Origin: Candidatus Altiarchaeota archaeon | Lineage (GTDB): Archaea > Altiarchaeota > Altiarchaeia > IMC4 > SCGC-AAA252-I15 | Direction of reading: 5' to 3' | Length of the DNA: 64,000 nt | NCBI GenBank assembly: GCA_043800255.1 | Contig: JAZDNF010000017.1 | Span: forward strand, 27 to 64,026 | Part shown: one piece after another, positions 1 to 64,000 of the stretch | Position numbering within the stretch: the first letter of the stretch is position 1 | Layout of the letters: the number at the start of each line of letters is the position of its first letter | Notes under the pieces: generated by a model | Told to the model about the DNA's origin: nothing | The model's input: only the letters and a program-made list of their open reading frames with translations | The model's database searches: none | Program-made: the position numbers and the translations under genes

Positions 1-101
1 ATCCTGACCGCCTCGCTCTTGGTTTTCGCCATCCGGGAACTAAGCATATGGTCTATTATCCTCTCATACACCCCATCAAAACTCAACGTAAGAGTTGTCA
101 T
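1..101 (-). CDS. Ribbon-helix-helix (CopG-like) protein, probable antitoxin; 5' part only, runs off the window
   Basis: Manual translation from ATG at 101: MTTLTLSFDGVYERIIDHMLSSRMAKTKSEAVR; beta-strand, helix and KSEAVR pattern typical of RHH proteins. Confidence 0.6.
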   Translation of the reverse strand, partial: MTTLTLSFDGVYERIIDHMLSSRMAKTKSEAVR

Positions 102-142
102 AGTAATATGATAGCGGATATACTATAAAAATAGAACAGCAA

Positions 143-1639
143 CTAAACGACCAGCGGAAACGAGACAAGATTCCAACCTGTCCCCAGAGGAGTTGAAACG
201 GTTATTTGTGTTGGCCCGCCGGGTGTGGGAACATCGGTTACGCTCATTGTGTTGTTTTCTAATAGGATTATTGACCATCCTTCTTTGAATGTGCGTGCGG
301 ATTGGATGATAATTCCTTGTCCCGTTGGTTCTGTTGCGTTAATGCAGTCTGGATCGTCTGCATCATAGGATATGCTATACTGGTTTACTCCTGTGTTGTC
401 TGTTAGGGTTAATGTGTCAATGTCATCGTTGATGGTGAAATTCAAATGACCGTTCCTGTAAACTGCGAGATAACTGTCATTTATGAGGAGTGTTGAGTTT
501 GATAGTAGTCTGTTTGTGTTTATTGCTATCACGTTTCCGTCAGAGTCTGAGATGTTCCAGCCACTAACGTTAATCGTTGTCCCGTTTTCTTTGTTTCTTA
601 TTTCCAGCCATTCCCCATCGTTTGAGTTATTATTGTCGTCTGATATTGTGACATTATCTGCACCTATTGCATTAGGCAGTATCTCGCTTATGAGTACGTC
701 ATAGGCTGTAATTGTGCTGAAGTCCGTTTCTCCGATGCCGATGTTGATACTTCCCATCTTCTGCAGGGATTTTCCGCCTGTTATGTTTATCTCTAATCGT
801 AGAGTGTCTCCGTTTATGTATCCTGTGGGATAGTTGGCAGCCTCGAATTGGAAGTATCCTGTGCTGTTATCGTAGTCTGCTCCCATGTCTGTCAGGTTTA
901 GGGCTTCTCCTGAGCCCAGGTTTGTTAGGGTTATGTTCAGCCCTCTGGGGTGTGTATTATTCGTGTAGTTTACGTATCCGTAGACTGTGTAGGGGTTGGT
1001 TATTCCGCCGGGACTTACTGTGAAACTCTGATTTAATGTGCTGTAAGTCACTCCTCCGCCGGCATAGACTGTAGTTTGTATATAGTAAACTCCTGGGGCA
1101 TATCCTGGGGGGATAGTCCAGTTTATTGAGTAGTTCGTCTGTGCTGCAACCGCTCCTAAGGCTGTGCCATAACCTATACCCCACAGGTAACCGTAACCCT
1201 GCCCTCCGAAGCCTCCTGTCCCATTTGTTGTCCAATAGTCTGTATTATTGGTTCTCTCATTGTATGCGTAACCGTATCCGAATCCATATTGGTATGCGTG
1301 TCCGAGACCGTAATCCCAGCTGCCGGATGGGGTTAGAGTGACGGTTATATTCTGGCTTGCTGTGCAGTTTACTGTCTGTGTTCCTGAGCCGTTGTAGGGT
1401 AGGACGCATTCGATTGTGCCTGCTCCAGAGGGTCGGACTATCGTCAGATTCACTGATGTTATTGGAATAATCTCCATTTCCCTGATGTCAACAGTTAGTT
1501 GGAAGTTTGAGGTCCTGCCAAGATTGTGAGACCCCGCAGGAGTTAATGAGACTAACACTGCTGTGCTCGGCCCTGAGAAGTAGAGCAGAAAAACTATGAC
1601 CAATGTGAGCAGTATCGGATATAGTCGTCTATAGTTCAT
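143..1639 (-). CDS. Secreted surface protein with GYG-rich segment and lamin-tail domain (LTD)
   Basis: N-terminal signal/TM; YGFGYGYAY...GYGYLWGIGYG segment; LTD motif LISEILPN...GEWLEIRN...INVSGWNISD; many NxS/T sequons; ends GWNLVSFPLVV. Confidence 0.75.
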   Translation of the reverse strand: MNYRRLYPILLTLVIVFLLYFSGPSTAVLVSLTPAGSHNLGRTSNFQLTVDIREMEIIPITSVNLTIVRPSGAGTIECVLPYNGSGTQTVNCTASQNITVTLTPSGSWDYGLGHAYQYGFGYGYAYNERTNNTDYWTTNGTGGFGGQGYGYLWGIGYGTALGAVAAQTNYSINWTIPPGYAPGVYYIQTTVYAGGGVTYSTLNQSFTVSPGGITNPYTVYGYVNYTNNTHPRGLNITLTNLGSGEALNLTDMGADYDNSTGYFQFEAANYPTGYINGDTLRLEINITGGKSLQKMGSINIGIGETDFSTITAYDVLISEILPNAIGADNVTISDDNNNSNDGEWLEIRNKENGTTINVSGWNISDSDGNVIAINTNRLLSNSTLLINDSYLAVYRNGHLNFTINDDIDTLTLTDNTGVNQYSISYDADDPDCINATEPTGQGIIIQSARTFKEGWSIILLENNTMSVTDVPTPGGPTQITVSTPLGTGWNLVSFPLVV

Positions 1640-1640
1640 C

Positions 1641-4600
1641 TTACTCTAGTGGAAATGAGATTAGATTCCAGCCGAATATGAGAGATATGCCTTCATTGAT
1701 TGATGTTATTTGTGGGCTCTGCGCTGGCTGAGTAGTATAGCTAATGTTAAAGTTTGAATTAACTTGCCCGTCTCTGAATGTACTAGTGCAAGGAGTGACA
1801 CCACCACAGGAGTCAGCTAAAAACCCGTTTATATACCATCTAATCTGTTCTCCATTGATCATTCCTTGCCCAAGGTCACAACTCCAAAAGAAGTTAATAT
1901 CAATCGTATAAATGCCTGTTGTATTCGAACTTGTCACATTTTGTTGGTAATTAGAGGTTACTGCATCGGCCGTTATTGTTGCACCACCGATTGGTGACCC
2001 GTCTATGATTGCATACCCTAAATAAGCTTGTGGGAAGGATGGGAAGGAGTATGATACTGCTGCCGTAATTGTTCTGGTTTCTGAGCTGTTTTCTCCGCCG
2101 TCGGTGTCGGAGCATCTTATACTCCATGTATGGCTTCCGCAGTCTTGGAATACTAGGGTTATGTTCGTCCACGTGTTATTCGCTACTGTCCGAGTCTGAT
2201 TTATTGTATTGTTGATATAGAGTGAGCAGTTCAGTTGCATTGAGACATCATCGTATGCTATAAAGTTGAATGTGAATATTCCGCTGCTGTTGTAGTTGTC
2301 TGCCGGTGAGTTTAACGTTACCGTTGGGAGTATGTTGATTGTCGTGGTCGTTGTATATGGTCCCCCAACAGTCCAGTTTGACGTGTTCATCAAATATACA
2401 AAGTATCCCTTTCCTGCTGCGATTGTGAAGTTGTTTTCAGCGCTCCCGTCCACGTGGACTTGGAAGGTTGTGTCATTGTTGCTGCTTGTTGAAGTCGCTG
2501 TTATGGATGTAAATGCCGGAGGTATGAACATTGGGCTGCTTTGCTGTCCTGTGTAGACGTACTGCCCCACTGCTGCCGCATTGGTTATGTTCTCTATCAG
2601 TTGTTGGGCGGTTGTGTTTGAGAATGATGTCCACCCTATGAGATTCCAGCCGGCGTATACATCTGATGTTATGCTTGCCAGGCTTCCTGCTAGTACAGGT
2701 ATTGTTGCGTTATTCTCGCAGTATACGTAGTAGCTTTTCCCGGGATTTATTGTGAAATTGAATAGTGGGGTGTTTTGGTTGTGGGTTAGGAAGCCTGTGG
2801 TTGTTCCGTTGTTTATGTATTCTGCTATTCTGGTGCATCCGCTTATCTGGTCGAGTGCGTCTTCTGCTCTATTATGGGTTGGCGTGATAATATTCCAGCC
2901 GCTGTTTAAACTTAGCGTCCCTATTTTTCCTATCACATATGTGTTATTGTCAGTGTTTTGTGCTCTGTCGTTTGATCTGACGAGATAATATCTTGTCGGT
3001 GAGCTAGAGGCTGTTGAGTCTGTCCAGCCATTTGTAGAATTAGTGAGGTTAGCGTTTACTGTCCTGAAATTGAAGGCTGTTGAGTTAGAATAATGTATGT
3101 GGTATGAGATTACATCGTCTGATTCTGAATTTGTCCAGTTTAGTGTTATCGTACCGTCAGAATTGAACCATGCGTCAAATTCAGTCGGCCTTTCTGGAGC
3201 TACAGTATCGACTTTTATTATCCTCTGCTGGTTTCCAGTGTTTGTGGCATCATCTGTGCATGTGATGTTCCAATATATTGGTCCCTCTGGCAGGTTGCTT
3301 AACAAGTATCCTATGTTACTGTTGTTTGCTAAAGCCTGTGTTGTCTGATTCTGCGTTCCATTTAAGGCCATACTACAGTTTATTATTGGGCCTATTGTAT
3401 CGCTTACAGTGTAATTGAATAGGATAGTGTTATTGTTGTACCATATGTCATTCGGCGGCCAATTTAGTGTTATATTGGGGGGATTGGCATCCAGTTTTAT
3501 CAGCCAAGTTGTGGACTGATTGGACCATCCGGCGTCGTCCGTGCAGTTCACATACCAGGTGTGGTTTCCGTCTGCCACGCTAGTTTTGCTTAGACTGTCA
3601 GTTCCATTGTTTACGGCGCGGGTCTGGTAGAGCGCGCCATCAAAGTATAGGTTGCAGTTTACTGTTGAGTCGACAGTGTCCTGTGCAGTATAGTTAAAAA
3701 CTACGGTGCTGCTGGTATAGTAATCTCCATTTGCTGGGTAGCCTAGTGATAGTGTTGGGGGTCGGGTGTCGATTTTGATTATCCTATTGTTATCGTCAGT
3801 GTCCCAGTTGGCTGTGCCATCAGTGCAGTTGACATTCCAAGTGTGTGTTCCCTCTGACAGATTTTGTGCAAATACTGTCTGAGTATTGTTTGCGACCCCT
3901 GTTTTCGTCTGAACTACGATTCCATCAACTAAAAGGTAGCAGGCGAATGTTGACTGTTGGGCTGATGTTGATGTGAAATTAAACTGCACCGACCCGTCAG
4001 TATCCCAGGTGTTATTGTTCGGAGTGTTAGTGGCTACCTGCAGGTCTAAGAAATTGGGTATATTATCCTCATCATTATCAGAATAACATGTCCCATAATA
4101 GCAGACATTGTATGAGGTGCATGTTCCAGGGGATGTTGAGTCATCAGTGCCGTCGATTATGTTAAGCGAGCATCTCCTGTCAGTACCACATGTTCTGCAG
4201 GCTGTAGTGCATTGTGTTGTGATTCCATATTCTGCGCAGTTTTCAGCATGGTTTGTGCAAGCCATTAGACTGTCAACATAGCATTCTGTTGATCTACTAG
4301 ATGTGCATTTCAACGCCCCATTACAGCATATTTGGGTGCCGTATTTGGTTACCTCCTCTTTTGTTATGTCCGTGTCCCAACAGTCATAGTTGTCTGTGCT
4401 CCCATCATAATCACAATCTGCATTTGTATCACATGATGATGTTTCCTCGTTTCCACTGCAGGTATCATATGATCCTCCCCCAGCGTAATCACATATACTG
4501 TCATCATCGTCATCCTTGTCCACAGTGTTTGGAACATAATCATCGTCTGTGTCCGTCAGACAGCTTCCCCCATAACATACCTGCTGTGTGAAACAATACC

Positions 4601-6581
4601 CTGGGGAGGTCAGATCTTCTGAGAAATCGCTCACAGAACCAGAACAAGTCCCGTCTGACCCGCACGTCTGACAGGCACCATTACAGTGCGCAGAAGATAC
4701 TTTCTCATAACAGTTTTTCGCATGATAACTGCAAGTTGGAAGCTGATCATAACACTCACTATCCCTACCAGAACCACACTGCCAACTACCATCACAACAA
4801 ACCTGCGTCCCAGAAAGAGAACCCTCATAAACATTCGCATTCGTATCAGCACAATCATAAACATCCAAAGAACTATCATTGTCATCGTCAGTGTCCGTAT
4901 TGTCACAAGTTCCATCACTATCAGTATCAGGCGAATCTATTACATTGAACCAGATAGGATTTGTATATGTTCTATTATTATTTGTCGTATCAAGACATGT
5001 CAATCTGTAATATCCATCTCCAGTCGGTGTGTCCGTCCAAGTATAAGAACCAGAGCCAGAAACCCAACCATAATCCTTTTCCGTACTCTCTGATGAGCCG
5101 CCGATATAACCCTTAACTATATGTAGGTCGCAGGAATTGACAACACTATAATAGGTATCTATTGTTATCTCCGAACCTGAACAAACATCTATCTCTCCTC
5201 CAGGATACTCATCTGCAGTATGGCTTGGACTTGAAATATAGAAAAGAGCATACCCTCCATCATTTGAAATAAAACAACGACCATTCTCTAAAGATGATTT
5301 TAATTCATCCTCAGTAAAAGAGCTTAGATAACATCCAAGATAAACAAATTTATCTTCACCAAATAATTTTTCATGAAAAAGAGCTGCATTCTCACTATCG
5401 CTACCGGAGAATCCATAAATTTTTTCCCCATCTAATAATTCATCAATCCAATAATCTATTGTATCTTGATCTTTACTATCAAATTCACCATTCCAGATTT
5501 CGAGGCCTGTATAATCTGAAACGCATGATAAACTTGCCCAGTCCCACTCAGAATTAAAAGGATGATTGATTATAGCAAGTCCCTCATTGTTGTTAGCATC
5601 GTCAATACCATCTTGAGAATCGGGTTCATCAGGACATCTACCCGTACTACCAGTAAAACAATCATGTTTGGTATATCCTACAAATGAACTTATTCCATGA
5701 GCATTCATATGACCTGCATCAGCAGAACCACAAACCGTACAATCTGTAGGTCCTTTACAACACCAATTCTCATTATCAGTTTCAGAAGGGCAACTTTCAT
5801 CGACTGATAATTCTTCACTATGAAGTATCAAAAAAGACGAACTATCTGCATTGTGACAATCATTTTTAAAATTATTCCAAATTGTACTAGTCATGCAATA
5901 GCTATGGTCTGTTATTGAAATCCAATTTAAACCTGAAGTTATGGCTTCATCTCGCCTATCTGCTACAGTGCCAACCCCATTATATATTGAGGCATCACAA
6001 TTCGTATAATTCGTGTGGATATGTAGATCACCATATTTCCAACCACCTGAAGCAGAAATCTGTTTAGAGTGAGTATATTCTTTTTCCGAAATTGTCTGCT
6101 CAAATTTAGGATATATACTAAAACTAGAATTAAGTAAAACTTTTTCCCCCTGATTGTCTTTTATGTAATTTATGAGTACAGATATGTTAATTGTCTTTCC
6201 TATATTGAGTTGAGGTTTATCTATCTCAGATAAGTTTATGTAATATGTCCGTGAGAACACATTTTTGAATTCTGCATAAGAACTACAGGTATTGTTATTA
6301 GATTCTTGTAATTGAGGACTATTAGAAATGTTTACTATTGTATCTAAATCCTCCTTAATCATATTAATGTCATCAAAGGAGATACTAATGTTCTCAATAA
6401 AGAGTTCAGATGTTCCATTGTTTATTATTGTTAGATAAATTGGGAGCCGTCCTAGATTTCTCGCTTGATGTAGATTACTTACGCTAAAAATAATATTATC
6501 ATATTCAATCTCCTGAGCAGAAACAGTTAAGATTAGTATGCTTAAACATAACAACGAAAAAAAGAATATCTTCGTTGTCAT
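1641..6581 (-). CDS. Large secreted multidomain protein: PHP-family (CehA/McbA-like) metallohydrolase, Cys-rich/TSP3-like Ca-binding repeats, Ig-like/FN3 domains
   Basis: Start reassigned to MTTKIFFFSLL (signal peptide; ATGA overlap with upstream stop); GDLHIHT, ITDHS, INHPF, GLEIWNG motifs; DTDSDGTCDNTDTDDDND repeats; repeated GxHTWxVNCTD Ig-like units; ends GWNLISFPLE. Confidence 0.75.
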   Translation of the reverse strand: MTTKIFFFSLLCLSILILTVSAQEIEYDNIIFSVSNLHQARNLGRLPIYLTIINNGTSELFIENISISFDDINMIKEDLDTIVNISNSPQLQESNNNTCSSYAEFKNVFSRTYYINLSEIDKPQLNIGKTINISVLINYIKDNQGEKVLLNSSFSIYPKFEQTISEKEYTHSKQISASGGWKYGDLHIHTNYTNCDASIYNGVGTVADRRDEAITSGLNWISITDHSYCMTSTIWNNFKNDCHNADSSSFLILHSEELSVDESCPSETDNENWCCKGPTDCTVCGSADAGHMNAHGISSFVGYTKHDCFTGSTGRCPDEPDSQDGIDDANNNEGLAIINHPFNSEWDWASLSCVSDYTGLEIWNGEFDSKDQDTIDYWIDELLDGEKIYGFSGSDSENAALFHEKLFGEDKFVYLGCYLSSFTEDELKSSLENGRCFISNDGGYALFYISSPSHTADEYPGGEIDVCSGSEITIDTYYSVVNSCDLHIVKGYIGGSSESTEKDYGWVSGSGSYTWTDTPTGDGYYRLTCLDTTNNNRTYTNPIWFNVIDSPDTDSDGTCDNTDTDDDNDSSLDVYDCADTNANVYEGSLSGTQVCCDGSWQCGSGRDSECYDQLPTCSYHAKNCYEKVSSAHCNGACQTCGSDGTCSGSVSDFSEDLTSPGYCFTQQVCYGGSCLTDTDDDYVPNTVDKDDDDDSICDYAGGGSYDTCSGNEETSSCDTNADCDYDGSTDNYDCWDTDITKEEVTKYGTQICCNGALKCTSSRSTECYVDSLMACTNHAENCAEYGITTQCTTACRTCGTDRRCSLNIIDGTDDSTSPGTCTSYNVCYYGTCYSDNDEDNIPNFLDLQVATNTPNNNTWDTDGSVQFNFTSTSAQQSTFACYLLVDGIVVQTKTGVANNTQTVFAQNLSEGTHTWNVNCTDGTANWDTDDNNRIIKIDTRPPTLSLGYPANGDYYTSSTVVFNYTAQDTVDSTVNCNLYFDGALYQTRAVNNGTDSLSKTSVADGNHTWYVNCTDDAGWSNQSTTWLIKLDANPPNITLNWPPNDIWYNNNTILFNYTVSDTIGPIINCSMALNGTQNQTTQALANNSNIGYLLSNLPEGPIYWNITCTDDATNTGNQQRIIKVDTVAPERPTEFDAWFNSDGTITLNWTNSESDDVISYHIHYSNSTAFNFRTVNANLTNSTNGWTDSTASSSPTRYYLVRSNDRAQNTDNNTYVIGKIGTLSLNSGWNIITPTHNRAEDALDQISGCTRIAEYINNGTTTGFLTHNQNTPLFNFTINPGKSYYVYCENNATIPVLAGSLASITSDVYAGWNLIGWTSFSNTTAQQLIENITNAAAVGQYVYTGQQSSPMFIPPAFTSITATSTSSNNDTTFQVHVDGSAENNFTIAAGKGYFVYLMNTSNWTVGGPYTTTTTINILPTVTLNSPADNYNSSGIFTFNFIAYDDVSMQLNCSLYINNTINQTRTVANNTWTNITLVFQDCGSHTWSIRCSDTDGGENSSETRTITAAVSYSFPSFPQAYLGYAIIDGSPIGGATITADAVTSNYQQNVTSSNTTGIYTIDINFFWSCDLGQGMINGEQIRWYINGFLADSCGGVTPCTSTFRDGQVNSNFNISYTTQPAQSPQITSINEGISLIFGWNLISFPLE

Positions 6582-6895
6582 TTTATTTTGGTCCAGATAT
6601 AACCCATACACAAAGTTATAATTGCATAGTATATTGGTGATAATAGGTTGATATATGCCTTCACAAATTCTATTCTTTGATACGCATCCCATCCATAAAC
6701 AGAGCGAAAATAATCTACAAAATAATACAAAATTGCACTGGGAAACCAAATGATTTTTGCCCAAGGAGGGGCATATCTGATATCATTGAAGGTAAGTAAT
6801 AAATTTCCTATTAGTAATGCGCTAATGCCCCAAAACATACCCAATAATAACCAAAACCAAAAATTAATTTTTCCTTTCTTTCCCCCCATCTTCAC
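6578..6895 (-). CDS. Small membrane protein, hypothetical
   Basis: 105 aa, 2-3 hydrophobic helices, 4-nt overlaps with both neighbours. Confidence 0.65.
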   Translation of the reverse strand: MKMGGKKGKINFWFWLLLGMFWGISALLIGNLLLTFNDIRYAPPWAKIIWFPSAILYYFVDYFRSVYGWDAYQRIEFVKAYINLLSPIYYAIITLCMGYIWTKIK

Positions 6896-9363
6896 ATCAC
6901 CCTCTCAATATCACTTCCCATTATGCTGTATGACTCCAAGAGCTTATAACTGTTTCCTTGTTTTTGGATTACGACGACGTAGCCTGCTGAGGGCACACTC
7001 GTATAGTCGCCTTCTTGGATGAGGTTCATACCGGCCAGGTACCAGCCTTGGAGTATTGCCTTAGTGGATTGCATCTGTGTGTTGGAAATCTGCGTGCTAA
7101 ACTCTCTGGACTCGTTTTGCACGAACTCGCTCGCATCATCGATGAACTCGAAGATCTCCTCTTCACTGCTGTCCTCTGTTGGAATGTCCGCAGACCCTGC
7201 AAAACAGATGGAGTTCTTAATCACCCCTAAGACGCCCTTTACAGCCCTAAGCTGGCCAGTATACCAGACAATACCTGTTTCCGTCCCCTCCCCCTCTAAG
7301 CCAGCAATCATTGTCCTATAGAACCTGATTTTACCATCCTGCCACCGCTCATCTATAGTATCCTTTTTCCAGATTATCTCCTCAGGCAAAGCAGCGATAA
7401 CAGCCACATTAGAGTCAGTGTACTCTTTATCCCCAACTAGCACAGTCCCATAGGATTTACGCTCAAAATGAGGCAAACCCAGCGTCCTCAAATCATCATT
7501 AATCTTCACAGAGAGACTGTTAACAGACGGCCCCCCAACAGAGATAGTGAACGCTCCGAGAGTGCTCAACTCCGCATCAGACTGGTGCTGCGTGTAATTG
7601 TGAGTGTCAATATTCAGCAAATACTTTGTGAGATCATTCCTTAATTCAGCAGGAACATTTTTTATCAACTTACAGTAGGATGCCGCCAACTCAGGCTGCC
7701 CGAACAGATTCGCCAACAAAGGAGTTAAAGTATCACCGATGTTCTCAGCAATGTCCAACTCCATCTTCTCCATCTCAAAACTAACTCTCGGATCGATCTC
7801 CTGAGCATCGCTCCCAGTAATATGAAGAGAAGAATAGTAGCCTCTGTTGACAAAATTTTCTATTCTAGAAGTCAGCTGATCTTCCAGACGATTAAGGTCT
7901 TCAACAGTTTTAGTAATGCCGTTAACCGTCTCCTCCACACTCACATCAGCCCACAATCCATTCTCATCTATCCTGTAGACTAGAACATAGTAGTAATCCG
8001 TATACGACCCATAGAATAGTTTAATAGGCACCCTCAAACCAACTGGCAAATCATACCTTAACTCTCCAGCAGGATTTCTCTTATACTTGAAGTAAGCGAA
8101 GGTTCCTAGACTAGTATCCCGTGTAAAAGGCTTCAAATAGCCTACCACAGAGCCGTTAACTGCTATCTGATCCTCAGTACCATATTCGAGGAACCTCGCA
8201 CTCGATGGAATGTAGATTGTCGTCGTTGTAGGAATAGACGTTGAGACTGAAGGAATAGTGGAGGAGGGGATAGGTAATATGCCCGACGTGTTAACTGTCA
8301 TATACGCGCCCGTATCCCTGATAGAATATACGGTAACCCTGAGGTAGACGTTCTCCAAGCCGAAGGGGAGAGGATACGTCTTACCCTCAGACAAGGGTAT
8401 TAGTGGATAGGTAGTGCCCTCTGGAAAACCATAACGTCTGTATTTCAGATAAGTGCTAATTCCAAGCGCAGTAGTCTTCTGATAAGGTTCAACATAACCC
8501 GACTCCAAACCAGAGATATAGATTTTACCCTGAACACCATATTGGTAAAATTTCGCATCAGACGGCAAGGTAGATGTCGTAGGGACTGAAGTTGTTACCG
8601 TTGTTGTAGGGATTATCTGACTGGTATCAACATGCATGTACACTCCATCCTCTCTGACAAAATAAACCTCGACTTTCAGGTAAATGTTCGCCAAACCAAA
8701 AGGCAAAAGCAGTGTAACTCCCTCCTTCAAGGGGATAGGATAAGTGTTACCCTCAGGATAGCCTTCCCTTTTATATTTCAGATAAGCGTATGTGCCCAAT
8801 GCCCCGCTCTTCTGATACGGTTGAATGTAACCCACATTCTGACCGGAAACATGAATATAACCTACAGCATCATACTCGTAGAATTTCGCATCAGACGGCA
8901 ACGTAGTAGTAACCTTAACAGTGGACGTAGACCTCACGGTCGTGGTCTGAACGCTTGATGTCTGCCTGACACTAGTCGTGGGCGCAACAGTAGTTGTCAC
9001 ACGGACCGTAGTTGAAACGATCGTCGTTGGAATAATCTGTGAAGTATCAACATCCATGTCAACCCCGTTTGCCTGAATACTGTTAACCTTGACTGTCAAG
9101 TAGACATTCGCAAGACCGAAGGGCAGAGGATACGTAATACCCTCAGAAATGGGAGCAGGATACATATTACCCTCAGGATAGCCATAACGCTTCCACTTCA
9201 GATATGCGTAAGTGCCGAGAATTCCTGATTGCTGATACGGTTTTATGTAGCCCAGTTCCTGACCAGACACCATTATCGGTGCCTGAACATCGTACTGATA
9301 GAATGTAGCTGAAGCTGCTGGTAAAAACGACACGCAAAGGAGAAATACAAAAATCTTTCTCAT
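6892..9363 (-). CDS. Secreted protein with four tandem ~95-aa repeats, Thr-rich linkers and an S-layer-like C-terminal domain
   Basis: Signal peptide MRKIFVFLLCVSFLPAASA; repeated FY(Q/E)Y...GY(I/V)xPY...LGTYAYLK...LPFGL units; ISVGGPSVN and IAGLEGEGT resemble archaeal S-layer C-terminal motifs. Confidence 0.7.
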   Translation of the reverse strand: MRKIFVFLLCVSFLPAASATFYQYDVQAPIMVSGQELGYIKPYQQSGILGTYAYLKWKRYGYPEGNMYPAPISEGITYPLPFGLANVYLTVKVNSIQANGVDMDVDTSQIIPTTIVSTTVRVTTTVAPTTSVRQTSSVQTTTVRSTSTVKVTTTLPSDAKFYEYDAVGYIHVSGQNVGYIQPYQKSGALGTYAYLKYKREGYPEGNTYPIPLKEGVTLLLPFGLANIYLKVEVYFVREDGVYMHVDTSQIIPTTTVTTSVPTTSTLPSDAKFYQYGVQGKIYISGLESGYVEPYQKTTALGISTYLKYRRYGFPEGTTYPLIPLSEGKTYPLPFGLENVYLRVTVYSIRDTGAYMTVNTSGILPIPSSTIPSVSTSIPTTTTIYIPSSARFLEYGTEDQIAVNGSVVGYLKPFTRDTSLGTFAYFKYKRNPAGELRYDLPVGLRVPIKLFYGSYTDYYYVLVYRIDENGLWADVSVEETVNGITKTVEDLNRLEDQLTSRIENFVNRGYYSSLHITGSDAQEIDPRVSFEMEKMELDIAENIGDTLTPLLANLFGQPELAASYCKLIKNVPAELRNDLTKYLLNIDTHNYTQHQSDAELSTLGAFTISVGGPSVNSLSVKINDDLRTLGLPHFERKSYGTVLVGDKEYTDSNVAVIAALPEEIIWKKDTIDERWQDGKIRFYRTMIAGLEGEGTETGIVWYTGQLRAVKGVLGVIKNSICFAGSADIPTEDSSEEEIFEFIDDASEFVQNESREFSTQISNTQMQSTKAILQGWYLAGMNLIQEGDYTSVPSAGYVVVIQKQGNSYKLLESYSIMGSDIERVM

Positions 9364-9576
9364 CAGCCCCACCGTTTAATTCATTGTTTTTGGGTTTAAA
9401 TATGGAATTCAGCGGTTGTGCATTTTTGCCGTTGAAGTTTGGGGTTTAGCAGCCGCTTCCAGATTGGGGTGAATCTGACCTTCTTGTTTTTTATCTGCTC
9501 CACACCCTCATAATCGTGTGTTATGTAGGGAAACATGTTTATAAATCTTTCCCTGTGTTGGGAACTTAATTTTTGA

Positions 9577-9719
9577 CGTCAAGAACTGTTGGCCACGGGC
9601 TGGCGGAAATCTTAGATGTCAAGAACCGCCGGTCAGAGACCGGCGGCATGGATTACACCGGATAGGTTCTTGACAGATGATTTCCACCCACCAGTCACAG
9701 ACTGGTGGAAATCTTAGAT
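9577..9719. repeat. Nested palindromic REP/PATE-like element, copy 1
   Basis: TGTCAAGAACC...GGTTCTTGACA inverted repeat (9617-9675) enclosing CCGCCGGTC-AGA-GACCGGCGG; second hairpin CCACCAGTC-ACA-GACTGGTGG; CTGG(C/T)GGAAATCTTAGAT repeated at 9600 and 9702; homologous to 62413-62522. Confidence 0.75.
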
Positions 9720-9758
9720 TTATAAGTGTGACCAGCATATAACTTAAAGAGGTTAGAA

Positions 9759-9932
9759 ATGGCTCGTCCGATTGACTGTTCTCCGGATTTGAACAATAAG
9801 GAAAGCATGCGTTTCGTGAAGGAATTGATCAGGGTAGAATCTCTTCCGAAAGACAGCAGGGAGTATCTTGAGCGCAGGAAATTTTTAGAGGAGTGCGAAC
9901 TCAAGGCTGAGAAGGTCAGATGGGTATTCTAG
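9759..9932 (+). CDS. 57-aa protein, putative antitoxin of the adjacent GNAT
   Basis: Manual translation MARPIDCSPDLNNKESMRFVKELIRVESLPKDSREYLERRKFLEECELKAEKVRWVF; GAGG RBS and TTTATAAG TATA-like box upstream; below the ORF-track cutoff. Confidence 0.55.
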   Translation: MARPIDCSPDLNNKESMRFVKELIRVESLPKDSREYLERRKFLEECELKAEKVRWVF

Positions 9933-10444
9933 AACTCCCCCAACAAGTCAAGATACATTTCGACGTTCTTACCCCGCCTCTTTAACTCCTTGAAACCGTT
10001 CTTCCTGTAAAATTCGACCACATGAGGGTACGAGTGCACGACAACAAAACGGCATTCTATTTTCTTGGAGATTTTCCTGGCGAGGCCCAGTATAACACCA
10101 ATCATCTCCGTCCCGACATGATGACCCCTGTACCTTTTGTCCACCCCAAAACGTGCAATCAATATGGCCGGGAAAAGACCGTATCTTTTGCCTCTTTCCT
10201 CCAGTTTTTTCACAGCATCTCTGCCGGGTTTTATGGCAAACATGCCCCAACAAAAGAAGCCAATCGGGACCTTTTTGTATAGGAACAGATATGTCGTCGA
10301 TATTTTAGCCTGTGTATGACCTACCGCATCCTCTTTTAAGAATTCATTCAAGTCCTTGTCTCCGCAGTCAAAATCCTTAACACGCCCAATATTTCCATCA
10401 GTGAGCTTTACTACCCGGGCCTTACTTAAGACAAGTTCCACCAT
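9929..10444 (-). CDS. GNAT acetyltransferase, TacT/AtaT-like toxin type
   Basis: FDCGDKDLNEFL, PAILIARFGVDKRYRG and FYRKNGF motifs. Confidence 0.85.
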   Translation of the reverse strand: MVELVLSKARVVKLTDGNIGRVKDFDCGDKDLNEFLKEDAVGHTQAKISTTYLFLYKKVPIGFFCWGMFAIKPGRDAVKKLEERGKRYGLFPAILIARFGVDKRYRGHHVGTEMIGVILGLARKISKKIECRFVVVHSYPHVVEFYRKNGFKELKRRGKNVEMYLDLLGEF

Positions 10445-10653
10445 GATCTGTCAAATATGCTCTCAAGAGGGTATAAATCCTTGAACTTATTTCTACGCAA
10501 CCAACGGAAACAAAATCAGGTTCCAGCTGAGGGTTAATGATATTCCGCCCGCTTCTCTTTGGATAGCTTAGTATCGCATGGGGAGAAACTATTTATAAAT
10601 GTTTCTCTCTATGTAGTACGACAATTTTTTCTGTTCGGCAGCATCTGAAAAAA

Positions 10654-12213
10654 TCAGCCTTCGGCTCTCAATGCTTTCCCGGAGGAGAGGACGTTCAGCA
10701 GAAGCCTCCCGATATCGGAGTTTCTCTTGACTTTTATGGTGCCCGAATGGTTTACCTTGGACGAGAACAGGAAGCTGCCGTCAGCGTATACCTTGATATG
10801 CTGGCCCCTGGCCTGGGGAGCCCGTATGATGAACTGCTTCTTGGTTTGGGAGATTTCAACGCCTGATGAAGTCCTCTGCTGCTTCTGACTCCTCCCGACA
10901 GGTATTACTACAACCTCCTCCCCATAGGAGTACATCTCATACTCCGGACTGTTGGATTCGAAGTCCTTGATCTGTATCACAGGCCTCGAAAGGTCGGACT
11001 CTGTCATCCCGTGAGGCACTTTGACAGTCATGCCCAGAGCGTAGACCTTCTCAATCCTGCCGGCCTTCAGGAATATCAGCGTGTCAACAACATGAGGTAT
11101 GACGCCCAATTCGACCCTGCCGACAAGCCTCTGTATCGCATCGATGGCCTGGCTGGCGTGGGTCACGCCCACTAGGCCTACTCCGGCAAGGCGCATGTCA
11201 GCGAATACCTTGAAATCATGGGTCTTCCGCATCTCGTCAAATATGGTATAATCAGGCCTCACCAGGAGGAGGATGTCCCCCGTCTTGCTCATGTCCCCGC
11301 CCAACGCGGAATACTGGGTTATCTCATCGTCAACTTGTAAATCCCTGGGATTTTCCATCGTCTTCACTATCTTCCCCTTGAGCCTGTAGAATTCAGCGAG
11401 AGCCTGCACGAAGGTCGTCTTCCCAGCGCCTGGTGAGCCTGCGACAAAAACACCCTCAGCCCTGTTCCCCAGCCTCTCCGACAGTTTTTCCGATATCCCG
11501 TAATCTGAGAGCTTGGTCTTAACGAGCGGTTTGACTACAGTAAGCTCTATGCCGTCGCTGAAGGGCGGCCTCGTTATCACAATCCGATAGTCTTCCAACT
11601 GTATGACCGTGGCACCCCGCTCCTCCATCTCGATGTAACCTTGGGGGCTTGCCTTCGTGTACTCGACGACGTCTCTCACGATCTTGTCCAGGTCTTCCCT
11701 GCTAATCTTGTCGGCTACTTTGACCAGTTCGAACTCTCCGACACTGCCCTTCTTCGCGTATACTGGAACGCCCTCCTTCACATGCAGGGACATCGTCTGC
11801 CCGTCAAATAGGTCGAATATCTTAGGCTTGGATACCCTGACGATAGACTCCAGGTATTCCACCTGGATGTTCTTGGCCTCGGCGACGAGGGCCTGAACCC
11901 TGTCGCTGGTGACTAGAGTCGCAGCATGCTCTTCCGCGGTGTCCCGTATTATCTCATCTATCCTGCTGGTCTCCTTCCCCCTAGGATGCTCGCCGACGAA
12001 CTTGATGTTAGCGTTCTTCAGGCTTCCGAGCTCCTTCAATTCTTGTAAGCCGTCGAAGCCGGTCTCCCTTCCGAGATTAGCCTGATGCTCCAGCTCCGCG
12101 ACGACGGCATTCGGTATCAGGACTTCGACAGACTTCGTGGAATCTTTTATGAGCTGGGTTATCCTCCCGTCAACTATTACTGACGTGTCAGGCACGATTT
12201 TGTCTGCTTTCAT
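10654..12213 (-). CDS. PINc/VapC-domain ATPase (PINA, Holliday-junction branch-migration ATPase)
   Basis: N-terminal PIN (VPDTSVIVDG, ELEHQAN); Walker A GSPGAGKTT; PDYTIFDEMR; start set at MKADK. Confidence 0.92.
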   Translation of the reverse strand: MKADKIVPDTSVIVDGRITQLIKDSTKSVEVLIPNAVVAELEHQANLGRETGFDGLQELKELGSLKNANIKFVGEHPRGKETSRIDEIIRDTAEEHAATLVTSDRVQALVAEAKNIQVEYLESIVRVSKPKIFDLFDGQTMSLHVKEGVPVYAKKGSVGEFELVKVADKISREDLDKIVRDVVEYTKASPQGYIEMEERGATVIQLEDYRIVITRPPFSDGIELTVVKPLVKTKLSDYGISEKLSERLGNRAEGVFVAGSPGAGKTTFVQALAEFYRLKGKIVKTMENPRDLQVDDEITQYSALGGDMSKTGDILLLVRPDYTIFDEMRKTHDFKVFADMRLAGVGLVGVTHASQAIDAIQRLVGRVELGVIPHVVDTLIFLKAGRIEKVYALGMTVKVPHGMTESDLSRPVIQIKDFESNSPEYEMYSYGEEVVVIPVGRSQKQQRTSSGVEISQTKKQFIIRAPQARGQHIKVYADGSFLFSSKVNHSGTIKVKRNSDIGRLLLNVLSSGKALRAEG

Positions 12214-12289
12214 AGGATTCGACATCTGACGTAATGAAATACGACAGCTTTTATATGATGATTGCATAATATTATGAACCCGTCTTAAA

Positions 12290-12988
12290 ATGACGAAAGA
12301 ATACATCGCGAAAAACATAGCAGGCGAGATAACGCTTTCCGCAGAATGGCAGAACTCCATGCGAAAATGGAGGGAAATCTTCGGAGTATCCCAGATAAAT
12401 CTCGCCCGCCATCTTGACATGTCACCCTCGGTGATATCAGACTACGAGTCCGGGAGGAGGAAGTCACCAGGCATAGGCTTCGTAAGGAGGGTGGTTGACG
12501 GTCTGATAGACATTGACCTGGAAGAGGGAGGGGATGTGATAAAAAAACTCGCCCTGAAGCCGGAAACGGAAGCCATACTGGACATGAGGGAATTCCTGAA
12601 CCCCATAGACGCCGAAATCATGATAAAAAAGCTGAGGGGGAAGACCATAGCAAACAAGAACCTGACCAACAGGAAACTCTGGGGTTACACGGTCATAGAC
12701 AGCATCAAAGCCATACTGGAGATGTCTGAGATAGACTTCCCCAGGATATACGGGTCGACAACCCAGAGGGCGCTGATATTCACAAAAGTGAAGATGGGAC
12801 GCTCCCCTATGATAGCGTTGAAGGTAACCCAGCCCAAGCCGAGCATGGTCATCTTCCACGGGCTGGAACCGAAGAGCGTGGACAAGCTTGCCGTGAAAAT
12901 AGCGAAGATGGAGAACATACCGCTCGTGGTGTCAACATTGGAGTCTGAAGACGAGCTCATGGAAAAATTGAGGTTGATTGAGACATGA
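12290..12988 (+). CDS. Archaeal XRE-HTH transcriptional regulator (COG1709-like)
   Basis: IAGEITLS...KWREIF...[15 protein letters not shown]; [17 protein letters not shown]; first gene of the mevalonate operon. Confidence 0.88.
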
Positions 12989-14022
12989 AAGTGGGCATAG
13001 TAGGATACGGCGCGTACATACCAAGGTACAGGATAAAGGTCGAGGAGATAGCCAAGGTATGGGGAGACGACGCTGAACGGATAAAAAGCGGGTTGAACGT
13101 GTTCGAGAAGAGCGTGCCATCGTATGATGAAGACACGGTGACAATCTCCGTTGAAGCTGCGAGAAATGCCATACAGTACGCTGGAATAAAGCCTGCTGAC
13201 ATCGGGGCGATCTATGTCGGCTCAGAATCGCACCCCTACGCCGTCAAGCCGACTGCGACCATAGTTGCCGACGCCATAGAGGCGACGCCGGAGCTGACTG
13301 CCGCAGACTTCGAGTTCGCCTGCAAGGCTGGGACAGCGGCCATACAGGCATGCATGGGACTGGTTGCCGGAGGCTACATCAAGTACGGCATGGCCATAGG
13401 AGCTGACACCTCGCAGGGCAGGCCTGGAGACGCCTTAGAGTATACAGCATCAGCCGGCGGGGCCGCGTACATCATAGGCAGCAAGGACGTTATCGCTGAG
13501 ATAAAAGACACATACTCTTACACCACAGACACTCCGGACTTCTGGAGGAGAGAAGGGCAGGAGTACCCGCAGCACGGCTCAAGGTTCACAGGCGAGCCCG
13601 CATACTTCAAACACGTCATAAGCTGCGCTGAAGGCATCATGAAGAGGAACGGCATGAAGCCATCAGACTTTGACCATCTAGTGCTGCACCAGCCTAACGG
13701 GAAGTTCCCCCTCAGGGCTGCGAAGAAGATGGGCTTCGACATGAAGCAGATAGAGACAAGCCTTCTTACTCCGAGAATTGGGAACACCTACTCAGGCTCA
13801 AGCCCTCTGGGGCTGGCCAGAGTGTTGGACACTGCAAAGAAGGGAGACATCATACTGTTGACTTCTTATGGTTCGGGAGCAGGCTCGGACAGTTTCATAA
13901 TAAAGGTCGTAAGGAAGAAGAAAAATCACAGGCCAGTGGAAGGCTACATAAAGAACAAAGAATACGTGGACTACGCAATCTACGCCAAGCTCAAGAGAAA
14001 ACTGAAGGGTGTCGGACAATGA
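12985..14022 (+). CDS. hmgB: Hydroxymethylglutaryl-CoA synthase
   Basis: [11 protein letters not shown], catalytic [31 protein letters not shown]. Confidence 0.95.
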
Positions 14023-15179
14023 AAAGAGTGGGGATCATAGGAGTCGGACTGACGAAATTCGGAGAATACTGGGAGAAGGGCCTCAGAGACCTTATAGTAG
14101 AGGCAGGCATGAAGGCGATAAAGGACGCGAACGTTGAAGGCAGAGACATAGACGCAGGATACGTCGGGTCAATGTCGCCAGGCCTGTTCATAGGCCAGGA
14201 GCACATCGGAGCCCTGGTGGCAGACTACGTCGGATTGACCGGCGTGCCAGCGACAAGGGTCGAGGCAGCCTGCGCATCAGGAGGCCTCGCGCTGAGGCAA
14301 GCCTACCTTTCAATAAAGGCTGAAGAGCATGACATCGTCGTCGCCGGAGGGGTTGAGAAGATGACCGACATCTCCATAGGAGATGCAACGGTCGCGCTCT
14401 CCGGGGCAGGGGATCAGGAGTGGGAGGCGTTCCACGGCGCGACGTTCCCTGCACTGTATGCGCTGATAGCGAGAAGACATATGAAACTTTACGGCACAAC
14501 CGAAGAGCATCTTGCCATGGTCGCCGTGAAAAACCATGAGAATGCGATGCACAACCCAAACGCTCAGTACCACATGCCGATAACGGTAAAGGACGTGATG
14601 GAGTCCGCGCCCATCGCAACACCGCTGAAGCTTTTAGACTGCTCCCCAATATCCGACGGAGCTGCTGTCGTCATAATGGCATCAGAGAAAAAATGCGACG
14701 AGCTGAACGCAAAGCCGATATGGATCACAGGCTCAGGCCAAGCATCAGACACCCTTGCATTGCATGACAGGAAATATCCTCACAAGAGCATGGCGACCGC
14801 CCTAGCCGCAAAGACAGCGTACAGGAATGCCGGCAGGAAACCGGATGACATGGACTTCGCCGAAGTCCACGATTGTTTCACGATAGCCGAGCTTCTAGCG
14901 ATAGAGGCGCTGAGTTTCTGCGAGTTCGGGGAAGGAGGGAAGTTCACGCAGACTGGCGAGACGTCCCTGAAGGGGAGCATACCTGTCAACACCTCAGGCG
15001 GCCTGAAGGCGAAAGGCCATCCTGTCGGCGCAACAGGCATAGCCCAGGCGATTGAGGCTGTGCTGCAGCTGAGAGGCGAGGCCGGCAAGAGGCAGGTTAG
15101 GGGGGCGAAGGTGGGGCTCACGCATAATGTTGGCGGCTCGGGAGCGACCGCCGCAGTACACATATTCGAAAAGGATTAA
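14019..15179 (+). CDS. Acetoacetyl-CoA thiolase (archaeal type)
   Basis: [30 protein letters not shown]; between HMGS and DUF35 genes. Confidence 0.95.
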
Positions 15180-15180
15180 G

Positions 15181-15582
15181 ATGACCCAAGGACTACCGCT
15201 GCACTGGAGGCTGATAAGCCAGAGGTACAATATCGTCGGGAGCGAGTGCACAACGTGCGGGCAACACTTCTTCCCGAAGAGGAAATTATGCCCGGAATGC
15301 AGGCGTAAGGGAGAGATAGTGGATTACAGGTTCTCAGGGAAGGGCGTCGTCTACTCGCACACCACAATATACGCTCCTCCGACAGGCTACGATATCCAGA
15401 AGCCGTACGTGCTTGCGATAGTCAAATTGAACGAGGGCCCTAGGATAACCGCCCAAGTCGTGGACTGCAACCCGGATGATATAAGGATAGGCACACGCGT
15501 TGAAGCGATTCTCAGAAGGATAAAATCACAGCCTGAAGAGGGGATAATAAGGTACGCCTACAAGTTCAGACCCCTCAGATAA
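15181..15582 (+). CDS. DUF35 Zn-ribbon/OB-fold scaffold of the thiolase-HMGS complex
   Basis: CTTCG...CPEC Zn ribbon, OB fold, IRYAYKFRP end; start at MTQGLP. Confidence 0.92.
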   Translation: MTQGLPLHWRLISQRYNIVGSECTTCGQHFFPKRKLCPECRRKGEIVDYRFSGKGVVYSHTTIYAPPTGYDIQKPYVLAIVKLNEGPRITAQVVDCNPDDIRIGTRVEAILRRIKSQPEEGIIRYAYKFRPLR

Positions 15583-15681
15583 CTTCTTCATGTTTGGAGA
15601 CACACTGGTGAGCAGAATAAAATGGCTTCCAAAGAGCATTGGATTCGGATTGGTAGCGCTATTGATGCCAACAGCAGGACT

Positions 15682-17010
15682 CTAATCTCTGATCCCCAAT
15701 AGCATGGAATTACACTTCAGGCTAGTACGCCATCCAGGTGGCGTATAATCCCTATTCAATTCGAAGATCTTAAGGTAGTACGTGGATACATTCTCATCTT
15801 CCTCGATAAGTTTCGTCCTCCGGTTGGTATAGTAGTATATCTGATAGCCCTCATACATGCTCGGAGTTGCAATTATCTCGTCTTCTGGAGTGTTATTAAT
15901 GACCCAGTTGAATATGTCCTCCCTGCATTGGGTTCCCTTGTCCATAAACGGGGGGTTTACAATTATGTCACATAGGCCATAGGGTATGAAAGCCAATGAA
16001 GCAATAATGCTGTAAACAAGGTATAATGATATTACAGAAGATGTCATCTCTTTTCTGACTACGCTTTTCGCCGCTAACACAGACAGGGGGAAAATCGCAG
16101 ATATGACATATCTGCCCGAGAACGTGAAAAGCAGCGGGGTCAACATTACAAGGTAATGCGTGAGAACGTCATTAGGCATTTTGTGTCCTCGGAGACCGAA
16201 CATTATCAGAACAAAGAATATGAAGACTGCGCCAATGGCACTGGGTATAGACTGATGGAATAGGGTATAGCCAAGAATGCCGCGAATCATATCAGGACTG
16301 CATTGACCGGCAGTTCTAAAAGCAAACTCAGTTGGCAGAATGCAAGAGTAGTTATGTAGGAAAAAAGGGCCTAATTGAATGGCCAATCCAGCTGCTCCCG
16401 TAATAAGATAGGCTGTAAGCTGCCTTCTGTTTTTTCTTATTATGAGTGTATGGGATACTAAAGCGCCTAGGATCAGGAATGGAGCCCAAGGATGGTTTAA
16501 AAACATCAGTATCAGAATCAATGAAGACAATAGTGTTGCACCCCGTCGGTAGCATAATAATAGCACTACTAACAGAATACCTTCAAGGGTTTCTGGCACA
16601 GCTTCATGGAATCTTCGTATGAAGGTGAAATGAGTTGCCATAAAGGCCAACGCGACTACGGCAGTTTTTTCACCATGACATTTTTCGATGTAATAATAGA
16701 ATAACAATAGTAGGATAGGATATGCTAAAACCTGCCACATTATGGTGGTAGGGTATAAGTTATTCTCATCCCAGAATGAAAGCAGAGCAAGTAACAGGTG
16801 AAAAAGAGGGGGATAAGTATTCGGCATGCCGTCTGGTGCGAACAGCCAGAAATGTTTTTCCACTAGCGATTCGCCGGAACGGATTATCTCGCGGGCGAGA
16901 TTCAGATGGTAGTAGACGTCAACGTTTACTATAATTCTGTAAGAGTTTGGGAAAATGAGAACTGAAAAAAGAGATAGAAAAATTACATATACAAATGCTC
17001 CTTTGTTCAT
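15682..17010 (-). CDS. GT-C fold multi-pass membrane glycosyltransferase-like protein
   Basis: DVYYHL, YPPLFHLL, many TM helices, WVINNTPEDEII C-terminal domain; AT-rich. Confidence 0.7.
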   Translation of the reverse strand: MNKGAFVYVIFLSLFSVLIFPNSYRIIVNVDVYYHLNLAREIIRSGESLVEKHFWLFAPDGMPNTYPPLFHLLLALLSFWDENNLYPTTIMWQVLAYPILLLLFYYYIEKCHGEKTAVVALAFMATHFTFIRRFHEAVPETLEGILLVVLLLCYRRGATLLSSLILILMFLNHPWAPFLILGALVSHTLIIRKNRRQLTAYLITGAAGLAIQLGPFFLHNYSCILPTEFAFRTAGQCSPDMIRGILGYTLFHQSIPSAIGAVFIFFVLIMFGLRGHKMPNDVLTHYLVMLTPLLFTFSGRYVISAIFPLSVLAAKSVVRKEMTSSVISLYLVYSIIASLAFIPYGLCDIIVNPPFMDKGTQCREDIFNWVINNTPEDEIIATPSMYEGYQIYYYTNRRTKLIEEDENVSTYYLKIFELNRDYTPPGWRTSLKCNSMLLGIRD

Positions 17011-17211
17011 CTAAGCCACCACCTATCCTAGGGGGTTATGTCATACCTTTTTGGATTTTGGTTTAATATGTTCATACGCTAACCACCTAACACTACTGAG
17101 AGTATATGAGGAAAGTAGTGGCTGGTATACATACGCTAGGCTTATGAATCCAGATATCAGTTGTATTCCATGTCAAACCAGATTGCAAAAAATACCGAGG
17201 GAGTAGAAATC

Positions 17212-17937
17212 TCATATAATGTACTTCTCCTTTAATCTTCGAAAAAACCCTTTTAGGAGCAGAGCAGATACCGTTATGCTAAATGACGTAATATCAAGCT
17301 TTGACTTCTCAACACTATAAATCGGGTCGACTGGAACGTCCGTTAGTCTTACTTTATGGATATTCATCTCAATAAGCAAGTCGTTCTCGAAACCGTATCT
17401 TTTGTACAGTTTTTCCCAATTGATTCTTATTATCGTGTCTCTTGAGATCGCAGTATAACCGCACTGGGGATCCATGATATTCCAATAGCCACTCGCAACT
17501 TTAGTGAATATGGCAAGAAGGTGATTGCCTATGTATCTGATACCAGGCATTATGTTTTTTACCTCTTTTTCGAGTAATCGGTTACCTTTCACGTAATCAG
17601 CGTCACCATTCACCACTGGATCCAAAACAGCTGGAAGATTCAAGGGGTTCATCTGACTGTCACCATCCATTACTGCTGTAATATCCATCTCAAGTTCTAG
17701 AGATTTTTTATAACCTGAGACTATTGCAGCGCCAACGCCATTATTGATTTCATGTCTTATTAGCAGAATCCTTGGATCCTTCACCATACTAACAATCCTC
17801 GAAGTACTATCCTCACTACCATCATCTACTACGACAATCTTATCCACGTAATCTGGAATACCCTCTAATGTCTTCGCTATAAGTTTCTCCTCGTTATAGG
17901 CTGGCACAACAACACAAATTTTTTTGTTCTTGTACAT
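17212..17937 (-). CDS. Glycosyltransferase family 2 (DPM-synthase-like)
   Basis: VVPAYNEE, VVDDGSED, MDGDSQ, DPQCGY motifs; start at MYKNKK. Confidence 0.9.
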   Translation of the reverse strand: MYKNKKICVVVPAYNEEKLIAKTLEGIPDYVDKIVVVDDGSEDSTSRIVSMVKDPRILLIRHEINNGVGAAIVSGYKKSLELEMDITAVMDGDSQMNPLNLPAVLDPVVNGDADYVKGNRLLEKEVKNIMPGIRYIGNHLLAIFTKVASGYWNIMDPQCGYTAISRDTIIRINWEKLYKRYGFENDLLIEMNIHKVRLTDVPVDPIYSVEKSKLDITSFSITVSALLLKGFFRRLKEKYII

Positions 17938-18014
17938 TTTACATTCCAGCTCTCCGCTAAGTGCTGCCAAAAGATTAAAGAATCAATATAATATATTCAG
18001 GCTATATTGATAAT

Positions 18015-18434
18015 ATGGCCGAGCAGAAGAAAAAGGCGAATCTTTACTCTTACCTGGGAACCTCTTTCAGCGAGGGTGGGAAGTTCAAGGACGCCAGATT
18101 GGAGGGCATCTCAGGGCTGGGAAAGTTCAAGAAGGGAGGGGACGTCTACAGCAAAAACGTTGATGACCTGATCAACCAGAACAGGAAGATCAAAAGCACC
18201 CTCTACGGTAAGGAAACCGGCTTCGAAAGCGAGAAAGGCCTTCTCGGCGGTAGGAACCTGTTCCGGGAGTCGATAATCGAGAAGAAGAATCCGTTCAGCA
18301 GGGACAAGGAGTCGGAACCAGATGGAAAGCTTAAGGGTTTAGGCAAGCAGAAGACAGAAGAGAAAGAGGAGGATGGTGAGAAGACGCGGGACGCGCTGAT
18401 TGCCATGAGATCCCGCTTCCGCCGGATAAGGTAA
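18015..18434 (+). CDS. Hypothetical charged protein
   Basis: 139-aa ORF with host-like codon usage directly upstream of pcm. Confidence 0.6.
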   Translation: MAEQKKKANLYSYLGTSFSEGGKFKDARLEGISGLGKFKKGGDVYSKNVDDLINQNRKIKSTLYGKETGFESEKGLLGGRNLFRESIIEKKNPFSRDKESEPDGKLKGLGKQKTEEKEEDGEKTRDALIAMRSRFRRIR

Positions 18435-18443
18435 ATCTGACAG

Positions 18444-19085
18444 ATGGACTGCAGGTCTGAGAGGCTGAAACTTGTTGAAAAACTGAAGTCGAGAGGCTAC
18501 CTGAAGAGTGCGGAAGTTATCGAGGCGTTCAAAAAGGTTCCGAGGGAGGAGTTCGTGCCCGACAGGCTGAAGGGGAGCGCCTACGTTGACAGTCCTCTTC
18601 CAATAGGCTCGGACCAGACCATATCAGCCCCGCATATGGTCGCCATAATGACCGAAGCGCTGGAGGCGAAGCCGACGGACAAGGTTCTTGAGATAGGCGC
18701 CGGCTCAGGATACCAGGCGGCAATACTGGCGGAGATAGTAACCGATGGCAGGATTTACACGATTGAGAGGATAACTGAGCTCGCATTCTACGCTAGAGAG
18801 AAGCTGAAAAGGTTAGGATACGCCAACGTCGAAGTCAGAGTAGGAGATGGCACCCTAGGGCTGGAAGAGCAGGCACCCTATGACAGGATCATAGTCACCG
18901 CAGGATCTCCAAGAGTCCCGGAAAAGCTGGTAGAACAGCTTGCAGAAGGTGGCAGGCTTCTCGTGCCGGCTGGGGGGAGGTTCTATCAGAATCTGATACG
19001 CGTTGACAAGCGGGAGGGGAAGATTATGGAAAAAGACCTGGGAGGCTGCGTGTTCGTCCCCCTGATAGGGAAAGACGGGTGGTGA
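18444..19085 (+). CDS. pcm: Protein-L-isoaspartate O-methyltransferase
   Basis: VPREEF, QTISAPHMV, LEIGAGSGYQAA, APYDRIIVTAG, FVPLIG. Confidence 0.95.
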   Translation: MDCRSERLKLVEKLKSRGYLKSAEVIEAFKKVPREEFVPDRLKGSAYVDSPLPIGSDQTISAPHMVAIMTEALEAKPTDKVLEIGAGSGYQAAILAEIVTDGRIYTIERITELAFYAREKLKRLGYANVEVRVGDGTLGLEEQAPYDRIIVTAGSPRVPEKLVEQLAEGGRLLVPAGGRFYQNLIRVDKREGKIMEKDLGGCVFVPLIGKDGW

Positions 19086-19508
19086 TCAGACGCGTATATC
19101 CATCTTTGAGCCCTCTATTATGCCGTTCTGCGCTGAGAAGTTGGCACTAACTTCGAGGACATAAGACGCCTGTGCCTCGGGATTGTAGAGCGGGCAGGGC
19201 TCAGCCTCGCATGGGGGGACGTTTGACTCAACGTGCACGACAGTGCCGTCAGAAGAAAGCCATAGCATGTCGATCGGGAAGTTCATGTTCTTCATCCAGA
19301 AGGTGTAGACGCCATCGTTCTTGAATACGAAAAGCATGCCATAGTCAGGCTCTATAGTATCCCTGAACATCAGGCCCTTCGAGTGCTCTTGAGGGCTGTC
19401 AGCTATTTCGACTTTTATGCACCTGCTATTCTCAAAACACACGCTGGGCTCGGTTTTCAGGCAACCAGAAAGCAGGACTAACAGGATAATGGCAGCGGTT
19501 ACCTTCAT
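19086..19508 (-). CDS. DUF192 family lipoprotein
   Basis: LLSGC lipobox; GLMFR, GMLFVF, FWMKNMNFPIDMLW, YVLEV; start MKVTA overlaps prs stop. Confidence 0.9.
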   Translation of the reverse strand: MKVTAAIILLVLLSGCLKTEPSVCFENSRCIKVEIADSPQEHSKGLMFRDTIEPDYGMLFVFKNDGVYTFWMKNMNFPIDMLWLSSDGTVVHVESNVPPCEAEPCPLYNPEAQASYVLEVSANFSAQNGIIEGSKMDIRV

Positions 19509-20365
19509 CGCTTTAGGTCTCCTGCGATAATGTCCGACACGCTTACCTTGCTTATCGGCGTCTGCAGCGTGTTGGTGCAGACAAGCCGGTCCACAGTCCC
19601 CTTGAACTGCTCTATGCCATTCAAGAAGAGGCCGTGAACGCATCCCACGTTGATGCTCTGGGGCTTCCAGCCGCGTATCACCTTCGCAGCCTCTGCTATG
19701 GTGCCGCCGGTCGATATCATGTCATCCAATATGAGGATGTCATTCCTCGTAACATCAAGTTCCTTGGATTTTATTATTACTTCCTTCCCGGAGACCCTCT
19801 TCTTCTGCAGGTGGTTGAATTCGCAGTCTAGCAGTTCGGCAGCCTCCTGGGCATATGGCATGGAACCCTTGTCGGGGGCTATCACAAGAGGCCTCCTTAT
19901 CTTGTCCCTGAAGTAGTCAACGATCTGCGGGATCGCATCAAGATTCCTTATGCGCACGGAATGGTAGACTCGCTCATCAGACTCCCTCAAAAAGTGGCAG
20001 TTCACGGTTGTGATATCGTCCGAAAGCTCGTCAAGGACTTTAAGCAGTGTCTTTGCGCTCAACGCCTCGCCCTTCTTGAAGCGTTTGTCCTGCCGTGAGT
20101 ATATCATGTAAGGAAGCACTGTGTGGATCAGCCTAGCGCCGCTGTCCCTCAACGCGTCTAAGGTAAGGATAAGCTCTATTAAATCGTCAGACGTTCTAGT
20201 CCTCTTTATGACAGCCAGCTCCTCCCCCTTGACGTCGGAGTCGACCCGGACGTATAATTCACCGTCCGGGAACTTCTGAACCTCAAGTTTTCCCAGCCCC
20301 GCATTCAGATTTTTCGAGACCTCCCATGCGAGGTCCTCAGAATTCGAAGAGCCGAAGACTAGCAT
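19505..20365 (-). CDS. prs: Ribose-phosphate pyrophosphokinase (archaeal class III)
   Basis: FPDGELYVR, YSRQDKRF, APDKG, LDDMISTGGT. Confidence 0.95.
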   Translation of the reverse strand: MLVFGSSNSEDLAWEVSKNLNAGLGKLEVQKFPDGELYVRVDSDVKGEELAVIKRTRTSDDLIELILTLDALRDSGARLIHTVLPYMIYSRQDKRFKKGEALSAKTLLKVLDELSDDITTVNCHFLRESDERVYHSVRIRNLDAIPQIVDYFRDKIRRPLVIAPDKGSMPYAQEAAELLDCEFNHLQKKRVSGKEVIIKSKELDVTRNDILILDDMISTGGTIAEAAKVIRGWKPQSINVGCVHGLFLNGIEQFKGTVDRLVCTNTLQTPISKVSVSDIIAGDLKR

Positions 20366-20394
20366 GATTATATATCACATACCTGCTTTAAAAC

Positions 20395-21063
20395 TCAGTT
20401 CTTAAGCGAGGCTTTCACAACGGAAATGTGGCCTGAAACGCCGTCCCAGACCGTCTTGTAGTCCGACACTTTTACCTCCCTCGTAAAGGTCGGTCCAAAG
20501 GTTACGAGGGTTTCATACTCTCCGCCCTCTCCGGCAACGTTTATTCCGTGCTTTTCTGACAGCCTCTGCAATTCTTGAAGCGCTTCGGCATCCAATACCC
20601 TGCCAAGCCACTCCCTGGAAAGGCCGTCAGCGTATACTCCGACAAACATTATCTTAAAACCTGCTGAAAGCATGTCCTCCAAGAGCGTGTGAGGCCTCTT
20701 GTGCCAGAGCGGCGCGAACGAGCGGATACCAAGCTCCTCGCAGACTCCGTCCAGGCGGGTCTTCTGGTATTCTGAGGCAACAGCCCCAGACACGATGCCA
20801 TCCACCTTCCTGCCAGCCAGCAGCTCCCGCAACTGGGAGACTTCCTCCTCCTTTACGCCGGAGACTGTTTTCTTCCGGTGGGGCAGCCCCAGTGATTCAG
20901 CCTGCAGTGTGGTTAGGTCAACGCAGGGCTTGTGGAACATGTAGCTGTCATCTCGTTCAGGCTTCAACGTCAGAAGTTCAGTCACATCCCACCCCTGGTT
21001 CAGCGCCCAGTATAATGCGTAGTTCGAATCCTTCCCGCCGCTGTACAATACAGTGACCTTCAT
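20395..21063 (-). CDS. dph6: Diphthine--ammonia ligase (PP-loop)
   Basis: [21 protein letters not shown]. Confidence 0.9.
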
Positions 21064-21122
21064 TTTATTTTTTAAACATTTACTCTAATCTTTATTATTC
21101 TCATGTTATATGGGGTGATATT

Positions 21123-22475
21123 ATGGATGATACGAAGATTTTGCTGGAAGAGGACGATATACCGAAAAAGTGGTACAACATTCAGGCTGACCTGAAAGAG
21201 CCGCTACCTCCAGTCTACAGCCCGCAGACTATGAAGCCCGCAACTCCTCAGGAGTTGTCTGTCCTGTTCCCGATGGAACTGCTGAAACAGGAGATGAGCC
21301 AGGACAGATGGATTGACATACCGCAGGATATCAGAGACGTATTGTCCATATGGAGGCCGTCACCCCTGTACAGGGCCAAAAGGCTGGAGAAGGCGCTGAA
21401 GACGAAAGCAAGAATCTATTACAAGTGGGAGGGCGTGAGCCCGCCGGGAAGCCACAAGCCGAACACAGCTGTGGCACAAGCCTACTACAACATGAAGCAG
21501 GGCACCGAGAGGATTGCAACAGAGACTGGAGCAGGCCAGTGGGGCTCCTCTCTGGCGTACGCCTGCTCACTGTTCGACATAGAATGCAAGGTCTATATGG
21601 TCAAATGCAGCTACGAGCAGAAACCTTACAGGAGGATTATGATGGAAACATGGGGCGCCAAGTGCGTGCCATCGCCGTCAAATGACACTCAAGCCGGCAG
21701 AAAGGTGCTCTCAGAGGATCCCAACAATCCGGGAAGCCTGGGTATTGCCATTTCAGAGGCTGTTGAAGACGCCGCAACCCACGACAACACCAAATATTCA
21801 CTAGGAAGCGTGTTAAGCCACGTGTGCATGCACCAGACGGTCATAGGATTGGAAGCGAAAGAGCAGCTTGCAAAGGTGGACGCCTACCCTGACATAGTCA
21901 TGGGATGCATCGGCGGAGGCAGCAACTTCGCTGGCGTCTCCTTCCCGTTCGCAGGCGACAAGCTGACCGGGAAGAAGCCGAAGACGAGGATTATAGCAGT
22001 CGAACCGAAAGCGTGCCCGACCCTGACGAAGGGAGTCTACGCCTACGATTACGGAGATTCTGTGGGACTGGGACCGATTGCGAAGATGTACACTCTAGGC
22101 CACAGTTTCATTCCGCCAAGCATACACGCCGGCGGGTTGAGATACCACGGCGACAGCATGATAGTCTCCAAACTGTACCATGACAAGGTCATAGAGGCGC
22201 AAGCCTACCACCAGATCGAATGCTTTGAGGCTGCTGAACTGTTCGCGAAGACTGAGGGATTCATCATAGCGCCTGAGACCGCTCACGTCGTCAAAGGAGT
22301 GATAGATGAGGCCAGGAAGGCGAAAGACGAAAAAGTCATACTCTTCAACTGCTCAGGCCACGGTCACTTCGACCTTGGAGCGTATGACGCATACCATCAG
22401 GGCAAGCTTATCGATTACGAGTATCCTGCCGAACTGGTGAAGCAGGCGCTGAAGAATCTGCCCAAGATAGGATAG
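21123..22475 (+). CDS. trpB2: Tryptophan synthase beta chain type 2
   Basis: GSHKPNTA (PLP lysine), [31 protein letters not shown]. Confidence 0.95.
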
Positions 22476-22476
22476 A

Positions 22477-23589
22477 TTGGAAAAAAAAGTCGGCTTCCTG
22501 GTTAACCCCATAGCAGGCTTGGGCGGGAAGGTCGGGCTGAAGGGGACTGACGGCAGAGCAGGAGATGCAGTGAGGTTGGGAGCCAAACCTGCCGCAGAAG
22601 AGAGGGCTCTAGAGTTTCTCAGAAGTTTTGACAGAGTAGGCTGTCTCTTCATAACGTGCGCAAAGCGGATGGGAGGGAACGCTTTGAAGAAGGCGGGAAT
22701 CGGACACAAGGTAGTCTACTCGTATAAGGGCGAAAGCACGGCAGATGATACCAGGAAAGCCTGCAAAATTTTAGTGGACGCAGGCTCTGACATCATAGTC
22801 TTCTGCGGAGGCGACGGCACAGCCGCGGACATATACGAGGCTGTTGGAGACACTGTGCCTGTGATGGGCATCCCTGCCGGAGTCAAAATGTACTCTTCGG
22901 TTTTCGCGGTAACCCCTGAGGCAGGCGGGAAGCTGCTCTCAGACTATCTTAGGGGAGATGCGAGACTGATTGATACTGAGATAATGGACGTGGATGAGGA
23001 AGCGTACAGGAGAGACAATCTGAAAGCGAAACTTCTGGGCCATATGAAGACGCCTTACAAGCCCTCACTGGTACAGTTGCATAAGCAGGTCTTCTCAGGG
23101 AGCGAAGAACGCTCCAAAAAGGGTATTGCAAAGTTCATCTCGCAGCTGATGCTGGACAGCTCAGCCTATATCATGGGCCCGGGGTCGACTGTCAAGGCAG
23201 TAATGCATGAGGTTGGAGTCAAGGGAACCCTGCTGGGAGTAGACGCCGTCAGAGATGGCAGACTCATCTTGAAAGACGCGAACGAGAAACAACTGCTGGA
23301 TTTCCTGAAAAAGGAAAAGAAGGTAAAGATTATCGTGAGCCCCATAGGAGCGCAGGGTTTCATATTCGGAAGGGGAAACCAGCAGATAAGCGCTGAAGTC
23401 ATAAGAAAGGTTGGGGTGGAGAACATCATAGTCGTTGCAACCCATCTGAAGCTCGAGAGCACTCCAAGATTGTACGTGGACACAGGCTCTGAAGAACTGG
23501 ATAAAAGACTCTCAGGCTACAGGCAGGTCATATGCGACTACCACATGGCAGCCAGGAAGAGAGTCCACAGCATGAGGGATTTCATATGA
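22477..23589 (+). CDS. ATP-NAD kinase family protein (COG3199-like)
   Basis: NPIAGLGGKVGLKGTDG, GGDGTA, GIPAGVKMYS, GRGNQQ. Confidence 0.88.
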   Translation: MEKKVGFLVNPIAGLGGKVGLKGTDGRAGDAVRLGAKPAAEERALEFLRSFDRVGCLFITCAKRMGGNALKKAGIGHKVVYSYKGESTADDTRKACKILVDAGSDIIVFCGGDGTAADIYEAVGDTVPVMGIPAGVKMYSSVFAVTPEAGGKLLSDYLRGDARLIDTEIMDVDEEAYRRDNLKAKLLGHMKTPYKPSLVQLHKQVFSGSEERSKKGIAKFISQLMLDSSAYIMGPGSTVKAVMHEVGVKGTLLGVDAVRDGRLILKDANEKQLLDFLKKEKKVKIIVSPIGAQGFIFGRGNQQISAEVIRKVGVENIIVVATHLKLESTPRLYVDTGSEELDKRLSGYRQVICDYHMAARKRVHSMRDFI

Positions 23590-24206
23590 ACGTCATGCTG
23601 GCTCTTCTCGGGCTGGGTTTTGTGGTCGGGCTGTCGGGGGCGATGATACCAGGCCCGCTCCTAGTCTACACTGTCAACGAATCCCTAAAGAAGGGCAGGT
23701 GGACTGGGTTGCTCGTCATACTGGGGCACATGATTGTTGAAACCATCATATTCGCGCTCATCGCCTTAGGCATTACAAAATTCATCTCCTCGCCGGTGTT
23801 CGTCAGCGCTGTAAGCATCGTCGGCGGCATCGCACTTATGGGCATGGGAGTAAAGTCGATGCTCGAACTCAAGTCCGAAATCAGATTCGACGAAAAGGAT
23901 GCAGGCCACGGACTTGTCATCGGAGGAATAATCTTCACCCTCTTCAACCCCAGCTTTCCGCTCTGGTGGGTCACGGCAGGCACCAGACTGCTCCTTGAAG
24001 GCCTCAACAGGTTCGGATTCCAGGGCATGCTGCTGGTCTTTTTGGGACACTGGGCGGCAGACATGGGATGGTTCGTGCTCGTGTCGATAACAGCATCCCA
24101 CGGAAGCAGATACCTGTTTGAGAGAAACTGGTACAGGAGAGTGAGGATGGTGCTTTCGGCGATGCTCCTGCTGATAGGAGCCTACTTCATAGCCTCAGTA
24201 TATTAG
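23586..24206 (+). CDS. LysE-family translocator
   Basis: SGAMIPGPL, GHMIVE, NPSFPLWW; about 6 TM; start MNVML overlaps upstream stop. Confidence 0.88.
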   Translation: MNVMLALLGLGFVVGLSGAMIPGPLLVYTVNESLKKGRWTGLLVILGHMIVETIIFALIALGITKFISSPVFVSAVSIVGGIALMGMGVKSMLELKSEIRFDEKDAGHGLVIGGIIFTLFNPSFPLWWVTAGTRLLLEGLNRFGFQGMLLVFLGHWAADMGWFVLVSITASHGSRYLFERNWYRRVRMVLSAMLLLIGAYFIASVY

Positions 24207-24541
24207 CCTTCCCATGGGCCGTGGAATTCCACACGCTTCAGTTCGCCGGAGGAGGGTATCTGGTCGATAACCTCAACGTTCTTTAAGGTCACCTTCTCAC
24301 CGTCTTCAAGAGTCAGCAGCAGGTCAACCGGCGTCGGATTGGGGCTGTTCAATTCGGGTATGATGGTGTTCTCCGTTACTATGCCGTCTATTGTGCCATA
24401 GCAGGAGAGCTCCCTGTCAGAATCCTTCAGGCCCAGCTTAGTGATAGTAAACGCAACCTCATCGGCAACGCCAATGTCCTCACCATGATACCTTATCCTT
24501 CCTTTCCCGAAGGATATCCGGTTACTGCCCAACTTCGCCAT
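24203..24541 (-). CDS. Hypothetical beta-rich protein (possible tail-tube-like fold)
   Basis: 112-aa ORF; alternating hydrophobic strands. Confidence 0.55.
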   Translation of the reverse strand: MAKLGSNRISFGKGRIRYHGEDIGVADEVAFTITKLGLKDSDRELSCYGTIDGIVTENTIIPELNSPNPTPVDLLLTLEDGEKVTLKNVEVIDQIPSSGELKRVEFHGPWEG

Positions 24542-24578
24542 CCTAAGTATATATTCGCCAGCTATAAAATACTAGAGT

Positions 24579-24782
24579 ATGGTAGGTGGAGGAATGCTCA
24601 AATCAGTAACCGCATTTCTGATAGGCTTAACTCTCATGATCTTAGGCATAAGACTCTCATACGGCAAGAGAGGCCTGAAAGCGGGAGTGGGAATCGCCCT
24701 CATAATAGCAGGCTTCGCAATAGCAAATGTTAGCACACTCGAAGACATAATAAGAGAACTCACCCAACCCAGAGTATTATAA
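24579..24782 (+). CDS. Small two-TM membrane protein
   Basis: 67-aa ORF with two hydrophobic segments. Confidence 0.55.
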   Translation: MVGGGMLKSVTAFLIGLTLMILGIRLSYGKRGLKAGVGIALIIAGFAIANVSTLEDIIRELTQPRVL

Positions 24783-24789
24783 CAACCCA

Positions 24790-24814
24790 TTTAACTTTTT
24801 TATTACACCAATAC
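24790..24814. repeat. Left 25-bp direct repeat flanking the Ehr cluster
   Basis: TTTAACTTTTTTATTACACCAATAC; 24/25 identical to 32212-32236. Confidence 0.7.
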
Positions 24815-24834
24815 CCTGCCCCTAGTTGGAAAAT

Positions 24835-25356
24835 TTACAGAGATTGCTTCTCTATGGCGTCAATGAGAGTTAGAAGGCCTTTCAGTATTTCCTTTGGTTT
24901 TGGAGGATTTCCTGGAATCTTGAAATCCACGGGCAGCACCCTGTCGGCGCCTCCGGCGACCGCGTATGAGTCCCTGAAAACTCCGCCGTTGCATGCGTCG
25001 TCTCCCACTGCCACGACGAATTTGGGGCGTGGCATAGCCTCATAAGTCTTCCTCGCCGCAGACTCCATGTTGAGGGTCACGGCGCCCGTGACCACGAGTA
25101 CGTCCGCATGTCGTGGGGAGGCTACGAAAGTTATTCCGAACCTTTCGATGTCGTAGTACGGTGTGGTGAGGTTGACTAGCTCTATCTCGGCGGAGTTGTC
25201 GCTGCCGGTGTCCAGTTCCCTGATTGCGAGGCTTCTGCCGAATACTTTATCGACTTTCTCCTTCAGCCTCAACCCAACCTCCTCGAACTCTCCGTCCTTG
25301 AACAGTATGTCCTCTGTCACGGCCGGTTTCAGTATGTTAGCCAGTGGATTTGCCAT
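24835..25356 (-). CDS. Ehr/hydrogenase-4 small subunit homologue (NuoB/HycG family) lacking canonical Fe-S cysteines
   Basis: YDIERFGITFVASPRHADVLVVTG family signature; GSDNSAEIE, GDDAC and PGNPP at the Cys-motif positions; GAGGTGA RBS. Confidence 0.9.
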   Translation of the reverse strand: MANPLANILKPAVTEDILFKDGEFEEVGLRLKEKVDKVFGRSLAIRELDTGSDNSAEIELVNLTTPYYDIERFGITFVASPRHADVLVVTGAVTLNMESAARKTYEAMPRPKFVVAVGDDACNGGVFRDSYAVAGGADRVLPVDFKIPGNPPKPKEILKGLLTLIDAIEKQSL

Positions 25357-25366
25357 CTCATTCACC

Positions 25367-26938
25367 TCAGAGGTCGCACCCCGCATACGACAGGTTCATG
25401 CTCTTGTTGATGAGGGGGAAGTCCGGGATTATGTTGCCCATCACCGCATGCTCTATCGCCTGCCAGTTGCAGAATGACGCAGTCCTCACTTTATACCTAT
25501 CGACGAGGCCGCCGCTTACCGAAACCCAGTGGACACTCTGGCCGCGTGGTGCCTCGACAATGGAGAGCGCATGACCGTCTTTTACATCGCACTCCGCGTT
25601 TATTTCGCCGTCTGGCATCTGCTTCAATATCTTGTGTATGATAGTTACGGAGTCGTGTATCTCCTGCGCCTTCAGGTTGAAGCGTGCCATCACGTCCCCC
25701 GTCTCGCAGACGCGGACGTGGTGAGAGAGCCTCTCGTATATGCCATACGGGTGGTCGGTTCTCGTGTCCATGCATCCGCCGGATGCTCTTGCTATGGGTC
25801 CGCTCAGGTTTAGTGGTGCGATGAGCTCTTTCCTCACGACGCCAGTCCTCTCGAACCGGTCAATGACCGACGGCGATGAGAGGATGTGTTCAGTAGCATC
25901 TTTGAACCCTTCCGTAAATCCTTCGAGGTAATGTGACAGCGCAGAGAATCGGCCGCGTTCTATGTCCTTCTGGAGTCCTCCTATGCCTATGATTCCGCGC
26001 ATAAACCTCGAGCCAGTTAGTGCGTCGTTCTGCCGTAGTATCTCCTCCCTGAGCATGAAGTAGGGGCTTGCACCTGCAGGGTATGCGACATCCACAACCA
26101 TCCCAGCCAGGTCTCCAAGGTGCGAGTATATCCGCTCCATCTCCAAAAGGAGGGTGCGCAGGTAGCAAGCCCTTGCGGGAACGGAAATGCCCGAAATCTT
26201 CTCGACACAGTTGCAGAAGCAGACCGCATTAGCCACGGTCTCGTCACCGCTTATGGACTCCGCGATGGGGAGAACATCCTCTGGCGCTCTTCCTTCAGAG
26301 AGTTTCTCGACACCCCGGTGCTTGTAGAACATCCTCACTTCGAGGTTGTATATGTTCTCGCCTATGACGCTGAAACGGAAGTGCCCCGGCTCTATTATGC
26401 CAGCGTGAACTGGCCCGACAGGTATCTGGTAAACCTCCTCCCCACTCACATCCTTGAACCTGTATTCTTCCTCAGGGGATATGTGTGTCTTCGCCCGTAT
26501 CCTCTGGTTCCTAAACGACTTGAGCAGCGGGTGGAACCCATCTGGATACGCCTCATGGAGGAAAAGCCTCCTCTCCTCGAATGCGCCTTCGAACTCTATG
26601 CCGAATCCGTCGCGTATCTCCCGCTCGTACCAGCAGGCAGTCGGGTAAGACTCTTCGATCGAAGTCGCCTTTGCATCGTCTAGTTGCCTCTCAATCACCA
26701 GGATTTCCCGCTCACCCCGTTTTTCAAATGCGTAGAGGAGGGTGAAACCCTTCCTGTCGTTGAAGCATTCCACGCAGAACAGGCTTATTAGATTGTAACC
26801 TGCATTGGAGAGCGAGGGTATTACGTCATGAAAGCCTTCCTCGCTGACTGTTGCATATACCTCGTTGTTGCATCCCAGTCTAATGCTGCATTTTTTGCCG
26901 CCGCACAGCCCAGTGAACTCATCAGATAGTCCGCTCAT
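25367..26938 (-). CDS. Ehr large subunit (NuoC/NuoD-fused, HycE-like) without NiFe-binding motifs
   Basis: WYEREIRDGFG, VGPVHAGIIEPGHFRF, EAPRG, DFPLINKSMNLSYAGCDL; start MSGLS overlaps upstream stop. Confidence 0.92.
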   Translation of the reverse strand: MSGLSDEFTGLCGGKKCSIRLGCNNEVYATVSEEGFHDVIPSLSNAGYNLISLFCVECFNDRKGFTLLYAFEKRGEREILVIERQLDDAKATSIEESYPTACWYEREIRDGFGIEFEGAFEERRLFLHEAYPDGFHPLLKSFRNQRIRAKTHISPEEEYRFKDVSGEEVYQIPVGPVHAGIIEPGHFRFSVIGENIYNLEVRMFYKHRGVEKLSEGRAPEDVLPIAESISGDETVANAVCFCNCVEKISGISVPARACYLRTLLLEMERIYSHLGDLAGMVVDVAYPAGASPYFMLREEILRQNDALTGSRFMRGIIGIGGLQKDIERGRFSALSHYLEGFTEGFKDATEHILSSPSVIDRFERTGVVRKELIAPLNLSGPIARASGGCMDTRTDHPYGIYERLSHHVRVCETGDVMARFNLKAQEIHDSVTIIHKILKQMPDGEINAECDVKDGHALSIVEAPRGQSVHWVSVSGGLVDRYKVRTASFCNWQAIEHAVMGNIIPDFPLINKSMNLSYAGCDL

Positions 26939-28404
26939 ATTCCCAGCCTCAACTCGTGTATTATCGCATTTAGCGTCAAATCCAATCTCTGCGGGAAGAA
27001 CAATCCGATGGCGGTGATGGCCAGTATTAGCACCACAATGGGGATCTTCATGTCCCAACCGGGTTCATACGCCCTCATGTGCGCCGCCTCCCCGTGAGCG
27101 CCGACGCGCGAGAACAGGGTTACAAGGTACGATGCCATCGCAGCAGAAGCCACAAGTAGCAGGAGGAGTACGCTGAACATCAGCATCGCGGACAAGCCAC
27201 CGACCTGAAGTAGTATGAATATCTTGGAGGTGAAGATGGGGAATGGCGGCATACCCACTATCGCCATACCACCGATTATAAGCCCGGCAGACGCCATCGG
27301 CTGCAGCCGCAGCACGTCCTTCATGTTCTCGGCCTTGTTGCTGTGGTACTGCCTGTGGAGTATCCCAGACGACAGGAACAGGAGGGTCTTGATTAGCGAG
27401 TGCGCGAGCACGTGGTATAGTACCCAGAATATCGCAGCCGGTGTGCCGACACCGATACCTATCAATGCGATGCCCATGTGCTCGATGCTGGAGAACGCTA
27501 TCATCTTCTTCAGGTTCTTCTGCTTCAGCATCGTGAACGCTGCAATACCAACGCTTAAGATGCCAAACGCTATGAGCATGTGAGACGCCTCTGCCGCAGC
27601 CTGTGTTCTCGCAGCAATCGCCTGCATCCGTATTATTCCATAAACTCCAACATTCAGGAGGACTCCGGAGAGAATCGCGCTGACCGCAGATGGCGCCTTT
27701 GCATGGGCATGAGGTAGCCATGTATGGAATGGGACGATACCGGATTTTGCCGCAAATCCGATGAACACCAGCATGAACGTCGTCATAAACAGATTTGGCT
27801 TGAATTTAGGCGCGTTCTCAAGGAGGACTGTCCAGTTGAGGGTCCCAGCGCCTAGGATCTGCTGGGAGAGCGCGAAGAGGAGTACAAGGCCGATGAACGT
27901 GAAAAGCATCGAAACCGACGTGACGAAGATGTACCTCAGCGATGCTTCCATGTTCTTCTTGGTGCTCAGGATGGCTATCAGTATCGCGGAGAAGAATGTC
28001 GTCAGCTCGGCGAATATCCAGAAGAGGGCGAGGTTGTCAGCGAAGAACGACAATACCGTCACCGCAAGGAGGACATTGAAAGAGAGGTAGAAGAACAGTA
28101 GGTACTCCCTCTTCAGCTCCCCGTCGTTTATAAGACTCTCAACGTAACCACCCGCATAGATGGCAGCCATTAGGAACACGGCTGCGGTAATGGCTATTTC
28201 GTAGACTCCGAGGTGGTCTATGAAGAAGTAGCCCCCAACAGGATACTCCACCGGAAGGCTCGCCAATGAGAGCATATAGACGGCCAACCCCAGGTAGGCT
28301 GTTGCATGAAGGATAGAGACCGTCTGCATCCTCCGGTGGGAACCTGCGATGAGCAGGAGCATGAATGCCACCAAAGCCGTGACAACGAAAGCGATGAGCG
28401 CCAT
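26935..28404 (-). CDS. Hydrogenase-4 component F-like antiporter subunit (NuoL/M/N family)
   Basis: ELTT, KSGIVPFHTWLPHAHAKAP, AFSSIEHMG, HSLIK. Confidence 0.9.
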   Translation of the reverse strand: MALIAFVVTALVAFMLLLIAGSHRRMQTVSILHATAYLGLAVYMLSLASLPVEYPVGGYFFIDHLGVYEIAITAAVFLMAAIYAGGYVESLINDGELKREYLLFFYLSFNVLLAVTVLSFFADNLALFWIFAELTTFFSAILIAILSTKKNMEASLRYIFVTSVSMLFTFIGLVLLFALSQQILGAGTLNWTVLLENAPKFKPNLFMTTFMLVFIGFAAKSGIVPFHTWLPHAHAKAPSAVSAILSGVLLNVGVYGIIRMQAIAARTQAAAEASHMLIAFGILSVGIAAFTMLKQKNLKKMIAFSSIEHMGIALIGIGVGTPAAIFWVLYHVLAHSLIKTLLFLSSGILHRQYHSNKAENMKDVLRLQPMASAGLIIGGMAIVGMPPFPIFTSKIFILLQVGGLSAMLMFSVLLLLLVASAAMASYLVTLFSRVGAHGEAAHMRAYEPGWDMKIPIVVLILAITAIGLFFPQRLDLTLNAIIHELRLGI

Positions 28405-28405
28405 G

Positions 28406-29086
28406 TCAGTCCTCCTCCCTCTTGACATGCAATCGGGCAAGCCTGTTCTGGAATTCCTCTATACTCCCATCTATCCCAGTGGACAGTATCGTGGCAATAA
28501 GCACCAATATTATGAGATCCACTATTATCAGCACCTCTATGATGAACGGCAGCTCGGTCATGAAGATTCCGAACAAAAGCACCCCGTTCTCCATCGTGAG
28601 GTAACCGATAACTTTGGTTATGACCTTTCTGCGGGTCAGTATCACGAGCATCCCCATCAAAGCCAACGATATCCCGAAAACGGAACCCATGTAGGTGAGG
28701 CCGCTGAGCGAAAGCTCACGCAGGAACCCAGAGAACGAGTAGTAGACCAGCAGTATCATCGCTATTGTGGCCAGCATGGAGCCAGACGGGGAGAGGTAGG
28801 CGAACTCAAGGTCGCGGCGTATGTTCATCCTCTTCTGCACACTCTTCACGGCGTACGGTATGACGACGACCTTGCTCATAAAAGTCAGGGCCGCAAGGTA
28901 GATGAGGACATCGCTCGCGTGAACGCCATACAAGACCAGTGCAAGGACTGTCAAAAGGATAGATTGGATACGATAGGTCAAAACGAGCGACAGTAGGTCC
29001 CTCCTTGTGACTATGAATGCTCCGGTTATCAGCACAAGCGCAAGGAGCGCTTTGATCAAACCCGCCAAGAACAGCGTGTCAATCAC
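28406..29086 (-). CDS. Hydrogenase-4 component E-like membrane subunit
   Basis: YRIQS, KVVVIP, IGYLTMENG motifs; operon context. Confidence 0.88.
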   Translation of the reverse strand: MIDTLFLAGLIKALLALVLITGAFIVTRRDLLSLVLTYRIQSILLTVLALVLYGVHASDVLIYLAALTFMSKVVVIPYAVKSVQKRMNIRRDLEFAYLSPSGSMLATIAMILLVYYSFSGFLRELSLSGLTYMGSVFGISLALMGMLVILTRRKVITKVIGYLTMENGVLLFGIFMTELPFIIEVLIIVDLIILVLIATILSTGIDGSIEEFQNRLARLHVKREED

Positions 29087-30024
29087 CTAAACACCTCCAA
29101 AAGCAGGGTAATCGCTGAGAGGAAGAACGCAATCATGAACATGTTAGGCAGGTTGAACAGCCTCATCTTTGCTATCGATGACTCGAACAAACCGATGACA
29201 ACTGCAAGGAACACGGCCTTCACGAAGAACGCCACCAAACCGACAACAACAGCCGATAACACCATCTGAGTCGCAACACCCCAGGGTATGAGGACGTTAA
29301 TGAGTAGCCCCATCAGGAGCGTCTGCTTGATCGCCGCGGAAAGCTCCATCAAGGCGAGGTCACGGCCGCTGTACTCCAAGAGCATGGCCTCATGCACCAT
29401 CGTCAGCTCCAGATGTGTCTCTGGGTTGTCGACTGGAATCCTCGCTGTCTCGACTATGAGAACGATGAAGAGGGGTAGGGCTATGAGCACCAGCGCTGGA
29501 TCTGGGATGAATGCCGAGCCAGCGGCCTGCCTGAACATTTCATGGAAGTTGAGGGTCTTGAAGGTATAGAAGAGCGCAGCGAACACCACGACTGTGATGG
29601 GCTCTATCACAGAGGATATGCTCATCTCCCTAGAGCTTCCCATGCCACCGAATGTGCTTCCCGCATCCAAGCCGGCGAGCGCCATGAAGAATCTTGCAAG
29701 CGCCAGAAGGTAAAGGAACAATATGACGTTCCCTACATCCAACGCCGGGTTAGGTATGAATGCCAATGGGATGCACAATGCGGCAGTCACCATGACGGCC
29801 ATATTCACATACGGCGTCACCCGCATAATCTGCGACGAATTCGATGAGTAGACAGTCTCCTTCATCATCAGCTTCGCAAGGTTATAGTAGGACTGCAAAA
29901 GCGGCGGACCCCTTCTCCTCTGCACCGCAGCCTTCACCTTCTTGATGATGCCAGTGAACAGCGGGGATATCACGAGTGCGAACGCGACATTCACGAACCC
30001 GAAAACCACATATTCGGTGTTCAT
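29083..30024 (-). CDS. Hydrogenase-4 component C / NuoH-like membrane subunit
   Basis: QRRRGPPLLQ, FGGMGSSRE, RIPVDNPETHLELTMVHEAM. Confidence 0.9.
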   Translation of the reverse strand: MNTEYVVFGFVNVAFALVISPLFTGIIKKVKAAVQRRRGPPLLQSYYNLAKLMMKETVYSSNSSQIMRVTPYVNMAVMVTAALCIPLAFIPNPALDVGNVILFLYLLALARFFMALAGLDAGSTFGGMGSSREMSISSVIEPITVVVFAALFYTFKTLNFHEMFRQAAGSAFIPDPALVLIALPLFIVLIVETARIPVDNPETHLELTMVHEAMLLEYSGRDLALMELSAAIKQTLLMGLLINVLIPWGVATQMVLSAVVVGLVAFFVKAVFLAVVIGLFESSIAKMRLFNLPNMFMIAFFLSAITLLLEVFR

Positions 30025-31967
30025 ATTAACCACCCTACCGCGACAAGCAGCGCCAACACTGCGACGAAAACGTAGGATATGTAAGTGTCAAGGTGACCAT
30101 TTTGTAGCTTCGCAACTGATGATGCAACCCAGTCAATAAAGCTCGCAATCGGCATGTAGATGTACTGCTCAAAAAACTTCATCAGGTGGATCTCCGCATA
30201 GCCTTCCTTGAAGACGCTGCCATATCTGTCGTAGAACCTCCTTTCCCCATCTTCCCGGGTTCTGTAAACGAACTTGAACATCCTCATAATCGGCTCAGAA
30301 AAACCGGAGGCAGTATACTCCATCCTACTATTCTGGGAGACGATACCACATCCCCACGTCTCAGACATCCTGGACTTCCTCGAGGCACCAAAGTAAACAG
30401 CGAAAAAAACAGCTCCACAGGCAGCAACCAAAACCGAACTAACCACGATCATGTCAGGAAGAGGCGAAACATAGCCTAGACCCGCCATAATCCTTGTCGA
30501 GAAGACACCGAGGAAGACGCATGCGGCCGCGAGGACGGCCGGACCGACAAGCATCGAAAGCCCGGACTCACTAGCCTTTCTCGCCCCATCAGACCGCGGA
30601 ACAGCCAGAAACGTTATCCCAAACGCCTTAACAAAGCATGCCGATGCGAACGCACTGGTGAGCGCGAGAATCGACAGGCAGAGTATGAGAAAAACTTGGA
30701 GCAACGGCTCAGCAACGAAGTAAGATTGAAGCAACGCAGTGAAAATCATCAACTCGCTAACGAACCCGTTGAACGGCGGCAATGCTGAAATAGAAATCGC
30801 GCCCACGAGAAACAGAAGCGCAGTGTAAGGCATCCGCTTCAATAATCCACCTAAGACCTCGATGTCTCTCGTCCCAACCGCGTTCACAACTGACCCAGCG
30901 GCCATGAACAGAAGACTCTTGAATAGGCCGTGATTGAACGTGTGAAATAACGCACCATAGAGGCTCAGACGCGCAAGCTCTGCGAGGTTTTCGCCGCGGA
31001 ATATGACGAAGAGGCCCAGACCGATGTATATGATGCCTATGTTCTCTATGCTATGATATGCGAGGAGGCGCTTGATGTCGTGCTCCTTCAGCGCGTAGAG
31101 GACGCCGAGTATCGCAGACAAGGTTCCGAAGGCAACTATGATGACACCCCATCCGACCCCCACGTTCGCCGCATCATAGAGTATGAACCTCACGAAACCG
31201 TATACTGCGACCTTGAGCATCACACCTGACATCAGCGCTGAGATGTTCGAGGGGCTTGCGGGGTGAGCGTATGGAAGCCATTTATGGAACGGAATCAGAC
31301 CCGCCTTTATACCGAACCCCATGAACAGGCACGCCATTACTGCAAGGGATGTGGCACCACCAACGCCCGCAAGCCGCATGTCAAATGTACCGCTGGCTTG
31401 ATGCATCATCAGGAACGCCGCGAAAAGGAATACAGCACTCAGCTGTGTCATGATGAAATAGAATATTCCCGCCTTCCTGCTCTCCTCCTTTTCAAAGTCA
31501 TACAACACCATGAAGAACGACGACAATGACATAAGTTCCCAGAAGAACAGGAACGAGAAAGTATTAGTTGATGAGACCACAAGCACCATCGACAAGATGA
31601 AGACGCCCATCAGAGCGACAAGAAGGCTCTTCCTGACATCATGCTTCTCATGTTCCACATAGCCGACCGAGTAGATGCAGACGGCAATGGATACTGTGGA
31701 AATCAGAAGAGTGAAGAATGCTGACAGCCTGTCAAGCGCGAACGAGAAGCCAACGGAGGGGTTGACCCAGTAGGTGGCTGAAACAATGGTTTTACCTGTG
31801 TAGGCAATCTCCAAAGAGACCGCGAAAAGGAGAATTGAAGCCAATATCAGGCAGAGGAGCGACAACCTCCTTGCAGCCTTACCGCCGCGGAATACCGCCA
31901 GAGACAAGATCGAACCTAAAAAGAACAGGATAATGCTGCCGTAGAATAAATCAGGAGAATCCATCAT
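30021..31967 (-). CDS. Hydrogenase-4 component B-like antiporter subunit
   Basis: FWELMSL, KAGLIPFHKWLPYAHP, LAYHSIEN, LPPFNGFVSE, WGCG. Confidence 0.9.
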   Translation of the reverse strand: MMDSPDLFYGSIILFFLGSILSLAVFRGGKAARRLSLLCLILASILLFAVSLEIAYTGKTIVSATYWVNPSVGFSFALDRLSAFFTLLISTVSIAVCIYSVGYVEHEKHDVRKSLLVALMGVFILSMVLVVSSTNTFSFLFFWELMSLSSFFMVLYDFEKEESRKAGIFYFIMTQLSAVFLFAAFLMMHQASGTFDMRLAGVGGATSLAVMACLFMGFGIKAGLIPFHKWLPYAHPASPSNISALMSGVMLKVAVYGFVRFILYDAANVGVGWGVIIVAFGTLSAILGVLYALKEHDIKRLLAYHSIENIGIIYIGLGLFVIFRGENLAELARLSLYGALFHTFNHGLFKSLLFMAAGSVVNAVGTRDIEVLGGLLKRMPYTALLFLVGAISISALPPFNGFVSELMIFTALLQSYFVAEPLLQVFLILCLSILALTSAFASACFVKAFGITFLAVPRSDGARKASESGLSMLVGPAVLAAACVFLGVFSTRIMAGLGYVSPLPDMIVVSSVLVAACGAVFFAVYFGASRKSRMSETWGCGIVSQNSRMEYTASGFSEPIMRMFKFVYRTREDGERRFYDRYGSVFKEGYAEIHLMKFFEQYIYMPIASFIDWVASSVAKLQNGHLDTYISYVFVAVLALLVAVGWLI

Positions 31968-32211
31968 TCACCCCTGATGGCAACGACATGGAGCACAGGG
32001 CTGAACGTCGAAACCAAAAACAACAGTGTTTTTGCCTTCCAATTTACGTTTGACATGTATTCAACCGATATTCCAGATTATAGGACGAATTAATTAATAA
32101 ATAACAACACAACAACAATACGCCCATGTTTGAACTCAAAAAAAGGGCGTATAGATTTTATTTCTTAATGGGTTAACCCCTGCACATAATTGACACCCGA
32201 CCCTCGCAGCT

Positions 32212-32236
32212 TTTAACTTTTTTATTCCACCAATAC
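32212..32236. repeat. Right 25-bp direct repeat flanking the Ehr cluster
   Basis: TTTAACTTTTTTATTCCACCAATAC; 24/25 identical to 24790-24814. Confidence 0.7.
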
Positions 32237-32425
32237 AGTATACTAAGACAAACCCAACCGTCTAGTTGTATTCGTCTAGCGTTTTCTTTTTGGTTTTCGT
32301 GTTTGCTGGTGTGGGCACACTGTGGACAACTCTACTCTGATTTCCTAGTTTTGAGAACACTATACCCCCATAAAACAAAAATTGGGTTAACTTAAGTTAA
32401 CCTATTTTATCAAAATGCACGGTGT

Positions 32426-32527
32426 AAATTTAAAGTTAGGGCTCGAAATATAAGGGAAAACTACTATACGTGCGAGGAAATCAAGAAATGGCTCATCACC
32501 GGGAAAATCAGAGGATTCAAAAGATGA
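32426..32527 (+). pseudogene. 3' gene remnant, possibly the C-terminus of a Fic/Doc-like toxin
   Basis: Start-less frame ...NIRENYYTCEEIKKWLITGKIRGFKR* whose stop overlaps the next ATG (ATGA); family resemblance is from recall only. Confidence 0.35.
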
Positions 32528-32634
32528 AAAACAAGAAAAAGAGGGGAAATGGACTGTCAAAGCAAGAACAGACAGCAGTCGAGGAAATAATAGCAAGAAG
32601 AAAACCCCTACTGGAAGCCATAGGCAAACTCTGA
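32524..32634 (+). CDS. 36-aa protein, antitoxin-like
   Basis: MKNKKKRGNGLSKQEQTAVEEIIARRKPLLEAIGKL*; amphipathic C-terminal helix; ATGA coupling to upstream remnant. Confidence 0.4.
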   Translation: MKNKKKRGNGLSKQEQTAVEEIIARRKPLLEAIGKL

Positions 32635-32729
32635 TGAGAGATACATTAGTGTCTCAACTTACGATTTATTATTTATTCCCCTAGTTCATATTAGTTAGAC
32701 GGCCATTTACGGCTAATTTTCCCTACTAT

Positions 32730-32894
32730 GCGGGGGTGCTGGAGTGGTCAAACAGGCAGGGCTTAGGAGAACCCTTTTCTTTCTTAGGAAGAAAGAAAAG
32801 CGTTCGCGGAAAAGAAAGAACAATTAATCCGTGAACAGGGTTTGAAGTTACCCTGTGGCGCAGGCCTACGCGAGTTCGAACCTCGTCCCCCGCA
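32730..32894 (+). tRNA. tRNA-Leu(TAG) with 82-nt intron at position 37/38 (intron 32768-32849)
   Basis: Acceptor GCGGGGG/CCCCCGC+A; anticodon stem CAGGG/CCCTG with CT-TAG-G|A; long variable arm; GTTCGAAC T-loop; bulge-helix-bulge geometry at the junctions. Confidence 0.92.
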
Positions 32895-33082
32895 ACCTTT
32901 CCCACAGAAGGCATCGCCTTCTGGGGCCCCAGAAAGCAAAGCTTTCTGTGGGTCTTTCTAAGAAAAGGTTGATCAAAAGAAGAATACATTAGTGACATTC
33001 AAAGGGAAGGGTAGGGTTGATAAGGGCGGGAAACCGCAGGTTTCCTGCACTTATATTCGGACACTCGTCCCCCGCAACCTTT
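32882..33082. mobile_element. Miniature hairpin-rich insertion at the tRNA-Leu 3' end with 19-bp direct repeat
   Basis: CTCGTCCCCCGCAACCTTT at 32882-32900 and 33064-33082; interior carries AAAAGGTTGATCAAAA and several GC-rich hairpins. Confidence 0.7.
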
Positions 33083-33121
33083 TTCTTAACTTTTCTTATT
33101 TGTGTGTTCGTATAGTCTATT

Positions 33122-33625
33122 ATGGTTGGTAAGCGTGGTAATCCTAGTCCGAAGCTGCCGGAATCCCATGGTGTGCCGGCTGCTGAGACACTGTGGCTGC
33201 CGCCTCACTACAGCAAAGAGGTGAGGGATAAGGGCGGCCTGGAGAAGGCAGTCATCTGGTCTGTTGAAGACGTTGTAGACTTCATCTTCCCGAAAAAATA
33301 TCAGCCTAAGTACTTTGAGGTGGCTACGAAGTTCCTGAAGATCGTGCTGGAGAGGGACTGGGTGACTAAGAAGGACATCAGCAGGTTCCTCAAGGAGAAC
33401 GGCTACAGCCGCTCCACATTGGAGAATAAGATAATACCGAAGCTGGTGAGGTTCGGGCTGATAAAGAGGGAGAGGGAGATAACAGCTGGTATGGGTAAGG
33501 GCAGGTCCCTGATACTCTCGGATTCGATGACGTTCACCAACTATTTGGAGAGGATAGCCTTCGGCTGGAACATGCTCGTCTCAACCGCCAGGCAGAAGAA
33601 GGTTAAAGGTCAGTCTGCGACGTAG
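33122..33625 (+). CDS. Conserved hypothetical protein with putative winged-helix domain
   Basis: ISRFLKENGYSRSTLENKIIPKLVRFGLIKR HTH-like segment. Confidence 0.7.
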   Translation: MVGKRGNPSPKLPESHGVPAAETLWLPPHYSKEVRDKGGLEKAVIWSVEDVVDFIFPKKYQPKYFEVATKFLKIVLERDWVTKKDISRFLKENGYSRSTLENKIIPKLVRFGLIKREREITAGMGKGRSLILSDSMTFTNYLERIAFGWNMLVSTARQKKVKGQSAT

Positions 33626-34374
33626 ATTCCAACGCCTTCCTTGAACTTTATGCTGTGGATGTTCTCGCTGTGAGGCGTTCCGCGCATCTTCTCGATGGTC
33701 AAGGTTCTGCCGGCGTCAGGGCCTGCTGCAGAATAATGCAAGGTTATGACGCCGTCAACCACGTACTCTTCTACGCCGTGCTTCGAGACTCTGCCCTTCT
33801 CGATTATGTCGGATATGAGTATGGACGTGAGGCCGGCCTGCTGCAACCTGTAATTGATGTAGAGTATGGCATCCCTCACCTCATTCTCCTTCTGGAGGAT
33901 GTTGTCCAACGCGGGGAGGCTGTCAACTACAACCCTCTTCGCACCTATCTTGTCCGCGACCTTTATGACAAGGTCGACTATGCCCTGGAAGTTGACTTCG
34001 CCAGGCAGGAGTGAGAAACTTGAGTCAGGGACTACAGGAGTCTTGACTTTCATGTCCTTGGTGCCTATCCTCGAGAGGCTGGCGTCTATTATCACCAGTT
34101 TTTTCTCGTTCTCAAGCTTTTGGAAGTCGAAACCGAGCGAGAGCATGTCATTCTTCAGGTTGACGGGATTCTGCTCGAGCTCGACGAGTACGGCAGGCTC
34201 GTTGAATTTCACTATGCCGTGATGGAGGAACTGGAGGCTCAGTATTGTCTTTCCTGTGCCGCATGAGCCTGAGATGAGGACTGACCTCCCCCTCGGGAAG
34301 CCGCCGCTTACAAGCTCGTCCAAGCCCTTTATTCCGGTCGGACACCGTTCCAATGTCTTCGTGTTCTCAGCCAC
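33610..34374 (-). CDS. KaiC-like RecA-superfamily ATPase (single domain)
   Basis: TGIKGLDELVSGGFP, GSCGTGKT, RVVVDS, EEYVVDGVI, EKMRGTPH. Confidence 0.92.
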   Translation of the reverse strand: MAENTKTLERCPTGIKGLDELVSGGFPRGRSVLISGSCGTGKTILSLQFLHHGIVKFNEPAVLVELEQNPVNLKNDMLSLGFDFQKLENEKKLVIIDASLSRIGTKDMKVKTPVVPDSSFSLLPGEVNFQGIVDLVIKVADKIGAKRVVVDSLPALDNILQKENEVRDAILYINYRLQQAGLTSILISDIIEKGRVSKHGVEEYVVDGVITLHYSAAGPDAGRTLTIEKMRGTPHSENIHSIKFKEGVGIYVAD

Positions 34375-35002
34375 TTTCTTCTGCAGAGTCCTTCTTGCCT
34401 TCTAACTGTGAAATCTCGCTCTCCAGTTCTATGAGCTTCTTCTGATAGTCTTTGACGATTTCCCTGAAGCTCTGCTCGTCCAACAATCTCCTGTGGTATT
34501 TCTGCTTTGACAATTCTATCATATTCTCTATCTCCTTCCTCTTGTTTCTGAGCTCCGTCAGGTGGGTTGACTCAGTCACAGACGTTGGAGTGTCCCCCAA
34601 CTCTTTCTCAAGCTTCTCCCAGTATTCCAGTCTTAGAGTGCCCTCGGCCTGAGACTCTTTTGGGCCTGGAGCAGCTTCGCCAGCCGCCTCCGACAGCTTC
34701 TTCTTGTCAGCATCGCTGAGAACGGATTGCTGCCTTCTCAGGAGGTCCTCATTCTCCCTTATCTTTTTCCTCTGCAGCAACAGCACCCGCTTGTTCTTAT
34801 TCAGCTCGGCTGTTACCCTGCCAACCTGGGGGGATATGTTGTACAAGTTTACGAGAATGAGGGCGAACATTACGACTAGGACGACTGAGACTGACTTTGC
34901 CCCTGAAACGAAGCCGCCGACTACTATGACAAACAGCAGCAGATTTACCCCAAGAGTTATTACGTTATCCTGTAAGTCCTTCGGCATTTTAATCCGCACC
35001 AA
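34367..35002 (-). CDS. Membrane-anchored coiled-coil protein
   Basis: Two N-terminal TM helices and a C-terminal coiled coil. Confidence 0.7.
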   Translation of the reverse strand: MVRIKMPKDLQDNVITLGVNLLLFVIVVGGFVSGAKSVSVVLVVMFALILVNLYNISPQVGRVTAELNKNKRVLLLQRKKIRENEDLLRRQQSVLSDADKKKLSEAAGEAAPGPKESQAEGTLRLEYWEKLEKELGDTPTSVTESTHLTELRNKRKEIENMIELSKQKYHRRLLDEQSFREIVKDYQKKLIELESEISQLEGKKDSAEESG

Positions 35003-35285
35003 GCTGCTCTAGGCCGCGCACCAGGCCCTCAAGGTCGTGGGCTATGTCTAAGCCCCGGTCTGTGAGGAAGACCTCCTTTATGCGGCCCTCCTTCTTGAAA
35101 TCAACTATGCCGTGCTTCCTGAAGTCGTTAAGTATCTTGAGAGTGTGAGTGTAGGTGCAGTCTATCTCCTTCGATATTATCGACGCGTACTTTCCCTCAG
35201 AGCCCTTCAGGCTCAGGAGTATGCCGACCGGCTTGCTGTGCAGCAGCAGGTTTATGATTTCCGTCTTTCCCTCATTTTCTTTCAT
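34989..35285 (-). CDS. Winged-helix (MarR-like) DNA-binding protein
   Basis: YASIISKEIDCTYTHTLKIL...GIVDFKKEGRIKEVFLTDRG. Confidence 0.85.
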   Translation of the reverse strand: MKENEGKTEIINLLLHSKPVGILLSLKGSEGKYASIISKEIDCTYTHTLKILNDFRKHGIVDFKKEGRIKEVFLTDRGLDIAHDLEGLVRGLEQLGAD

Positions 35286-35683
35286 TTTTTCTTCTTCACC
35301 CTGATTTCGAGCAAATCGCCCTTGTGGGATACCTTAAGCTTGTTGGGATCCAGAGGCGTTGATATGAAGTATGAGCTGTTCAAAGACACATCGTCTCCGT
35401 GGTTCTTGCTCCCGTCAGCGCCTTTGCCCTTATGGCCTGAATGCAGTACCACGTTTATTGTGTTGGCTGTGGCTTCCACCTCGACGCGGTCCTCCGTGTA
35501 GCCTGGAATCCGAGTTTTGAGGAAAACCCACTCACTGTCTTCTCCGATGTCAGCGTGCAGTTTTATCGTAGCGGGCATGTGGCCGGAGTGCCTGCTGAAG
35601 AATGGCGTGACAACCATGTCCTCAACAATGCGCCGGATCTCGGCTGCCGGCTCCCCTGTTTTTTCCTGGCCTTTCTTGTCCAT
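35282..35683 (-). CDS. Hsp20/alpha-crystallin-like protein
   Basis: IPGYTEDRVEV...DPNKLKVSHKGDLLEIRV pattern; start at MDKKG. Confidence 0.65.
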   Translation of the reverse strand: MDKKGQEKTGEPAAEIRRIVEDMVVTPFFSRHSGHMPATIKLHADIGEDSEWVFLKTRIPGYTEDRVEVEATANTINVVLHSGHKGKGADGSKNHGDDVSLNSSYFISTPLDPNKLKVSHKGDLLEIRVKKKK

Positions 35684-35687
35684 GCCC

Positions 35688-35951
35688 CTATTTCTTGGGA
35701 GCCTTGTCCTCAACAAGATCCCCGAGTTTTTTCCAGTCTGCACCAGCCTTTTTCATGGCCTTCTTGAGCACGGCTGACGGGTTGGAGGCTTCTATGCTCA
35801 GCCTGTAACCTTTTATGAGAGGGTGCGGGTCGTAGGAGTATGCGTCGACCCCCATGCTCTTCAGCTCGGATGATAGTACTGAGAGAAGCGTCTTGTCGTC
35901 GGATTCTATAACCAGCTTGTTTTTTTCGTTTTCTATTATCTTGCATTCCAT
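35688..35951 (-). CDS. rpoL: DNA-directed RNA polymerase subunit L
   Basis: TLLSVLSSEL, YDPHPL motif; directly downstream of csl4. Confidence 0.8.
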   Translation of the reverse strand: MECKIIENEKNKLVIESDDKTLLSVLSSELKSMGVDAYSYDPHPLIKGYRLSIEASNPSAVLKKAMKKAGADWKKLGDLVEDKAPKK

Positions 35952-35952
35952 T

Positions 35953-36513
35953 TCACGTCACCTTCACATTCCCGTAGTCTTTTGCGATTTTCCGATTCTC
36001 CTTGTGACCGCAGGAGGAGCATTCCATGTTCGTCTCCTTCTTTTCGGATTTGATGAGAGGGAGCCTGCATCGCTTGCAGAACGCTTTCACAACCCCGTAG
36101 TCTCCTTTGGTTGAGATGTCTATCATGTTGCGGTCGAGTTTTATGACTTTGCCTTTGACTATGTCGCCTATGCCGAACATGTCCTCAACCTGCTCCACAT
36201 ATCCGTCAGATATGTTCGAGACGTAGATGTTTGTTTTTACGTCTATCTCGTTTTCTATGCCCTCTATCTTGGAAACGTTCAAGGTCACCATGTTCTTCCT
36301 GAAGCCTGTCACATCTCCGAACACTATCTGCCCTACCCTGACGTCTGGGAGCTCCCTGCCGTTTACAGTTACTGTGTGGTTCTCCTTGTCCAGAGTCAGT
36401 TCGCCAACCTTTGACGCGTATATTTTCCCGTCTTCTGAGTAGGTTCCCTCGCCTGGGACGAACTCCTCTATCGTTCCCAGGTAGTCCCCAATCATTGTCT
36501 TTTTTCCAGTCAT
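35953..36513 (-). CDS. csl4: Exosome RNA-binding protein Csl4
   Basis: GDYLGTIEEFVPGEGTY, S1 domain, GVVKAFCKRC...CSSCG..ENRK. Confidence 0.93.
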   Translation of the reverse strand: MTGKKTMIGDYLGTIEEFVPGEGTYSEDGKIYASKVGELTLDKENHTVTVNGRELPDVRVGQIVFGDVTGFRKNMVTLNVSKIEGIENEIDVKTNIYVSNISDGYVEQVEDMFGIGDIVKGKVIKLDRNMIDISTKGDYGVVKAFCKRCRLPLIKSEKKETNMECSSCGHKENRKIAKDYGNVKVT

Positions 36514-36557
36514 TTTGAAAGTATGTGTTTTATTATATCCGTTTTAGTTTATATGTC

Positions 36558-37805
36558 TTATGTTCCCTCGTCCCAGCTTGAAAGATAGGACTTCTGCCGC
36601 TTGGTCAGAGAATCAATCCGAATGCCCATGGACTTAAGCTTCAGCCTGGCGACAGTCGCGTCGATGCTCTGGGGTATGTCGTATACTCCAGGCTCAAGAT
36701 CGTGCTCGTTGATGTACTTGCAGGCAAGAGCCTGGTTAGCGAAGCTCATATCCATCACCTCAGACGGATGGCCTTCGGCAGCGGCAAGGTTTACGAGCCT
36801 GCCCTCAGCCAGCAGATAGATGTGCCTGCCGTTCTTGAGAGCGTACTTCTCAACGTCATCCCGTATGAGCTTCTTGGACTTCGAGAGACGCTCTAGCTCC
36901 GGGATGTTTATTTCAACGTTGAAGTGGCCTGAGTTCGCTATTATCGCGCCGTCTTTCATCATCCGGACGTGTTTCCCTCGTATGATGTCAACGTCGCCCG
37001 TAGCTGTGACGAATATGTCACCATGCTTTGAAGCCTCGTCCATCGTCATGACCCTGTAGCCGTCCATGACAGCCCTCAATGCCAGCGTCGGGTCAACCTC
37101 TGTCACGATCACGTTCGAGCCCATGCCCTTCGCGCGGGCTGCTATGCCCCTACCGCACCAGCCGTATCCTGCAATAACAGCGGTCTTGCCCGCGAACAAC
37201 ACCGAAGTCGCCCTCAGTATACCGTCTATGGTTGACTGCCCTGTCCCGTAATGGTTGTCGAACATGTGCTTGGTATCGGCGTCGTTGGTCGCCATCACAG
37301 GATACTTCAAGGCCTTGTCAGCCTCCATCGCCCTAAGCCGTATTATCCCGGTGGTAGTCTCCTCGCAGCCTCCCCTGATTCTGTCCAGCAGCTCTGTTCT
37401 CTTCTTGTGAACCAGGAATATGAGGTCTGCACCGTCGTCTATGGTGATGTCAGGCTTGTGGTCTAACACTCTATTGATGTTGTCATAGTATTCTTTGTTC
37501 GTCTCGCCCCGCCAGGCATAGACGTTCACGCCTTCTTTTGCGAGGGCTGATGCCACCTCATCTTTGGTGCTCAGCGGATTGCAGCCGGTTATCGCGATCT
37601 TCGCGCCGCCTGCCTTCAGGGTTCTGACCAATACTGCAGTCTCCTTAGTCACATGCAATGCGAACCCGACTGTGATGCCCTTCAGAGGCTTCTGTTTCCT
37701 GAACTTGTCGCGAATCTGCGTTAGAACAGGCATGTGAGACTCAGCCCACTCAATCTGCAACTTACCCTTATACGCCAACTTAATGTCTTTTACTTTGTAT
37801 GGCAT
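36558..37805 (-). CDS. ahcY: S-adenosyl-L-homocysteine hydrolase
   Basis: IEWAESHMPVL, EETTTG, KHMFDNHYGTGQS, GYGWCGRG, NSGHFNVE, GHPSEVMDMSF; start ATG 37805 (TTG 37820 alternative). Confidence 0.96.
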   Translation of the reverse strand: MPYKVKDIKLAYKGKLQIEWAESHMPVLTQIRDKFRKQKPLKGITVGFALHVTKETAVLVRTLKAGGAKIAITGCNPLSTKDEVASALAKEGVNVYAWRGETNKEYYDNINRVLDHKPDITIDDGADLIFLVHKKRTELLDRIRGGCEETTTGIIRLRAMEADKALKYPVMATNDADTKHMFDNHYGTGQSTIDGILRATSVLFAGKTAVIAGYGWCGRGIAARAKGMGSNVIVTEVDPTLALRAVMDGYRVMTMDEASKHGDIFVTATGDVDIIRGKHVRMMKDGAIIANSGHFNVEINIPELERLSKSKKLIRDDVEKYALKNGRHIYLLAEGRLVNLAAAEGHPSEVMDMSFANQALACKYINEHDLEPGVYDIPQSIDATVARLKLKSMGIRIDSLTKRQKSYLSSWDEGT

Positions 37806-37919
37806 TTTCTTTTTCGTCAACGTTTTTCTTTTCTAAAAAGAAAAAGGTTGGAGTTCAGCCCACTCGATCTGCAACTTACCCTTATCCGCTAGCCTGATGT
37901 CCTTGACTTTGTAACCCAT
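37806..37919 (-). mobile_element. Displaced duplicate of the ahcY 5' end (37854-37919) plus 48-bp hairpin scar
   Basis: MGYKVKDIRLADKGKLQIEWAE vs MPYKVKDIKLAYKGKLQIEWAE; spacer contains CAACCTTTTTCTTTT-TAG-AAAAGAAAAACGTTG. Confidence 0.8.
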
Positions 37920-37981
37920 TTTCGGACTTAGATATTCCCCATGAGGGAATAAAAATCGCAGAAGCCTAGATTCCTGTTTGC

Positions 37982-38341
37982 TCAGAAAGGCCTCGCAGTA
38001 GGCCTGAAAGTCCACTTGGATTGTTTTCCAGCATCCTCCTGCTTTGACGTTTCCGCACGGTCTTCGACTTTTCCGGCGTAAGACTCCCAGCCGTCGTCCA
38101 TGGTGTAGTAGTCGCTGTTAGAGTCTATTGACAGAATCTGCCCATCCTGGATCAGTTTCTCCTGGCCTTCCTCCGCTAAGAGGAGCTCCAGGTGGGCGTC
38201 ATTCGACCTGTCATCTTTTGAGACAACGTAAAGTCCCACCGTTTTGCCTCTCCTGAGCTCTCCGGCTGCTATAGCATCGTCAAGCAGTTCAACAGGTACC
38301 CCCCTGATGTACTCCAGTTTTCGTATAACAACCTCTGCCAT
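37982..38341 (-). CDS. Hypothetical protein
   Basis: 119-aa ORF with GGTGA RBS upstream. Confidence 0.6.
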   Translation of the reverse strand: MAEVVIRKLEYIRGVPVELLDDAIAAGELRRGKTVGLYVVSKDDRSNDAHLELLLAEEGQEKLIQDGQILSIDSNSDYYTMDDGWESYAGKVEDRAETSKQEDAGKQSKWTFRPTARPF

Positions 38342-38422
38342 AGTATCACCTAAAAAATTTGAAACAGAATATTGGACGTGCGGGTATAAAAATCAGCAGG
38401 TGAAAAGTAGTATAGCATCAGA

Positions 38423-39442
38423 ATGAAAGTCAAAATTGGCACAAAGCTAAAGGACTACAGAACCGTCTGGCTTGATGAGTCTGTAGTGAAGATGATAGAC
38501 CAGCCGAGCCTGCCGCACGAATTCAGAATCCACGAGTGCAAGACATACGAGGACACCGCCAACGCCATAAGGACGATGATTGTGAGGGGCGCTCCAGCGA
38601 TTGGGGCGTCAGCATGCTATGGGATGGCACAGGCAGCATTGCAGGGGGAAGACCTAAGAGAGGCTGAGAGCGTGCTCTCAGGCACCAGACCCACCGCCTA
38701 TGACCTCTTCGATGGGATAAGCTATTTCAAGAAAAATTATAAGGACGACGCCGCGGAGGTCGCTGGAAGATACGCGGAGGAGAGCGTCGAAAGGTGCAGG
38801 CTCATCGGAGTGCACGGCGGGAAGCTCATAGAGGACGGGATGCGGCTTCTGACTCACTGCAACGCCGGCGCCCTCGGCTGCGTGGACTGGGGAACTGCTC
38901 TGGCTCCGATGAGGGTTGCGAACAATAATGGGGAAAAAATTTTCGTCTACGTCGATGAGACCAGGCCGAGATGCCAGGGGTCGAGGCTGACGTCTTGGGA
39001 GCTCTATAACGAGGACATAGAGCACAGGATAATAGCAGACAATGCCGCGGGATTTTACATGAGAAGAGGCGAAATTGACCTGTGCATCGTCGGCGCCGAC
39101 AGGATCGCGGCAAACGGCGACGTCGCCAACAAGATCGGAACATACGAGAAGGCTGTGCTCGCAAAGGAGAATAGCATACCCTTTTATGTTGCAGCCCCCT
39201 CAAGCACAATAGACCTAGGATGCGAAAGCGGCCTTGACATTCCAATAGAGGAGCGAGCGGAAGAGGAGGTCCTCAGCATGTGGGGCTATGCCGAGGGAAA
39301 AATAAGATCGGTGAGGATTGCTGGCAGAGGCTGCAGAGCCCTGAACCCAGCATTTGATGTCACCCCTGCAAAGTATGTGACAGGCATAATAACGGAAAGC
39401 GGAATTCTGAAGCCGAAAGACGTTAAGAAGATAAAACGTTGA
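38423..39442 (+). CDS. mtnA: S-methyl-5-thioribose-1-phosphate isomerase
   Basis: VRGAPAIG, TRPTA, THCNAG, DETRP, GADRIAANGDVANKIGTY, NPAFDVTP. Confidence 0.93.
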   Translation: MKVKIGTKLKDYRTVWLDESVVKMIDQPSLPHEFRIHECKTYEDTANAIRTMIVRGAPAIGASACYGMAQAALQGEDLREAESVLSGTRPTAYDLFDGISYFKKNYKDDAAEVAGRYAEESVERCRLIGVHGGKLIEDGMRLLTHCNAGALGCVDWGTALAPMRVANNNGEKIFVYVDETRPRCQGSRLTSWELYNEDIEHRIIADNAAGFYMRRGEIDLCIVGADRIAANGDVANKIGTYEKAVLAKENSIPFYVAAPSSTIDLGCESGLDIPIEERAEEEVLSMWGYAEGKIRSVRIAGRGCRALNPAFDVTPAKYVTGIITESGILKPKDVKKIKR

Positions 39443-39444
39443 GC

Positions 39445-39678
39445 CTATTTCTCTGAAACCCTTAAACCTTTAGCCCATACTACAGGCTGGTCAGGCTCTA
39501 TTGAGAGTATAGGATTCCTGGCGAAAACCCCTGAACCTGAGAGTTTAGTGCCATCCAGCGAATCAGTTCCGACCGCAACACCCCACACTATCGCTCGAGC
39601 AATGTCCTTTGGTTCTAAGCCGTTCAGTCTGCTTAAATCCACCGGACGGGCTGCGGCCCGCTCAATCAGCTTTTCCAT
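39445..39678 (-). CDS. Hypothetical protein
   Basis: 77-aa ORF only. Confidence 0.45.
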   Translation of the reverse strand: MEKLIERAAARPVDLSRLNGLEPKDIARAIVWGVAVGTDSLDGTKLSGSGVFARNPILSIEPDQPVVWAKGLRVSEK

Positions 39679-39710
39679 GCCAAAGTATTAGGGGAAGACT
39701 AGAATAAAAA

Positions 39711-39962
39711 TCAAGCTCTGATGTGTTTTTCCATTATTTTGGAGAGTATTGTCAGAAATTCGCCCTCCTCGTCCGCAGTCAGTTTTTTAGTGCTTAAGCC
39801 GACGATGCCGAAGTCGTCTTTTTTCACCACGAGGGCAAGCTGCTTTGACGGCGGGTCTCCCAGTATCTTCTCAAGGCGGGAGTTTCCGTCAATATCCTCT
39901 ATTATCCTGTAAAGGATGTGCAATTTCGCGGCAAATAATGGTTTCTCGTCTGCAACAGCCAT
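39711..39962 (-). CDS. Hypothetical protein
   Basis: 83-aa ORF only. Confidence 0.5.
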   Translation of the reverse strand: MAVADEKPLFAAKLHILYRIIEDIDGNSRLEKILGDPPSKQLALVVKKDDFGIVGLSTKKLTADEEGEFLTILSKIMEKHIRA

Positions 39963-40071
39963 TGTGTAAGGGTATTGTTTTTTAAATAATAATAGACTGA
40001 AATCAGCTTATTTCGGCCTGAACCGAAGAAAAACCCCGGACTTTTTATTGGAAGTACTTCAATAGTATAGC

Positions 40072-41490
40072 ATGAGAAAGTCAACAATACTGGCAGCTTT
40101 AGGCGTATTCATCATACTCGTAGGCGCGACATACGGACTGAACAGGCTACTCGGGCAGGACTCGGACGAGTCTGACAGCAGCCTCGAAGTGACAGTATAC
40201 AATTCAAACCTTGGCGTTGTCAAGGATGAAATAGAGGTGCCTCTGATAAAGGGCACCAGCGTTTTCTCCTTTGAAGGCGTTGCATCAGCCATCGACCCGA
40301 CAAGCGTCAAACTAAGGTCCCTGGACGGGACCTTCCAAGTGCTGGAGCAGAACTACCAATACGATCTGGTAAGCAAGGAGAAGATACTGCAGAAGTACAT
40401 CGATGAGAAGATAAAAGGTTACAGCGTCGTTGGCGATGCGAAGGAACTCGTTGAGGGCACACTCCTCAGCTCCTCGGGGAATGAGCTTGTCATAAGAAAG
40501 GACTCGGGCGAGATTCAAATCGTCAGACTGGACGACTTAGTATTGCCTGCGCTGCCAGAGGGCCTCATAACAAAGCCGACTTTAGAATGGCTCATAGAAA
40601 GCCAGGACAGAGGCAACAAGACTGCGGAACTCTCTTACATGACATCCGGCATGATGTGGAATGCAGACTACATACTCGTCTCAAACGAGGATGACACTAA
40701 GATGGACTTCAACGGCTGGGTGACGGTAACCAACAACGCCGGCACCACATTCAAGAACGCTGCCCTCAAGCTTGTCGCAGGCGACATCAACAGGGCATAC
40801 GCACCAAGTGTTGCAAGGTACGATTTAATGGTTGAAGAGTCCAAGACTGTTGGAGCGCAGTTCGCTGAGGAGACGTTATTCGAGTACCACATGTACGATT
40901 TACAAAGGAGGACAACGCTCAGAGACAGGGAGCAGAAGCAGATTTCGCTCCTGGAGGCTAAAGACGCCGGAATCGAGAAGGAATACATCTACGAGAACGG
41001 CTACTCATACTGGGGCTGGTGGAGAGGCCAGGACAACAACAAGAAAGTTCAGGTCAAGCTTAACTTCGACAACAGCGAGGAGAACGGACTTGGAATCCCG
41101 CTGCCGAAGGGCAGGATAAGGGTGTTCAAGAGGGACAGCGAAGGCAAACTCCAGTTCGTCGGAGAGGACAGCATAGACCACACGCCAAAGGACGAGACGC
41201 TCAGGATTCTGGTCGGAAACGCCTTTGACATAGTGGGAGAGCGCAAGACTCTGGACGTTGAGGACCTAGGCTGCAAGTACGATGTCACATGGGAGATAAC
41301 GCTCAGAAACCACAAGGATGAAGATGTAACAGTAACGGTCTTAGAGCACACAGGCAACTGGGACTGGGACATAACGAAGGAGAATTACAAGCACACGAAG
41401 GAATCGAACACCGACATAAAGTGGACGATACCTGTCAAGAAGGACGAGGAGAGCAAGCTGCAGTACACTGTAAGGTACAACAACTGCTGA
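40072..41490 (+). CDS. DUF4139 family exported protein
   Basis: VTVYNSNLGVV, EQNYQYDL, LITKPTL, LFEYHMY, PLPKGRIRVF, GEDSIDHTP, AFDIVGER. Confidence 0.88.
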   Translation: MRKSTILAALGVFIILVGATYGLNRLLGQDSDESDSSLEVTVYNSNLGVVKDEIEVPLIKGTSVFSFEGVASAIDPTSVKLRSLDGTFQVLEQNYQYDLVSKEKILQKYIDEKIKGYSVVGDAKELVEGTLLSSSGNELVIRKDSGEIQIVRLDDLVLPALPEGLITKPTLEWLIESQDRGNKTAELSYMTSGMMWNADYILVSNEDDTKMDFNGWVTVTNNAGTTFKNAALKLVAGDINRAYAPSVARYDLMVEESKTVGAQFAEETLFEYHMYDLQRRTTLRDREQKQISLLEAKDAGIEKEYIYENGYSYWGWWRGQDNNKKVQVKLNFDNSEENGLGIPLPKGRIRVFKRDSEGKLQFVGEDSIDHTPKDETLRILVGNAFDIVGERKTLDVEDLGCKYDVTWEITLRNHKDEDVTVTVLEHTGNWDWDITKENYKHTKESNTDIKWTIPVKKDEESKLQYTVRYNNC

Positions 41491-41491
41491 G

Positions 41492-42382
41492 ATGATGGAT
41501 GGGGCCGTAACAGAGACGAATCTGCCGCTGAGGATTTTCAAGAAAGGCAAGGTCAGGGAAGTCTATGACCTAGATGACAGGTTGCTTGTCGTTGCAACAG
41601 ACCGCATCTCAGCCTTTGACGTCATACTGCCTAACGGGATACCAAAGAAGGGGAAGGTGCTGACTCAACTGTCTCTCTACTGGTTCGATAAGGTGAAGAG
41701 GATAGTGAAAAACCACGTGATAACAGCAGACGTCATGGACTACCCTCAAAAGCTGAAACCCCATAGGGAGGTGCTTGACGGCAGGTCCATGCTCGTTGAA
41801 AAAGCCGAGGTCATACCAATAGAATGCGTTGTCAGAGGCTACCTCTCAGGCTCAGCGTGGAAGGAATACCAACAGACGAATAGCGTATGCGGCATCGGCC
41901 TCCCAAAGGGATTGGTCGAGAGCCAGATGCTCCCGAAACCGATATTCACGCCAGCAACGAAGGCAGACACCGGACACGACATCAACGTCTCCGAAGAAAA
42001 GGCGGCTGAAATCGTGGGAGAGGACGTTATCGAGAAGGTGAAAAAATATTCTCTCTCGATTTACAAGCTAGCCAGAGACGAGGCAGCCAAGAAGGGGATA
42101 ATAGTCGCTGACACGAAATTCGAATTCGGCCTCAAGGACGGCAGGATAATACTGGTCGACGAGGTTCTTACGCCAGACTCTTCGAGGTTCTGGCCTGCAG
42201 ACGACTACCAGGCTGGGAGACCCCAGAAGAGCTTCGACAAACAGTATGTCAGAGACTACCTTGAGGACATAGGCTGGAACAAGGAGCCACCAGCGCCGAA
42301 ACTCCCGGACAATGTTGTCATGAGCACAAGCGCAAAGTACGTCGAAGCCTATGGGAGGATAACGGGTAGAAAACTAGCCTGA
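41492..42382 (+). CDS. purC: SAICAR synthetase
   Basis: GKVREVY, TDRISAFD, ECVVRGY, ADTKFEFG, DEVLTPDSSRFW. Confidence 0.96.
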   Translation: MMDGAVTETNLPLRIFKKGKVREVYDLDDRLLVVATDRISAFDVILPNGIPKKGKVLTQLSLYWFDKVKRIVKNHVITADVMDYPQKLKPHREVLDGRSMLVEKAEVIPIECVVRGYLSGSAWKEYQQTNSVCGIGLPKGLVESQMLPKPIFTPATKADTGHDINVSEEKAAEIVGEDVIEKVKKYSLSIYKLARDEAAKKGIIVADTKFEFGLKDGRIILVDEVLTPDSSRFWPADDYQAGRPQKSFDKQYVRDYLEDIGWNKEPPAPKLPDNVVMSTSAKYVEAYGRITGRKLA

Positions 42383-42961
42383 GATTCTGCCGCTCTCAGG
42401 GTCCAATGTTATGCCATAATCCTCTGAGATCGAAACCGTTGACCTGCCGGAAGTTGGGATGGACTCGACAACATCGGGTTTCATCAGGTATCTGCTGAAG
42501 TCTATCCTCCTGCCCTTGTAGGGTTTGACCCTGCCGCACCCCAATTCCCTGACCTTTTTGGATAGGATCCTGTGGTCTGAAACGCCTATCATATCCACAA
42601 CCGTAACCTGCTCCTGGAACCGCCTTATGAAAGAGGAGGGGATGTTCTGTATGACTGGGATTGCGCCTCTCGCGTCTATTATCCTGTTTTTCGCGTCAAC
42701 GCCGTTCTTCCATAAGGAGATAAGACTCTGACCGGAATTATGCCCTTTTATCTCACTCCCGCAGACGATCAGGAAACGTATGTTAGGGTTTGAGATTACG
42801 TTCAAGACCATCCTCTCCAACCCCAGATTCTCAGTCATGTTATGGCCTTTTATCGCCACATGATTCCAGGGCAGTCTTATGTCGTCAGCGAGCGTGCAGA
42901 CTGCGACAGGATTGCCTTCAGAATTCAGCTCATAGTCTCCAGGCTCAACCACCCAGCTCAT
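42374..42961 (-). CDS. MtrA/MtxA-like corrinoid protein (soluble)
   Basis: GDY, VAVCTL, TENLGLE, ISNPNIRFLIVCGSEIKGHNSGQSL, RFQEQV; no C-terminal TM. Confidence 0.85.
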   Translation of the reverse strand: MSWVVEPGDYELNSEGNPVAVCTLADDIRLPWNHVAIKGHNMTENLGLERMVLNVISNPNIRFLIVCGSEIKGHNSGQSLISLWKNGVDAKNRIIDARGAIPVIQNIPSSFIRRFQEQVTVVDMIGVSDHRILSKKVRELGCGRVKPYKGRRIDFSRYLMKPDVVESIPTSGRSTVSISEDYGITLDPESGRISG

Positions 42962-42990
42962 ATAAAAGTATGCGTATAATACTTTATATC

Positions 42991-43728
42991 ATGGATGGAG
43001 ACTTCAAAAGCAGCCTTAACAACCTGATGGAGCTGTTCTCAGACAAGGAGGAAGTCAGCCTAAAGGATGCGTCCTCAAGCCTTAGCCTGCAGGAGCAGGA
43101 CATACTGGAGATGGGAAAAATCCTGCAGGAGAAGGGCATCATAAAGATACATTATACTGTCGTTGGCGACATAATGCTCCAGAAGGGCGAGAACTTCTCA
43201 AAAGAGGAGGTGCGGGAGGACATAGCCGCCACACCCGAAAACAACAAGGGGCAGCTTGACGACATACTGAAGGAGATCAGGATGAAGATCTTCGAAAAGA
43301 GGTATGGCAAGTCAAAAGGCCAATCTTCGCTCGAGTACATGATAATGCTGGGCATAGCATTGGGAGCTTTCACGTTAGTCTTATATGTCGTTGGAACCTT
43401 GATGTCAAGTACCAGCTCGCAGATTAACGTTGGCTCCTCAGCCTGGGCTACCGAGCAGATTAGAGAAGCTGCAGACTTCGTATATGTGCACGGCCATCCG
43501 TCCAAAATACAAATCTCGGTATACTTTCCATCAGATACGTATAATGTTTCAGTCTACGCCGACAAGGTCATAGAGTCTAGGCTGGACATTCCACCAGACC
43601 ACACAGACGTCTACAGCGTCGTCAGGGGCAACGTCACAGGAAACCTCTCAAAGATAACGCATGAAGGCTATTACGTCATAAACGTCGAATCCGTTGATTC
43701 CAGAGTCCAGAACATTACCGTAGAATGA
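42991..43728 (+). CDS. Class III signal-peptide (pilin-like) protein with an N-terminal wHTH-like extension
   Basis: Internal KGQSSLEYMIMLGIAL motif after about 108 aa; start set at MDGDF behind CTTTATAT. Confidence 0.75.
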   Translation: MDGDFKSSLNNLMELFSDKEEVSLKDASSSLSLQEQDILEMGKILQEKGIIKIHYTVVGDIMLQKGENFSKEEVREDIAATPENNKGQLDDILKEIRMKIFEKRYGKSKGQSSLEYMIMLGIALGAFTLVLYVVGTLMSSTSSQINVGSSAWATEQIREAADFVYVHGHPSKIQISVYFPSDTYNVSVYADKVIESRLDIPPDHTDVYSVVRGNVTGNLSKITHEGYYVINVESVDSRVQNITVE

Positions 43729-44198
43729 GGATAAAATCGCAGGTCAGCTCTGAGTTCATGATAGTCATAGTAATGACAATGCTCGTCCTGCTTGTAATGA
43801 GCATAATAATATACCAAAAGTCTATCGAATCGTTTAGATTCCGCATTGACTTGGGCGGCACTCGCATAACGAATCAGATAGCAGACAACATAAACCAGAT
43901 AGGCAACGTTGGTATTGGCTACTCCCAGTGCTTCACATTGCCGGCTTACATTACAGACAGAGAGTACAGGGTAAGATTCTACACTGGAGAGGCAACGGTT
44001 TTTGTTGAGGTAGGAGACCCTGCCGAATGGATCTGGTCCGCGCCTCTGTTCACTTCAGAGGTGGAGTGCACAATGGACTTGTGCTCGATTGGGACGCTGG
44101 GCAGACAGGTCGACGTCTGGGTCTCATATGAGGAGGATGGCATAAAGGTGCGGGATTGCGGTGCATGCGGTGCGCCGTCAGGCTGTAACCTGATATAA
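43725..44198 (+). CDS. Class III signal-peptide minor pilin-like protein
   Basis: KSQVSSEF followed by hydrophobic helix. Confidence 0.8.
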   Translation: MRIKSQVSSEFMIVIVMTMLVLLVMSIIIYQKSIESFRFRIDLGGTRITNQIADNINQIGNVGIGYSQCFTLPAYITDREYRVRFYTGEATVFVEVGDPAEWIWSAPLFTSEVECTMDLCSIGTLGRQVDVWVSYEEDGIKVRDCGACGAPSGCNLI

Positions 44199-44232
44199 GA
44201 GGGGTTAATATTTTTTACTGTGATAGTATAAC

Positions 44233-44937
44233 ATGCCAGCCAAGGCGCAGATTTTCACGTGGGACCTTATAATCGCATCCACCTTTTTCATTGCTGTCCT
44301 TTTCGGCTTGTTGACCCTTTGGGAGGGAGCTACAACGATGATTGCAGACTCAGAACTAAAATATGAGCTAAGCAGGCTTGCAACCTTAAATTCCGAACAG
44401 CTTGTGAGAACCCCAGGTTACCCAGTAGACTGGCGTCCGTCTGACGTTGTCGTGTTCGGTCTCGCTGAATCGAAAGACCAGATAGGTTTCGAATCCTACC
44501 AGGACCGCTTGATAGACCCTGACAAATTCCTATATTTTGTGAACAAGACGTACAACGAATATGATACGGTGAAGGGAATCACGCTCAGAAGCGGTGAATA
44601 TGATTTCTTCGTGGATTTCAGATGCAAACAAGATTCCAGCATCGAGTGCTTTGAGGGGCTTTACGCAAGCGACATAATAAGCGGGACAGTCACCTGCGCG
44701 AACGGAATGCAATTGATAATCACGAACCACGTTACGGATGCCTCAACGTCAGGCGATTATTTCTGCCGTATAGGCCAGCATATCTCCCAAGCTGATGCAG
44801 TATATCTGATACCCGACCAGAAGAACGCCGTCTTCAACGAGCTGCTGAACCTTTCAGACCCGTTACTGTCGGAGAGAACCCTTAACAAGAGCTTTGACGT
44901 AACTTTCGTAGTATACAAGCCGTCGCCCTATATTTAG
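44233..44937 (+). CDS. Class III signal-peptide minor pilin-like protein
   Basis: KAQIFTWDLII followed by hydrophobic helix; LVRTPGYPVDW motif. Confidence 0.78.
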   Translation: MPAKAQIFTWDLIIASTFFIAVLFGLLTLWEGATTMIADSELKYELSRLATLNSEQLVRTPGYPVDWRPSDVVVFGLAESKDQIGFESYQDRLIDPDKFLYFVNKTYNEYDTVKGITLRSGEYDFFVDFRCKQDSSIECFEGLYASDIISGTVTCANGMQLIITNHVTDASTSGDYFCRIGQHISQADAVYLIPDQKNAVFNELLNLSDPLLSERTLNKSFDVTFVVYKPSPYI

Positions 44938-44990
44938 GGCGTCGCCGGGATTGAGAATACTTTTATTGCCGGCATACTAAGATATACCTT

Positions 44991-45806
44991 ATGGATAAGG
45001 TTTGGATTTTGGTTCTGCTGGTTCTGCTTGCAGTTCCTGCATCAGCCACTTTCATCAGGATATCCACCACAATAGCTGCCGAACAGATCATAAGGGAGAG
45101 CAGAGCATGGGTGAATGTGACCCTGGAGAACAGCGGGGACGAGCCAGCCTACAATACCAGGCTACAGGCGATACTGCCGGAGGGCTTCCGCTCGGAGCCT
45201 GCATACGTCGGCACCTTGTCACCTTATAAGCCGATTGAGTCCAGCTTTAACATAACAGTTGATGAGGGGACGCAGAATGGAACCTACCCGCTGATACTTA
45301 AGGTGGAATACACGGACGCGAACGGTTACCCTTTTTCCACGCTCAGCCCGAGGATCATAGTATACCATACGCCGACTCCGATGAAAGTCTACGCGAGAGT
45401 CCAGAACATCGCTGTTGCCGAGAACAAAAAGGCGAATGCCACCATACTCCTGCGGAACATGGACTCAAGAGAGCACGACATTAACGTCAGGGTGTATCTT
45501 CCCAATGAGCTGAAAACTGACAGAGAGCAGATGAGTGTTGTGCTGGGAGGCCGTTCCGAGGAGGAGATGAGATTCGAAGTGGAGAGTTTCGGGGCTCTGC
45601 CGAACAGCACATACGTCGTTACAGTCTCCGCCGACTTCGAGGAGGATAACGTCAGACACACTGTCCTGGGAGGGGGGATGGTCACAATACTGTCGAAGGA
45701 CAGCCTGCAGGATGCTGAGAGCGGAAAACAGAATTTCATGCTCTGGGCCCTTATCGCGACATTCTTCCTGCTTATAGCAGCCTTTTTAATTCTTAGGAGA
45801 AGATGA
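44991..45806 (+). CDS. Membrane-anchored protein with two Ig-like (CARDB-type) domains
   Basis: Signal peptide; VTLENSGDEPAYN; C-terminal TM plus RRR. Confidence 0.7.
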   Translation: MDKVWILVLLVLLAVPASATFIRISTTIAAEQIIRESRAWVNVTLENSGDEPAYNTRLQAILPEGFRSEPAYVGTLSPYKPIESSFNITVDEGTQNGTYPLILKVEYTDANGYPFSTLSPRIIVYHTPTPMKVYARVQNIAVAENKKANATILLRNMDSREHDINVRVYLPNELKTDREQMSVVLGGRSEEEMRFEVESFGALPNSTYVVTVSADFEEDNVRHTVLGGGMVTILSKDSLQDAESGKQNFMLWALIATFFLLIAAFLILRRR

Positions 45807-46453
45807 GAATATCGATTGTCATCCCAACATTGAACGAGGAGGCTAACCTGCCTCAGGTGTTAGACGACCTCCCGGAGTACGTGAGCGAGATCATAGTAGT
45901 TGACGGACACTCAAAGGACAAGACAGTTGAGATAGCTGAAAAACACGGCGCCAGGGTGATTTACGACGACAAAGGCAAAGGTTCAGCGCTGATAAAAGGG
46001 CTGAATGAGGCGTCGGGGGAAATCATAATAATGATGGACGCAGACTGCAGCCACACCGCCAACGAGATAGAACTGCTTGTTGCCGGGATAAAAGCAGGAT
46101 ATGATGTCTGCATGGGTTCGCGTTTCATTCAGGGGGGAGGATCTGAGGACATCACCCTCATTAGGCGGCTGGGGAACAAGTTTTTTGTCTCTCTTGTCAA
46201 CATCGTCTGGAACATGCGCTACTCTGACCTCTGCTACGGTTACAGGTCCTTCAGGAGGGACGCCATAAAGAAGCTGGAGTTGGAGTCTGACGGGTTCGGC
46301 ATCGAGACGGAGATATCGATAAAGGCCGCCAAAAAAAGACTTAAAGTTTTAGAGGTTCCCAGCTTCGAGAAGAGGCGGAAGTCGGGCGAGGGAAAGCTTA
46401 GAACGTTCAGCGACGGCTGGAGGATATTGGGCAGGATACTGAAGGAAATATGA
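45803..46453 (+). CDS. Glycosyltransferase family 2 (polyprenol-phosphate sugar synthase-like)
   Basis: VIPTLNEE, VVDGHSKD, MDADCSH, DLCYGY, FGIETE. Confidence 0.9.
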   Translation: MRISIVIPTLNEEANLPQVLDDLPEYVSEIIVVDGHSKDKTVEIAEKHGARVIYDDKGKGSALIKGLNEASGEIIIMMDADCSHTANEIELLVAGIKAGYDVCMGSRFIQGGGSEDITLIRRLGNKFFVSLVNIVWNMRYSDLCYGYRSFRRDAIKKLELESDGFGIETEISIKAAKKRLKVLEVPSFEKRRKSGEGKLRTFSDGWRILGRILKEI

Positions 46454-47613
46454 GAAAAGAACATGGCATTCTAGTTATACTGGCATTGGCGCTGGCATTG
46501 CGCCTTTATTTTTTTCTCGGCCTGAACCTGAACGACGATCTCGTCTACGTCAACTTCGCCCACCAGATCGCGGAGGGAAAATTCAGGCTGCAATCGTACA
46601 TCTTCTCCGTCAGGCTGCTGATGAACTACCCCATAGGACTTTTTTTCATTCTATTCGGCGCAAACGACTATTCTGCTGCAGCTTACATACTGCTAACTTC
46701 TATGGGCAGTATTGTAGTAGCCTACTACTTGGGCAAGGTTCTCTTCAACGAAAACGTAGGGCTTGTTGCGGCCCTCCTAATGTCATTTTTCCCTATAGAG
46801 GTCGCCTATGCCACGACGATAGTCCCAGACGTTCCGGTAGCCTTCTACATGGGCCTCAGTGTATTGCTCTTCATACTCGCTGAGAGAAAAGACGACATCA
46901 GATACGCCTACCTTGCCGGGGTCATGATAGGCTTCGGCGGATTGGTGAAGAACCTCAGTTACGTGATATTCGCCTTTTTGGGGTCGTATTTTGTCTTTCG
47001 ATCTCTGTTCTATTCTAAAGCGATTAAAGGAAAAAAGGCTGTCGGCGGCCGCCTAGTTGGCGGCAGGGTGAGATTCTCAAAGACTTCTGAAAGGGCAGGG
47101 TATATTCTACTCTGCATGACTCTCACGCTGGTTCTCGCAGTCTCATTGTTTCCGGATTATGTCCAGTCTGTCAGGCTGACAGATTGGTTGACGCTTAAAT
47201 CATATGAGAGAGAGGATGATGGAGCACTATCTCCTGTGTCGGCCGGGCCGACCGAAGGAGTTGCGAAGATTGATGCGTTCATAACCAACAGGAACATCTA
47301 CTGGGACGCTGAAACCAACAGTTACTCCAACAGGAAGACGAGAGGGCATGGTGGGAAAATCCTGGAAGACCTGGAGTATAATCTGCACGGGAACCTCTAC
47401 CTCCACGCTCTCAGGGAGGACGTCAACCTACTTGCGAAAGTCCAGAAACCGTTCGAGCAGGCTGATTGCAGGGTCGAAAACTACACTGGAGCCTATGCTG
47501 ACTTAGAAGTTGGAGACGTCATCTGCCTTAATACGCTTGAGGGCAATTTCACGAGATTAGAGGTTATCGAGTTCGACAAAGACCAGGTAAGCCTTAGATA
47601 CGAATTCCAATAA
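46450..47613 (+). CDS. GT-C (ArnT/PMT-like) glycosyltransferase, N-terminal half fused to an unrelated exported domain
   Basis: ALRL...DDLVY, PDVP, GLVK TM core, then a TM and a soluble beta domain. Confidence 0.7.
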   Translation: MRKEHGILVILALALALRLYFFLGLNLNDDLVYVNFAHQIAEGKFRLQSYIFSVRLLMNYPIGLFFILFGANDYSAAAYILLTSMGSIVVAYYLGKVLFNENVGLVAALLMSFFPIEVAYATTIVPDVPVAFYMGLSVLLFILAERKDDIRYAYLAGVMIGFGGLVKNLSYVIFAFLGSYFVFRSLFYSKAIKGKKAVGGRLVGGRVRFSKTSERAGYILLCMTLTLVLAVSLFPDYVQSVRLTDWLTLKSYEREDDGALSPVSAGPTEGVAKIDAFITNRNIYWDAETNSYSNRKTRGHGGKILEDLEYNLHGNLYLHALREDVNLLAKVQKPFEQADCRVENYTGAYADLEVGDVICLNTLEGNFTRLEVIEFDKDQVSLRYEFQ

Positions 47614-47615
47614 GG

Positions 47616-48536
47616 ATGAAAGCGAAGTCAAAGAAAAAGGGGCTGTTAAAGTGGATGAAAGCGAGAAAAAACTATGCGGCCTTGCTCATGGGCTTCTTAA
47701 CCGTGTTTCTCCTAGAGGGAGCCCTCTACCATTACGCATCTGGTGACTTCTTTCTCAGGTATCAGACGGAATCAGAGCATTACACGCCAACGTTGAGAGG
47801 CGTTAACAGGAACCTGGAGCATTATCCGGTAGTACTGTTGAACAGGGTCGCCCCGTCTTTCGCTTTTTTCGGTTATATTTTCTATTTCGTGCTGGCTGCC
47901 GGAGCATACATAATGTACAAGAGGGATGCGCGTGCGATAATCCTCCTGCTTTGGCTGATTCCAGTATACTTTTACCTCCAGTACGGCAGCATGAGCCTTA
48001 CCAGTTACCTTCTGATACAGAGGATATGGAGGTTTCTGTGCGTGCTGACAATACCCTCTTCCCTGATGGTTGCCTACCTTCTTGTGAACATGAGAATACC
48101 ATTCAGACGGTACCTCATCCCGCTTGTTATCATCTTTCTCGGAGTTTCATCAGTCTATTACATAAGCCAGATCCACACGTTCATGGACGCGGGGATGGTA
48201 GACTTCAGGGAAACGGCAAGATTCCTCAAAACTCAGCCGCCGAAGGACATATACTCCGACTACGACACTCTCGGAAAGCTGAACTTCCTCCTCGGGTACG
48301 AGCGCGCAGACTATTTGAAGAACATCCAGAATGTCAAAGACCCGGCGCAGATACGCGACGCGTACATTGTAGTGAACGCGTCCAGAGGAGTCGTCGAGGT
48401 TAAGGAGATTCGGGACTCCATGCCGTCGTTTTTCATCAGCCCGCCCGAAAACTGGGAAGTTGCAAATGTAGTGACAGAATCGGATGTCGGCTTCTGGGGA
48501 ACCTACAATACGACAGTATACTATGCACCACTCTAG
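47616..48536 (+). CDS. GT-C glycosyltransferase, C-terminal half
   Basis: Multi-TM with RIWRFL motif and soluble C-terminal domain; lacks the N-terminal catalytic loop. Confidence 0.65.
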   Translation: MKAKSKKKGLLKWMKARKNYAALLMGFLTVFLLEGALYHYASGDFFLRYQTESEHYTPTLRGVNRNLEHYPVVLLNRVAPSFAFFGYIFYFVLAAGAYIMYKRDARAIILLLWLIPVYFYLQYGSMSLTSYLLIQRIWRFLCVLTIPSSLMVAYLLVNMRIPFRRYLIPLVIIFLGVSSVYYISQIHTFMDAGMVDFRETARFLKTQPPKDIYSDYDTLGKLNFLLGYERADYLKNIQNVKDPAQIRDAYIVVNASRGVVEVKEIRDSMPSFFISPPENWEVANVVTESDVGFWGTYNTTVYYAPL

Positions 48537-50373
48537 AAAATCAGTTAAAAAATCGGGTGGGAAACGCGCGAATTTCAGGCGCGCCATAAGTGGAATCGTA
48601 AAGACTGAGTTCGAATCGCTGGGTCTTGATGTGTGGATCATAGTTTTTTATCTTATTGCCGTGACAGTTTTGACTTACCCTGTGCCGTTTAGGATAAATG
48701 ACGGCTTCGCCGGATTCCACGGGGACACGACAATCACACAGTGGACCATGTGGTGGATGAAATACGCCCTAACCCATGGGATTAATCCGAATTACTCAGA
48801 TCATATTTTCCACCCAGCTGGGATAAACCTCGCCTACTCGGAGGCGGGCTATTTGTACAGCCTCGTATCAGTGCCCTTGCAGCTGATCTGGGACCTGACT
48901 ACAGCGTATAACATCATCTGGATTCTAACGTTCTATGTTAGTGCGCTGTCAATGTACGCGTTCTCCTATTATCTCACAAGAGACAGGACAGTCTCTTTTG
49001 TGATAGGCCTGGCCTTCGCGTTTCAACCGTTCAGAGCCCACCATTCGCTTTATCATCTGAACCTTCTGAACACCCAGTGGATTCCCCTCTTTGTATTATA
49101 TCTCATCCGCACCGTCAGGGAGACCCGGATGACCAATCCCCTCATAGCGGGCATAATATTGGCGTTCACAGCCCTGTCGACCAACCAGTACGTCATGTTC
49201 CTTTTTATTTTTTCCGTTATCTGGCTTTCAGCGGAGTTCCTGAAAAAACCAGGCAGTATTTTAGACAGGGGGTTAATCACCAGATTCGCGGTTTTGTTGT
49301 TCACATCGCTCATAATCACAGTGCCTATCCGGTATCCGACAATAGAGGCCTACTATCAGACTCCGCTGGAGACCGGAATGTCTGAGAACATGATGTTTTC
49401 CATGGATTTGAACCACTATAAAAGACCTTTGAAAATCCACCCTTTGTTTGGAACAGAAAGTCAGATTATGCCTGATTTTTTCAGGGGAACTTGGCTTATG
49501 GACCCCATAGGCAGCGGATCAAGCAGGGGTTATCTAGGTTATGCTCTGATGCTGGCGGCGGCCTTGGGCGTTCTAACAAGATTCAGGGACAGTGCCATAT
49601 GGCTGGCCTTAGCGGTTATATTCTTAGTACTGAGTTTGGGCCCTGTCCTCCACGTCGGCGGAGAAACACGAGTTTTTGGCAGGGATGAGATAATACTGCC
49701 ATATGCATTCCTATATGAGCACATTCCTCTAGTGTCCGCGTTCAGGACGCCTGACAGGTTCGTATTAATGCTGTTCTTCTCGCTTTCAGTTGCCGGCTGC
49801 TATGGCATGGCAGAAGTTAGGAAGACTTTTGACAGAGGGAGAATCTGGCGGATTAGGCTGGGGACGGTAGCAGTCATGATTTTGGCTGCGATTATGATGC
49901 TCGAATACACTGTCGTGCCTTTTCCAATGCAGAATAGGATAGAACACCATCAGATTTACTATCAGATGAGGGACGAAGTTGGAGATTACGCCATACTCGA
50001 CATCCCGCTCGGCATCGGGGGGGAGTACCTCTACCATCAGCCGGTTCATGAGAAAAAGCTAGTATTCGGTTATGCAAGCCATCTGACTCCAGCGGACCAT
50101 AACAACCTCATGGCATTCCTGAACACTAGGGAACTTGCAACGCTCGACGGCAGAATCCCTAACACGGGGAGACCATTAATTGTTGAGACTCAGAGTTTCC
50201 TCAGGATGTATGGGCTGCGTTATGTGATAATCCACAAACGCTACTATCAGAACATCACCCAGCTCCAGAATCTGAGGGCATACTCTGACACAGTCCTCGG
50301 CCAGCCCTATTTGGAGGACAATGACCTCATAGTTTACAGACTTGAGAACAACTCGATATCCTGGAACACCTAG
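48523..50373 (+). CDS. GT-C-like (YfhO-related) multi-pass membrane protein
   Basis: GDT..TQWTMWW, IFHPAGINL, LSLGP, FRTPDRF, YVIIHK. Confidence 0.75.
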   Translation: MHHSRKSVKKSGGKRANFRRAISGIVKTEFESLGLDVWIIVFYLIAVTVLTYPVPFRINDGFAGFHGDTTITQWTMWWMKYALTHGINPNYSDHIFHPAGINLAYSEAGYLYSLVSVPLQLIWDLTTAYNIIWILTFYVSALSMYAFSYYLTRDRTVSFVIGLAFAFQPFRAHHSLYHLNLLNTQWIPLFVLYLIRTVRETRMTNPLIAGIILAFTALSTNQYVMFLFIFSVIWLSAEFLKKPGSILDRGLITRFAVLLFTSLIITVPIRYPTIEAYYQTPLETGMSENMMFSMDLNHYKRPLKIHPLFGTESQIMPDFFRGTWLMDPIGSGSSRGYLGYALMLAAALGVLTRFRDSAIWLALAVIFLVLSLGPVLHVGGETRVFGRDEIILPYAFLYEHIPLVSAFRTPDRFVLMLFFSLSVAGCYGMAEVRKTFDRGRIWRIRLGTVAVMILAAIMMLEYTVVPFPMQNRIEHHQIYYQMRDEVGDYAILDIPLGIGGEYLYHQPVHEKKLVFGYASHLTPADHNNLMAFLNTRELATLDGRIPNTGRPLIVETQSFLRMYGLRYVIIHKRYYQNITQLQNLRAYSDTVLGQPYLEDNDLIVYRLENNSISWNT

Positions 50374-51434
50374 AGGAAGACTCTCGGGTTCAATGCGTTC
50401 CCCAGCAGGGTCTGGTATGCTTCGCACGGCGTCCAGCAGTTCGGGCATCTTTTGCTGTGGGCGTCGGCAGCCGCCTGCCGAAAATCAGGAGCATTCCATA
50501 TCCTCCTGAATTCGTAATCCACTTCCTTTAGGTTCCCCAGAGGTTTGTCCCATATGCTGCACGGGTAGACCGTCCCATCGGGGCTTATGAAACACGACAC
50601 TGAGGCTGCCTTGCACGGCAGAGGAGTTACGCCTTCCTTCAGGTAGTCCTTCACAGATTTGAGATACCTGTTCTCCAAGTAGAAGACAGGATTCAGGTTG
50701 ATGCCCTTGAGCTTCCTGAAGCGCTCGACTTCGTTGACGATCTCATCCTTTCTGAGTCCGCCGGCGGGAATCTCATTTGAGTAGTAGTGTGCTGAAGTGT
50801 GGGCGATGTTCATGTGAAAGTCTTCGGATGTTACCCCCGGCAGTTCCCCTCTGACGCTGCCTAACGTCTCTTGGAACAGCCCAGCATTCTCGTTGGAGAG
50901 CGTCATCCCGAAGTAGACTTCAACGCCTTTAACTGTCTTAAGCTGCCTGAAGGTTTCCACAGCCTTCTCCCAGCCTCCGGGAACGCCTCTGAGCCTGTCA
51001 TGCACTTTCGGCGGGCCGTCCAAGCTAACGGTGACGATAAGCTTTGGAGGTTTTTTCTTGACAATTTCGCGGGCACATGCGACAACCCTGTCGGTCAGGA
51101 GGCCGTTGGTCGGGAAATGGAGGTTGTAAAGCCTTTTGCAGTTGTCTATTATGGACTTTAGTATATCTGCTATGTCATTTCTCAGGAATATCTCCCCCCC
51201 TGTAACGTCAACCCAGTTGAAGCCGCTTGATTTCCTGAAAAAAGTTTTTATCTCCTCTGAAGTCAGCTCGCCATCAGGCTTCTTTCGCCATATGCCGCAG
51301 GACAGGCACCTGCTATTACATTTGCCCGTTACCGCAAACGTGAGCTTGTAGGGAAATCCGAGCCGTCCGACATTCGACTTCAGGATGTTTGCCGCCAGAT
51401 TCGCCTCTTTTAGCATTTTAGGGTAGAATATCAT
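50370..51434 (-). CDS. Radical SAM protein with SPASM/twitch domain
   Basis: CNSRCLSC, TGGE, VSLDG, PC...GTVYPC...CPNCWTPC. Confidence 0.92.
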   Translation of the reverse strand: MIFYPKMLKEANLAANILKSNVGRLGFPYKLTFAVTGKCNSRCLSCGIWRKKPDGELTSEEIKTFFRKSSGFNWVDVTGGEIFLRNDIADILKSIIDNCKRLYNLHFPTNGLLTDRVVACAREIVKKKPPKLIVTVSLDGPPKVHDRLRGVPGGWEKAVETFRQLKTVKGVEVYFGMTLSNENAGLFQETLGSVRGELPGVTSEDFHMNIAHTSAHYYSNEIPAGGLRKDEIVNEVERFRKLKGINLNPVFYLENRYLKSVKDYLKEGVTPLPCKAASVSCFISPDGTVYPCSIWDKPLGNLKEVDYEFRRIWNAPDFRQAAADAHSKRCPNCWTPCEAYQTLLGNALNPRVFL

Positions 51435-51486
51435 AGATTAGGCATTAATATAGAATTATCTCATATATTTTAGGGTTTTTTCTAAG

Positions 51487-53175
51487 ATGAGGGTTTTAGG
51501 CATCTGGGACGGTCACGACGCTGGCGCAGCCATTGTAGAGGATAACCGCATAAGGGTTGCTGTCAATGAGGAGCGTTACACCACGAAGAAGCTTGATGTA
51601 GGGTTTCCAACGGAATCTGTGAAGGCCTGTTTGGACTACCTAAAGCTGAAGCCGTCTGACATCAACAACGTTGCCATAACTACGACAGACTTCGCTAAAA
51701 CGCTGACTAGGGTCTTCCCCTCGATGAAAGACTCATACTACATGTTCAGGCGGAGGAGGATTGAGAGGCCGAATTTCATCGAACTGAGGAGGCAGATAAA
51801 GTACAGGACTACTGAGATACCTGAGCTGCCGTTGTGCAGGAGCACGTCCGAGAGGTTCTTCAGAAAGCACCTTGACAGGCTAGGCTTCAAAGAGTATAAG
51901 ATTAAAGTGGTCGAACATCATATGGCTCACGCCGCCAAGGCTGCGGTATGCAGCGGCTTCAGGAAGGCGCTTGTCATAACCTTGGACGGCATAGGCGACG
52001 GCCTCAGCGGCTCTGTCAACATATTCGAGGACGGCGATTTTAAGAGGATTGCATCCATTCCGGGAAGAGACTCTTTTGGAATATTCTACGAGCAGGTCAC
52101 CAACCTGCTGGGCTGGAGGGAGCTTGAGGACGAGGGCAAGGTGATGGCGCTGGCAGACTTCTCCTACCCTATCCCAGACGAGGAGAACAAACTGCTGGAT
52201 TTCTTCGAAGTCAACGGAATGCGGGTGAAATGCAGGCACTCTACAATAGGAAAGTATAAGATGCTGAACAGGATACTCTGGAACACTCCGCGGGAGGATT
52301 TCGCGTACATGGCCCAGAGGACCTTGGAGAAGCACGTCTGCCAGCTCTTCGAGAACGCGGTTGATGAGACAGGTCTTGGAAATGTAGCCTGGTCCGGCGG
52401 GCTTGCGTCTAACATCAAGGTGAACCTCAAAGTGAGGGAGAACCCAAAGGTTAAGGACTGGTTCGTGTTCCCGCACATGGGAGACGGCGGTTTGGCTGTC
52501 GGAGCAGCCTTGTACGTCTGCTCGCAGGAGACAGGTTACAAGCCTAAAAGGATAGAGAACGTCTACTTCGGGCCGGAATACGGCGAAGATGAGATGGAAT
52601 CCGCGCTTAAGAAGAGCAGACTCGAATATGAGGAGAGAGGCGACATCGCAGAATACTGCGGGCAGCTTATAGCAGAAGGCAACCACCTCCTCTGGTATCA
52701 GGGGGGTATGGAATTCGGCCCCAGGGCTTTAGGCAACAGGAGCATACTCGCGTCAGCCTCATCGTTGGACGCCAAGGAAAAGCTGAACCTGAAGATAAAG
52801 AAGAGAAACTGGTTCCAGCCGTTCTGCCCTTCATTGTTAGAGGAGGAGGCTGAGAAGCTTTTCGAGAACGTGGACCACTACGACAGGTTCATGACGATGG
52901 GCTACATGTCGAAGAAGGAGGTTAGGGACAGGGTGGCTGCAGTGATAAACGTTGACGGCTCGGCGAGGCCTCAGATGCTCGGCGGCGAGAATCCAAAGTA
53001 CCGCAAACTCATAGAGGAGGTTAAGAGGCTCACGGGCGATGGCATAATATTGAACACAAGCTTCAACCTCCATGGCTTCCCGATTGTCAACAGGCCGGCC
53101 GACGCCGTCGACATGATGCTGAAATCCGGCGCTGAGAGGATGGCATTGGGCGACTTTTTTGTTGTGAACAGGTGA
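51487..53175 (+). CDS. O-carbamoyltransferase (NodU/CmcH family)
   Basis: GHDAGAA, EERY, EHHMAHA, EGKVMALA, EFGPRALGNRS, RNWFQPF, NTSFN. Confidence 0.93.
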   Translation: MRVLGIWDGHDAGAAIVEDNRIRVAVNEERYTTKKLDVGFPTESVKACLDYLKLKPSDINNVAITTTDFAKTLTRVFPSMKDSYYMFRRRRIERPNFIELRRQIKYRTTEIPELPLCRSTSERFFRKHLDRLGFKEYKIKVVEHHMAHAAKAAVCSGFRKALVITLDGIGDGLSGSVNIFEDGDFKRIASIPGRDSFGIFYEQVTNLLGWRELEDEGKVMALADFSYPIPDEENKLLDFFEVNGMRVKCRHSTIGKYKMLNRILWNTPREDFAYMAQRTLEKHVCQLFENAVDETGLGNVAWSGGLASNIKVNLKVRENPKVKDWFVFPHMGDGGLAVGAALYVCSQETGYKPKRIENVYFGPEYGEDEMESALKKSRLEYEERGDIAEYCGQLIAEGNHLLWYQGGMEFGPRALGNRSILASASSLDAKEKLNLKIKKRNWFQPFCPSLLEEEAEKLFENVDHYDRFMTMGYMSKKEVRDRVAAVINVDGSARPQMLGGENPKYRKLIEEVKRLTGDGIILNTSFNLHGFPIVNRPADAVDMMLKSGAERMALGDFFVVNR

Positions 53176-53178
53176 AAG

Positions 53179-54888
53179 ATGGCTGGCCATAATCTTAAGA
53201 GGGATGTTGTTGAGTTTCTGCCTGCAGTGATTCTGGCAAATTTCGCGCTTATACTAGCTTACATAATACTGTATGTCAACACTAGGCTGATATCGGTCGA
53301 CCAGCTCATGTGGATGCTGCCTCTGCTGCTGTTTGTCACACTGTCCGGGATAATCGCCCTTTTTGTCATAAACTTTGATGCCATCAGAAGGCAGTTCCAG
53401 CCTATCAGCAGGTCAACATGGACGTTCCTGATAATAATACTGCTTGTTGGAGCATACTTGCGGGTTTTTGTAGCGCCTCACACTCACCGCATCTTCTTCG
53501 ACGAGGACATCTATATGGACGTGGGCAACAGCATCGCCTCTGAGGGCAGGGCGCTACTCTGCAACTATGGAACCCCTGAGAAGTGCGTTGAGGGGATACT
53601 CAACAAGGAGCCTAACGGTTACCCTGTATTGGTCGCCGCACTATATCTCATCTTCGGCAGGGACGAGCAGAGTGTGTTCATCTTTGAAACTCTCTTAGGG
53701 ATTGCCACGATAGCGGTTGTCTTCCTCACGGCTTACCTAGTCTTCGAACGGGATGACACCGCCCTGTACACTGCATTATTGTTCGCCTTGATGCCTTCGC
53801 ACATAATATGGTCTACCAGCGTCGGAGCCGAGCTCATCTCAATATTCTTCATACTGGTTACCCTGCTGGCGTTTCTCATCTTCTTCCGCGCTCCAACTCT
53901 TAGAATGCAGCTTCTGGCAACGCTTTCGGCAGTCTATGCCATACAGGTCAGGCCGGAGAACGGCCTCCTATTGGGGGTCATGGCTGTGATGTTCCTGGTC
54001 TTTGACAAAAAGCTGACTGATCGCCTGAAGTCGCCATCATTTTACATTCCATGGTTTGTTCTGGCGCTGCTGATAACGCCGCATCTGATACACCTGGCCT
54101 ATGCCGCCAGGACTGACACGTGGGGCGCCTCTGAGGGCAAGCTCGGGCTGAAGTATATTGATTATAATCTGCCGATTAACACCAGATTCTGGTATGACAA
54201 TAACATGCACCCTGCGTTTTTCACGCTCCTTGCAATCGCCGGGCTCGTTCTATTGGCAGTGTATGACACGAGAAAATTCACATTCCTGTTAACGTGGTTC
54301 CTCGCATACCATATACTCTACATTGTCTTCTATTCCGGAAGTTTCACCTCCGGTGGGATTGGAACGCGCTTTGCTCTCATAGTCAGCACACCAGCCCTGT
54401 TTTTCGGCGGCTATTGCATTTCCAAAGTTTCAGACTTCGCTAAAGAGGGTTATAGGAGAGCCATAACAGCAGTTCTTGTCACCCTTATTTTGATCTCGTT
54501 TTACCCGCTCATAGGATTCATAAAGTCTCCTGACATGCAGGCCCAGTACGCGAGAGAAAAGCATGATTTCGTGTTGTCGCACATTGATGAGATAGACCCG
54601 TCATGTTACACGCTGACGCACAACCCCAACATCTTCCTCATAAACGGCAGGAGCGCGCTTCAGACGTGGTTCGGCCAGAACAGGAGAGTGATGCAGGATG
54701 TCTACGGCAAGACCGATTGTGTTTTATTCCTGGAGGGCGCATGGTGCCTGTGGGAGCCTCACAAGTCCGGCGTCTGCAAGTACATGAAGGATAACTATAA
54801 TCTCACTGTGATGTGGAGGCTCGTGAGAGAGAATAACCCTGATCAGGTTTTCACGATTTATAAGGTCTCAAAACCTCTAAATTACTGA
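53179..54888 (+). CDS. GT-C (family 39/83-like) glycosyltransferase
   Basis: FDEDIY catalytic loop, EPNGYP, QVRPEN, many TM helices. Confidence 0.82.
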   Translation: MAGHNLKRDVVEFLPAVILANFALILAYIILYVNTRLISVDQLMWMLPLLLFVTLSGIIALFVINFDAIRRQFQPISRSTWTFLIIILLVGAYLRVFVAPHTHRIFFDEDIYMDVGNSIASEGRALLCNYGTPEKCVEGILNKEPNGYPVLVAALYLIFGRDEQSVFIFETLLGIATIAVVFLTAYLVFERDDTALYTALLFALMPSHIIWSTSVGAELISIFFILVTLLAFLIFFRAPTLRMQLLATLSAVYAIQVRPENGLLLGVMAVMFLVFDKKLTDRLKSPSFYIPWFVLALLITPHLIHLAYAARTDTWGASEGKLGLKYIDYNLPINTRFWYDNNMHPAFFTLLAIAGLVLLAVYDTRKFTFLLTWFLAYHILYIVFYSGSFTSGGIGTRFALIVSTPALFFGGYCISKVSDFAKEGYRRAITAVLVTLILISFYPLIGFIKSPDMQAQYAREKHDFVLSHIDEIDPSCYTLTHNPNIFLINGRSALQTWFGQNRRVMQDVYGKTDCVLFLEGAWCLWEPHKSGVCKYMKDNYNLTVMWRLVRENNPDQVFTIYKVSKPLNY

Positions 54889-56714
54889 TGATGCCCGTGA
54901 AAGGCCAGGGAGGCGTTGAGTTCTCATTGACTTTCGCAGCAATACTCATGTTCACGGTCATCGGGTTGGTCATACTCTGGGATATCGGCCTGTTCGAGCA
55001 GCCTGAGGAGGCTGTGCAGGTCGGCGAGACCGCTGGCTTTTCCGAACTTGAGGTGAAGGATTTCGTCGTCAGCACCCAGGATTATGTGATGCTGAGCTTG
55101 CAGAACAACATTGGGCAGACGCTGGACATACCAGCGAACAACATCAGCGTCAGCCTGCCCAAGGTTAACTGCAGTAACGGCCCACCTGTTCTTGTCAGGA
55201 TACCGCCAGGCAGGAGAGCTAACATCACATTCATCTGTGACGGCATCTCAGACAACTACGACGTAGGCAACGCAGCTGACATCAATGTCACCATAAGCTA
55301 CACCAACCTCAACTCAGGCCTCGCACATAAGAGCCTCGGCACCGTCACCAGCAGAGTCCAATCCTTGCCCCTAATAACAACAGTGCCGACAACAATATCA
55401 ACAACGTCCACAACCACGAGCACAACATCAACAAGCACGACATCAACCTCGACCACAAGCTCGACCACGACAAGCAGCACAATCACATCAACTACGAGCA
55501 CCTCAACTACAACAAGCACAAGCACGACAATAACTACAACAACATCCACATCAACAACAAGCACAACGTCAACGACGAGCACAACTACTACAACCGTAAT
55601 TGCCGACCCCCAGTTTGGAAACGGGCAAAATGGTGCTTTAAGTCTGACATCGGCAGTTCAGGTTAATAATTATGCATATCTAACCGCTAATGCGAATTCA
55701 GGCAGTAATCAAGTCAGCGTCAACACCGCTACAGGATTCAGCACCGGCGACCAGATACTAATCATCCAAATGCAAGATGCAAGCGGCGGAGTTGCAGGAA
55801 CCTACGAATACAGGATCATATCATCCATAGCAGGGAACGACCTAACGCTCACAGAGACCTTAACAAATTACTACGCGTCTAACCCGGCATCAGCCAACAC
55901 AGCATCAGCGACCATGGCACAAATCGTCAGAGTACCGCAATACACCAGCGTAACACTACAGACAGGCACAAGCGGGCGCATTTATGCCGCCTCATGGAAC
56001 GGTTACACTGGCGGCATAGTTGTTTTCAGATCCCAAGGAACAGTGGACGTTCAGAGTTCATCTGGTAATGAGATATCTTCGATTGGAACCGGTTTCAGAG
56101 GAGGCGCAGGCGTTGCAAACGGCGGACACGGCTACGCAGGAGAAAGCTACAAGGGAACTGGAACGCAGACAAGAAACGCCAACTATGGAGGAGGGGGCGG
56201 AGGATACGGACCATTTAATCTTTGGTCTGATGAAGCCAACGGCGGAGGAGGGGGATATGGGACAGCAGGAGGAGATGGGGGAACCGGGACTGATTGGGGC
56301 TACGGTGGAAACACCTACGGAACATCAAACATAGCGAATGGCATATTCTTGGGAAGCGGAGGTGGCGCAGGAGGCTCAACCGGAGGAGGGGGCGCTGCTG
56401 GAGGACCTGGAGGACGTGGAGGAGGCACCATAATGATATACGCTCCCACTATCAACGCGGTCGGCCGAATCGCGGCCTTTGGTCTAGTAGGGTCTGATAA
56501 CAGCAACGGCGGCTCCGGAGGAGGAGGCAGCGGGGGCTCGATATACCTTTACGCTAACACAGTCAACATGGGATCTAACAGGGTCCAGGCCTTCGGGCAG
56601 GCTGGGGGAACTGGAGACGGCCAGCCTGCGGGGAATGGAGGAGCAGGAGGGAGTGGGAGAATACAATGCGATTGTAGTACAGTAACCGGCACATCAGATC
56701 CACCGTATACCTAA
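54888..56714 (+). CDS. Class III signal-peptide pilin-like adhesin with Thr/Ser stalk and Gly-rich C-terminal domain
   Basis: KGQGGVEF plus hydrophobic helix; ~70-aa T/S linker; repeated GGGG/GGxGGG segments. Confidence 0.8.
   Translation: MMPVKGQGGVEFSLTFAAILMFTVIGLVILWDIGLFEQPEEAVQVGETAGFSELEVKDFVVSTQDYVMLSLQNNIGQTLDIPANNISVSLPKVNCSNGPPVLVRIPPGRRANITFICDGISDNYDVGNAADINVTISYTNLNSGLAHKSLGTVTSRVQSLPLITTVPTTISTTSTTTSTTSTSTTSTSTTSSTTTSSTITSTTSTSTTTSTSTTITTTTSTSTTSTTSTTSTTTTTVIADPQFGNGQNGALSLTSAVQVNNYAYLTANANSGSNQVSVNTATGFSTGDQILIIQMQDASGGVAGTYEYRIISSIAGNDLTLTETLTNYYASNPASANTASATMAQIVRVPQYTSVTLQTGTSGRIYAASWNGYTGGIVVFRSQGTVDVQSSSGNEISSIGTGFRGGAGVANGGHGYAGESYKGTGTQTRNANYGGGGGGYGPFNLWSDEANGGGGGYGTAGGDGGTGTDWGYGGNTYGTSNIANGIFLGSGGGAGGSTGGGGAAGGPGGRGGGTIMIYAPTINAVGRIAAFGLVGSDNSNGGSGGGGSGGSIYLYANTVNMGSNRVQAFGQAGGTGDGQPAGNGGAGGSGRIQCDCSTVTGTSDPPYT
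55375..55597 (+). repeat. Low-complexity Thr/Ser codon tract (mucin-like linker)
   Basis: ACN/AGC/TCN codons encoding TTSTTTSTTSTS... Confidence 0.85.
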
Positions 56715-56743
56715 TATTGATGTTGAAAAATGTTATAATTTTG

Positions 56744-58393
56744 TTAAGGAATTAAAAGATTCTTACCCATGTAGGGTCCTGCTCTCTTGTAGCCGAATTT
56801 CTTGTAGTAGTCTCTGGCTCCGACTCCGCTGGTGACTAGGAGGTTTTTCATGTTGTGTTCTTTTTTCGCTATTTTTTCAGCCTCCTTCAGTAATTCTTTC
56901 CCGTAGCCTCTGTGCTGCCATTTTTCTTTCGCTTTCTCGCCCAGTTCGACCATTGGACCGTAGATGTGGAGCTCGCGTATGAGAGCGGTTTGGGTTGTAA
57001 TCTCAGGCCTGAAGGGCTTGTAAGGGATTCGCAATCTCAGGAACCCTATGAGGATGTCCTGGACGGTGTCCTCAAAGGAGAGGAAAATCTCCTTCCCTCT
57101 GCTTGCTTTATAGTCTCTTCTCACAAGCTCGATGTCAGCTGGATTAGGCTCTATCTCTGGAAGGAACCGCCCAACTTCCCTGCAGCGGATACACTGGCAT
57201 TTAATGCCCTTCTCCTCCATCCGGGAGTAGACCATCTGACCTAAATTAGAGGATTTTATCCCAGCCTCAACCAAGGGGGAGGGGATGTCCCGCATAATCC
57301 TCATAGTCCTAATCCAGGGCGGCATGATTTTCTTCACCTTTACTATTAGGTCTACGGCCTGCTCAGTCGACAGAGGCTCGAACTTGCCGGACTTCCAGTT
57401 ATCATAGTACTCTGTGCCCTTCAGAATAATGCACGGGTAAATTTTTACCATGTCAGGTTTGAACCTATCGTCTGTGAAGATCTTTTTGAAGGCGTCCAAG
57501 TCGACTTTGGGTTTGTTGCCTAAGATGCCGGGCATCATATGGTATCCCACTTTTAGGCCTGAATCCTTCAGCTGCTGGGTGGCTTCAACCACGTCCTTGA
57601 CTGTGTGGCCTCTGTCCACCATCTTGTAGATCCTGTCGGATGGGTTCTGCACTCCAAGCTCCACCCTCGTTACGCCGAAGCCTAACATGAAATCTATCTG
57701 CTCCTGTTTGGCCCAGTCCGGGCGGGGCTCGAATGTTAGGCCGACGCAGCGGACAGATGAGGACTCGTTCTCCCTGTGAACGTCCTCGATGTACTTGAAC
57801 TGATGTTCGCGTTCCGAATAAACCCTCCTAAAGCCTTCCTCCCCCAGCTTCCTGATTTTAGCAAAATTTTTCTTGAACTCGTTCATAGCCTCGAAGCATC
57901 TTTTGACGAACCACTCCTGGTAGTCTAGAGGCTGGGCTGTGAGTGTGCCGCCCATCACAATGAGGTCGACCTTGTCGATTGGGTGGCCTATGGTCTTAAG
58001 CTGCGCGAGCCTGAAGGTGACCTGCAGGTAGGGGTCATAGTCGTATCTTATAGCCCTCCTGGTGGCAGGCTCCTCGCCGGTGTAACTCTGCGGGACCTTG
58101 ATTTTCGGCCCTCCGGGGCAGTACTTGCATCTGCCGTGAGGGCACTCTGAAGGCTGCGTCATCGCTGCCACAACAGCAACGCCGGAGATGGTGCGTGTGG
58201 GTTTTTTCTGGAGCAGTGTGAGGACTTTCGCCTTCTCGGATTGTTTCGCATGTGCTAGTATCTCAGAATTCCTGATGAATTTGTTCAGGCCTAATTTGAC
58301 AGCAAGAGCGCGTTTTTCAATGTCGAGGTCTTCTCTGGACCCTATCTCCCCGCTGACTATCTTTCTGATAATTTTCCTGTAAGGACTGCTCAT
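56744..58393 (-). CDS. elp3: tRNA uridine(34) acetyltransferase Elp3 (radical SAM plus GNAT)
   Basis: CPHGRCKYCPGG, QSYTGEEP, RVELGVQ, CQCIRCRE, IRELHIYG, QHRGYG. Confidence 0.95.
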   Translation of the reverse strand: MSSPYRKIIRKIVSGEIGSREDLDIEKRALAVKLGLNKFIRNSEILAHAKQSEKAKVLTLLQKKPTRTISGVAVVAAMTQPSECPHGRCKYCPGGPKIKVPQSYTGEEPATRRAIRYDYDPYLQVTFRLAQLKTIGHPIDKVDLIVMGGTLTAQPLDYQEWFVKRCFEAMNEFKKNFAKIRKLGEEGFRRVYSEREHQFKYIEDVHRENESSSVRCVGLTFEPRPDWAKQEQIDFMLGFGVTRVELGVQNPSDRIYKMVDRGHTVKDVVEATQQLKDSGLKVGYHMMPGILGNKPKVDLDAFKKIFTDDRFKPDMVKIYPCIILKGTEYYDNWKSGKFEPLSTEQAVDLIVKVKKIMPPWIRTMRIMRDIPSPLVEAGIKSSNLGQMVYSRMEEKGIKCQCIRCREVGRFLPEIEPNPADIELVRRDYKASRGKEIFLSFEDTVQDILIGFLRLRIPYKPFRPEITTQTALIRELHIYGPMVELGEKAKEKWQHRGYGKELLKEAEKIAKKEHNMKNLLVTSGVGARDYYKKFGYKRAGPYMGKNLLIP

Positions 58394-58426
58394 CTTAGAA
58401 TACTAGGATACCATTCAGAAAAAGAG

Positions 58427-59701
58427 TTACTTTAGCAGTTCGCGGGCGATAACGAGCTTCTGTATTTGTGATGTTCCCTCCCCGATTTTTAATAATTTAG
58501 CGTCTCTCAGCAGTCGGTCCGCAGGGTATCTTGGGTCTTCGTTCTCTTCACCCTTGATATTTACGGCAAAGTTCGCTGCCCGAAAAGCAGCCTCAGAAGA
58601 GTAAAGCTTTGCCATTGCAGCTTTCATAGTCTTGTCAGGGCTTCCAATATCATAGGCCTGTGCAGCCTGGTAAACTAGCGCCCTTGAAGCTGCAAGCTCT
58701 GTCGCAATGTCCGCTACAGTGAACTCCTTACCTTGTGTGGGTATCGCCTGGCCATAGTATATCAGCTCCTGCATTGAGAATTCCTTCGCGTCCTTCGGCG
58801 TTTTTCCAGTGTAGTGTATTGCAGCCTCTAATGCGGCCTGATGGACTCCCAACGCTATTCCTGAGATTGAAAGTCTGCCCCGGTCTAAGGTTGAGAGGAA
58901 ATACGTCATAGCCTTGCCCTCCTCTCCGATAAGGTTTTCTTTTGGAATTCTGCAGTCTTCGAAAATGAGGTCGGAGGTTATTGATGCATGATGTCCTAAC
59001 ATACGAGGCATCTTCTTTGCAGTAAATCCTGGTGTGCCATTCTCTACGATGAACGCGCTAATTAGAGGTCTGCCGTCCTTTTTCCTGACGCCAGTATTTG
59101 CGAACACGGTAACAACGTCTGCGACAGCTCCCTGTGTTATGAAAATTTTTTCTCCGTTTAAGACCCACTCGTTACCTTTCAATACTGCTTTTGTCCTCAT
59201 TCCCGCAGTGTCAGACCCGGCATGCGATTCGGTCAAACCAAACGCTCCGATAATACCACCACTTAACAGTCCAGGCAGATAGTTTTGTTTCTGTTTCTCA
59301 CTTCCGAACGTCAGTATAGTGTCAGTTGCTAGTCCGCCCTGGACGTCCAGTATCAGGCCGACTCCTGCGCTTACTCTAGAAACTTCTTCCTCGACCATTA
59401 CCCACGGCAGTGCCCCCAAACCTGCGCCGCCATACTCTAATGGGAAGGAGACTCCAATGAGACCGAGCTTTCCCATGCGTCTGACAAGATCTAACGGATA
59501 TTTATCCTCCCTGTCGAGTACATCAGCTAACTCGTATCCTATCTCTTTTTCCGCGAAATCGCGGGCAAAATTGCGTATCTGATCAGAAAACGCTGCATCC
59601 ATGTTTATTGGCACGACTCTGCCGGCCAATTTTTTTGGACTTGGCAAACCGGTGAGAATGTGAGCTGCTCTAGGATCGCCTGGACGTAATTTTGTGCCCA
59701 T
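58427..59701 (-). CDS. Acyl-CoA dehydrogenase family protein
   Basis: FPLEYGGAG, FGLTESHAGSD, LNGEKIFIT, IGEGTSQIQ; start uncertain. Confidence 0.88.
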   Translation of the reverse strand: MGTKLRPGDPRAAHILTGLPSPKKLAGRVVPINMDAAFSDQIRNFARDFAEKEIGYELADVLDREDKYPLDLVRRMGKLGLIGVSFPLEYGGAGLGALPWVMVEEEVSRVSAGVGLILDVQGGLATDTILTFGSEKQKQNYLPGLLSGGIIGAFGLTESHAGSDTAGMRTKAVLKGNEWVLNGEKIFITQGAVADVVTVFANTGVRKKDGRPLISAFIVENGTPGFTAKKMPRMLGHHASITSDLIFEDCRIPKENLIGEEGKAMTYFLSTLDRGRLSISGIALGVHQAALEAAIHYTGKTPKDAKEFSMQELIYYGQAIPTQGKEFTVADIATELAASRALVYQAAQAYDIGSPDKTMKAAMAKLYSSEAAFRAANFAVNIKGEENEDPRYPADRLLRDAKLLKIGEGTSQIQKLVIARELLK

Positions 59702-59727
59702 ATGTAATCTTAGACGCTCAGAATTAA

Positions 59728-60633
59728 TTAATCCTTTTTCCTGGCCAGATACCGTGCAGCTTTTATGAGTGCCATACATCCCTGGCCTGCTGCGATAACG
59801 TACTGGTACTCGTGGCCTGACGCGCAGTCCCCGGCTGCGAGAACTCCTGAAGTGCTCGTATTCCCTTGGCAGTCTATCCTGATGTGCTGGTGCTCGTCCA
59901 ACTCAACCAGATTTTTGAAGATTTCGGTATTTGGGACTCTACCAGCCTCGACTATGACTCCTCGAACCTTGAGCTGTCTTATCCTGTCCTTTTGCCCGTA
60001 TTTTAGGCCTGTCACAAACTTATCGCCTAATATCTCCTTTGTATCAGCGTTGTAGAGTATCTCAACTTTAGGGTTAGCCGTCACCTTCTCTATGAGGTAC
60101 TCGTGGCCTGTGAAGCTGCCTCCCCTGACGAGCACGTAGATTTTGGAGGCGATGTCCTTCAGGAAGTCGACAGCCTCGAGGGCGGAATTCCCTCCGCCGA
60201 CGACTGCAACGTCCATGCCAGAGAACAGGGGACCGTCGCATATTGAACAGTAGGTTACTCCCTTCCTTGCGAACTTTTCCTCGCCTGGGACGTTCAATTT
60301 ACGGGGCCTGGCGCCGGCGGCGATTATTACGGTCTTAGTGTCATATTCTTTTTTGTCCGTGACAACCCTGAAGTTGCCGCCCGCCAGTTTAACCTCCTTT
60401 ACGGTCTCCTCCAGCACGTTGACGTTGTTGAATTCCGCCTGCTCCTCCATGATTGAGGAGAGTTCAGCCCCGGTTGTCTTCACGATTCCAGGATAGTTGA
60501 GGACCTCTGCACTTTCTAAGAACTGGCCGCCGAACTCTGATGCTATAATCTCATACCTCATCCTCTTCCTGGAGGCGTAGATGGCAGCCGTCAGCCCAGA
60601 AATCCCGGCACCGATTATTATCGTGTCGTACAT
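59728..60633 (-). CDS. trxB: Thioredoxin reductase-like FAD oxidoreductase
   Basis: IIGAGISG, GVTYCSICDG, VVGGGNSA, AAGD; start at MYDTII. Confidence 0.9.
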   Translation of the reverse strand: MYDTIIIGAGISGLTAAIYASRKRMRYEIIASEFGGQFLESAEVLNYPGIVKTTGAELSSIMEEQAEFNNVNVLEETVKEVKLAGGNFRVVTDKKEYDTKTVIIAAGARPRKLNVPGEEKFARKGVTYCSICDGPLFSGMDVAVVGGGNSALEAVDFLKDIASKIYVLVRGGSFTGHEYLIEKVTANPKVEILYNADTKEILGDKFVTGLKYGQKDRIRQLKVRGVIVEAGRVPNTEIFKNLVELDEHQHIRIDCQGNTSTSGVLAAGDCASGHEYQYVIAAGQGCMALIKAARYLARKKD

Positions 60634-60634
60634 T

Positions 60635-61180
60635 TCAGTTGCACGTCTCGCACCCTTCCTCAAAGCACATGCACTCCGGCTCATAGTACTCTCTGGGATG
60701 CTTGCAGGAGGGACACTCCGTCGGTGGTTCAGTGCCCTCATGAATGTAACCGCAATTGCTACACTTCCATCTTATCGGCTTACTCCGCTTGTAGACTGTT
60801 CCATTTTCCACCATCTCCAGCAGCTTTTTGTATCTGGCCTCATGGTGGGCTTCGACCTCGCCGACTTCGGTGAAAAGTTTCGCGATTTCCTTCTTACCCT
60901 CCTTATCAGCCTCCTTCGCGAACTTAGGGTACATCTCCGTCGTCTCGTAGTGCTCTCCCTTGATCGCCTCCCTGAGGTTGGCTTTTGTGTCTCCAATGCC
61001 GTTCAGCCGCTTGAACTCGTCCTTCGCATGCTGTTTCTCGTTCTCAGCGGTTTCTTCGAATATTTTCGCAATATAATAGTAGCCCTCCTTCGCCGCGACC
61101 TTCGCAAAGTATGTGTACTTGTTCCTCGCTTGGCTCTCCCCGGAGAAGGCAGCCTTAAGGTTCTCATCAGTCTTGCCCAT
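60635..61180 (-). CDS. rbr: Rubrerythrin
   Basis: AFSGESQA, ENEKQHA, EAHHE, CSNCGY...CPSC; start at MGKTD behind GAGGTG. Confidence 0.93.
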   Translation of the reverse strand: MGKTDENLKAAFSGESQARNKYTYFAKVAAKEGYYYIAKIFEETAENEKQHAKDEFKRLNGIGDTKANLREAIKGEHYETTEMYPKFAKEADKEGKKEIAKLFTEVGEVEAHHEARYKKLLEMVENGTVYKRSKPIRWKCSNCGYIHEGTEPPTECPSCKHPREYYEPECMCFEEGCETCN

Positions 61181-61247
61181 TTTTGTCCACCTCAACAGAG
61201 TATTAGGACAGGATAAATAAAAGAGCCGGTTACCATTTAGTATTACC

Positions 61248-62396
61248 ATGGGGAATCTCAGAAACTTCTTCTACTCGTCGTTTTTTTCCGGCATAGCGGG
61301 TGGAGCGCTCAGCATAATGCTCCCATTATACTTCAGCCTCAAATTCGAGAGCTCGCTCGCCCTTATGGGCCTCGTGTTTTCAATATACTCTCTGCTTTTC
61401 ATAGTGCTGCAGATTCCATCATCCTATTTCGGGGACAGGTTCAACAGGCGGGGGATACTGATTTTCTCAGACATCCTGATGTTATCAACCATCATCGTCT
61501 ACGGGGCAGCCAGCAGAATCTGGCATTTCGCAGTGGGGAACGCCGTGAAAGGCCTGTCAGGCTCCCTGAACAGGGCAGCATCAAACACCGTCCTCGTCGA
61601 CATCTCCCAGCGGGAGCGGTTCTCAGAGTCTTTTGGAAACCTTATCGGCTCATTCTTCCTGGGCTATGTTATCGGCTATCTCATAGCAGGCCCTGTTGTC
61701 GGCATGATAGGATACCAGAGGGCACTCTATGGTCTAGCAGTATTCCAGGTCGCAGCCCTTTACTTCATTTACCAGATAAAGTATGAGCAGAAAAAACGGA
61801 GCATAAAGTTCAACATAAGGAAGTTCTTCCACAAGCCGCACAGGACGCTTAAGATACTGGCGCTCACCGGTTTCCTGGTATCCCTTGTCGAGGTCATGGA
61901 CGCGACAGTAACGGTCATATTCATCAAAGACGTTTTCTCAGCGTCGATAACCCAGATTGGGCTGGTGTTGGGCGCCGGCTATTTCAGCTTCGGAATCACT
62001 CAGATGATATTCGGAAAACGCTCTGACAGAGGGGGTAGGAAGAGGCATTATGTTTATGGGATGGGTCTCGCGCTCGTAAGCGCCTTTATGATTCCGAACA
62101 TGCCATCGCTGGTCGGTGTCGGCCTCTTCTTCGCACTGCTTTGCATGGGGCATGGGATAGCCTTCCCAGCGGTTATCGGGATAATAGCGGAACACACTTC
62201 TGAGGAGTACAGGTCCCAGGATTTCGGCTTCGTCTCAACCTTCGAGGAACTTGGCAAGTTCGTAGGGCTCCCGCTTATGGGCTGGATAGCAGACACCATA
62301 GGGTATGACACGAGCTTCTACTTCAGGGGAGCGCTGCTGCTGACAGCAGCTGCAATAGTCGTCCTGTTTGTAAAAGAAAAAGAAGGAGCCAATTAA
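61248..62396 (+). CDS. MFS transporter
   Basis: About 12 TM; FGDRFNRR and GKRSDRGGRK loop motifs. Confidence 0.9.
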   Translation: MGNLRNFFYSSFFSGIAGGALSIMLPLYFSLKFESSLALMGLVFSIYSLLFIVLQIPSSYFGDRFNRRGILIFSDILMLSTIIVYGAASRIWHFAVGNAVKGLSGSLNRAASNTVLVDISQRERFSESFGNLIGSFFLGYVIGYLIAGPVVGMIGYQRALYGLAVFQVAALYFIYQIKYEQKKRSIKFNIRKFFHKPHRTLKILALTGFLVSLVEVMDATVTVIFIKDVFSASITQIGLVLGAGYFSFGITQMIFGKRSDRGGRKRHYVYGMGLALVSAFMIPNMPSLVGVGLFFALLCMGHGIAFPAVIGIIAEHTSEEYRSQDFGFVSTFEELGKFVGLPLMGWIADTIGYDTSFYFRGALLLTAAAIVVLFVKEKEGAN

Positions 62397-62412
62397 AGTC
62401 TATCAAGCAAAC

Positions 62413-62522
62413 TGTGAAGAACCACCGGTCAGAGACCGGTGGCATCATATAAGAATAACTGGTGGTTCTTACACGCCTATTCCACCGGTCGCCTACCATC
62501 GGTCAATAGACCGGTGGAATAG
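62413..62522. repeat. Nested palindromic REP/PATE-like element, copy 2
   Basis: AAGAACCACCGGTCAGAGACCGGTGGCAT matches 9621-9649; AAGAACCACC/GGTGGTTCTT and CTATTCCACCGGTC/GACCGGTGGAATAG inverted repeats. Confidence 0.75.
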
Positions 62523-62543
62523 AGCGTTTTAAGAAAAGTTTGG

Positions 62544-63410
62544 TCAGAAGAGATATTTGAATCCTCTTTTATTGGCTTCTTGGATGGTTTTTTCGATAAT
62601 ATCCACAACATTCTTCGGAGTCTGAGTTTTAATGTCGCCGAACAGATAGTTGAAATCGGGTCCTTCCGCCATGCTATCTGCCTTGACTCCAATACTTAGA
62701 CGATATAGATCACCCCGTGAAAGGCGCTCCCGGGTATCTGGGGGTAAATTTTGAATGTTTCCCAGTTCTAAAATTCTGCCACTATTGTCTACAGCACAAT
62801 TCACTGCAGCATATCCCGGTCCAGCATTGCCACCGATAGACTCCTTTTCTACGATATTCTTGAATCTATCTGAGAATATTTTATCTAAATTAGATCTTAC
62901 AGTTCCCTCTGGACTCTGGACAGTTTCTTTATCAGGAATGGCAGTTTTTTGATATTCGACCATTGTACCATTTAAGGACGCGGTATCTTCTAATGTGAAT
63001 CTAAAATTACTGCCATCTGGTCTGATTTGGACGGTAAAATGCCTTCCAGATGATTCTCCATCGTTTATTGTGTCGTGCCCTTGGACATATGAGCGTCCGA
63101 ATCTATATGTTTGACCAAGGTCAAATTTATGAACCCCGCCAGATTCCTTTTCACCGTGCGCATCAAATCGCTGAAATTTAACCTTGTTGTGATCAACCCA
63201 AAATTTGTATGAATGAGAGCCGGCGCCAATCCAAAGTTCTCCTACAAATGTATCCTCAATACGGCCTCCTGACCGATTGCCGCCAATTTTTTTGGATTCC
63301 AACCCAACTAATTTTTTATGTCCAATAGGGAAAACCTCTGGCAGCTGCCTCGCTAAGTCTGCGATATTTTTACCATCATGCCTGTCAGCTTCCAAATATT
63401 TTGGGGCCAT
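62544..63410 (-). CDS. FHA-domain protein with unknown flanking domains
   Basis: FGRS, SGRH and SLNGT FHA motifs in the central region; AT-rich. Confidence 0.75.
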   Translation of the reverse strand: MAPKYLEADRHDGKNIADLARQLPEVFPIGHKKLVGLESKKIGGNRSGGRIEDTFVGELWIGAGSHSYKFWVDHNKVKFQRFDAHGEKESGGVHKFDLGQTYRFGRSYVQGHDTINDGESSGRHFTVQIRPDGSNFRFTLEDTASLNGTMVEYQKTAIPDKETVQSPEGTVRSNLDKIFSDRFKNIVEKESIGGNAGPGYAAVNCAVDNSGRILELGNIQNLPPDTRERLSRGDLYRLSIGVKADSMAEGPDFNYLFGDIKTQTPKNVVDIIEKTIQEANKRGFKYLF

Positions 63411-63472
63411 CAGTAAGTATCACCGTAAGATAAAAATAAGAATCCGACAATTAGGGAATTCAGCGACAAAGA

Positions 63473-63860
63473 GGGTGCCGACAGCGTGCCAGGCAAACTT
63501 TTACCAAAAATTTTCTTTTTGGGCAGCCTGCACTTTTTCTTTTCCCAAAGGAGCGAAGCTCCTTGGGCGCAGGGAACGAAGTTCCCTCGCGTCTAAAGAA
63601 AAAGGGCGGGGGATGTCAACAGCGTGCCAGGCAAACTTTTTAGAAAAGTTTGATCAAAACATGTGTGTTTCGGCCTGCGGCCTCAAGCACACTTACTTTT
63701 TGTTATGATAAGCAATGACAAAGAGGACATCATTCTTTTTCATTCAGTTAGGTGCTATCGAGCGCAAGCGAAGACGCGATGAACGCTTTGCGTTCATGCG
63801 TGCCAAAATTGCGAAGCGATTTTGAGCATAGCACATTTGATCAACCTTTGGAAAAGGTTG
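63473..63860. mobile_element. Tandem miniature hairpin elements at the 5S rRNA 3' end with repeated 21-bp gene-end copies
   Basis: Copies at 63473, 63611 and 63860; inverted termini CAAACTTTT-TAG-AAAAGTTTGATCAAAA (63632-63659) and TTTGATCAACCTTTGGAAAAGGTTG (63836-63860). Confidence 0.7.
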
Positions 63861-63862
63861 GA

Positions 63863-63978
63863 TGTCAACAGCGTCCCGGGGTTCCCGCATGTTATGCAGT
63901 ACCGCCCGGATCGCTGGAGGTCTTAACTTCTGTGTTCGGGATGAGAACAGGTGTTTCCCCTCCGCTGTGACCGTTGAC
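63863..63978 (-). rRNA. rrf: 5S ribosomal RNA
   Basis: Minus strand GTCAACGGTCACAGCGG...CATCCCGAACACAGAAGTTAAG...GCTGTTGAC; conserved CCGAAC and GAAGTTAAG; helix I GTCAAC/GTTGAC. Confidence 0.93.
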
Positions 63979-64000
63979 GGAATAATAATAAGCAAGTCTA

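Follow-up and report, generated by a model that had tools for sequence, protein, structure and literature searches.

EhrS, an Ehr small subunit without Fe-S ligands, is probably part of a machine that moves ions without carrying electrons

What can a relative of complex I do once its small subunit has lost every cysteine that holds the Fe-S cluster? The question is raised by EhrS, a 173-aa protein of the NuoB fold encoded on the minus strand (24835–25356) of the 64,000-nucleotide stretch of DNA analysed here, which is probably from an Altiarchaeota archaeon and is called hereafter the window. Its coding sequence runs from an ATG at 25356, preceded by a Shine-Dalgarno-like GGTGA box, to a TAA stop at 24835–24837. 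A longer frame opening at 25386 probably has a false start, since the Met at 25356 is also the first residue of database protein P0001. Profile searches placed EhrS in the NuoB/HycG family (PF01058, Oxidored_q6, 97.8 bits for a cut-off of 27; NF005012, 130.3 bits for a cut-off of 116), yet it lacks the four cysteines that ligate the proximal, or N2, [4Fe-4S] cluster. The first two are replaced in the motif GSDNSAEIE (codons of Asp53-Asn54-Ser55-Ala56, 25189–25200, minus strand), Cys1 by Asp53 (GAC, 25198–25200) and Cys2 by Ala56 (GCC, 25189–25191). The third has become Asp120 (GAC, 24997–24999), within Asp119-Asp120-Ala121-Cys122 (24991–25002, minus strand), and the fourth Asn150 (AAT, 24907–24909, minus strand), within IPGNPP. 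Each replacing codon is two bases away from TGY, so that none can be explained by a one-base error. In phmmer alignments with chains of solved structure, the four residues sit opposite the cluster cysteines of HycG (7z0s_G, 5.9e-31), MbhJ (6cfw_J, 7.6e-31) and bovine PSST (5lc5_B), and alignment with HyfI and NuoB of E. coli K-12 was concordant. Cys122 (TGC, 24991–24993) is the sole cysteine of the protein. The first-pass annotation of this DNA had claimed the replacement of the four cysteines by D, A, D and N, with one non-canonical cysteine left; codons and alignments agree with it on both points.

The large subunit, EhrL (523 aa, 25367–26938, minus strand), is a fusion of NuoC-like and NuoD/HycE-like parts (PF00329, PF00346, PF00374) and matches HycE (7z0s_E) at 6.2e-70. 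It starts at the ATG at 26938, which overlaps the stop of the upstream gene as ATGA; the ORF listed from a TTG at 27058 is probably too long. As had also been claimed, EhrL lacks both NiFe motifs, RxCGxCxxxH and DPCxxCxxH/R, and thus the four NiFe-ligating cysteines of group 4 hydrogenases. Alignment with HycE and HyfG placed SISGDE (26240–26257, minus strand) at the N-terminal motif RxCGxC (Arg to Ser, Cys to Ser, Cys to Glu), and the C-terminal NLSYAGCDL (25370–25396, minus strand) at DPCxxC (Cys to Ser, Cys to Gly). When 79 large-subunit rows were compared, xxSGDx was found in 75, two others having intact NiFe motifs and two being gapped there, and most carried N(L)SY(S/A)G at the C-terminus. 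The cysteine one residue past NLSYAG is unconserved, being N or T in other members of the clade described below. Three N-terminal cysteines of the EhrL ORF (C12, C17 and C23), considered as an alternative Fe-S motif, are not conserved either. A Gly occupies the position aligned with E. coli NuoCD Tyr273, which we take to be the number of the quinone-site Tyr of NuoD. With a Gly here, and without the NiFe cysteines, no electron acceptor site is evident in EhrL.

The two genes belong to an operon of six, all on the minus strand and with intact frames, of which ehrS is the last. Judged from its gene content and motifs, it is of a known type, Ehr (energy-converting-hydrogenase-related): it is a six-subunit cluster of the group-4-hydrogenase type with a large subunit devoid of NiFe motifs. 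Published descriptions, as far as their text is accessible, give this name to two operons, GSU0739-45 of Geobacter sulfurreducens (EhrA-1, EhrC, EhrL, EhrS) and Mhun_1817-1822 of Methanospirillum hungatei, named ehrABCDLS in print. Like the window, these have six genes, encoding NuoL-, NuoH-, HyfE- and NuoM/N-like proteins together with a large and a small subunit, and their large subunit is without NiFe cysteines. According to the accessible part of Anderson et al. 2009, Mhun_1817-1822 has homologues in Methanosarcina, in operons of M. acetivorans and M. mazei, and Methanosarcina operons of this type have been published as ones that “may not encode hydrogenases”. The same partial view of the literature on Ehr gives the function of the complex as unknown.

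Redox cofactors were also sought beyond the two subunits. When all 64 kb of the window were searched by tblastn with HyfH and NuoI of E. coli (E <= 0.01), no ferredoxin subunit of this type came to light, nor did NuoA, NuoI or NuoJ have a match there, and the ORFs neighbouring the ehr operon include no Fe-S family. Across the six to seven clade members compared, none of the six Ehr subunits has a conserved cluster of cysteines to hold another Fe-S centre, and no conserved cluster of Cys or His was found in any of them. The first-pass annotation had described an operon without a ferredoxin-like subunit and with no evident redox cofactor. The tblastn search upholds the first statement, and the second is a fair reading of the sequence, because the ligands are lost, the ferredoxin-like subunit is missing and no other Cys cluster takes their place.

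Could Ehr still be an oxidoreductase, with an unconventional centre built on Cys122 and the Asp and Asn residues, or with one completed by a partner encoded elsewhere, from which electrons would go on to the site in EhrL? Cys122 is present in 119 of 120 EhrS homologues, and 41 of them have a second Cys two residues further on. Aspartate can ligate [4Fe-4S] clusters in some ferredoxins, and reduced ferredoxin would be available, since the genome encodes a separate group-3-type NiFe hydrogenase and Rnf. Published annotation, in its accessible part, also treats the ehr cluster as ferredoxin-reducing: Gunsalus et al. 2016 assume that the one of M. hungatei “likely” reduces ferredoxin, an assumption that counts against the ion translocator proposed below. 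However, half of the homologues (60/120) have one Cys in the entire protein, and position 56, that of the second ligand, varies freely (T49, P31, A28, V10). Given in addition the missing ferredoxin-like input module in the window, the want of any conserved Cys/His cluster and the state of EhrL, we consider this explanation improbable.

Alternatively, EhrS might be what is left of a membrane hydrogenase, in decay or without function. Every cofactor ligand is indeed lost, and the gene is patchily distributed among relatives: an orthologue was found in 6 of the 40 searched, and genome G004 carries one further EhrS fragment with an in-frame TGA. But the replacement residues are nearly invariant across Archaea and Bacteria. 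Among the 120 homologues, whose median pairwise identity is 68%, Asn54 and Ala121 are found in all, Asp53 and Asn150 in 119 each, and Asp119 and Asp120 in 118 each. The D/x/D/N form was also found in all of 11 further orthologues (5/5 from relatives, 6/6 from the genomes of the Methanosarcina-type genus of L004, every one of which keeps EhrS), and the pattern lies far above chance expectation. The dN/dS ratio of EhrS, obtainable only from the measurable pairs as dS is saturated in most, was 0.04 for L003-L004 and 0.12–0.13 for window-L087 and L086-L087. Together with the near-invariant replacements, these low ratios indicate that the ligand loss is not decay, and by sequence comparison the entire operon is under purifying selection. 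With six intact frames and, as described below, the transport residues kept, the remnant hypothesis is scarcely credible. An intact EhrS frame that is not decaying at random had been claimed at the outset; the ratios and the counts of 118–119 out of 120 concur.

One check put forward was whether proteins with the Cys-less pattern form a conserved clade that purifying selection maintains, and tree, residue counts and dN/dS answer that they do. On a tree of the large subunit, the D/x/D/N form makes up a single well-supported clade, comprising Altiarchaeota relatives, Methanosarcina, Methanomicrobiales and Dehalococcoidia; loci from Methanosarcina and Methanomicrobiales thus lie in the clade of the window, which speaks indirectly for its orthology with the named operons. 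Members of that clade have lost the NiFe site, the ligands of the proximal [4Fe-4S] cluster and the ferredoxin-like part, be it a domain or a subunit. Most other Ehr small subunits differ from it in this respect: 52 of the 79 Ehr rows compared keep all four cysteines (CCCC), and some have a fused ferredoxin-like domain as well. Firmicutes Ehr small subunits have a fused domain with two CxxCxxCxxxC motifs, a sister pair (L010/L069) has a four-Cys ferredoxin-like domain in addition to CCCC, and proteobacterial loci have CCCC only, whereas in the D/x/D/N clade and the candidate-phyla-radiation (CPR) loci none or one of the four small-subunit cysteines is left. Fe-S centres thus seem to have been stripped stepwise within the Ehr family, which we count in favour of the ion-translocator reading.

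Some Ehr lineages outside the D/x/D/N clade are also without Fe-S ligands. A CPR-specific Ehr clade has been described whose large subunit lacks metal-binding cysteines (Jaffe et al. 2020, BMC Biol, PMC7304191). Like that of the window, the small subunit encoded at the CPR loci is without three or four of the Fe-S cysteines (TCDD, SEGD, TEGD and similar), but the replacement residues are different, the gene order is I-B-C-(E)-F-G instead of B-C-E-F-G-I, and on the large-subunit tree the loci fall into starred clades of their own, apart from that of the window. Of the 27 rows that are not CCCC, 23 are acidic at two, and only two, of the four former Cys positions, a charge pattern that we also count in favour of the ion-translocator reading. 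The unconstrained large-subunit tree needs three to four changes of Cys state. However, a tree uniting all 24 Cys-less rows was not rejected (AU p = 0.16), and independent losses of the cluster are therefore not claimed.

What the operon has retained is its membrane arm, which by alignment still has the Lys/Glu chain by which complex I, Mrp and MBH move ions. EhrA (648 aa, 30021–31967, minus strand) is a HyfB-like antiporter-like subunit (PF00361 8.5e-57, PF00662; NF006418, “hydrogenase membrane subunit”, 855 bits, above cut-off). Opposite E144, K229, H334, H338 and K342 of E. coli NuoL its residues are unchanged, and at the position of K399 it has a Glu, as does E. coli HyfB. EhrB (316 aa, 29083–30033, minus strand; PF00146 7e-40), of NuoH-HyfC type, retains the acidic loop PxDxPExxxEL...EYSG and the membrane Glu common to E. 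coli NuoH and HyfC. EhrC (226 aa, 28406–29086, minus strand) is HyfE-like, its match to NF008556, the “hydrogenase 4 membrane subunit” profile, being under the cut-off (1.2e-17); its C-terminal half aligns with E. coli NuoK, and its membrane motifs MENG and IIEV are common to HyfE and the clade. EhrD, a HyfF-like antiporter-like subunit (ORF of 501 aa, 26935–28440, minus strand, with a probable start at the ATG at 28404; PF00361 1.7e-51; NF006427, 609 bits, above cut-off), retains the TM5 Glu, TM7 Lys and TM12 Lys. The Glu and Lys residues of EhrA and EhrD stand at the positions of NuoL E144/K229/K399, NuoM E144/K234/K265/E407 and NuoN E133/K217/K395, a numbering of the E. coli transport residues that we take as correct, the residue identities having been confirmed on the K-12 sequence. 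Both subunits therefore have the marks of the MrpA/D type (TM5 Glu, TM7 Lys, TM12 Lys/Glu). The gene order B-C-E-F-G-I is common to the window, loci L001-L008 and the Cys-keeping Ehr loci.

Comparison with known machines delimits what has been kept. The best solved-structure matches of EhrS and EhrL are HycG and HycE (7z0s) of the E. coli hydrogenase-4/formate hydrogenlyase group, and the HyfBCEFGI part of that system has the same membrane subunit types and transport residues as the window Ehr. Hyf and Hyc, however, have a NiFe site, a proximal cluster, the ferredoxin subunit HyfH/HycF and a formate dehydrogenase partner, and the window Ehr has none of these. MBH and MBS of Pyrococcus furiosus (6cfw, 6u8y) likewise set an MbhJ/L-like peripheral module on NuoH-like and Mrp-like subunits. 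In MBS the NiFe site is reportedly lost and the machine still works; but MBH and MBS differ from the window Ehr in having three [4Fe-4S] clusters, a redox drive and a full Mrp-type Na+ module. The Mrp antiporter resembles the window Ehr in its two MrpA/D-type PF00361 subunits with Glu and Lys, its NuoK-like element and its want of a redox cofactor, but it is without NuoH-, NuoB- and NuoD-like subunits. As for complex I/NDH-1, its quinone-site Tyr and its NuoA, NuoI and NuoJ are all missing from the window.

EhrS is thus, on sequence grounds, probably part of a machine that moves ions without carrying electrons. In the form that we favour, with a probability of about one half, EhrS would sit in a redox-inert, six-subunit secondary ion translocator in which the cap and a charged pocket are retained. 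The complex would perform no redox chemistry and would most likely act as Mrp does, exchanging cations for protons and so interconverting H+ and Na+ gradients. The EhrL-EhrS cap would have been retained to close and shape the NuoH-like half-channel. The former cluster pocket, with its two carboxylates and one amide, might hold a hard cation, or its fixed negative charge might replace that of [Fe4S4(Cys)4]2-, locking the coupling site in one electrostatic state. The gradients would be made by Rnf, an H+/Na+-PPase (a membrane pyrophosphatase) and an A-type ATPase, all encoded in this genome (1.75 Mb, 93% complete), the ATPase on a different contig from the ehr operon. EhrA and EhrD are the only two PF00361 proteins of the genome, which thus yielded neither an Mrp nor a complex I besides the ehr operon. 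On the other side, two PF00999 Na+/H+ exchangers are present, and the need for an extra antiporter is therefore not obvious. A broader version, which we hold only tentatively, is that the core job of Ehr never needed electron transfer: Fe-S centres would have been stripped from 3 to 2, 1 and 0, the carboxylates replacing the -2 charge or holding a cation, and the D/x/D/N clade would be a “redox-dead complex I”, with the complete coupling architecture of the complex-I type but working as a pure ion-gradient converter.

The near-invariance of the large-subunit motifs also counts against the ion translocator: SGD and SY(S/A)G (75/79 rows) resemble a working ligand or catalytic site rather than a passive cap. 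They would fit a chemically driven or ligand-gated pump, the idea of the first-pass annotation. In such a pump a substrate, or a metal without a redox role, would be bound by SGDE/SYAG and the Asp/Asp/Asn(+Cys) set, and its binding or non-redox turnover, instead of electron transfer, would drive or gate the movement of ions. The small-subunit replacements, kept at D53, D120, N150 and C122 in 118–119 of 120 homologues, are equally typical of a working site, and both former metal sites have been refilled with Ser, Asp, Glu and Asn, with no hydrophobic filler. Such a pump is nevertheless rather unlikely, as no candidate ligand emerged and no conserved neighbour gene indicates a substrate. None of the neighbours of the window operon recurs at other Ehr loci, the flanking ORFs being common to close relatives only (L003/L004, L006/L008), and the 112-aa and 67-aa ORFs downstream of it match no Pfam family. 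Searches for riboswitches and other regulatory RNAs came up empty in the window, in the 1.3 kb preceding the operon, and at 8 loci of the clade and 7 of neighbouring Ehr clades. The structure model does not help either: the AlphaFold2 model of EhrS (32-sequence alignment) has a mean pLDDT of 64, falling below 50 at the former cluster loops (residues 52–67 and 122–127), and yields no usable pocket. Foldseek matched this low-confidence model to the expected NuoB/MbhJ chains only (including PSST), the best being MbhJ (TM 0.54/0.63).

That the complex serves in the response to stress by fluoride, or by some other anion, is very unlikely. No fluoride riboswitch was detected in the 64-kb window at the Rfam gathering score, in the 1.3 kb ahead of the operon at E <= 5, or at the 8 D/x/D/N-clade loci and the 7 loci of neighbouring Ehr clades. 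The repeat-bearing region upstream of the operon has no tRNA. No RNA sequencing run is listed as containing the stretch; one groundwater-metagenome DNA run contains 0.29 of the sampled words from it.

The Cys-less EhrS is no isolated oddity: it is conserved in many anaerobes, within a known operon class. The literature on Ehr, in its accessible parts, reports loss of the NiFe site only, and what is seen here beyond it is the loss of the small-subunit Fe-S ligands in the D/x/D/N clade; no mention of such a loss was found in those parts, Marreiros et al. 2013, Coppi 2005 and supplements lying outside them, nor was a transport assay for any Ehr complex. Names in use for these small subunits include “Ni,Fe-hydrogenase III small subunit”, “membrane-bound hydrogenase subunit mbhJ”, “formate hydrogenlyase” and “NADH-quinone oxidoreductase subunit B”. 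As the sequences of the clade have no place for Ni or Fe-S, turnover of H2 or ferredoxin inferred from the presence of ehr is probably wrong, an annotation issue that touches Altiarchaeota, DPANN archaea, methanogens and Dehalococcoidia. For complex I, the central open question is by what means redox events at the NuoB/NuoD/NuoH junction power antiporter modules that lie far from it, and a conserved relative with an intact junction and no redox centre is a natural control for this coupling. Since the clade has members in the genetically tractable Methanosarcina, it would, if the redox-dead reading is true, allow direct experiments on how the junction of the peripheral arm with NuoH drives the antiporter modules.

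The window operon, judged by its cluster type and by its loss of NiFe motifs, is an Ehr complex. It consists of six closely spaced ORFs on the minus strand (31967–24835), whose subunit types were assigned with Pfam and NCBIfam: a HyfB/NuoL-like subunit (30021–31967), a NuoH/HyfC-like subunit (29083–30033), a HyfE-like subunit (28406–29086), a HyfF/NuoM-N-like subunit (26935–28440), a large subunit of fused NuoC and NuoD/HycE-like type (mechanical ORF 25367–27058) and a NuoB/HycG-like small subunit, EhrS (24835–25356). For the large subunit the most likely start is ATG 26938, overlapping the stop of the preceding gene as ATGA, rather than TTG 27058, 40 codons further upstream; the extra N-terminal cysteines of its ORF are either in this unlikely extension or not conserved. 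The small subunit starts, as the first-pass annotation had it, at ATG 25356, with a GGTGA box in front. Upstream of the operon, a gene-free stretch of about 750 nt contains the 16-nt word ggttgcgggggacgag twice (32882–32897 and 33064–33079, minus-strand reading, about 180 nt apart), each copy being followed by a GC-rich hairpin-like stretch. In this repeat region ARAGORN found no tRNA and Rfam nothing above chance. A 5S rRNA gene lies at the window end (63863–63978, minus strand, 77.7 bits).

The first-pass annotation had proposed that the four [4Fe-4S] cysteines of the small subunit are replaced, that a single non-canonical cysteine is left, that both NiFe CxxC motifs of the large subunit are gone and that the operon has no ferredoxin-like subunit. 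All of this was borne out. Among solved chains, phmmer matched the small subunit to HycG (7z0s_G, 5.9e-31), MbhJ (6cfw_J, 7.6e-31) and mitochondrial PSST chains, and in these alignments Asp53, Ala56, Asp120 and Asn150 stand opposite the cluster cysteines. E. coli HyfI and NuoB, whose sequences were derived by translating the K-12 record, gave the same pairing. Two substitutions separate each of the four codons (GAC, GCC, GAC and AAT) from TGY, and Cys122 is the sole cysteine of the protein. The large subunit has SISGDE aligned with RxCGxC and NLSYAG with DPCxxC; the cysteine that follows NLSYAG (AGCDL) is N or T in other clade members. A glycine is found where E. coli NuoCD has its quinone-site tyrosine (Tyr273). 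When E. coli HyfH, NuoI, NuoA and NuoJ were used as tblastn queries, no match was detected within the window, and the ORFs adjoining the operon belong to no Fe-S family. A hidden redox centre in the complex is improbable: inspection of the six subunits in 6–7 clade members revealed no conserved cysteine set able to hold another cluster.

In a word-indexed protein search, 7873 of the 8000 candidates scored reached E <= 1e-5. Conservation was counted on the best 120 of the 7873 (67–100% identity to the query, median pairwise identity 68%). In these, D53, N150 and C122 were each kept in 119 and D120 in 118, and D49, G51, S52, N54, E57 and E59 in all 120, while position 56 was variable (T49, P31, A28, V10). 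The dN/dS ratio (Nei-Gojobori) was 0.04 for the pair L003-L004 and 0.12–0.13 for the window-L087 and L086-L087 pairs; the other five pairs were saturated at synonymous sites. The earlier suggestion of a conserved clade under purifying selection, instead of random decay, is upheld by these counts (118–119 of 120) and ratios. This is a conserved clade and not a decaying one, and decay of the operon is a reading to which we give almost no credence.

To place the window protein in its family, the query and its best 150 matches in a library of 50%-identity representatives were inspected. All four cysteines were present in 99 of these 151 rows, one to three in 21 and none in 18, and 13 were gapped at a site. 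Scanning species-representative genomes gave matches to at least 597 stretches, and 80 loci were retained; both soluble subunits were readable in 78 (L040 and L049 have no large-subunit ORF), making 79 rows with the window. Of the 79 large subunits, 77 do not have all four NiFe cysteines, L061 and L066 alone having intact motifs, and xxSGDx was found in 75 (L006 and L074 are gapped there). Read as four-letter codes for the Fe-S ligand positions, the small subunits were CCCC in 52 rows, D[A/T/P]DN in nine and other in 18. The nine comprise the window, two Methanosarcina, one Methanosarcinales, one Methanomicrobiales, one Methanoregulaceae and three bacterial MAGs (Moduliflexus, Dehalococcoidales, Dehalogenimonas); the 18 come chiefly from candidate-phyla-radiation (CPR) bacteria, with TCDD, SEGD, TEGD and similar. 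In L006 and L008, from Methanomicrobiales/Methanoregulaceae MAGs, several operon genes (region 3300–10000) each come as two or three separate ORFs. Assembly frameshifts are a more probable cause than genuine breaks, given that both small subunits are intact and of D/x/D/N type.

A large-subunit tree was built from 73 rows, omitting frameshifted, truncated or double loci (L006, L008, L030, L035, L052, L074) and the too short L062. The seven D/x/D/N rows formed one clade (SH-aLRT 100), whose sister (support 80) was a pair of Cys-keeping loci, from Thermoproteota and Nitrososphaeraceae, and the CPR forms fell in two other starred clades. A tree joining all 24 Cys-less rows was not rejected (AU p = 0.16).

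In many Cys-keeping Ehr loci a HyfH/NuoI-like ferredoxin domain is fused to the N-terminus of the small subunit. Five Firmicutes-type loci (L026, L043, L045, L046, L072) have it complete, with two CxxCxxCxxxC motifs, whereas in Verrucomicrobia/Acidobacteria loci and in the sister pair it is shorter, ferredoxin-like and has 4–6 cysteines; this reduced form was noted in L010, L069 (the pair), L011, L014, L023, L024 and L027. Proteobacterial loci have the four NuoB-type cysteines only, and in the D/x/D/N proteins both the extra domain and the ligands are missing. Over the family the number of Fe-S centres therefore steps down from 3 through 2 and 1 to 0. In L019 the HyfH-like ORF is a separate gene. 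In L066, a Chloroflexota MAG locus, intact NiFe motifs (RICGAC/ELCYAC) lie in a large subunit upstream of 9599, and the small subunit (9599–10444) has E, C, E, D at the Fe-S positions and an N-terminal ferredoxin-like part; it would be unusual for a large subunit of hydrogenase type to be paired with a small subunit that lacks the proximal-cluster ligands.

Acidic residues occupy exactly two of the four ligand positions in 23 of the 27 non-CCCC rows, three in 3 and one in 1. Four thiolates around a [4Fe-4S]2+ core leave the cluster at -2 overall, and the carboxylates may retain this charge or hold a cation. The main alternative reading of the complex, in which transport is gated or driven by a ligand or metal bound at the conserved O-donor sites, draws on the strong conservation of those sites; we consider it possible, if rather unlikely. 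A fluoride-linked role is very unlikely.

The membrane arm looks functional from its residues. Both antiporter-like subunits have Glu/Lys at the positions of E. coli NuoL E144/K229/K342/K399 and opposite NuoM E144/K234/E407 and NuoN E133/K217/K395; in the NuoH-like subunit the acidic loop and EYSG motif are intact, and the HyfE-like subunit retains its two membrane glutamates. With no Ni, Fe-S, flavin or quinone site and an intact Lys/Glu chain, redox-free ion translocation is the simplest mechanism, and we put the probability that the complex is an ion translocator without redox drive at about 0.5. It would then be an exchanger of Mrp type that has kept its cap.

The genome of the window (1.75 Mb, 17 contigs, 93% complete) encodes a membrane pyrophosphatase, Rnf, an A-type ATPase on another contig than the operon, and two PF00999 exchangers; it gave no match to MCR, nor to PF00361 outside the operon. 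The exchanger would convert between the gradients made by Rnf, pyrophosphatase and ATPase. In Methanosarcina, Mrp has such a gradient-converting role. The only other PF01058 protein of the genome belongs to a four-gene cluster (C8:32507-36274; 319, 262, 254 and 425 aa) resembling a group-3 NiFe hydrogenase of the cytoplasmic kind.

A small-subunit orthologue (at least 64% identity) was found in 6 of 40 relatives and in 6/6 genomes of the genus of the Methanosarcina locus L004, and all 11 orthologues retrieved from both sets were D/x/D/N. Those of a same-family (G006) and a same-order (G026) relative are identical to proteins labelled Candidatus Altiarchaeota/Altiarchaeales, which makes it probable that the window comes from a member of that phylum. 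Another same-family relative has only a 72%-identical fragment (G004:C57:5534-5749, query residues 101–172) with one in-frame TGA; this could be the remains of a broken gene, or an artefact of the contig end. One groundwater-metagenome DNA run contains part of the stretch.

In the published text covered, such operons were described in M. hungatei, M. acetivorans and M. mazei as ones that 'may not encode hydrogenases' (Anderson et al. 2009), that of M. hungatei was named ehrABCDLS and assumed to reduce ferredoxin (Gunsalus et al. 2016), a CPR Ehr clade was defined by the large subunit only (Jaffe et al. 2020, PMC7304191), and other accounts call the function unknown. [quoted passage not shown] The variant represented by the window operon is real and conserved: a known orphan complex stripped of its cofactors, to which the window contributes a further member from a genome of Altiarchaeota type. 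The useful additions are an Asp/Asp/Asn(+Cys) signature that hardly varies, the stepwise disappearance of Fe-S centres over the family and the presence of the exact D/x/D/N form in tractable Methanosarcina.

Follow-up and report, generated by a model that had tools for sequence, protein, structure and literature searches.

We propose that the hairpins found in and beside the stable-RNA genes of this genome (G000), which comes from an uncultured groundwater archaeon, are modular insertion elements, structured and non-coding, of a family specific to this lineage and also carried by its relatives, and that they are non-autonomous, rebuild the gene ends they enter and persist as tRNA introns; we give this reading a probability of roughly 0.55. 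In the window, i.e. the whole stretch of 64,000 nt that was analysed, AAAAGKTTGATCAAA has 4 matches with at most 2 mismatches, compared to a shuffle mean of 0.36, and 4 matches were reached in 0 of 100 shuffles. Across the 1.75-Mb genome we catalogued 37 element copies, many of which are related by descent, so that this and the other counts exceed the number of independent events. Thirteen copies lie within tRNA introns, all of them in sense, and ten, again all in sense, begin at most 15 nt from a tRNA 3' end. The remaining sites are 5S rRNA, SRP RNA (identified by Rfam with 132 bits; the gene stops 1 nt ahead of the element), a C/D-box sRNA and the 5' end of ahcY. The tRNA genes with 300 nt on either side make up 1.35% of the genome and contain 29 of the 37 copies. 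An earlier, sequence-only reading had described a single family that occupies gene ends and one tRNA intron. Our analysis supports this, the family being non-coding and every listed site being present in its place, but the four sites reported have become 37 copies, and the general target is not the ends of essential genes: stable-RNA genes host 36 of 37 copies, with ahcY as the lone exception.

Many copies are insertions between two copies of the neighbouring gene end, the second of which begins at the foot of the terminal hairpin and, as had been suggested, keeps the gene intact. Direct repeats of at least 12 nt flank 10 of the 37 copies and 54 of 3000 random sites, an approximately 15-fold enrichment. 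Further repeat-flanked cases are found at tRNA-Arg(GCG), on the 5' as well as the 3' side, and at tRNA-Arg(TCT). The insertions vary between strains and between genera.

In the long form of the element (module A), CAACC precedes a hairpin with a pyrimidine and a purine arm around a loop; (C/G)GTTGAY(G) comes next, and then a further purine arm, a mirror image of the earlier one. The genome has 26 such elements, compared to none in 5 shuffles. The short form (module B) is built from CAACCTTTT..AAAAGGTTG, ATCAAA and a second hairpin, while module C comprises variants with additional nested hairpins. The short hairpin followed in the earlier reading is one module of the family. The three-arm mirror rule is kept in 21 of 22 informative elements of G000 and in 26 of 26 in relatives, and the architecture of the long form is that of a predicted hairpin able to take on a third strand. 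Comparable arrangements are known from homopurine mirror repeats (H-DNA) and from RNA triple-helix elements such as ENE/MALAT1, which likewise combine a single pyrimidine arm with a pair of mirrored purine arms; read on the opposite strand, the arms here are U-rich, U-rich and A-rich in turn, as in a U.A-U triple helix. The triplex here is a predicted one, and in the sense transcript it would have to be of the purine-motif type, which to our knowledge is not established for natural RNAs.

The tRNA-Leu(TAG) gene (32730-32894, plus strand; intron 32768-32849) was recovered by ARAGORN solely with the intron option, the default run returning 0 tRNAs. Its intron contains a long-form element in sense (32775-32820, plus strand) with arms, loop, CGTTCGCG and mirror purine arm. 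The final 13 nt of the gene and 6 nt of trailer form the first copy of the 19-nt repeat CTCGTCCCCCGCAACCTTT (32882-32900, plus strand), which is found again at 33064-33082. A short-form hairpin (32893-32979, plus strand), whose loop contains a nested long hairpin (CAACCTTT...AAAAGGTTG) and which has a ATCAAAAG tail, forms the left part of a 163-nt insert. This insert also contains a 55-nt module overlooked in the earlier reading, which we call E55 (33000-33054, plus strand) and which is composed of CAAAGGGAAGGGTA, GGGTTG and a hairpin from ATAAGGG to CACTTAT. The second repeat copy (33055-33082, plus strand) follows straight after E55, with a degenerate T-loop part (33055-33063) ahead of the identical 19 nt. 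An empty-site allele exists: in X1, a contig from a sister strain, position 32881 is joined to 33064, exactly at the 19-nt repeat, so that the 182-nt insert (32882-33063) is absent and 19 letters are common to both sides. The order hairpin, E55, repeat recurs at tRNA-Leu in other genera (G002, G013 and G026), and G013 also has the nested hairpin; therefore, the X1 allele could be a precise deletion by recombination between the repeats rather than a never-occupied site. The intron of tRNA-Leu(TAG) is of a different type, or missing, depending on the genus.

E55 is single-copy in G000. Among the genomes compared, all of which are metagenome bins, it occurs in 19 of 49 from the order with 1-12 copies each, and in none of 12 from outside the order; a reversed control pattern gave 0 matches. 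The hairpin closes with CCCTTAT or CACTTAT, and 43 of 44 distinct copies fold into a single hairpin, whose inner stem comes in 41 different versions, with compensatory changes. In 41 of 52 copies, upstream sequence, mostly a gene end, is repeated right after E55 or beyond one further small hairpin unit. The repeats after CTTAT match sequence at most 700 nt upstream and are always co-oriented with the gene. By our reading, they correspond to the 3' ends of tRNAs, starting in the T-loop, and to tRNA 5' ends, starting at +1, as well as to one 5S 3' end and the 3' ends of about 8 protein genes.

The functional CDS of ahcY, encoding S-adenosylhomocysteine hydrolase (36558-37805, minus strand; from the ORF list), has orthologues of 68-78% identity in 33 of 40 relatives and weaker matches of 46-58% in 4 more. 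A long-form element (37806-37850, minus strand) separates its ATG (37805) from a pseudo N-terminal fragment of 66 nt or 22 codons (37854-37919, minus strand), which differs at 1 position in the 23 nt nearest the element and at 12 in the outer 42 nt. Both element and duplicate had been noted before, but the target is the 5' end of the gene and not its 3' end. Related elements are present at this end in 4 of 29 relatives and missing in 25, and the insertion in G001, which has a repeat of 24 nt, is an independent one.

The 5S rRNA (63863-63978, minus strand; Rfam RF00001, 77.7 bits) is followed by an insert of about 230 nt (63632-63860, minus strand) with inverted short-form termini at 63834-63860 and 63632-63659, and then by a duplicate of the 5S 3' end (63611-63631, minus strand) with a 15-nt exact repeat. 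Next to it lies a long-loop element (63511-63607, minus strand), in which a pyrimidine arm, two nested hairpins, a purine arm, a spacer and a mirror purine arm can be distinguished and which has a near-identical copy at C13:42670-42760. Positions 63473-63510 on the minus strand are taken up by a degenerate inverted short-form hairpin together with a third version of the 5S 3' end, also degenerate (63473-63493). The half copy previously reported near 62532 (62530-62550, plus strand) was rejected as weak, since it deviates at 2 positions and lacks a partner arm with which to form a hairpin; it is probably just the T-rich end of ORF 62544-63410.

Could the hairpins be functional RNA modules of the host? 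Placement at stable-RNA 3' ends and sense orientation also fit a module for termination, 3' processing or precursor folding, and the pyrimidine arm supplies a T-run exactly at the position of an archaeal terminator; in G019, the T-rich arm stands alone after tRNA-Leu. Conservation of the mirror rule indicates selection on structure. The duplications would then arise by template switching at the hairpin foot, where the repeats always start and near which the second copy bears small indels, and no dedicated enzyme would be needed. Accordingly, none of the four enzyme families tested across the 49 genomes tracks E55 (E55-positive vs E55-negative: integrase 12/19 vs 18/30, Y1 5/19 vs 12/30, RT 2/19 vs 4/30, Cas1 4/19 vs 7/30). 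However, T-runs up to T5-T6 also occur within the 13 tRNA introns, in which a stop of transcription would do harm, and in the 23 cases read no microhomology was found at the right junction (the two bases preceding copy 1 are AT in one case, in a tandem array). The unpaired 25-nt box of E55, about 90-95% conserved across families, suggests recognition by a protein, E55 is unevenly distributed, from 0 to 12 copies per genome, and cargo is carried, as with the HicA/HicB genes between tRNA-Phe and E55 in G037. The sequence-only reading had contrasted mobility with a terminator-like repeat; 3'-end placement is indeed seen for stable RNAs, but so are the repeat enrichment and an empty allele. We consider it possible that the 3'-end copies act in termination or processing, while a host module as explanation for the whole family appears unlikely.

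Less likely still, the repeats are attL/attR scars of integrase-driven plasmids or viruses and the hairpin modules are remnants after internal deletion. Integrases classically use a tRNA segment that starts in the T-loop and stops a few nt beyond the 3' end, and the tRNA repeats here have this extent, the second copy departing from the first chiefly in its junction-proximal part. A pattern as after a Campbell-type crossover is seen at ahcY, a glutaredoxin-like gene of G013 and the tRNA-Arg promoter, where homologous but diverged flanks surround an identical core; tandem arrays (G031 and G044) and the HicAB cargo also agree with integration. A search of the whole G000 assembly for Phage_integrase, RVT_1, Cas1, Y1_Tnp, TnpB and DDE_Tnp_1 gave one tyrosine recombinase (contig C7, 350 aa) and one DDE transposase (C9), both outside the window, and no RT, Cas1, Y1 or TnpB, in agreement with the earlier observation that the window encodes no transposase or integrase. 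On the other hand, no integrase gene was found in or next to the inserts examined, and 7 of 19 E55-positive genomes, whose bins are incomplete, have no Phage_integrase match. Inserts reach down to 55 nt with an unchanged left edge (L015, L016), the viral contigs searched gave no matches, and more than 20 different, unrelated repeats adjoin the one conserved E55 terminus, which is a poor fit to a sequence-specific integrase. Integrative elements or their scars at archaeal tRNA genes are represented by the Caldiarchaeum tRNA-Thr case (PMC3293823). Together with SSV/pNOB8-type elements, this case shares with our inserts the tRNA-end direct repeats, rebuilt gene, leftover tRNA fragment, tandem accretion and cargo. 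In contrast to both, the inserts measure 55-600 nt, lack a recombinase, join one conserved terminus to many repeats and also use protein genes and 5' ends. Of the two options left by the sequence-only reading, we favour the non-autonomous element over att scars.

Miniature derivatives of known transposons, moved by a Y1 HUH transposase (IS200/IS605-type) or by Cas1 (casposon MITEs), are very improbable and already largely refuted by missing enzymes. MITEs, IS200/IS605 palindrome-associated elements and REP-RAYT are likewise small, non-coding, hairpin-ended, multi-copy and extragenic, and casposons enter tRNA or gene 3' ends with target duplication and tandem arrays. Subterminal hairpins, the inverted termini and 14-20 nt repeat of the 5S insert, and a conserved TTGAT beside the hairpin foot, presumably reminiscent of the ISDra2 target, are in line with such an origin. 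However, Y1_Tnp, TnpB and Cas1 are all missing from G000, and among the five E55-richest genomes neither Y1 nor Cas1 is present in G030, G013 and G038, while G023 has one Y1 and G039 a partial Y1 and one Cas1. IS200/IS605 elements make no target duplication, and casposon duplications are fixed at 14-15 bp, whereas the repeats here are long and variable (7 to about 95 nt). Our elements also differ from IS200/IS605 and REP-RAYT in their strict sense orientation at stable-RNA genes, and from casposons in that they have no protein-coding capacity. Both models, formerly named as analogues that do not obviously cover all four sites, were rejected because they fail in defining features: repeat length, presence of Cas1/Y1 in G000 and co-occurrence with E55.

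The insertion-element reading has its own difficulties in that these repeat lengths fit no known transposase, that none of the four enzyme families compared tracks E55, and that no autonomous copy was found. We infer that the elements are mobile now or were until recently, and that a putative trans-acting protein recognizing the GTTGAT-plus-hairpin terminus moves them. Entry would occur by recombination inside a gene end, whereby the gene is rebuilt and a displaced or copied end left behind. The 3'-end copies may be tolerated or even favoured because the T-rich arm would also end transcription, and copies landing in a tRNA loop cleavable by the splicing endonuclease would persist as introns.

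Elements occupy half of the tRNA introns. A composite of about 100 nt forms the intron of both tRNA-Gly(GCC) and tRNA-Thr(GGT) and is also found as a repeat-flanked insert 5' of tRNA-Arg(GCG); the three composites are 71-82% identical, and their three arms co-vary as (5,3), (4,3) and (3,4). In the metagenome contigs L258 and L291, E55-bearing composites constitute tRNA introns in the D-loop and at the canonical site. For Thermoproteales, Fujishima et al. reportedly described in 2010 related introns in several tRNA genes as "intron transposition". Families of similar introns over several tRNA genes per genome, with gain and loss between close relatives, are common to both systems, but here the same element also occurs at 3' and 5' gene ends, 5S, SRP RNA, an sRNA and a protein gene, flanked by target repeats. 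In a 2026 preprint (10.64898/2026.10.13.758758), the route by which tRNA introns arrive is still called open. The same element outside tRNAs, flanked by repeats, represents a visible non-intron source for introns, and an element family with such copies may show the origin of archaeal tRNA introns.

The studied Altiarchaeota genome (G000) is a 1.75-Mb metagenome bin of 17 contigs that is 93% complete; the window covers positions 27-64026 of its contig C16, and the sequence was found in four public groundwater DNA metagenome runs of one study. The nearest relatives of its AhcY protein are found in Candidatus Altiarchaeota bins (71% and 69% identity), followed by Bathyarchaeota (63-68%). The genome collection used comprised 61 species genomes for the class and 49 for the order; all genomes compared are bins, and copies within a genome and among relatives are not independent. 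The sequence-only reading had listed hairpins at tRNA-Leu, in a tRNA intron, at ahcY and at the 5S rRNA gene. All of them are present in the window, and the short motif that it saw recurring there is over-represented, with 4 matches against a shuffle mean of 0.36. ARAGORN places tRNA-Leu(TAG) at 32730-32894 with an 82-nt intron; the intron option is required for this, as the default run over the whole window returned no tRNAs. The 5S rRNA gene lies at 63863-63978 on the minus strand. The gene-end duplication proposed for ahcY holds in that a duplicated end is present, but it is the 5' end that is duplicated, because the element (37806-37850, minus strand) sits downstream of a pseudo N-terminus of 22 codons (37854-37919, minus strand) and upstream of the functional ATG (37805). 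An Rfam covariance search of 32700-33150 gave chance-level matches alone (E of at least 0.4), and in a gathering-threshold scan of the whole window the 5S rRNA was the sole match, the element having no matching family. As separate features of the window, the composition profile shows low-GC blocks at 4001-8000 and 16001-18000 (0.39-0.40 vs about 0.50 elsewhere), and an ORF of 288 aa with a weak FHA-domain match (62544-63410, minus strand, E 1.6e-4) lies just beyond the element array that follows the 5S gene. A further family of hairpin repeats, CCACCGGTC..GACCGGTGG between conserved flanks, occurs at 62400-62530 and on two further contigs of G000 (C11:47400-47480 and C8:120170-120200); it is unrelated to the element studied here.

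The long form of the element begins with CAACC or GAACC, followed by a pyrimidine arm (e.g. TTTTCTTTCTT), a short loop and the complementary purine arm, and continues with (C/G)GTTGAY(G) and a second purine arm, which is the first one read backwards. The short form follows the same plan with 4-nt arms; after it come ATCAAA(A/T)G and one more hairpin. A strict long-form scan (pyrimidine arm, loop, complementary purine arm, 3-16 nt spacer, mirror image of the purine arm) detected 26 elements in G000 and none in five shuffles, and addition of the short form (hairpin plus ATCAAA) raised the number to 37 copies. A loose hairpin scan was set aside, its noise being too high. With 300 nt added on either side, the tRNA genes cover 1.35% of the genome, yet they contain 29 of the 37 copies. 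Thirteen copies, all in sense orientation, lie in tRNA introns; by the ARAGORN calls kept (32 tRNAs, 26 with introns) they are intervening sequences within tRNA genes, like archaeal tRNA introns of the bulge-helix-bulge type in general, which mostly sit 1 nt 3' of the anticodon, and they occupy 13 of the 26 predicted introns. Ten more start within 15 nt after a tRNA 3' end, again all in sense, three antisense copies lie 16-300 nt downstream of a tRNA and three copies are found up to 300 nt upstream of one. The eight non-tRNA copies belong to 5S rRNA (two), SRP RNA (one), a C/D-box sRNA on contig C13 (four) and ahcY (one). The archaeal SRP RNA gene (C15:21916-22190, Rfam 132 bits) is followed at the very next base by a short-form element, and in the probable C/D-box sRNA (C13:11623-11685) the boxes C, D', C' and D can be read, with Rfam matching it weakly to sR2 (E 1.6e-4, below gathering).

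We favor the reading that the elements are mobile, non-autonomous and modular, to which we assign a probability of roughly 0.55. Could they instead be part of the RNA machinery of the host? A T-rich arm lies directly 3' of 10 tRNAs, 5S rRNA, SRP RNA and the C/D-box sRNA, and a T-run right after a transcribed gene is what an archaeal oligo-T terminator looks like. The main rival explanation is a host RNA module that would signal termination or processing and, through its structure, cause template switching; it explains position and orientation well. It leaves unexplained that the 13 intron copies, in sense orientation, carry T5-T6 runs as long as those of the 3'-end copies; because a terminator is not tolerated within an essential RNA, these equal runs do not fit oligo-T termination. 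Overall we regard a host module as unlikely. The two readings are compatible, and the 3'-end copies of a mobile element may well act as terminators.

The order of runs in the three arms bears on what is being conserved. In 7-mer and edit-distance tests mirror and direct arrangements are indistinguishable, the tracts being nearly periodic. In the run-order test the hairpins were chosen first and any third purine tract was accepted, with no mirror pre-selection; one earlier version was pre-selected, and the counts reported here are those of the unselected version. In G000, 21 elements were mirrored, that is, the order of A-runs follows that of the T-runs in the pyrimidine arm, one was reversed (direct) and seven were uninformative, and the loci of the relatives gave 26 mirrored, no direct and 17 uninformative cases. 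In three homologous copies of a composite of about 100 nt the nested hairpins are constant, while the three arms change together, as (5,3), (4,3) and (3,4). The elements place a mirrored homopurine tract beside a complementary pyrimidine tract, as triplex-forming mirror repeats do. Since a mirror repeat is not made by any templated copying, the rule argues for selection of a fold that would bring three strands together. Candidate folds, judged from the sequence, are a purine-motif triplex of the sense strand or a U.A-U-type triplex of the antisense strand. Together with the concerted arm changes the mirror rule suggests a folded nucleic acid under selection, which is undescribed for archaeal introns in the literature searched.

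A search of 40 relatives with the tRNA-Leu region brought out a conserved terminus that the sequence-only reading had missed. A stretch of about 60 nt (window ~32997-33059) recurs with 84-96% identity, among the matches listed, at many unrelated places, and the matches span other genera and families. The 55-nt terminal hairpin module within it, E55 (33000-33054, inside the tRNA-Leu insert), consists of CAAAGGGAAGGGTA, GGGTTG and a hairpin with ATAAGGG at its opening end and CCCTTAT or CACTTAT at its closing end. E55 is present as a single copy in G000 and in 19 of the 49 genomes of the order, with 1-12 copies each; a reversed control pattern had no match in the same 49 genomes, and E55 itself had none in the 12 genomes that belong to the other two families of the class. 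Folding gave one hairpin, closed by ATAAG/CTTAT, for 43 of 44 distinct copies, with 41 different inner stems and a mean energy of -17.2 kcal/mol vs -4.9 kcal/mol in shuffles. So many stems with one fold indicate that the E55 stem is kept by compensatory change and the 5' box by sequence, and this conserved, unpaired box is likewise unexplained if the elements are host signals.

A scan of metagenomes for E55 returned at least 120 matching stretches, of which 28 among the matches listed passed a hairpin filter (at least 11 pairs); by eye, about a dozen of these are the archaeal element and the others chance matches or different families. A scan of viral contigs had no match. On two metagenome contigs E55 composites form tRNA introns, one in the D-loop with a 7-nt repeat (L258) and one at the canonical site (L291). 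A different conserved RNA-like region that shares the GGGTTGATAAGGGG..CCCCTTAT hairpin occurs on five metagenome contigs (L297:5316-5349, L218, L223, L251 and L301); in L297 this look-alike lies 14 nt after the 3' end of a group II intron, and in L218 it precedes the intron by 600 nt. In G030 (contig C10, locus L018, 880-1040) a row of four small hairpin units, with CTTAT at the end of each, lies directly 5' of the start of the ribosomal protein S13 operon.

What follows E55 is in most cases a second copy of a gene end. Among the 52 E55 copies with sufficient flank, 41 have behind CTTAT a stretch that aligns to one at most 700 nt upstream; a few of these 41 are repeated-element matches and one is a contig-end artefact, and about 36 were judged true target repeats. 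The repeat starts right after CTTAT or past one extra small hairpin unit that ends likewise. At tRNA 3' ends the repeats read run from G53/T54 in the T-loop (GTTCRAA) to 1-3 nt beyond the discriminator, and at tRNA 5' ends they start at +1 or slightly upstream. In G039 the 3' end of the 5S gene is repeated after E55, and for about eight protein genes the repeat comprises the last 10-30 codons and the stop. Aligned repeats measure 12 to about 70 nt after E55, alignments beyond this length containing repeated elements or the contig-end artefact; the repeat has 7 nt in L258 and about 95 nt, including a diverged tail, in a G013 gene. E55 and the repeated gene are always co-oriented, no reverse complement of any gene end follows CTTAT in the cases read, and by eye there is no microhomology at the right junction of E55 inserts, an absence that template switching on a host structure does not explain.

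Between the first repeat copy and E55 the inserts differ widely. There is nothing at two loci (L015 and L016), which leaves a 55-nt insert, and at many tRNAs there is a long or short hairpin element with a small GGAATT..AATTC hairpin. G039 has a small ORF in this position and G037 a HicA/HicB pair (Pfam E 2e-21 and 3e-10); G031 and G044 have tandem arrays. Among ORFs within or beside inserts, Pfam recognized HicA/HicB, a weak FHA and a weak acylphosphatase match, and nothing else. Such cargo, too, is unexplained by a host RNA module.

The flanking duplications that the sequence-only reading had seen in the window are enriched genome-wide in G000: direct repeats of at least 12 nt flank 10 of the 37 elements vs 54 of 3000 random sites, with calls that depend on the chosen thresholds. 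At tRNA-Arg(GCG) a 20-nt repeat from the T-loop is found at the 3' end, and at the 5' end the promoter and the first 20 nt are repeated, the element ending in AACTTAT. The 3' end of tRNA-Arg(TCT) also has a flanking repeat, and both ends of the C13 C/D-box sRNA are duplicated around long- and short-form elements. In these repeat-flanked inserts the second copy starts at the last hairpin or up to about 40 nt from it. The insert after the 5S gene has inverted short-form termini at both bounds, with older copies pushed outward.

The two repeat copies are not equivalent. The ahcY repeat has 1 difference in the 23 nt next to the element vs 12 in the outer 42 nt, and that of a glutaredoxin-like gene in G013 has 1 difference in 55 nt, while its last ~25 nt, including the stop, are about 65% alike. 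At the 5' end of tRNA-Arg the tRNA part of the copies is identical and the promoter part diverged, and the second copies of tRNA 3' ends, read by eye, differ within the first ~11 nt in 12 of 17 cases and are identical in 5 of 17. Had a simple target duplication decayed uniformly, this uneven pattern would not have arisen. A crossover in a short identical block would give it, as would later exchange between lineages. The crossover partners may have been the chromosomal gene end and a homologous, diverged gene end carried by the element, with a Campbell-type product.

Insertion sites are polymorphic among strains and genera. A 2.6-kb contig from run X1 matches 32730-32881 with 0 differences and, past a gap, 33064-34209 with 39; 182 letters, the insert and one repeat, are skipped, and 19 letters at the joint fit either side. 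The contig lacks the tRNA-Leu insert exactly at the repeat and is an empty-site allele in a close relative. On the same contig the 470 nt upstream of tRNA-Leu (32260-32729), which include a 54-aa basic ORF (32470-32634) and the conserved tRNA upstream region, are swapped for 14 other letters, a second strain-variable block beside this tRNA. A contig from run X2 spans the filled ahcY site, and among the matches listed no X1 piece crosses the ahcY element. The ahcY 5' end is without an element in 25 of 29 relatives; in G001 an element has entered independently after codon 8, where it comes with a 24-nt repeat and ends in GGGTTGATAAG before the ATG, and G026, G036 and G038 have related elements upstream of ahcY. 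In tRNA-Leu(TAG), G000 and G001 have a long-form intron and G016 and G006 one of a different subtype; the introns of G002 and G026 are unrelated, and G019 has none. The E55 insert of the G013 glutaredoxin-like gene is absent from G004 and G016 of the same genus; for the second locus of G013 no orthologous site was found in this comparison.

Which enzyme could move such elements? The absence of transposase and integrase genes that had been noted for the window agrees with the profile search, in which the two matches of G000 sit on other contigs: one Phage_integrase on C7, 350 aa long and with a zinc ribbon at its C-terminus, and one DDE_Tnp_1 on C9. The C7 locus (C7:189815-193300, L185) holds the only tyrosine recombinase in the assembly; many relatives have a strong XerA-like match (E 1e-40 to 1e-50) and G000 has none. 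RVT_1, Cas1 (PF01867), Y1_Tnp (PF01797) and TnpB had no match in G000. Across the 49 genomes none of four Pfam families tracks E55, although the bins are incomplete and absences therefore weak: integrase was found in 12 of 19 E55-positive and 18 of 30 E55-negative genomes, Y1 transposase (PF01797) in 5 and 12, reverse transcriptase in 2 and 4, and Cas1 (PF01867) in 4 and 7, respectively. Three genomes rich in E55, G030 (9 copies), G013 (6) and G038 (5), have no reverse transcriptase, Cas1 or Y1 match, and G038 has no integrase match either.

Like tyrosine-integrase elements and their att scars, the inserts are flanked by direct repeats of the target gene end, which in tRNA genes reach from the T-loop to the 3' end. 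Unlike them, they have no integrase gene in or next to the element (no Phage_integrase ORF lies inside any insert, and 7 of the 19 E55-positive genomes, as incomplete bins, have no Phage_integrase match), and in place of one attachment sequence per family, over 20 different repeats border the same E55 terminus. We consider att scars improbable on these grounds. MITEs of HUH or Cas1 systems we consider very improbable. An IS200/IS605-derived element needs a Y1 HUH transposase in the genome and enters 3' of a short, fixed motif without duplicating its target, and a casposon needs a Cas1-family casposase and makes a target duplication with a fixed length of 14-15 bp; G000 lacks both PF01797 and PF01867, and the repeats here vary from 7 to about 95 nt. 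The earlier doubt that either system covers the sites is thereby borne out, by the enzymes as well as by the repeat lengths.

We return to the reading of mobile, non-autonomous, modular elements. The insertions carry or create a second gene-end copy, are polymorphic and have termini common to families; they bear cargo, and the same units occur as ARAGORN-predicted tRNA introns. We propose that a protein acting in trans would recognize the terminus of GTTGAT plus hairpin (GGGTTGAT-hairpin), that entry would be by recombination inside the gene end, and that insertions in tRNA loops would survive as introns, presumably because the splicing machinery removes them. Small non-coding mobile repeats and related introns in several tRNAs are already known. 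No published description of these elements was found in the literature searched, and the combination seems new: three arms in mirror order, a terminus conserved on one side, gene-end repeats that vary, association with stable RNAs (36 of 37 copies) and a visible connection of introns to insertions outside introns. A distinct mechanism, if proven, would make the family a new class. It is a tentative suggestion that this is a new class of archaeal mobile element, a protein-less hairpin/triplex module that integrates at or in stable-RNA genes with a variable-length target copy, by a mechanism that differs from those of known transposases and integrases, and that it is the direct source of new tRNA introns in the order.

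How introns come into archaeal tRNA genes is a long-standing question, and a 2026 census of tRNA introns in Asgard archaea found no general arrival route (10.64898/2026.10.13.758758). In G000 one family occurs in three states, as a tRNA intron, as the trailer of a stable RNA and as an insertion flanked by target copies, and these states together with the strain-level empty site give experiments actual sequences for the donor, the product and the empty site. The rebuilt gene ends, whether promoter and 5' end or 3' end and stop, show how insertions are tolerated in compact genomes. If the elements do represent a new class, the arrival of archaeal tRNA introns would become testable with defined donor and recipient sequences.
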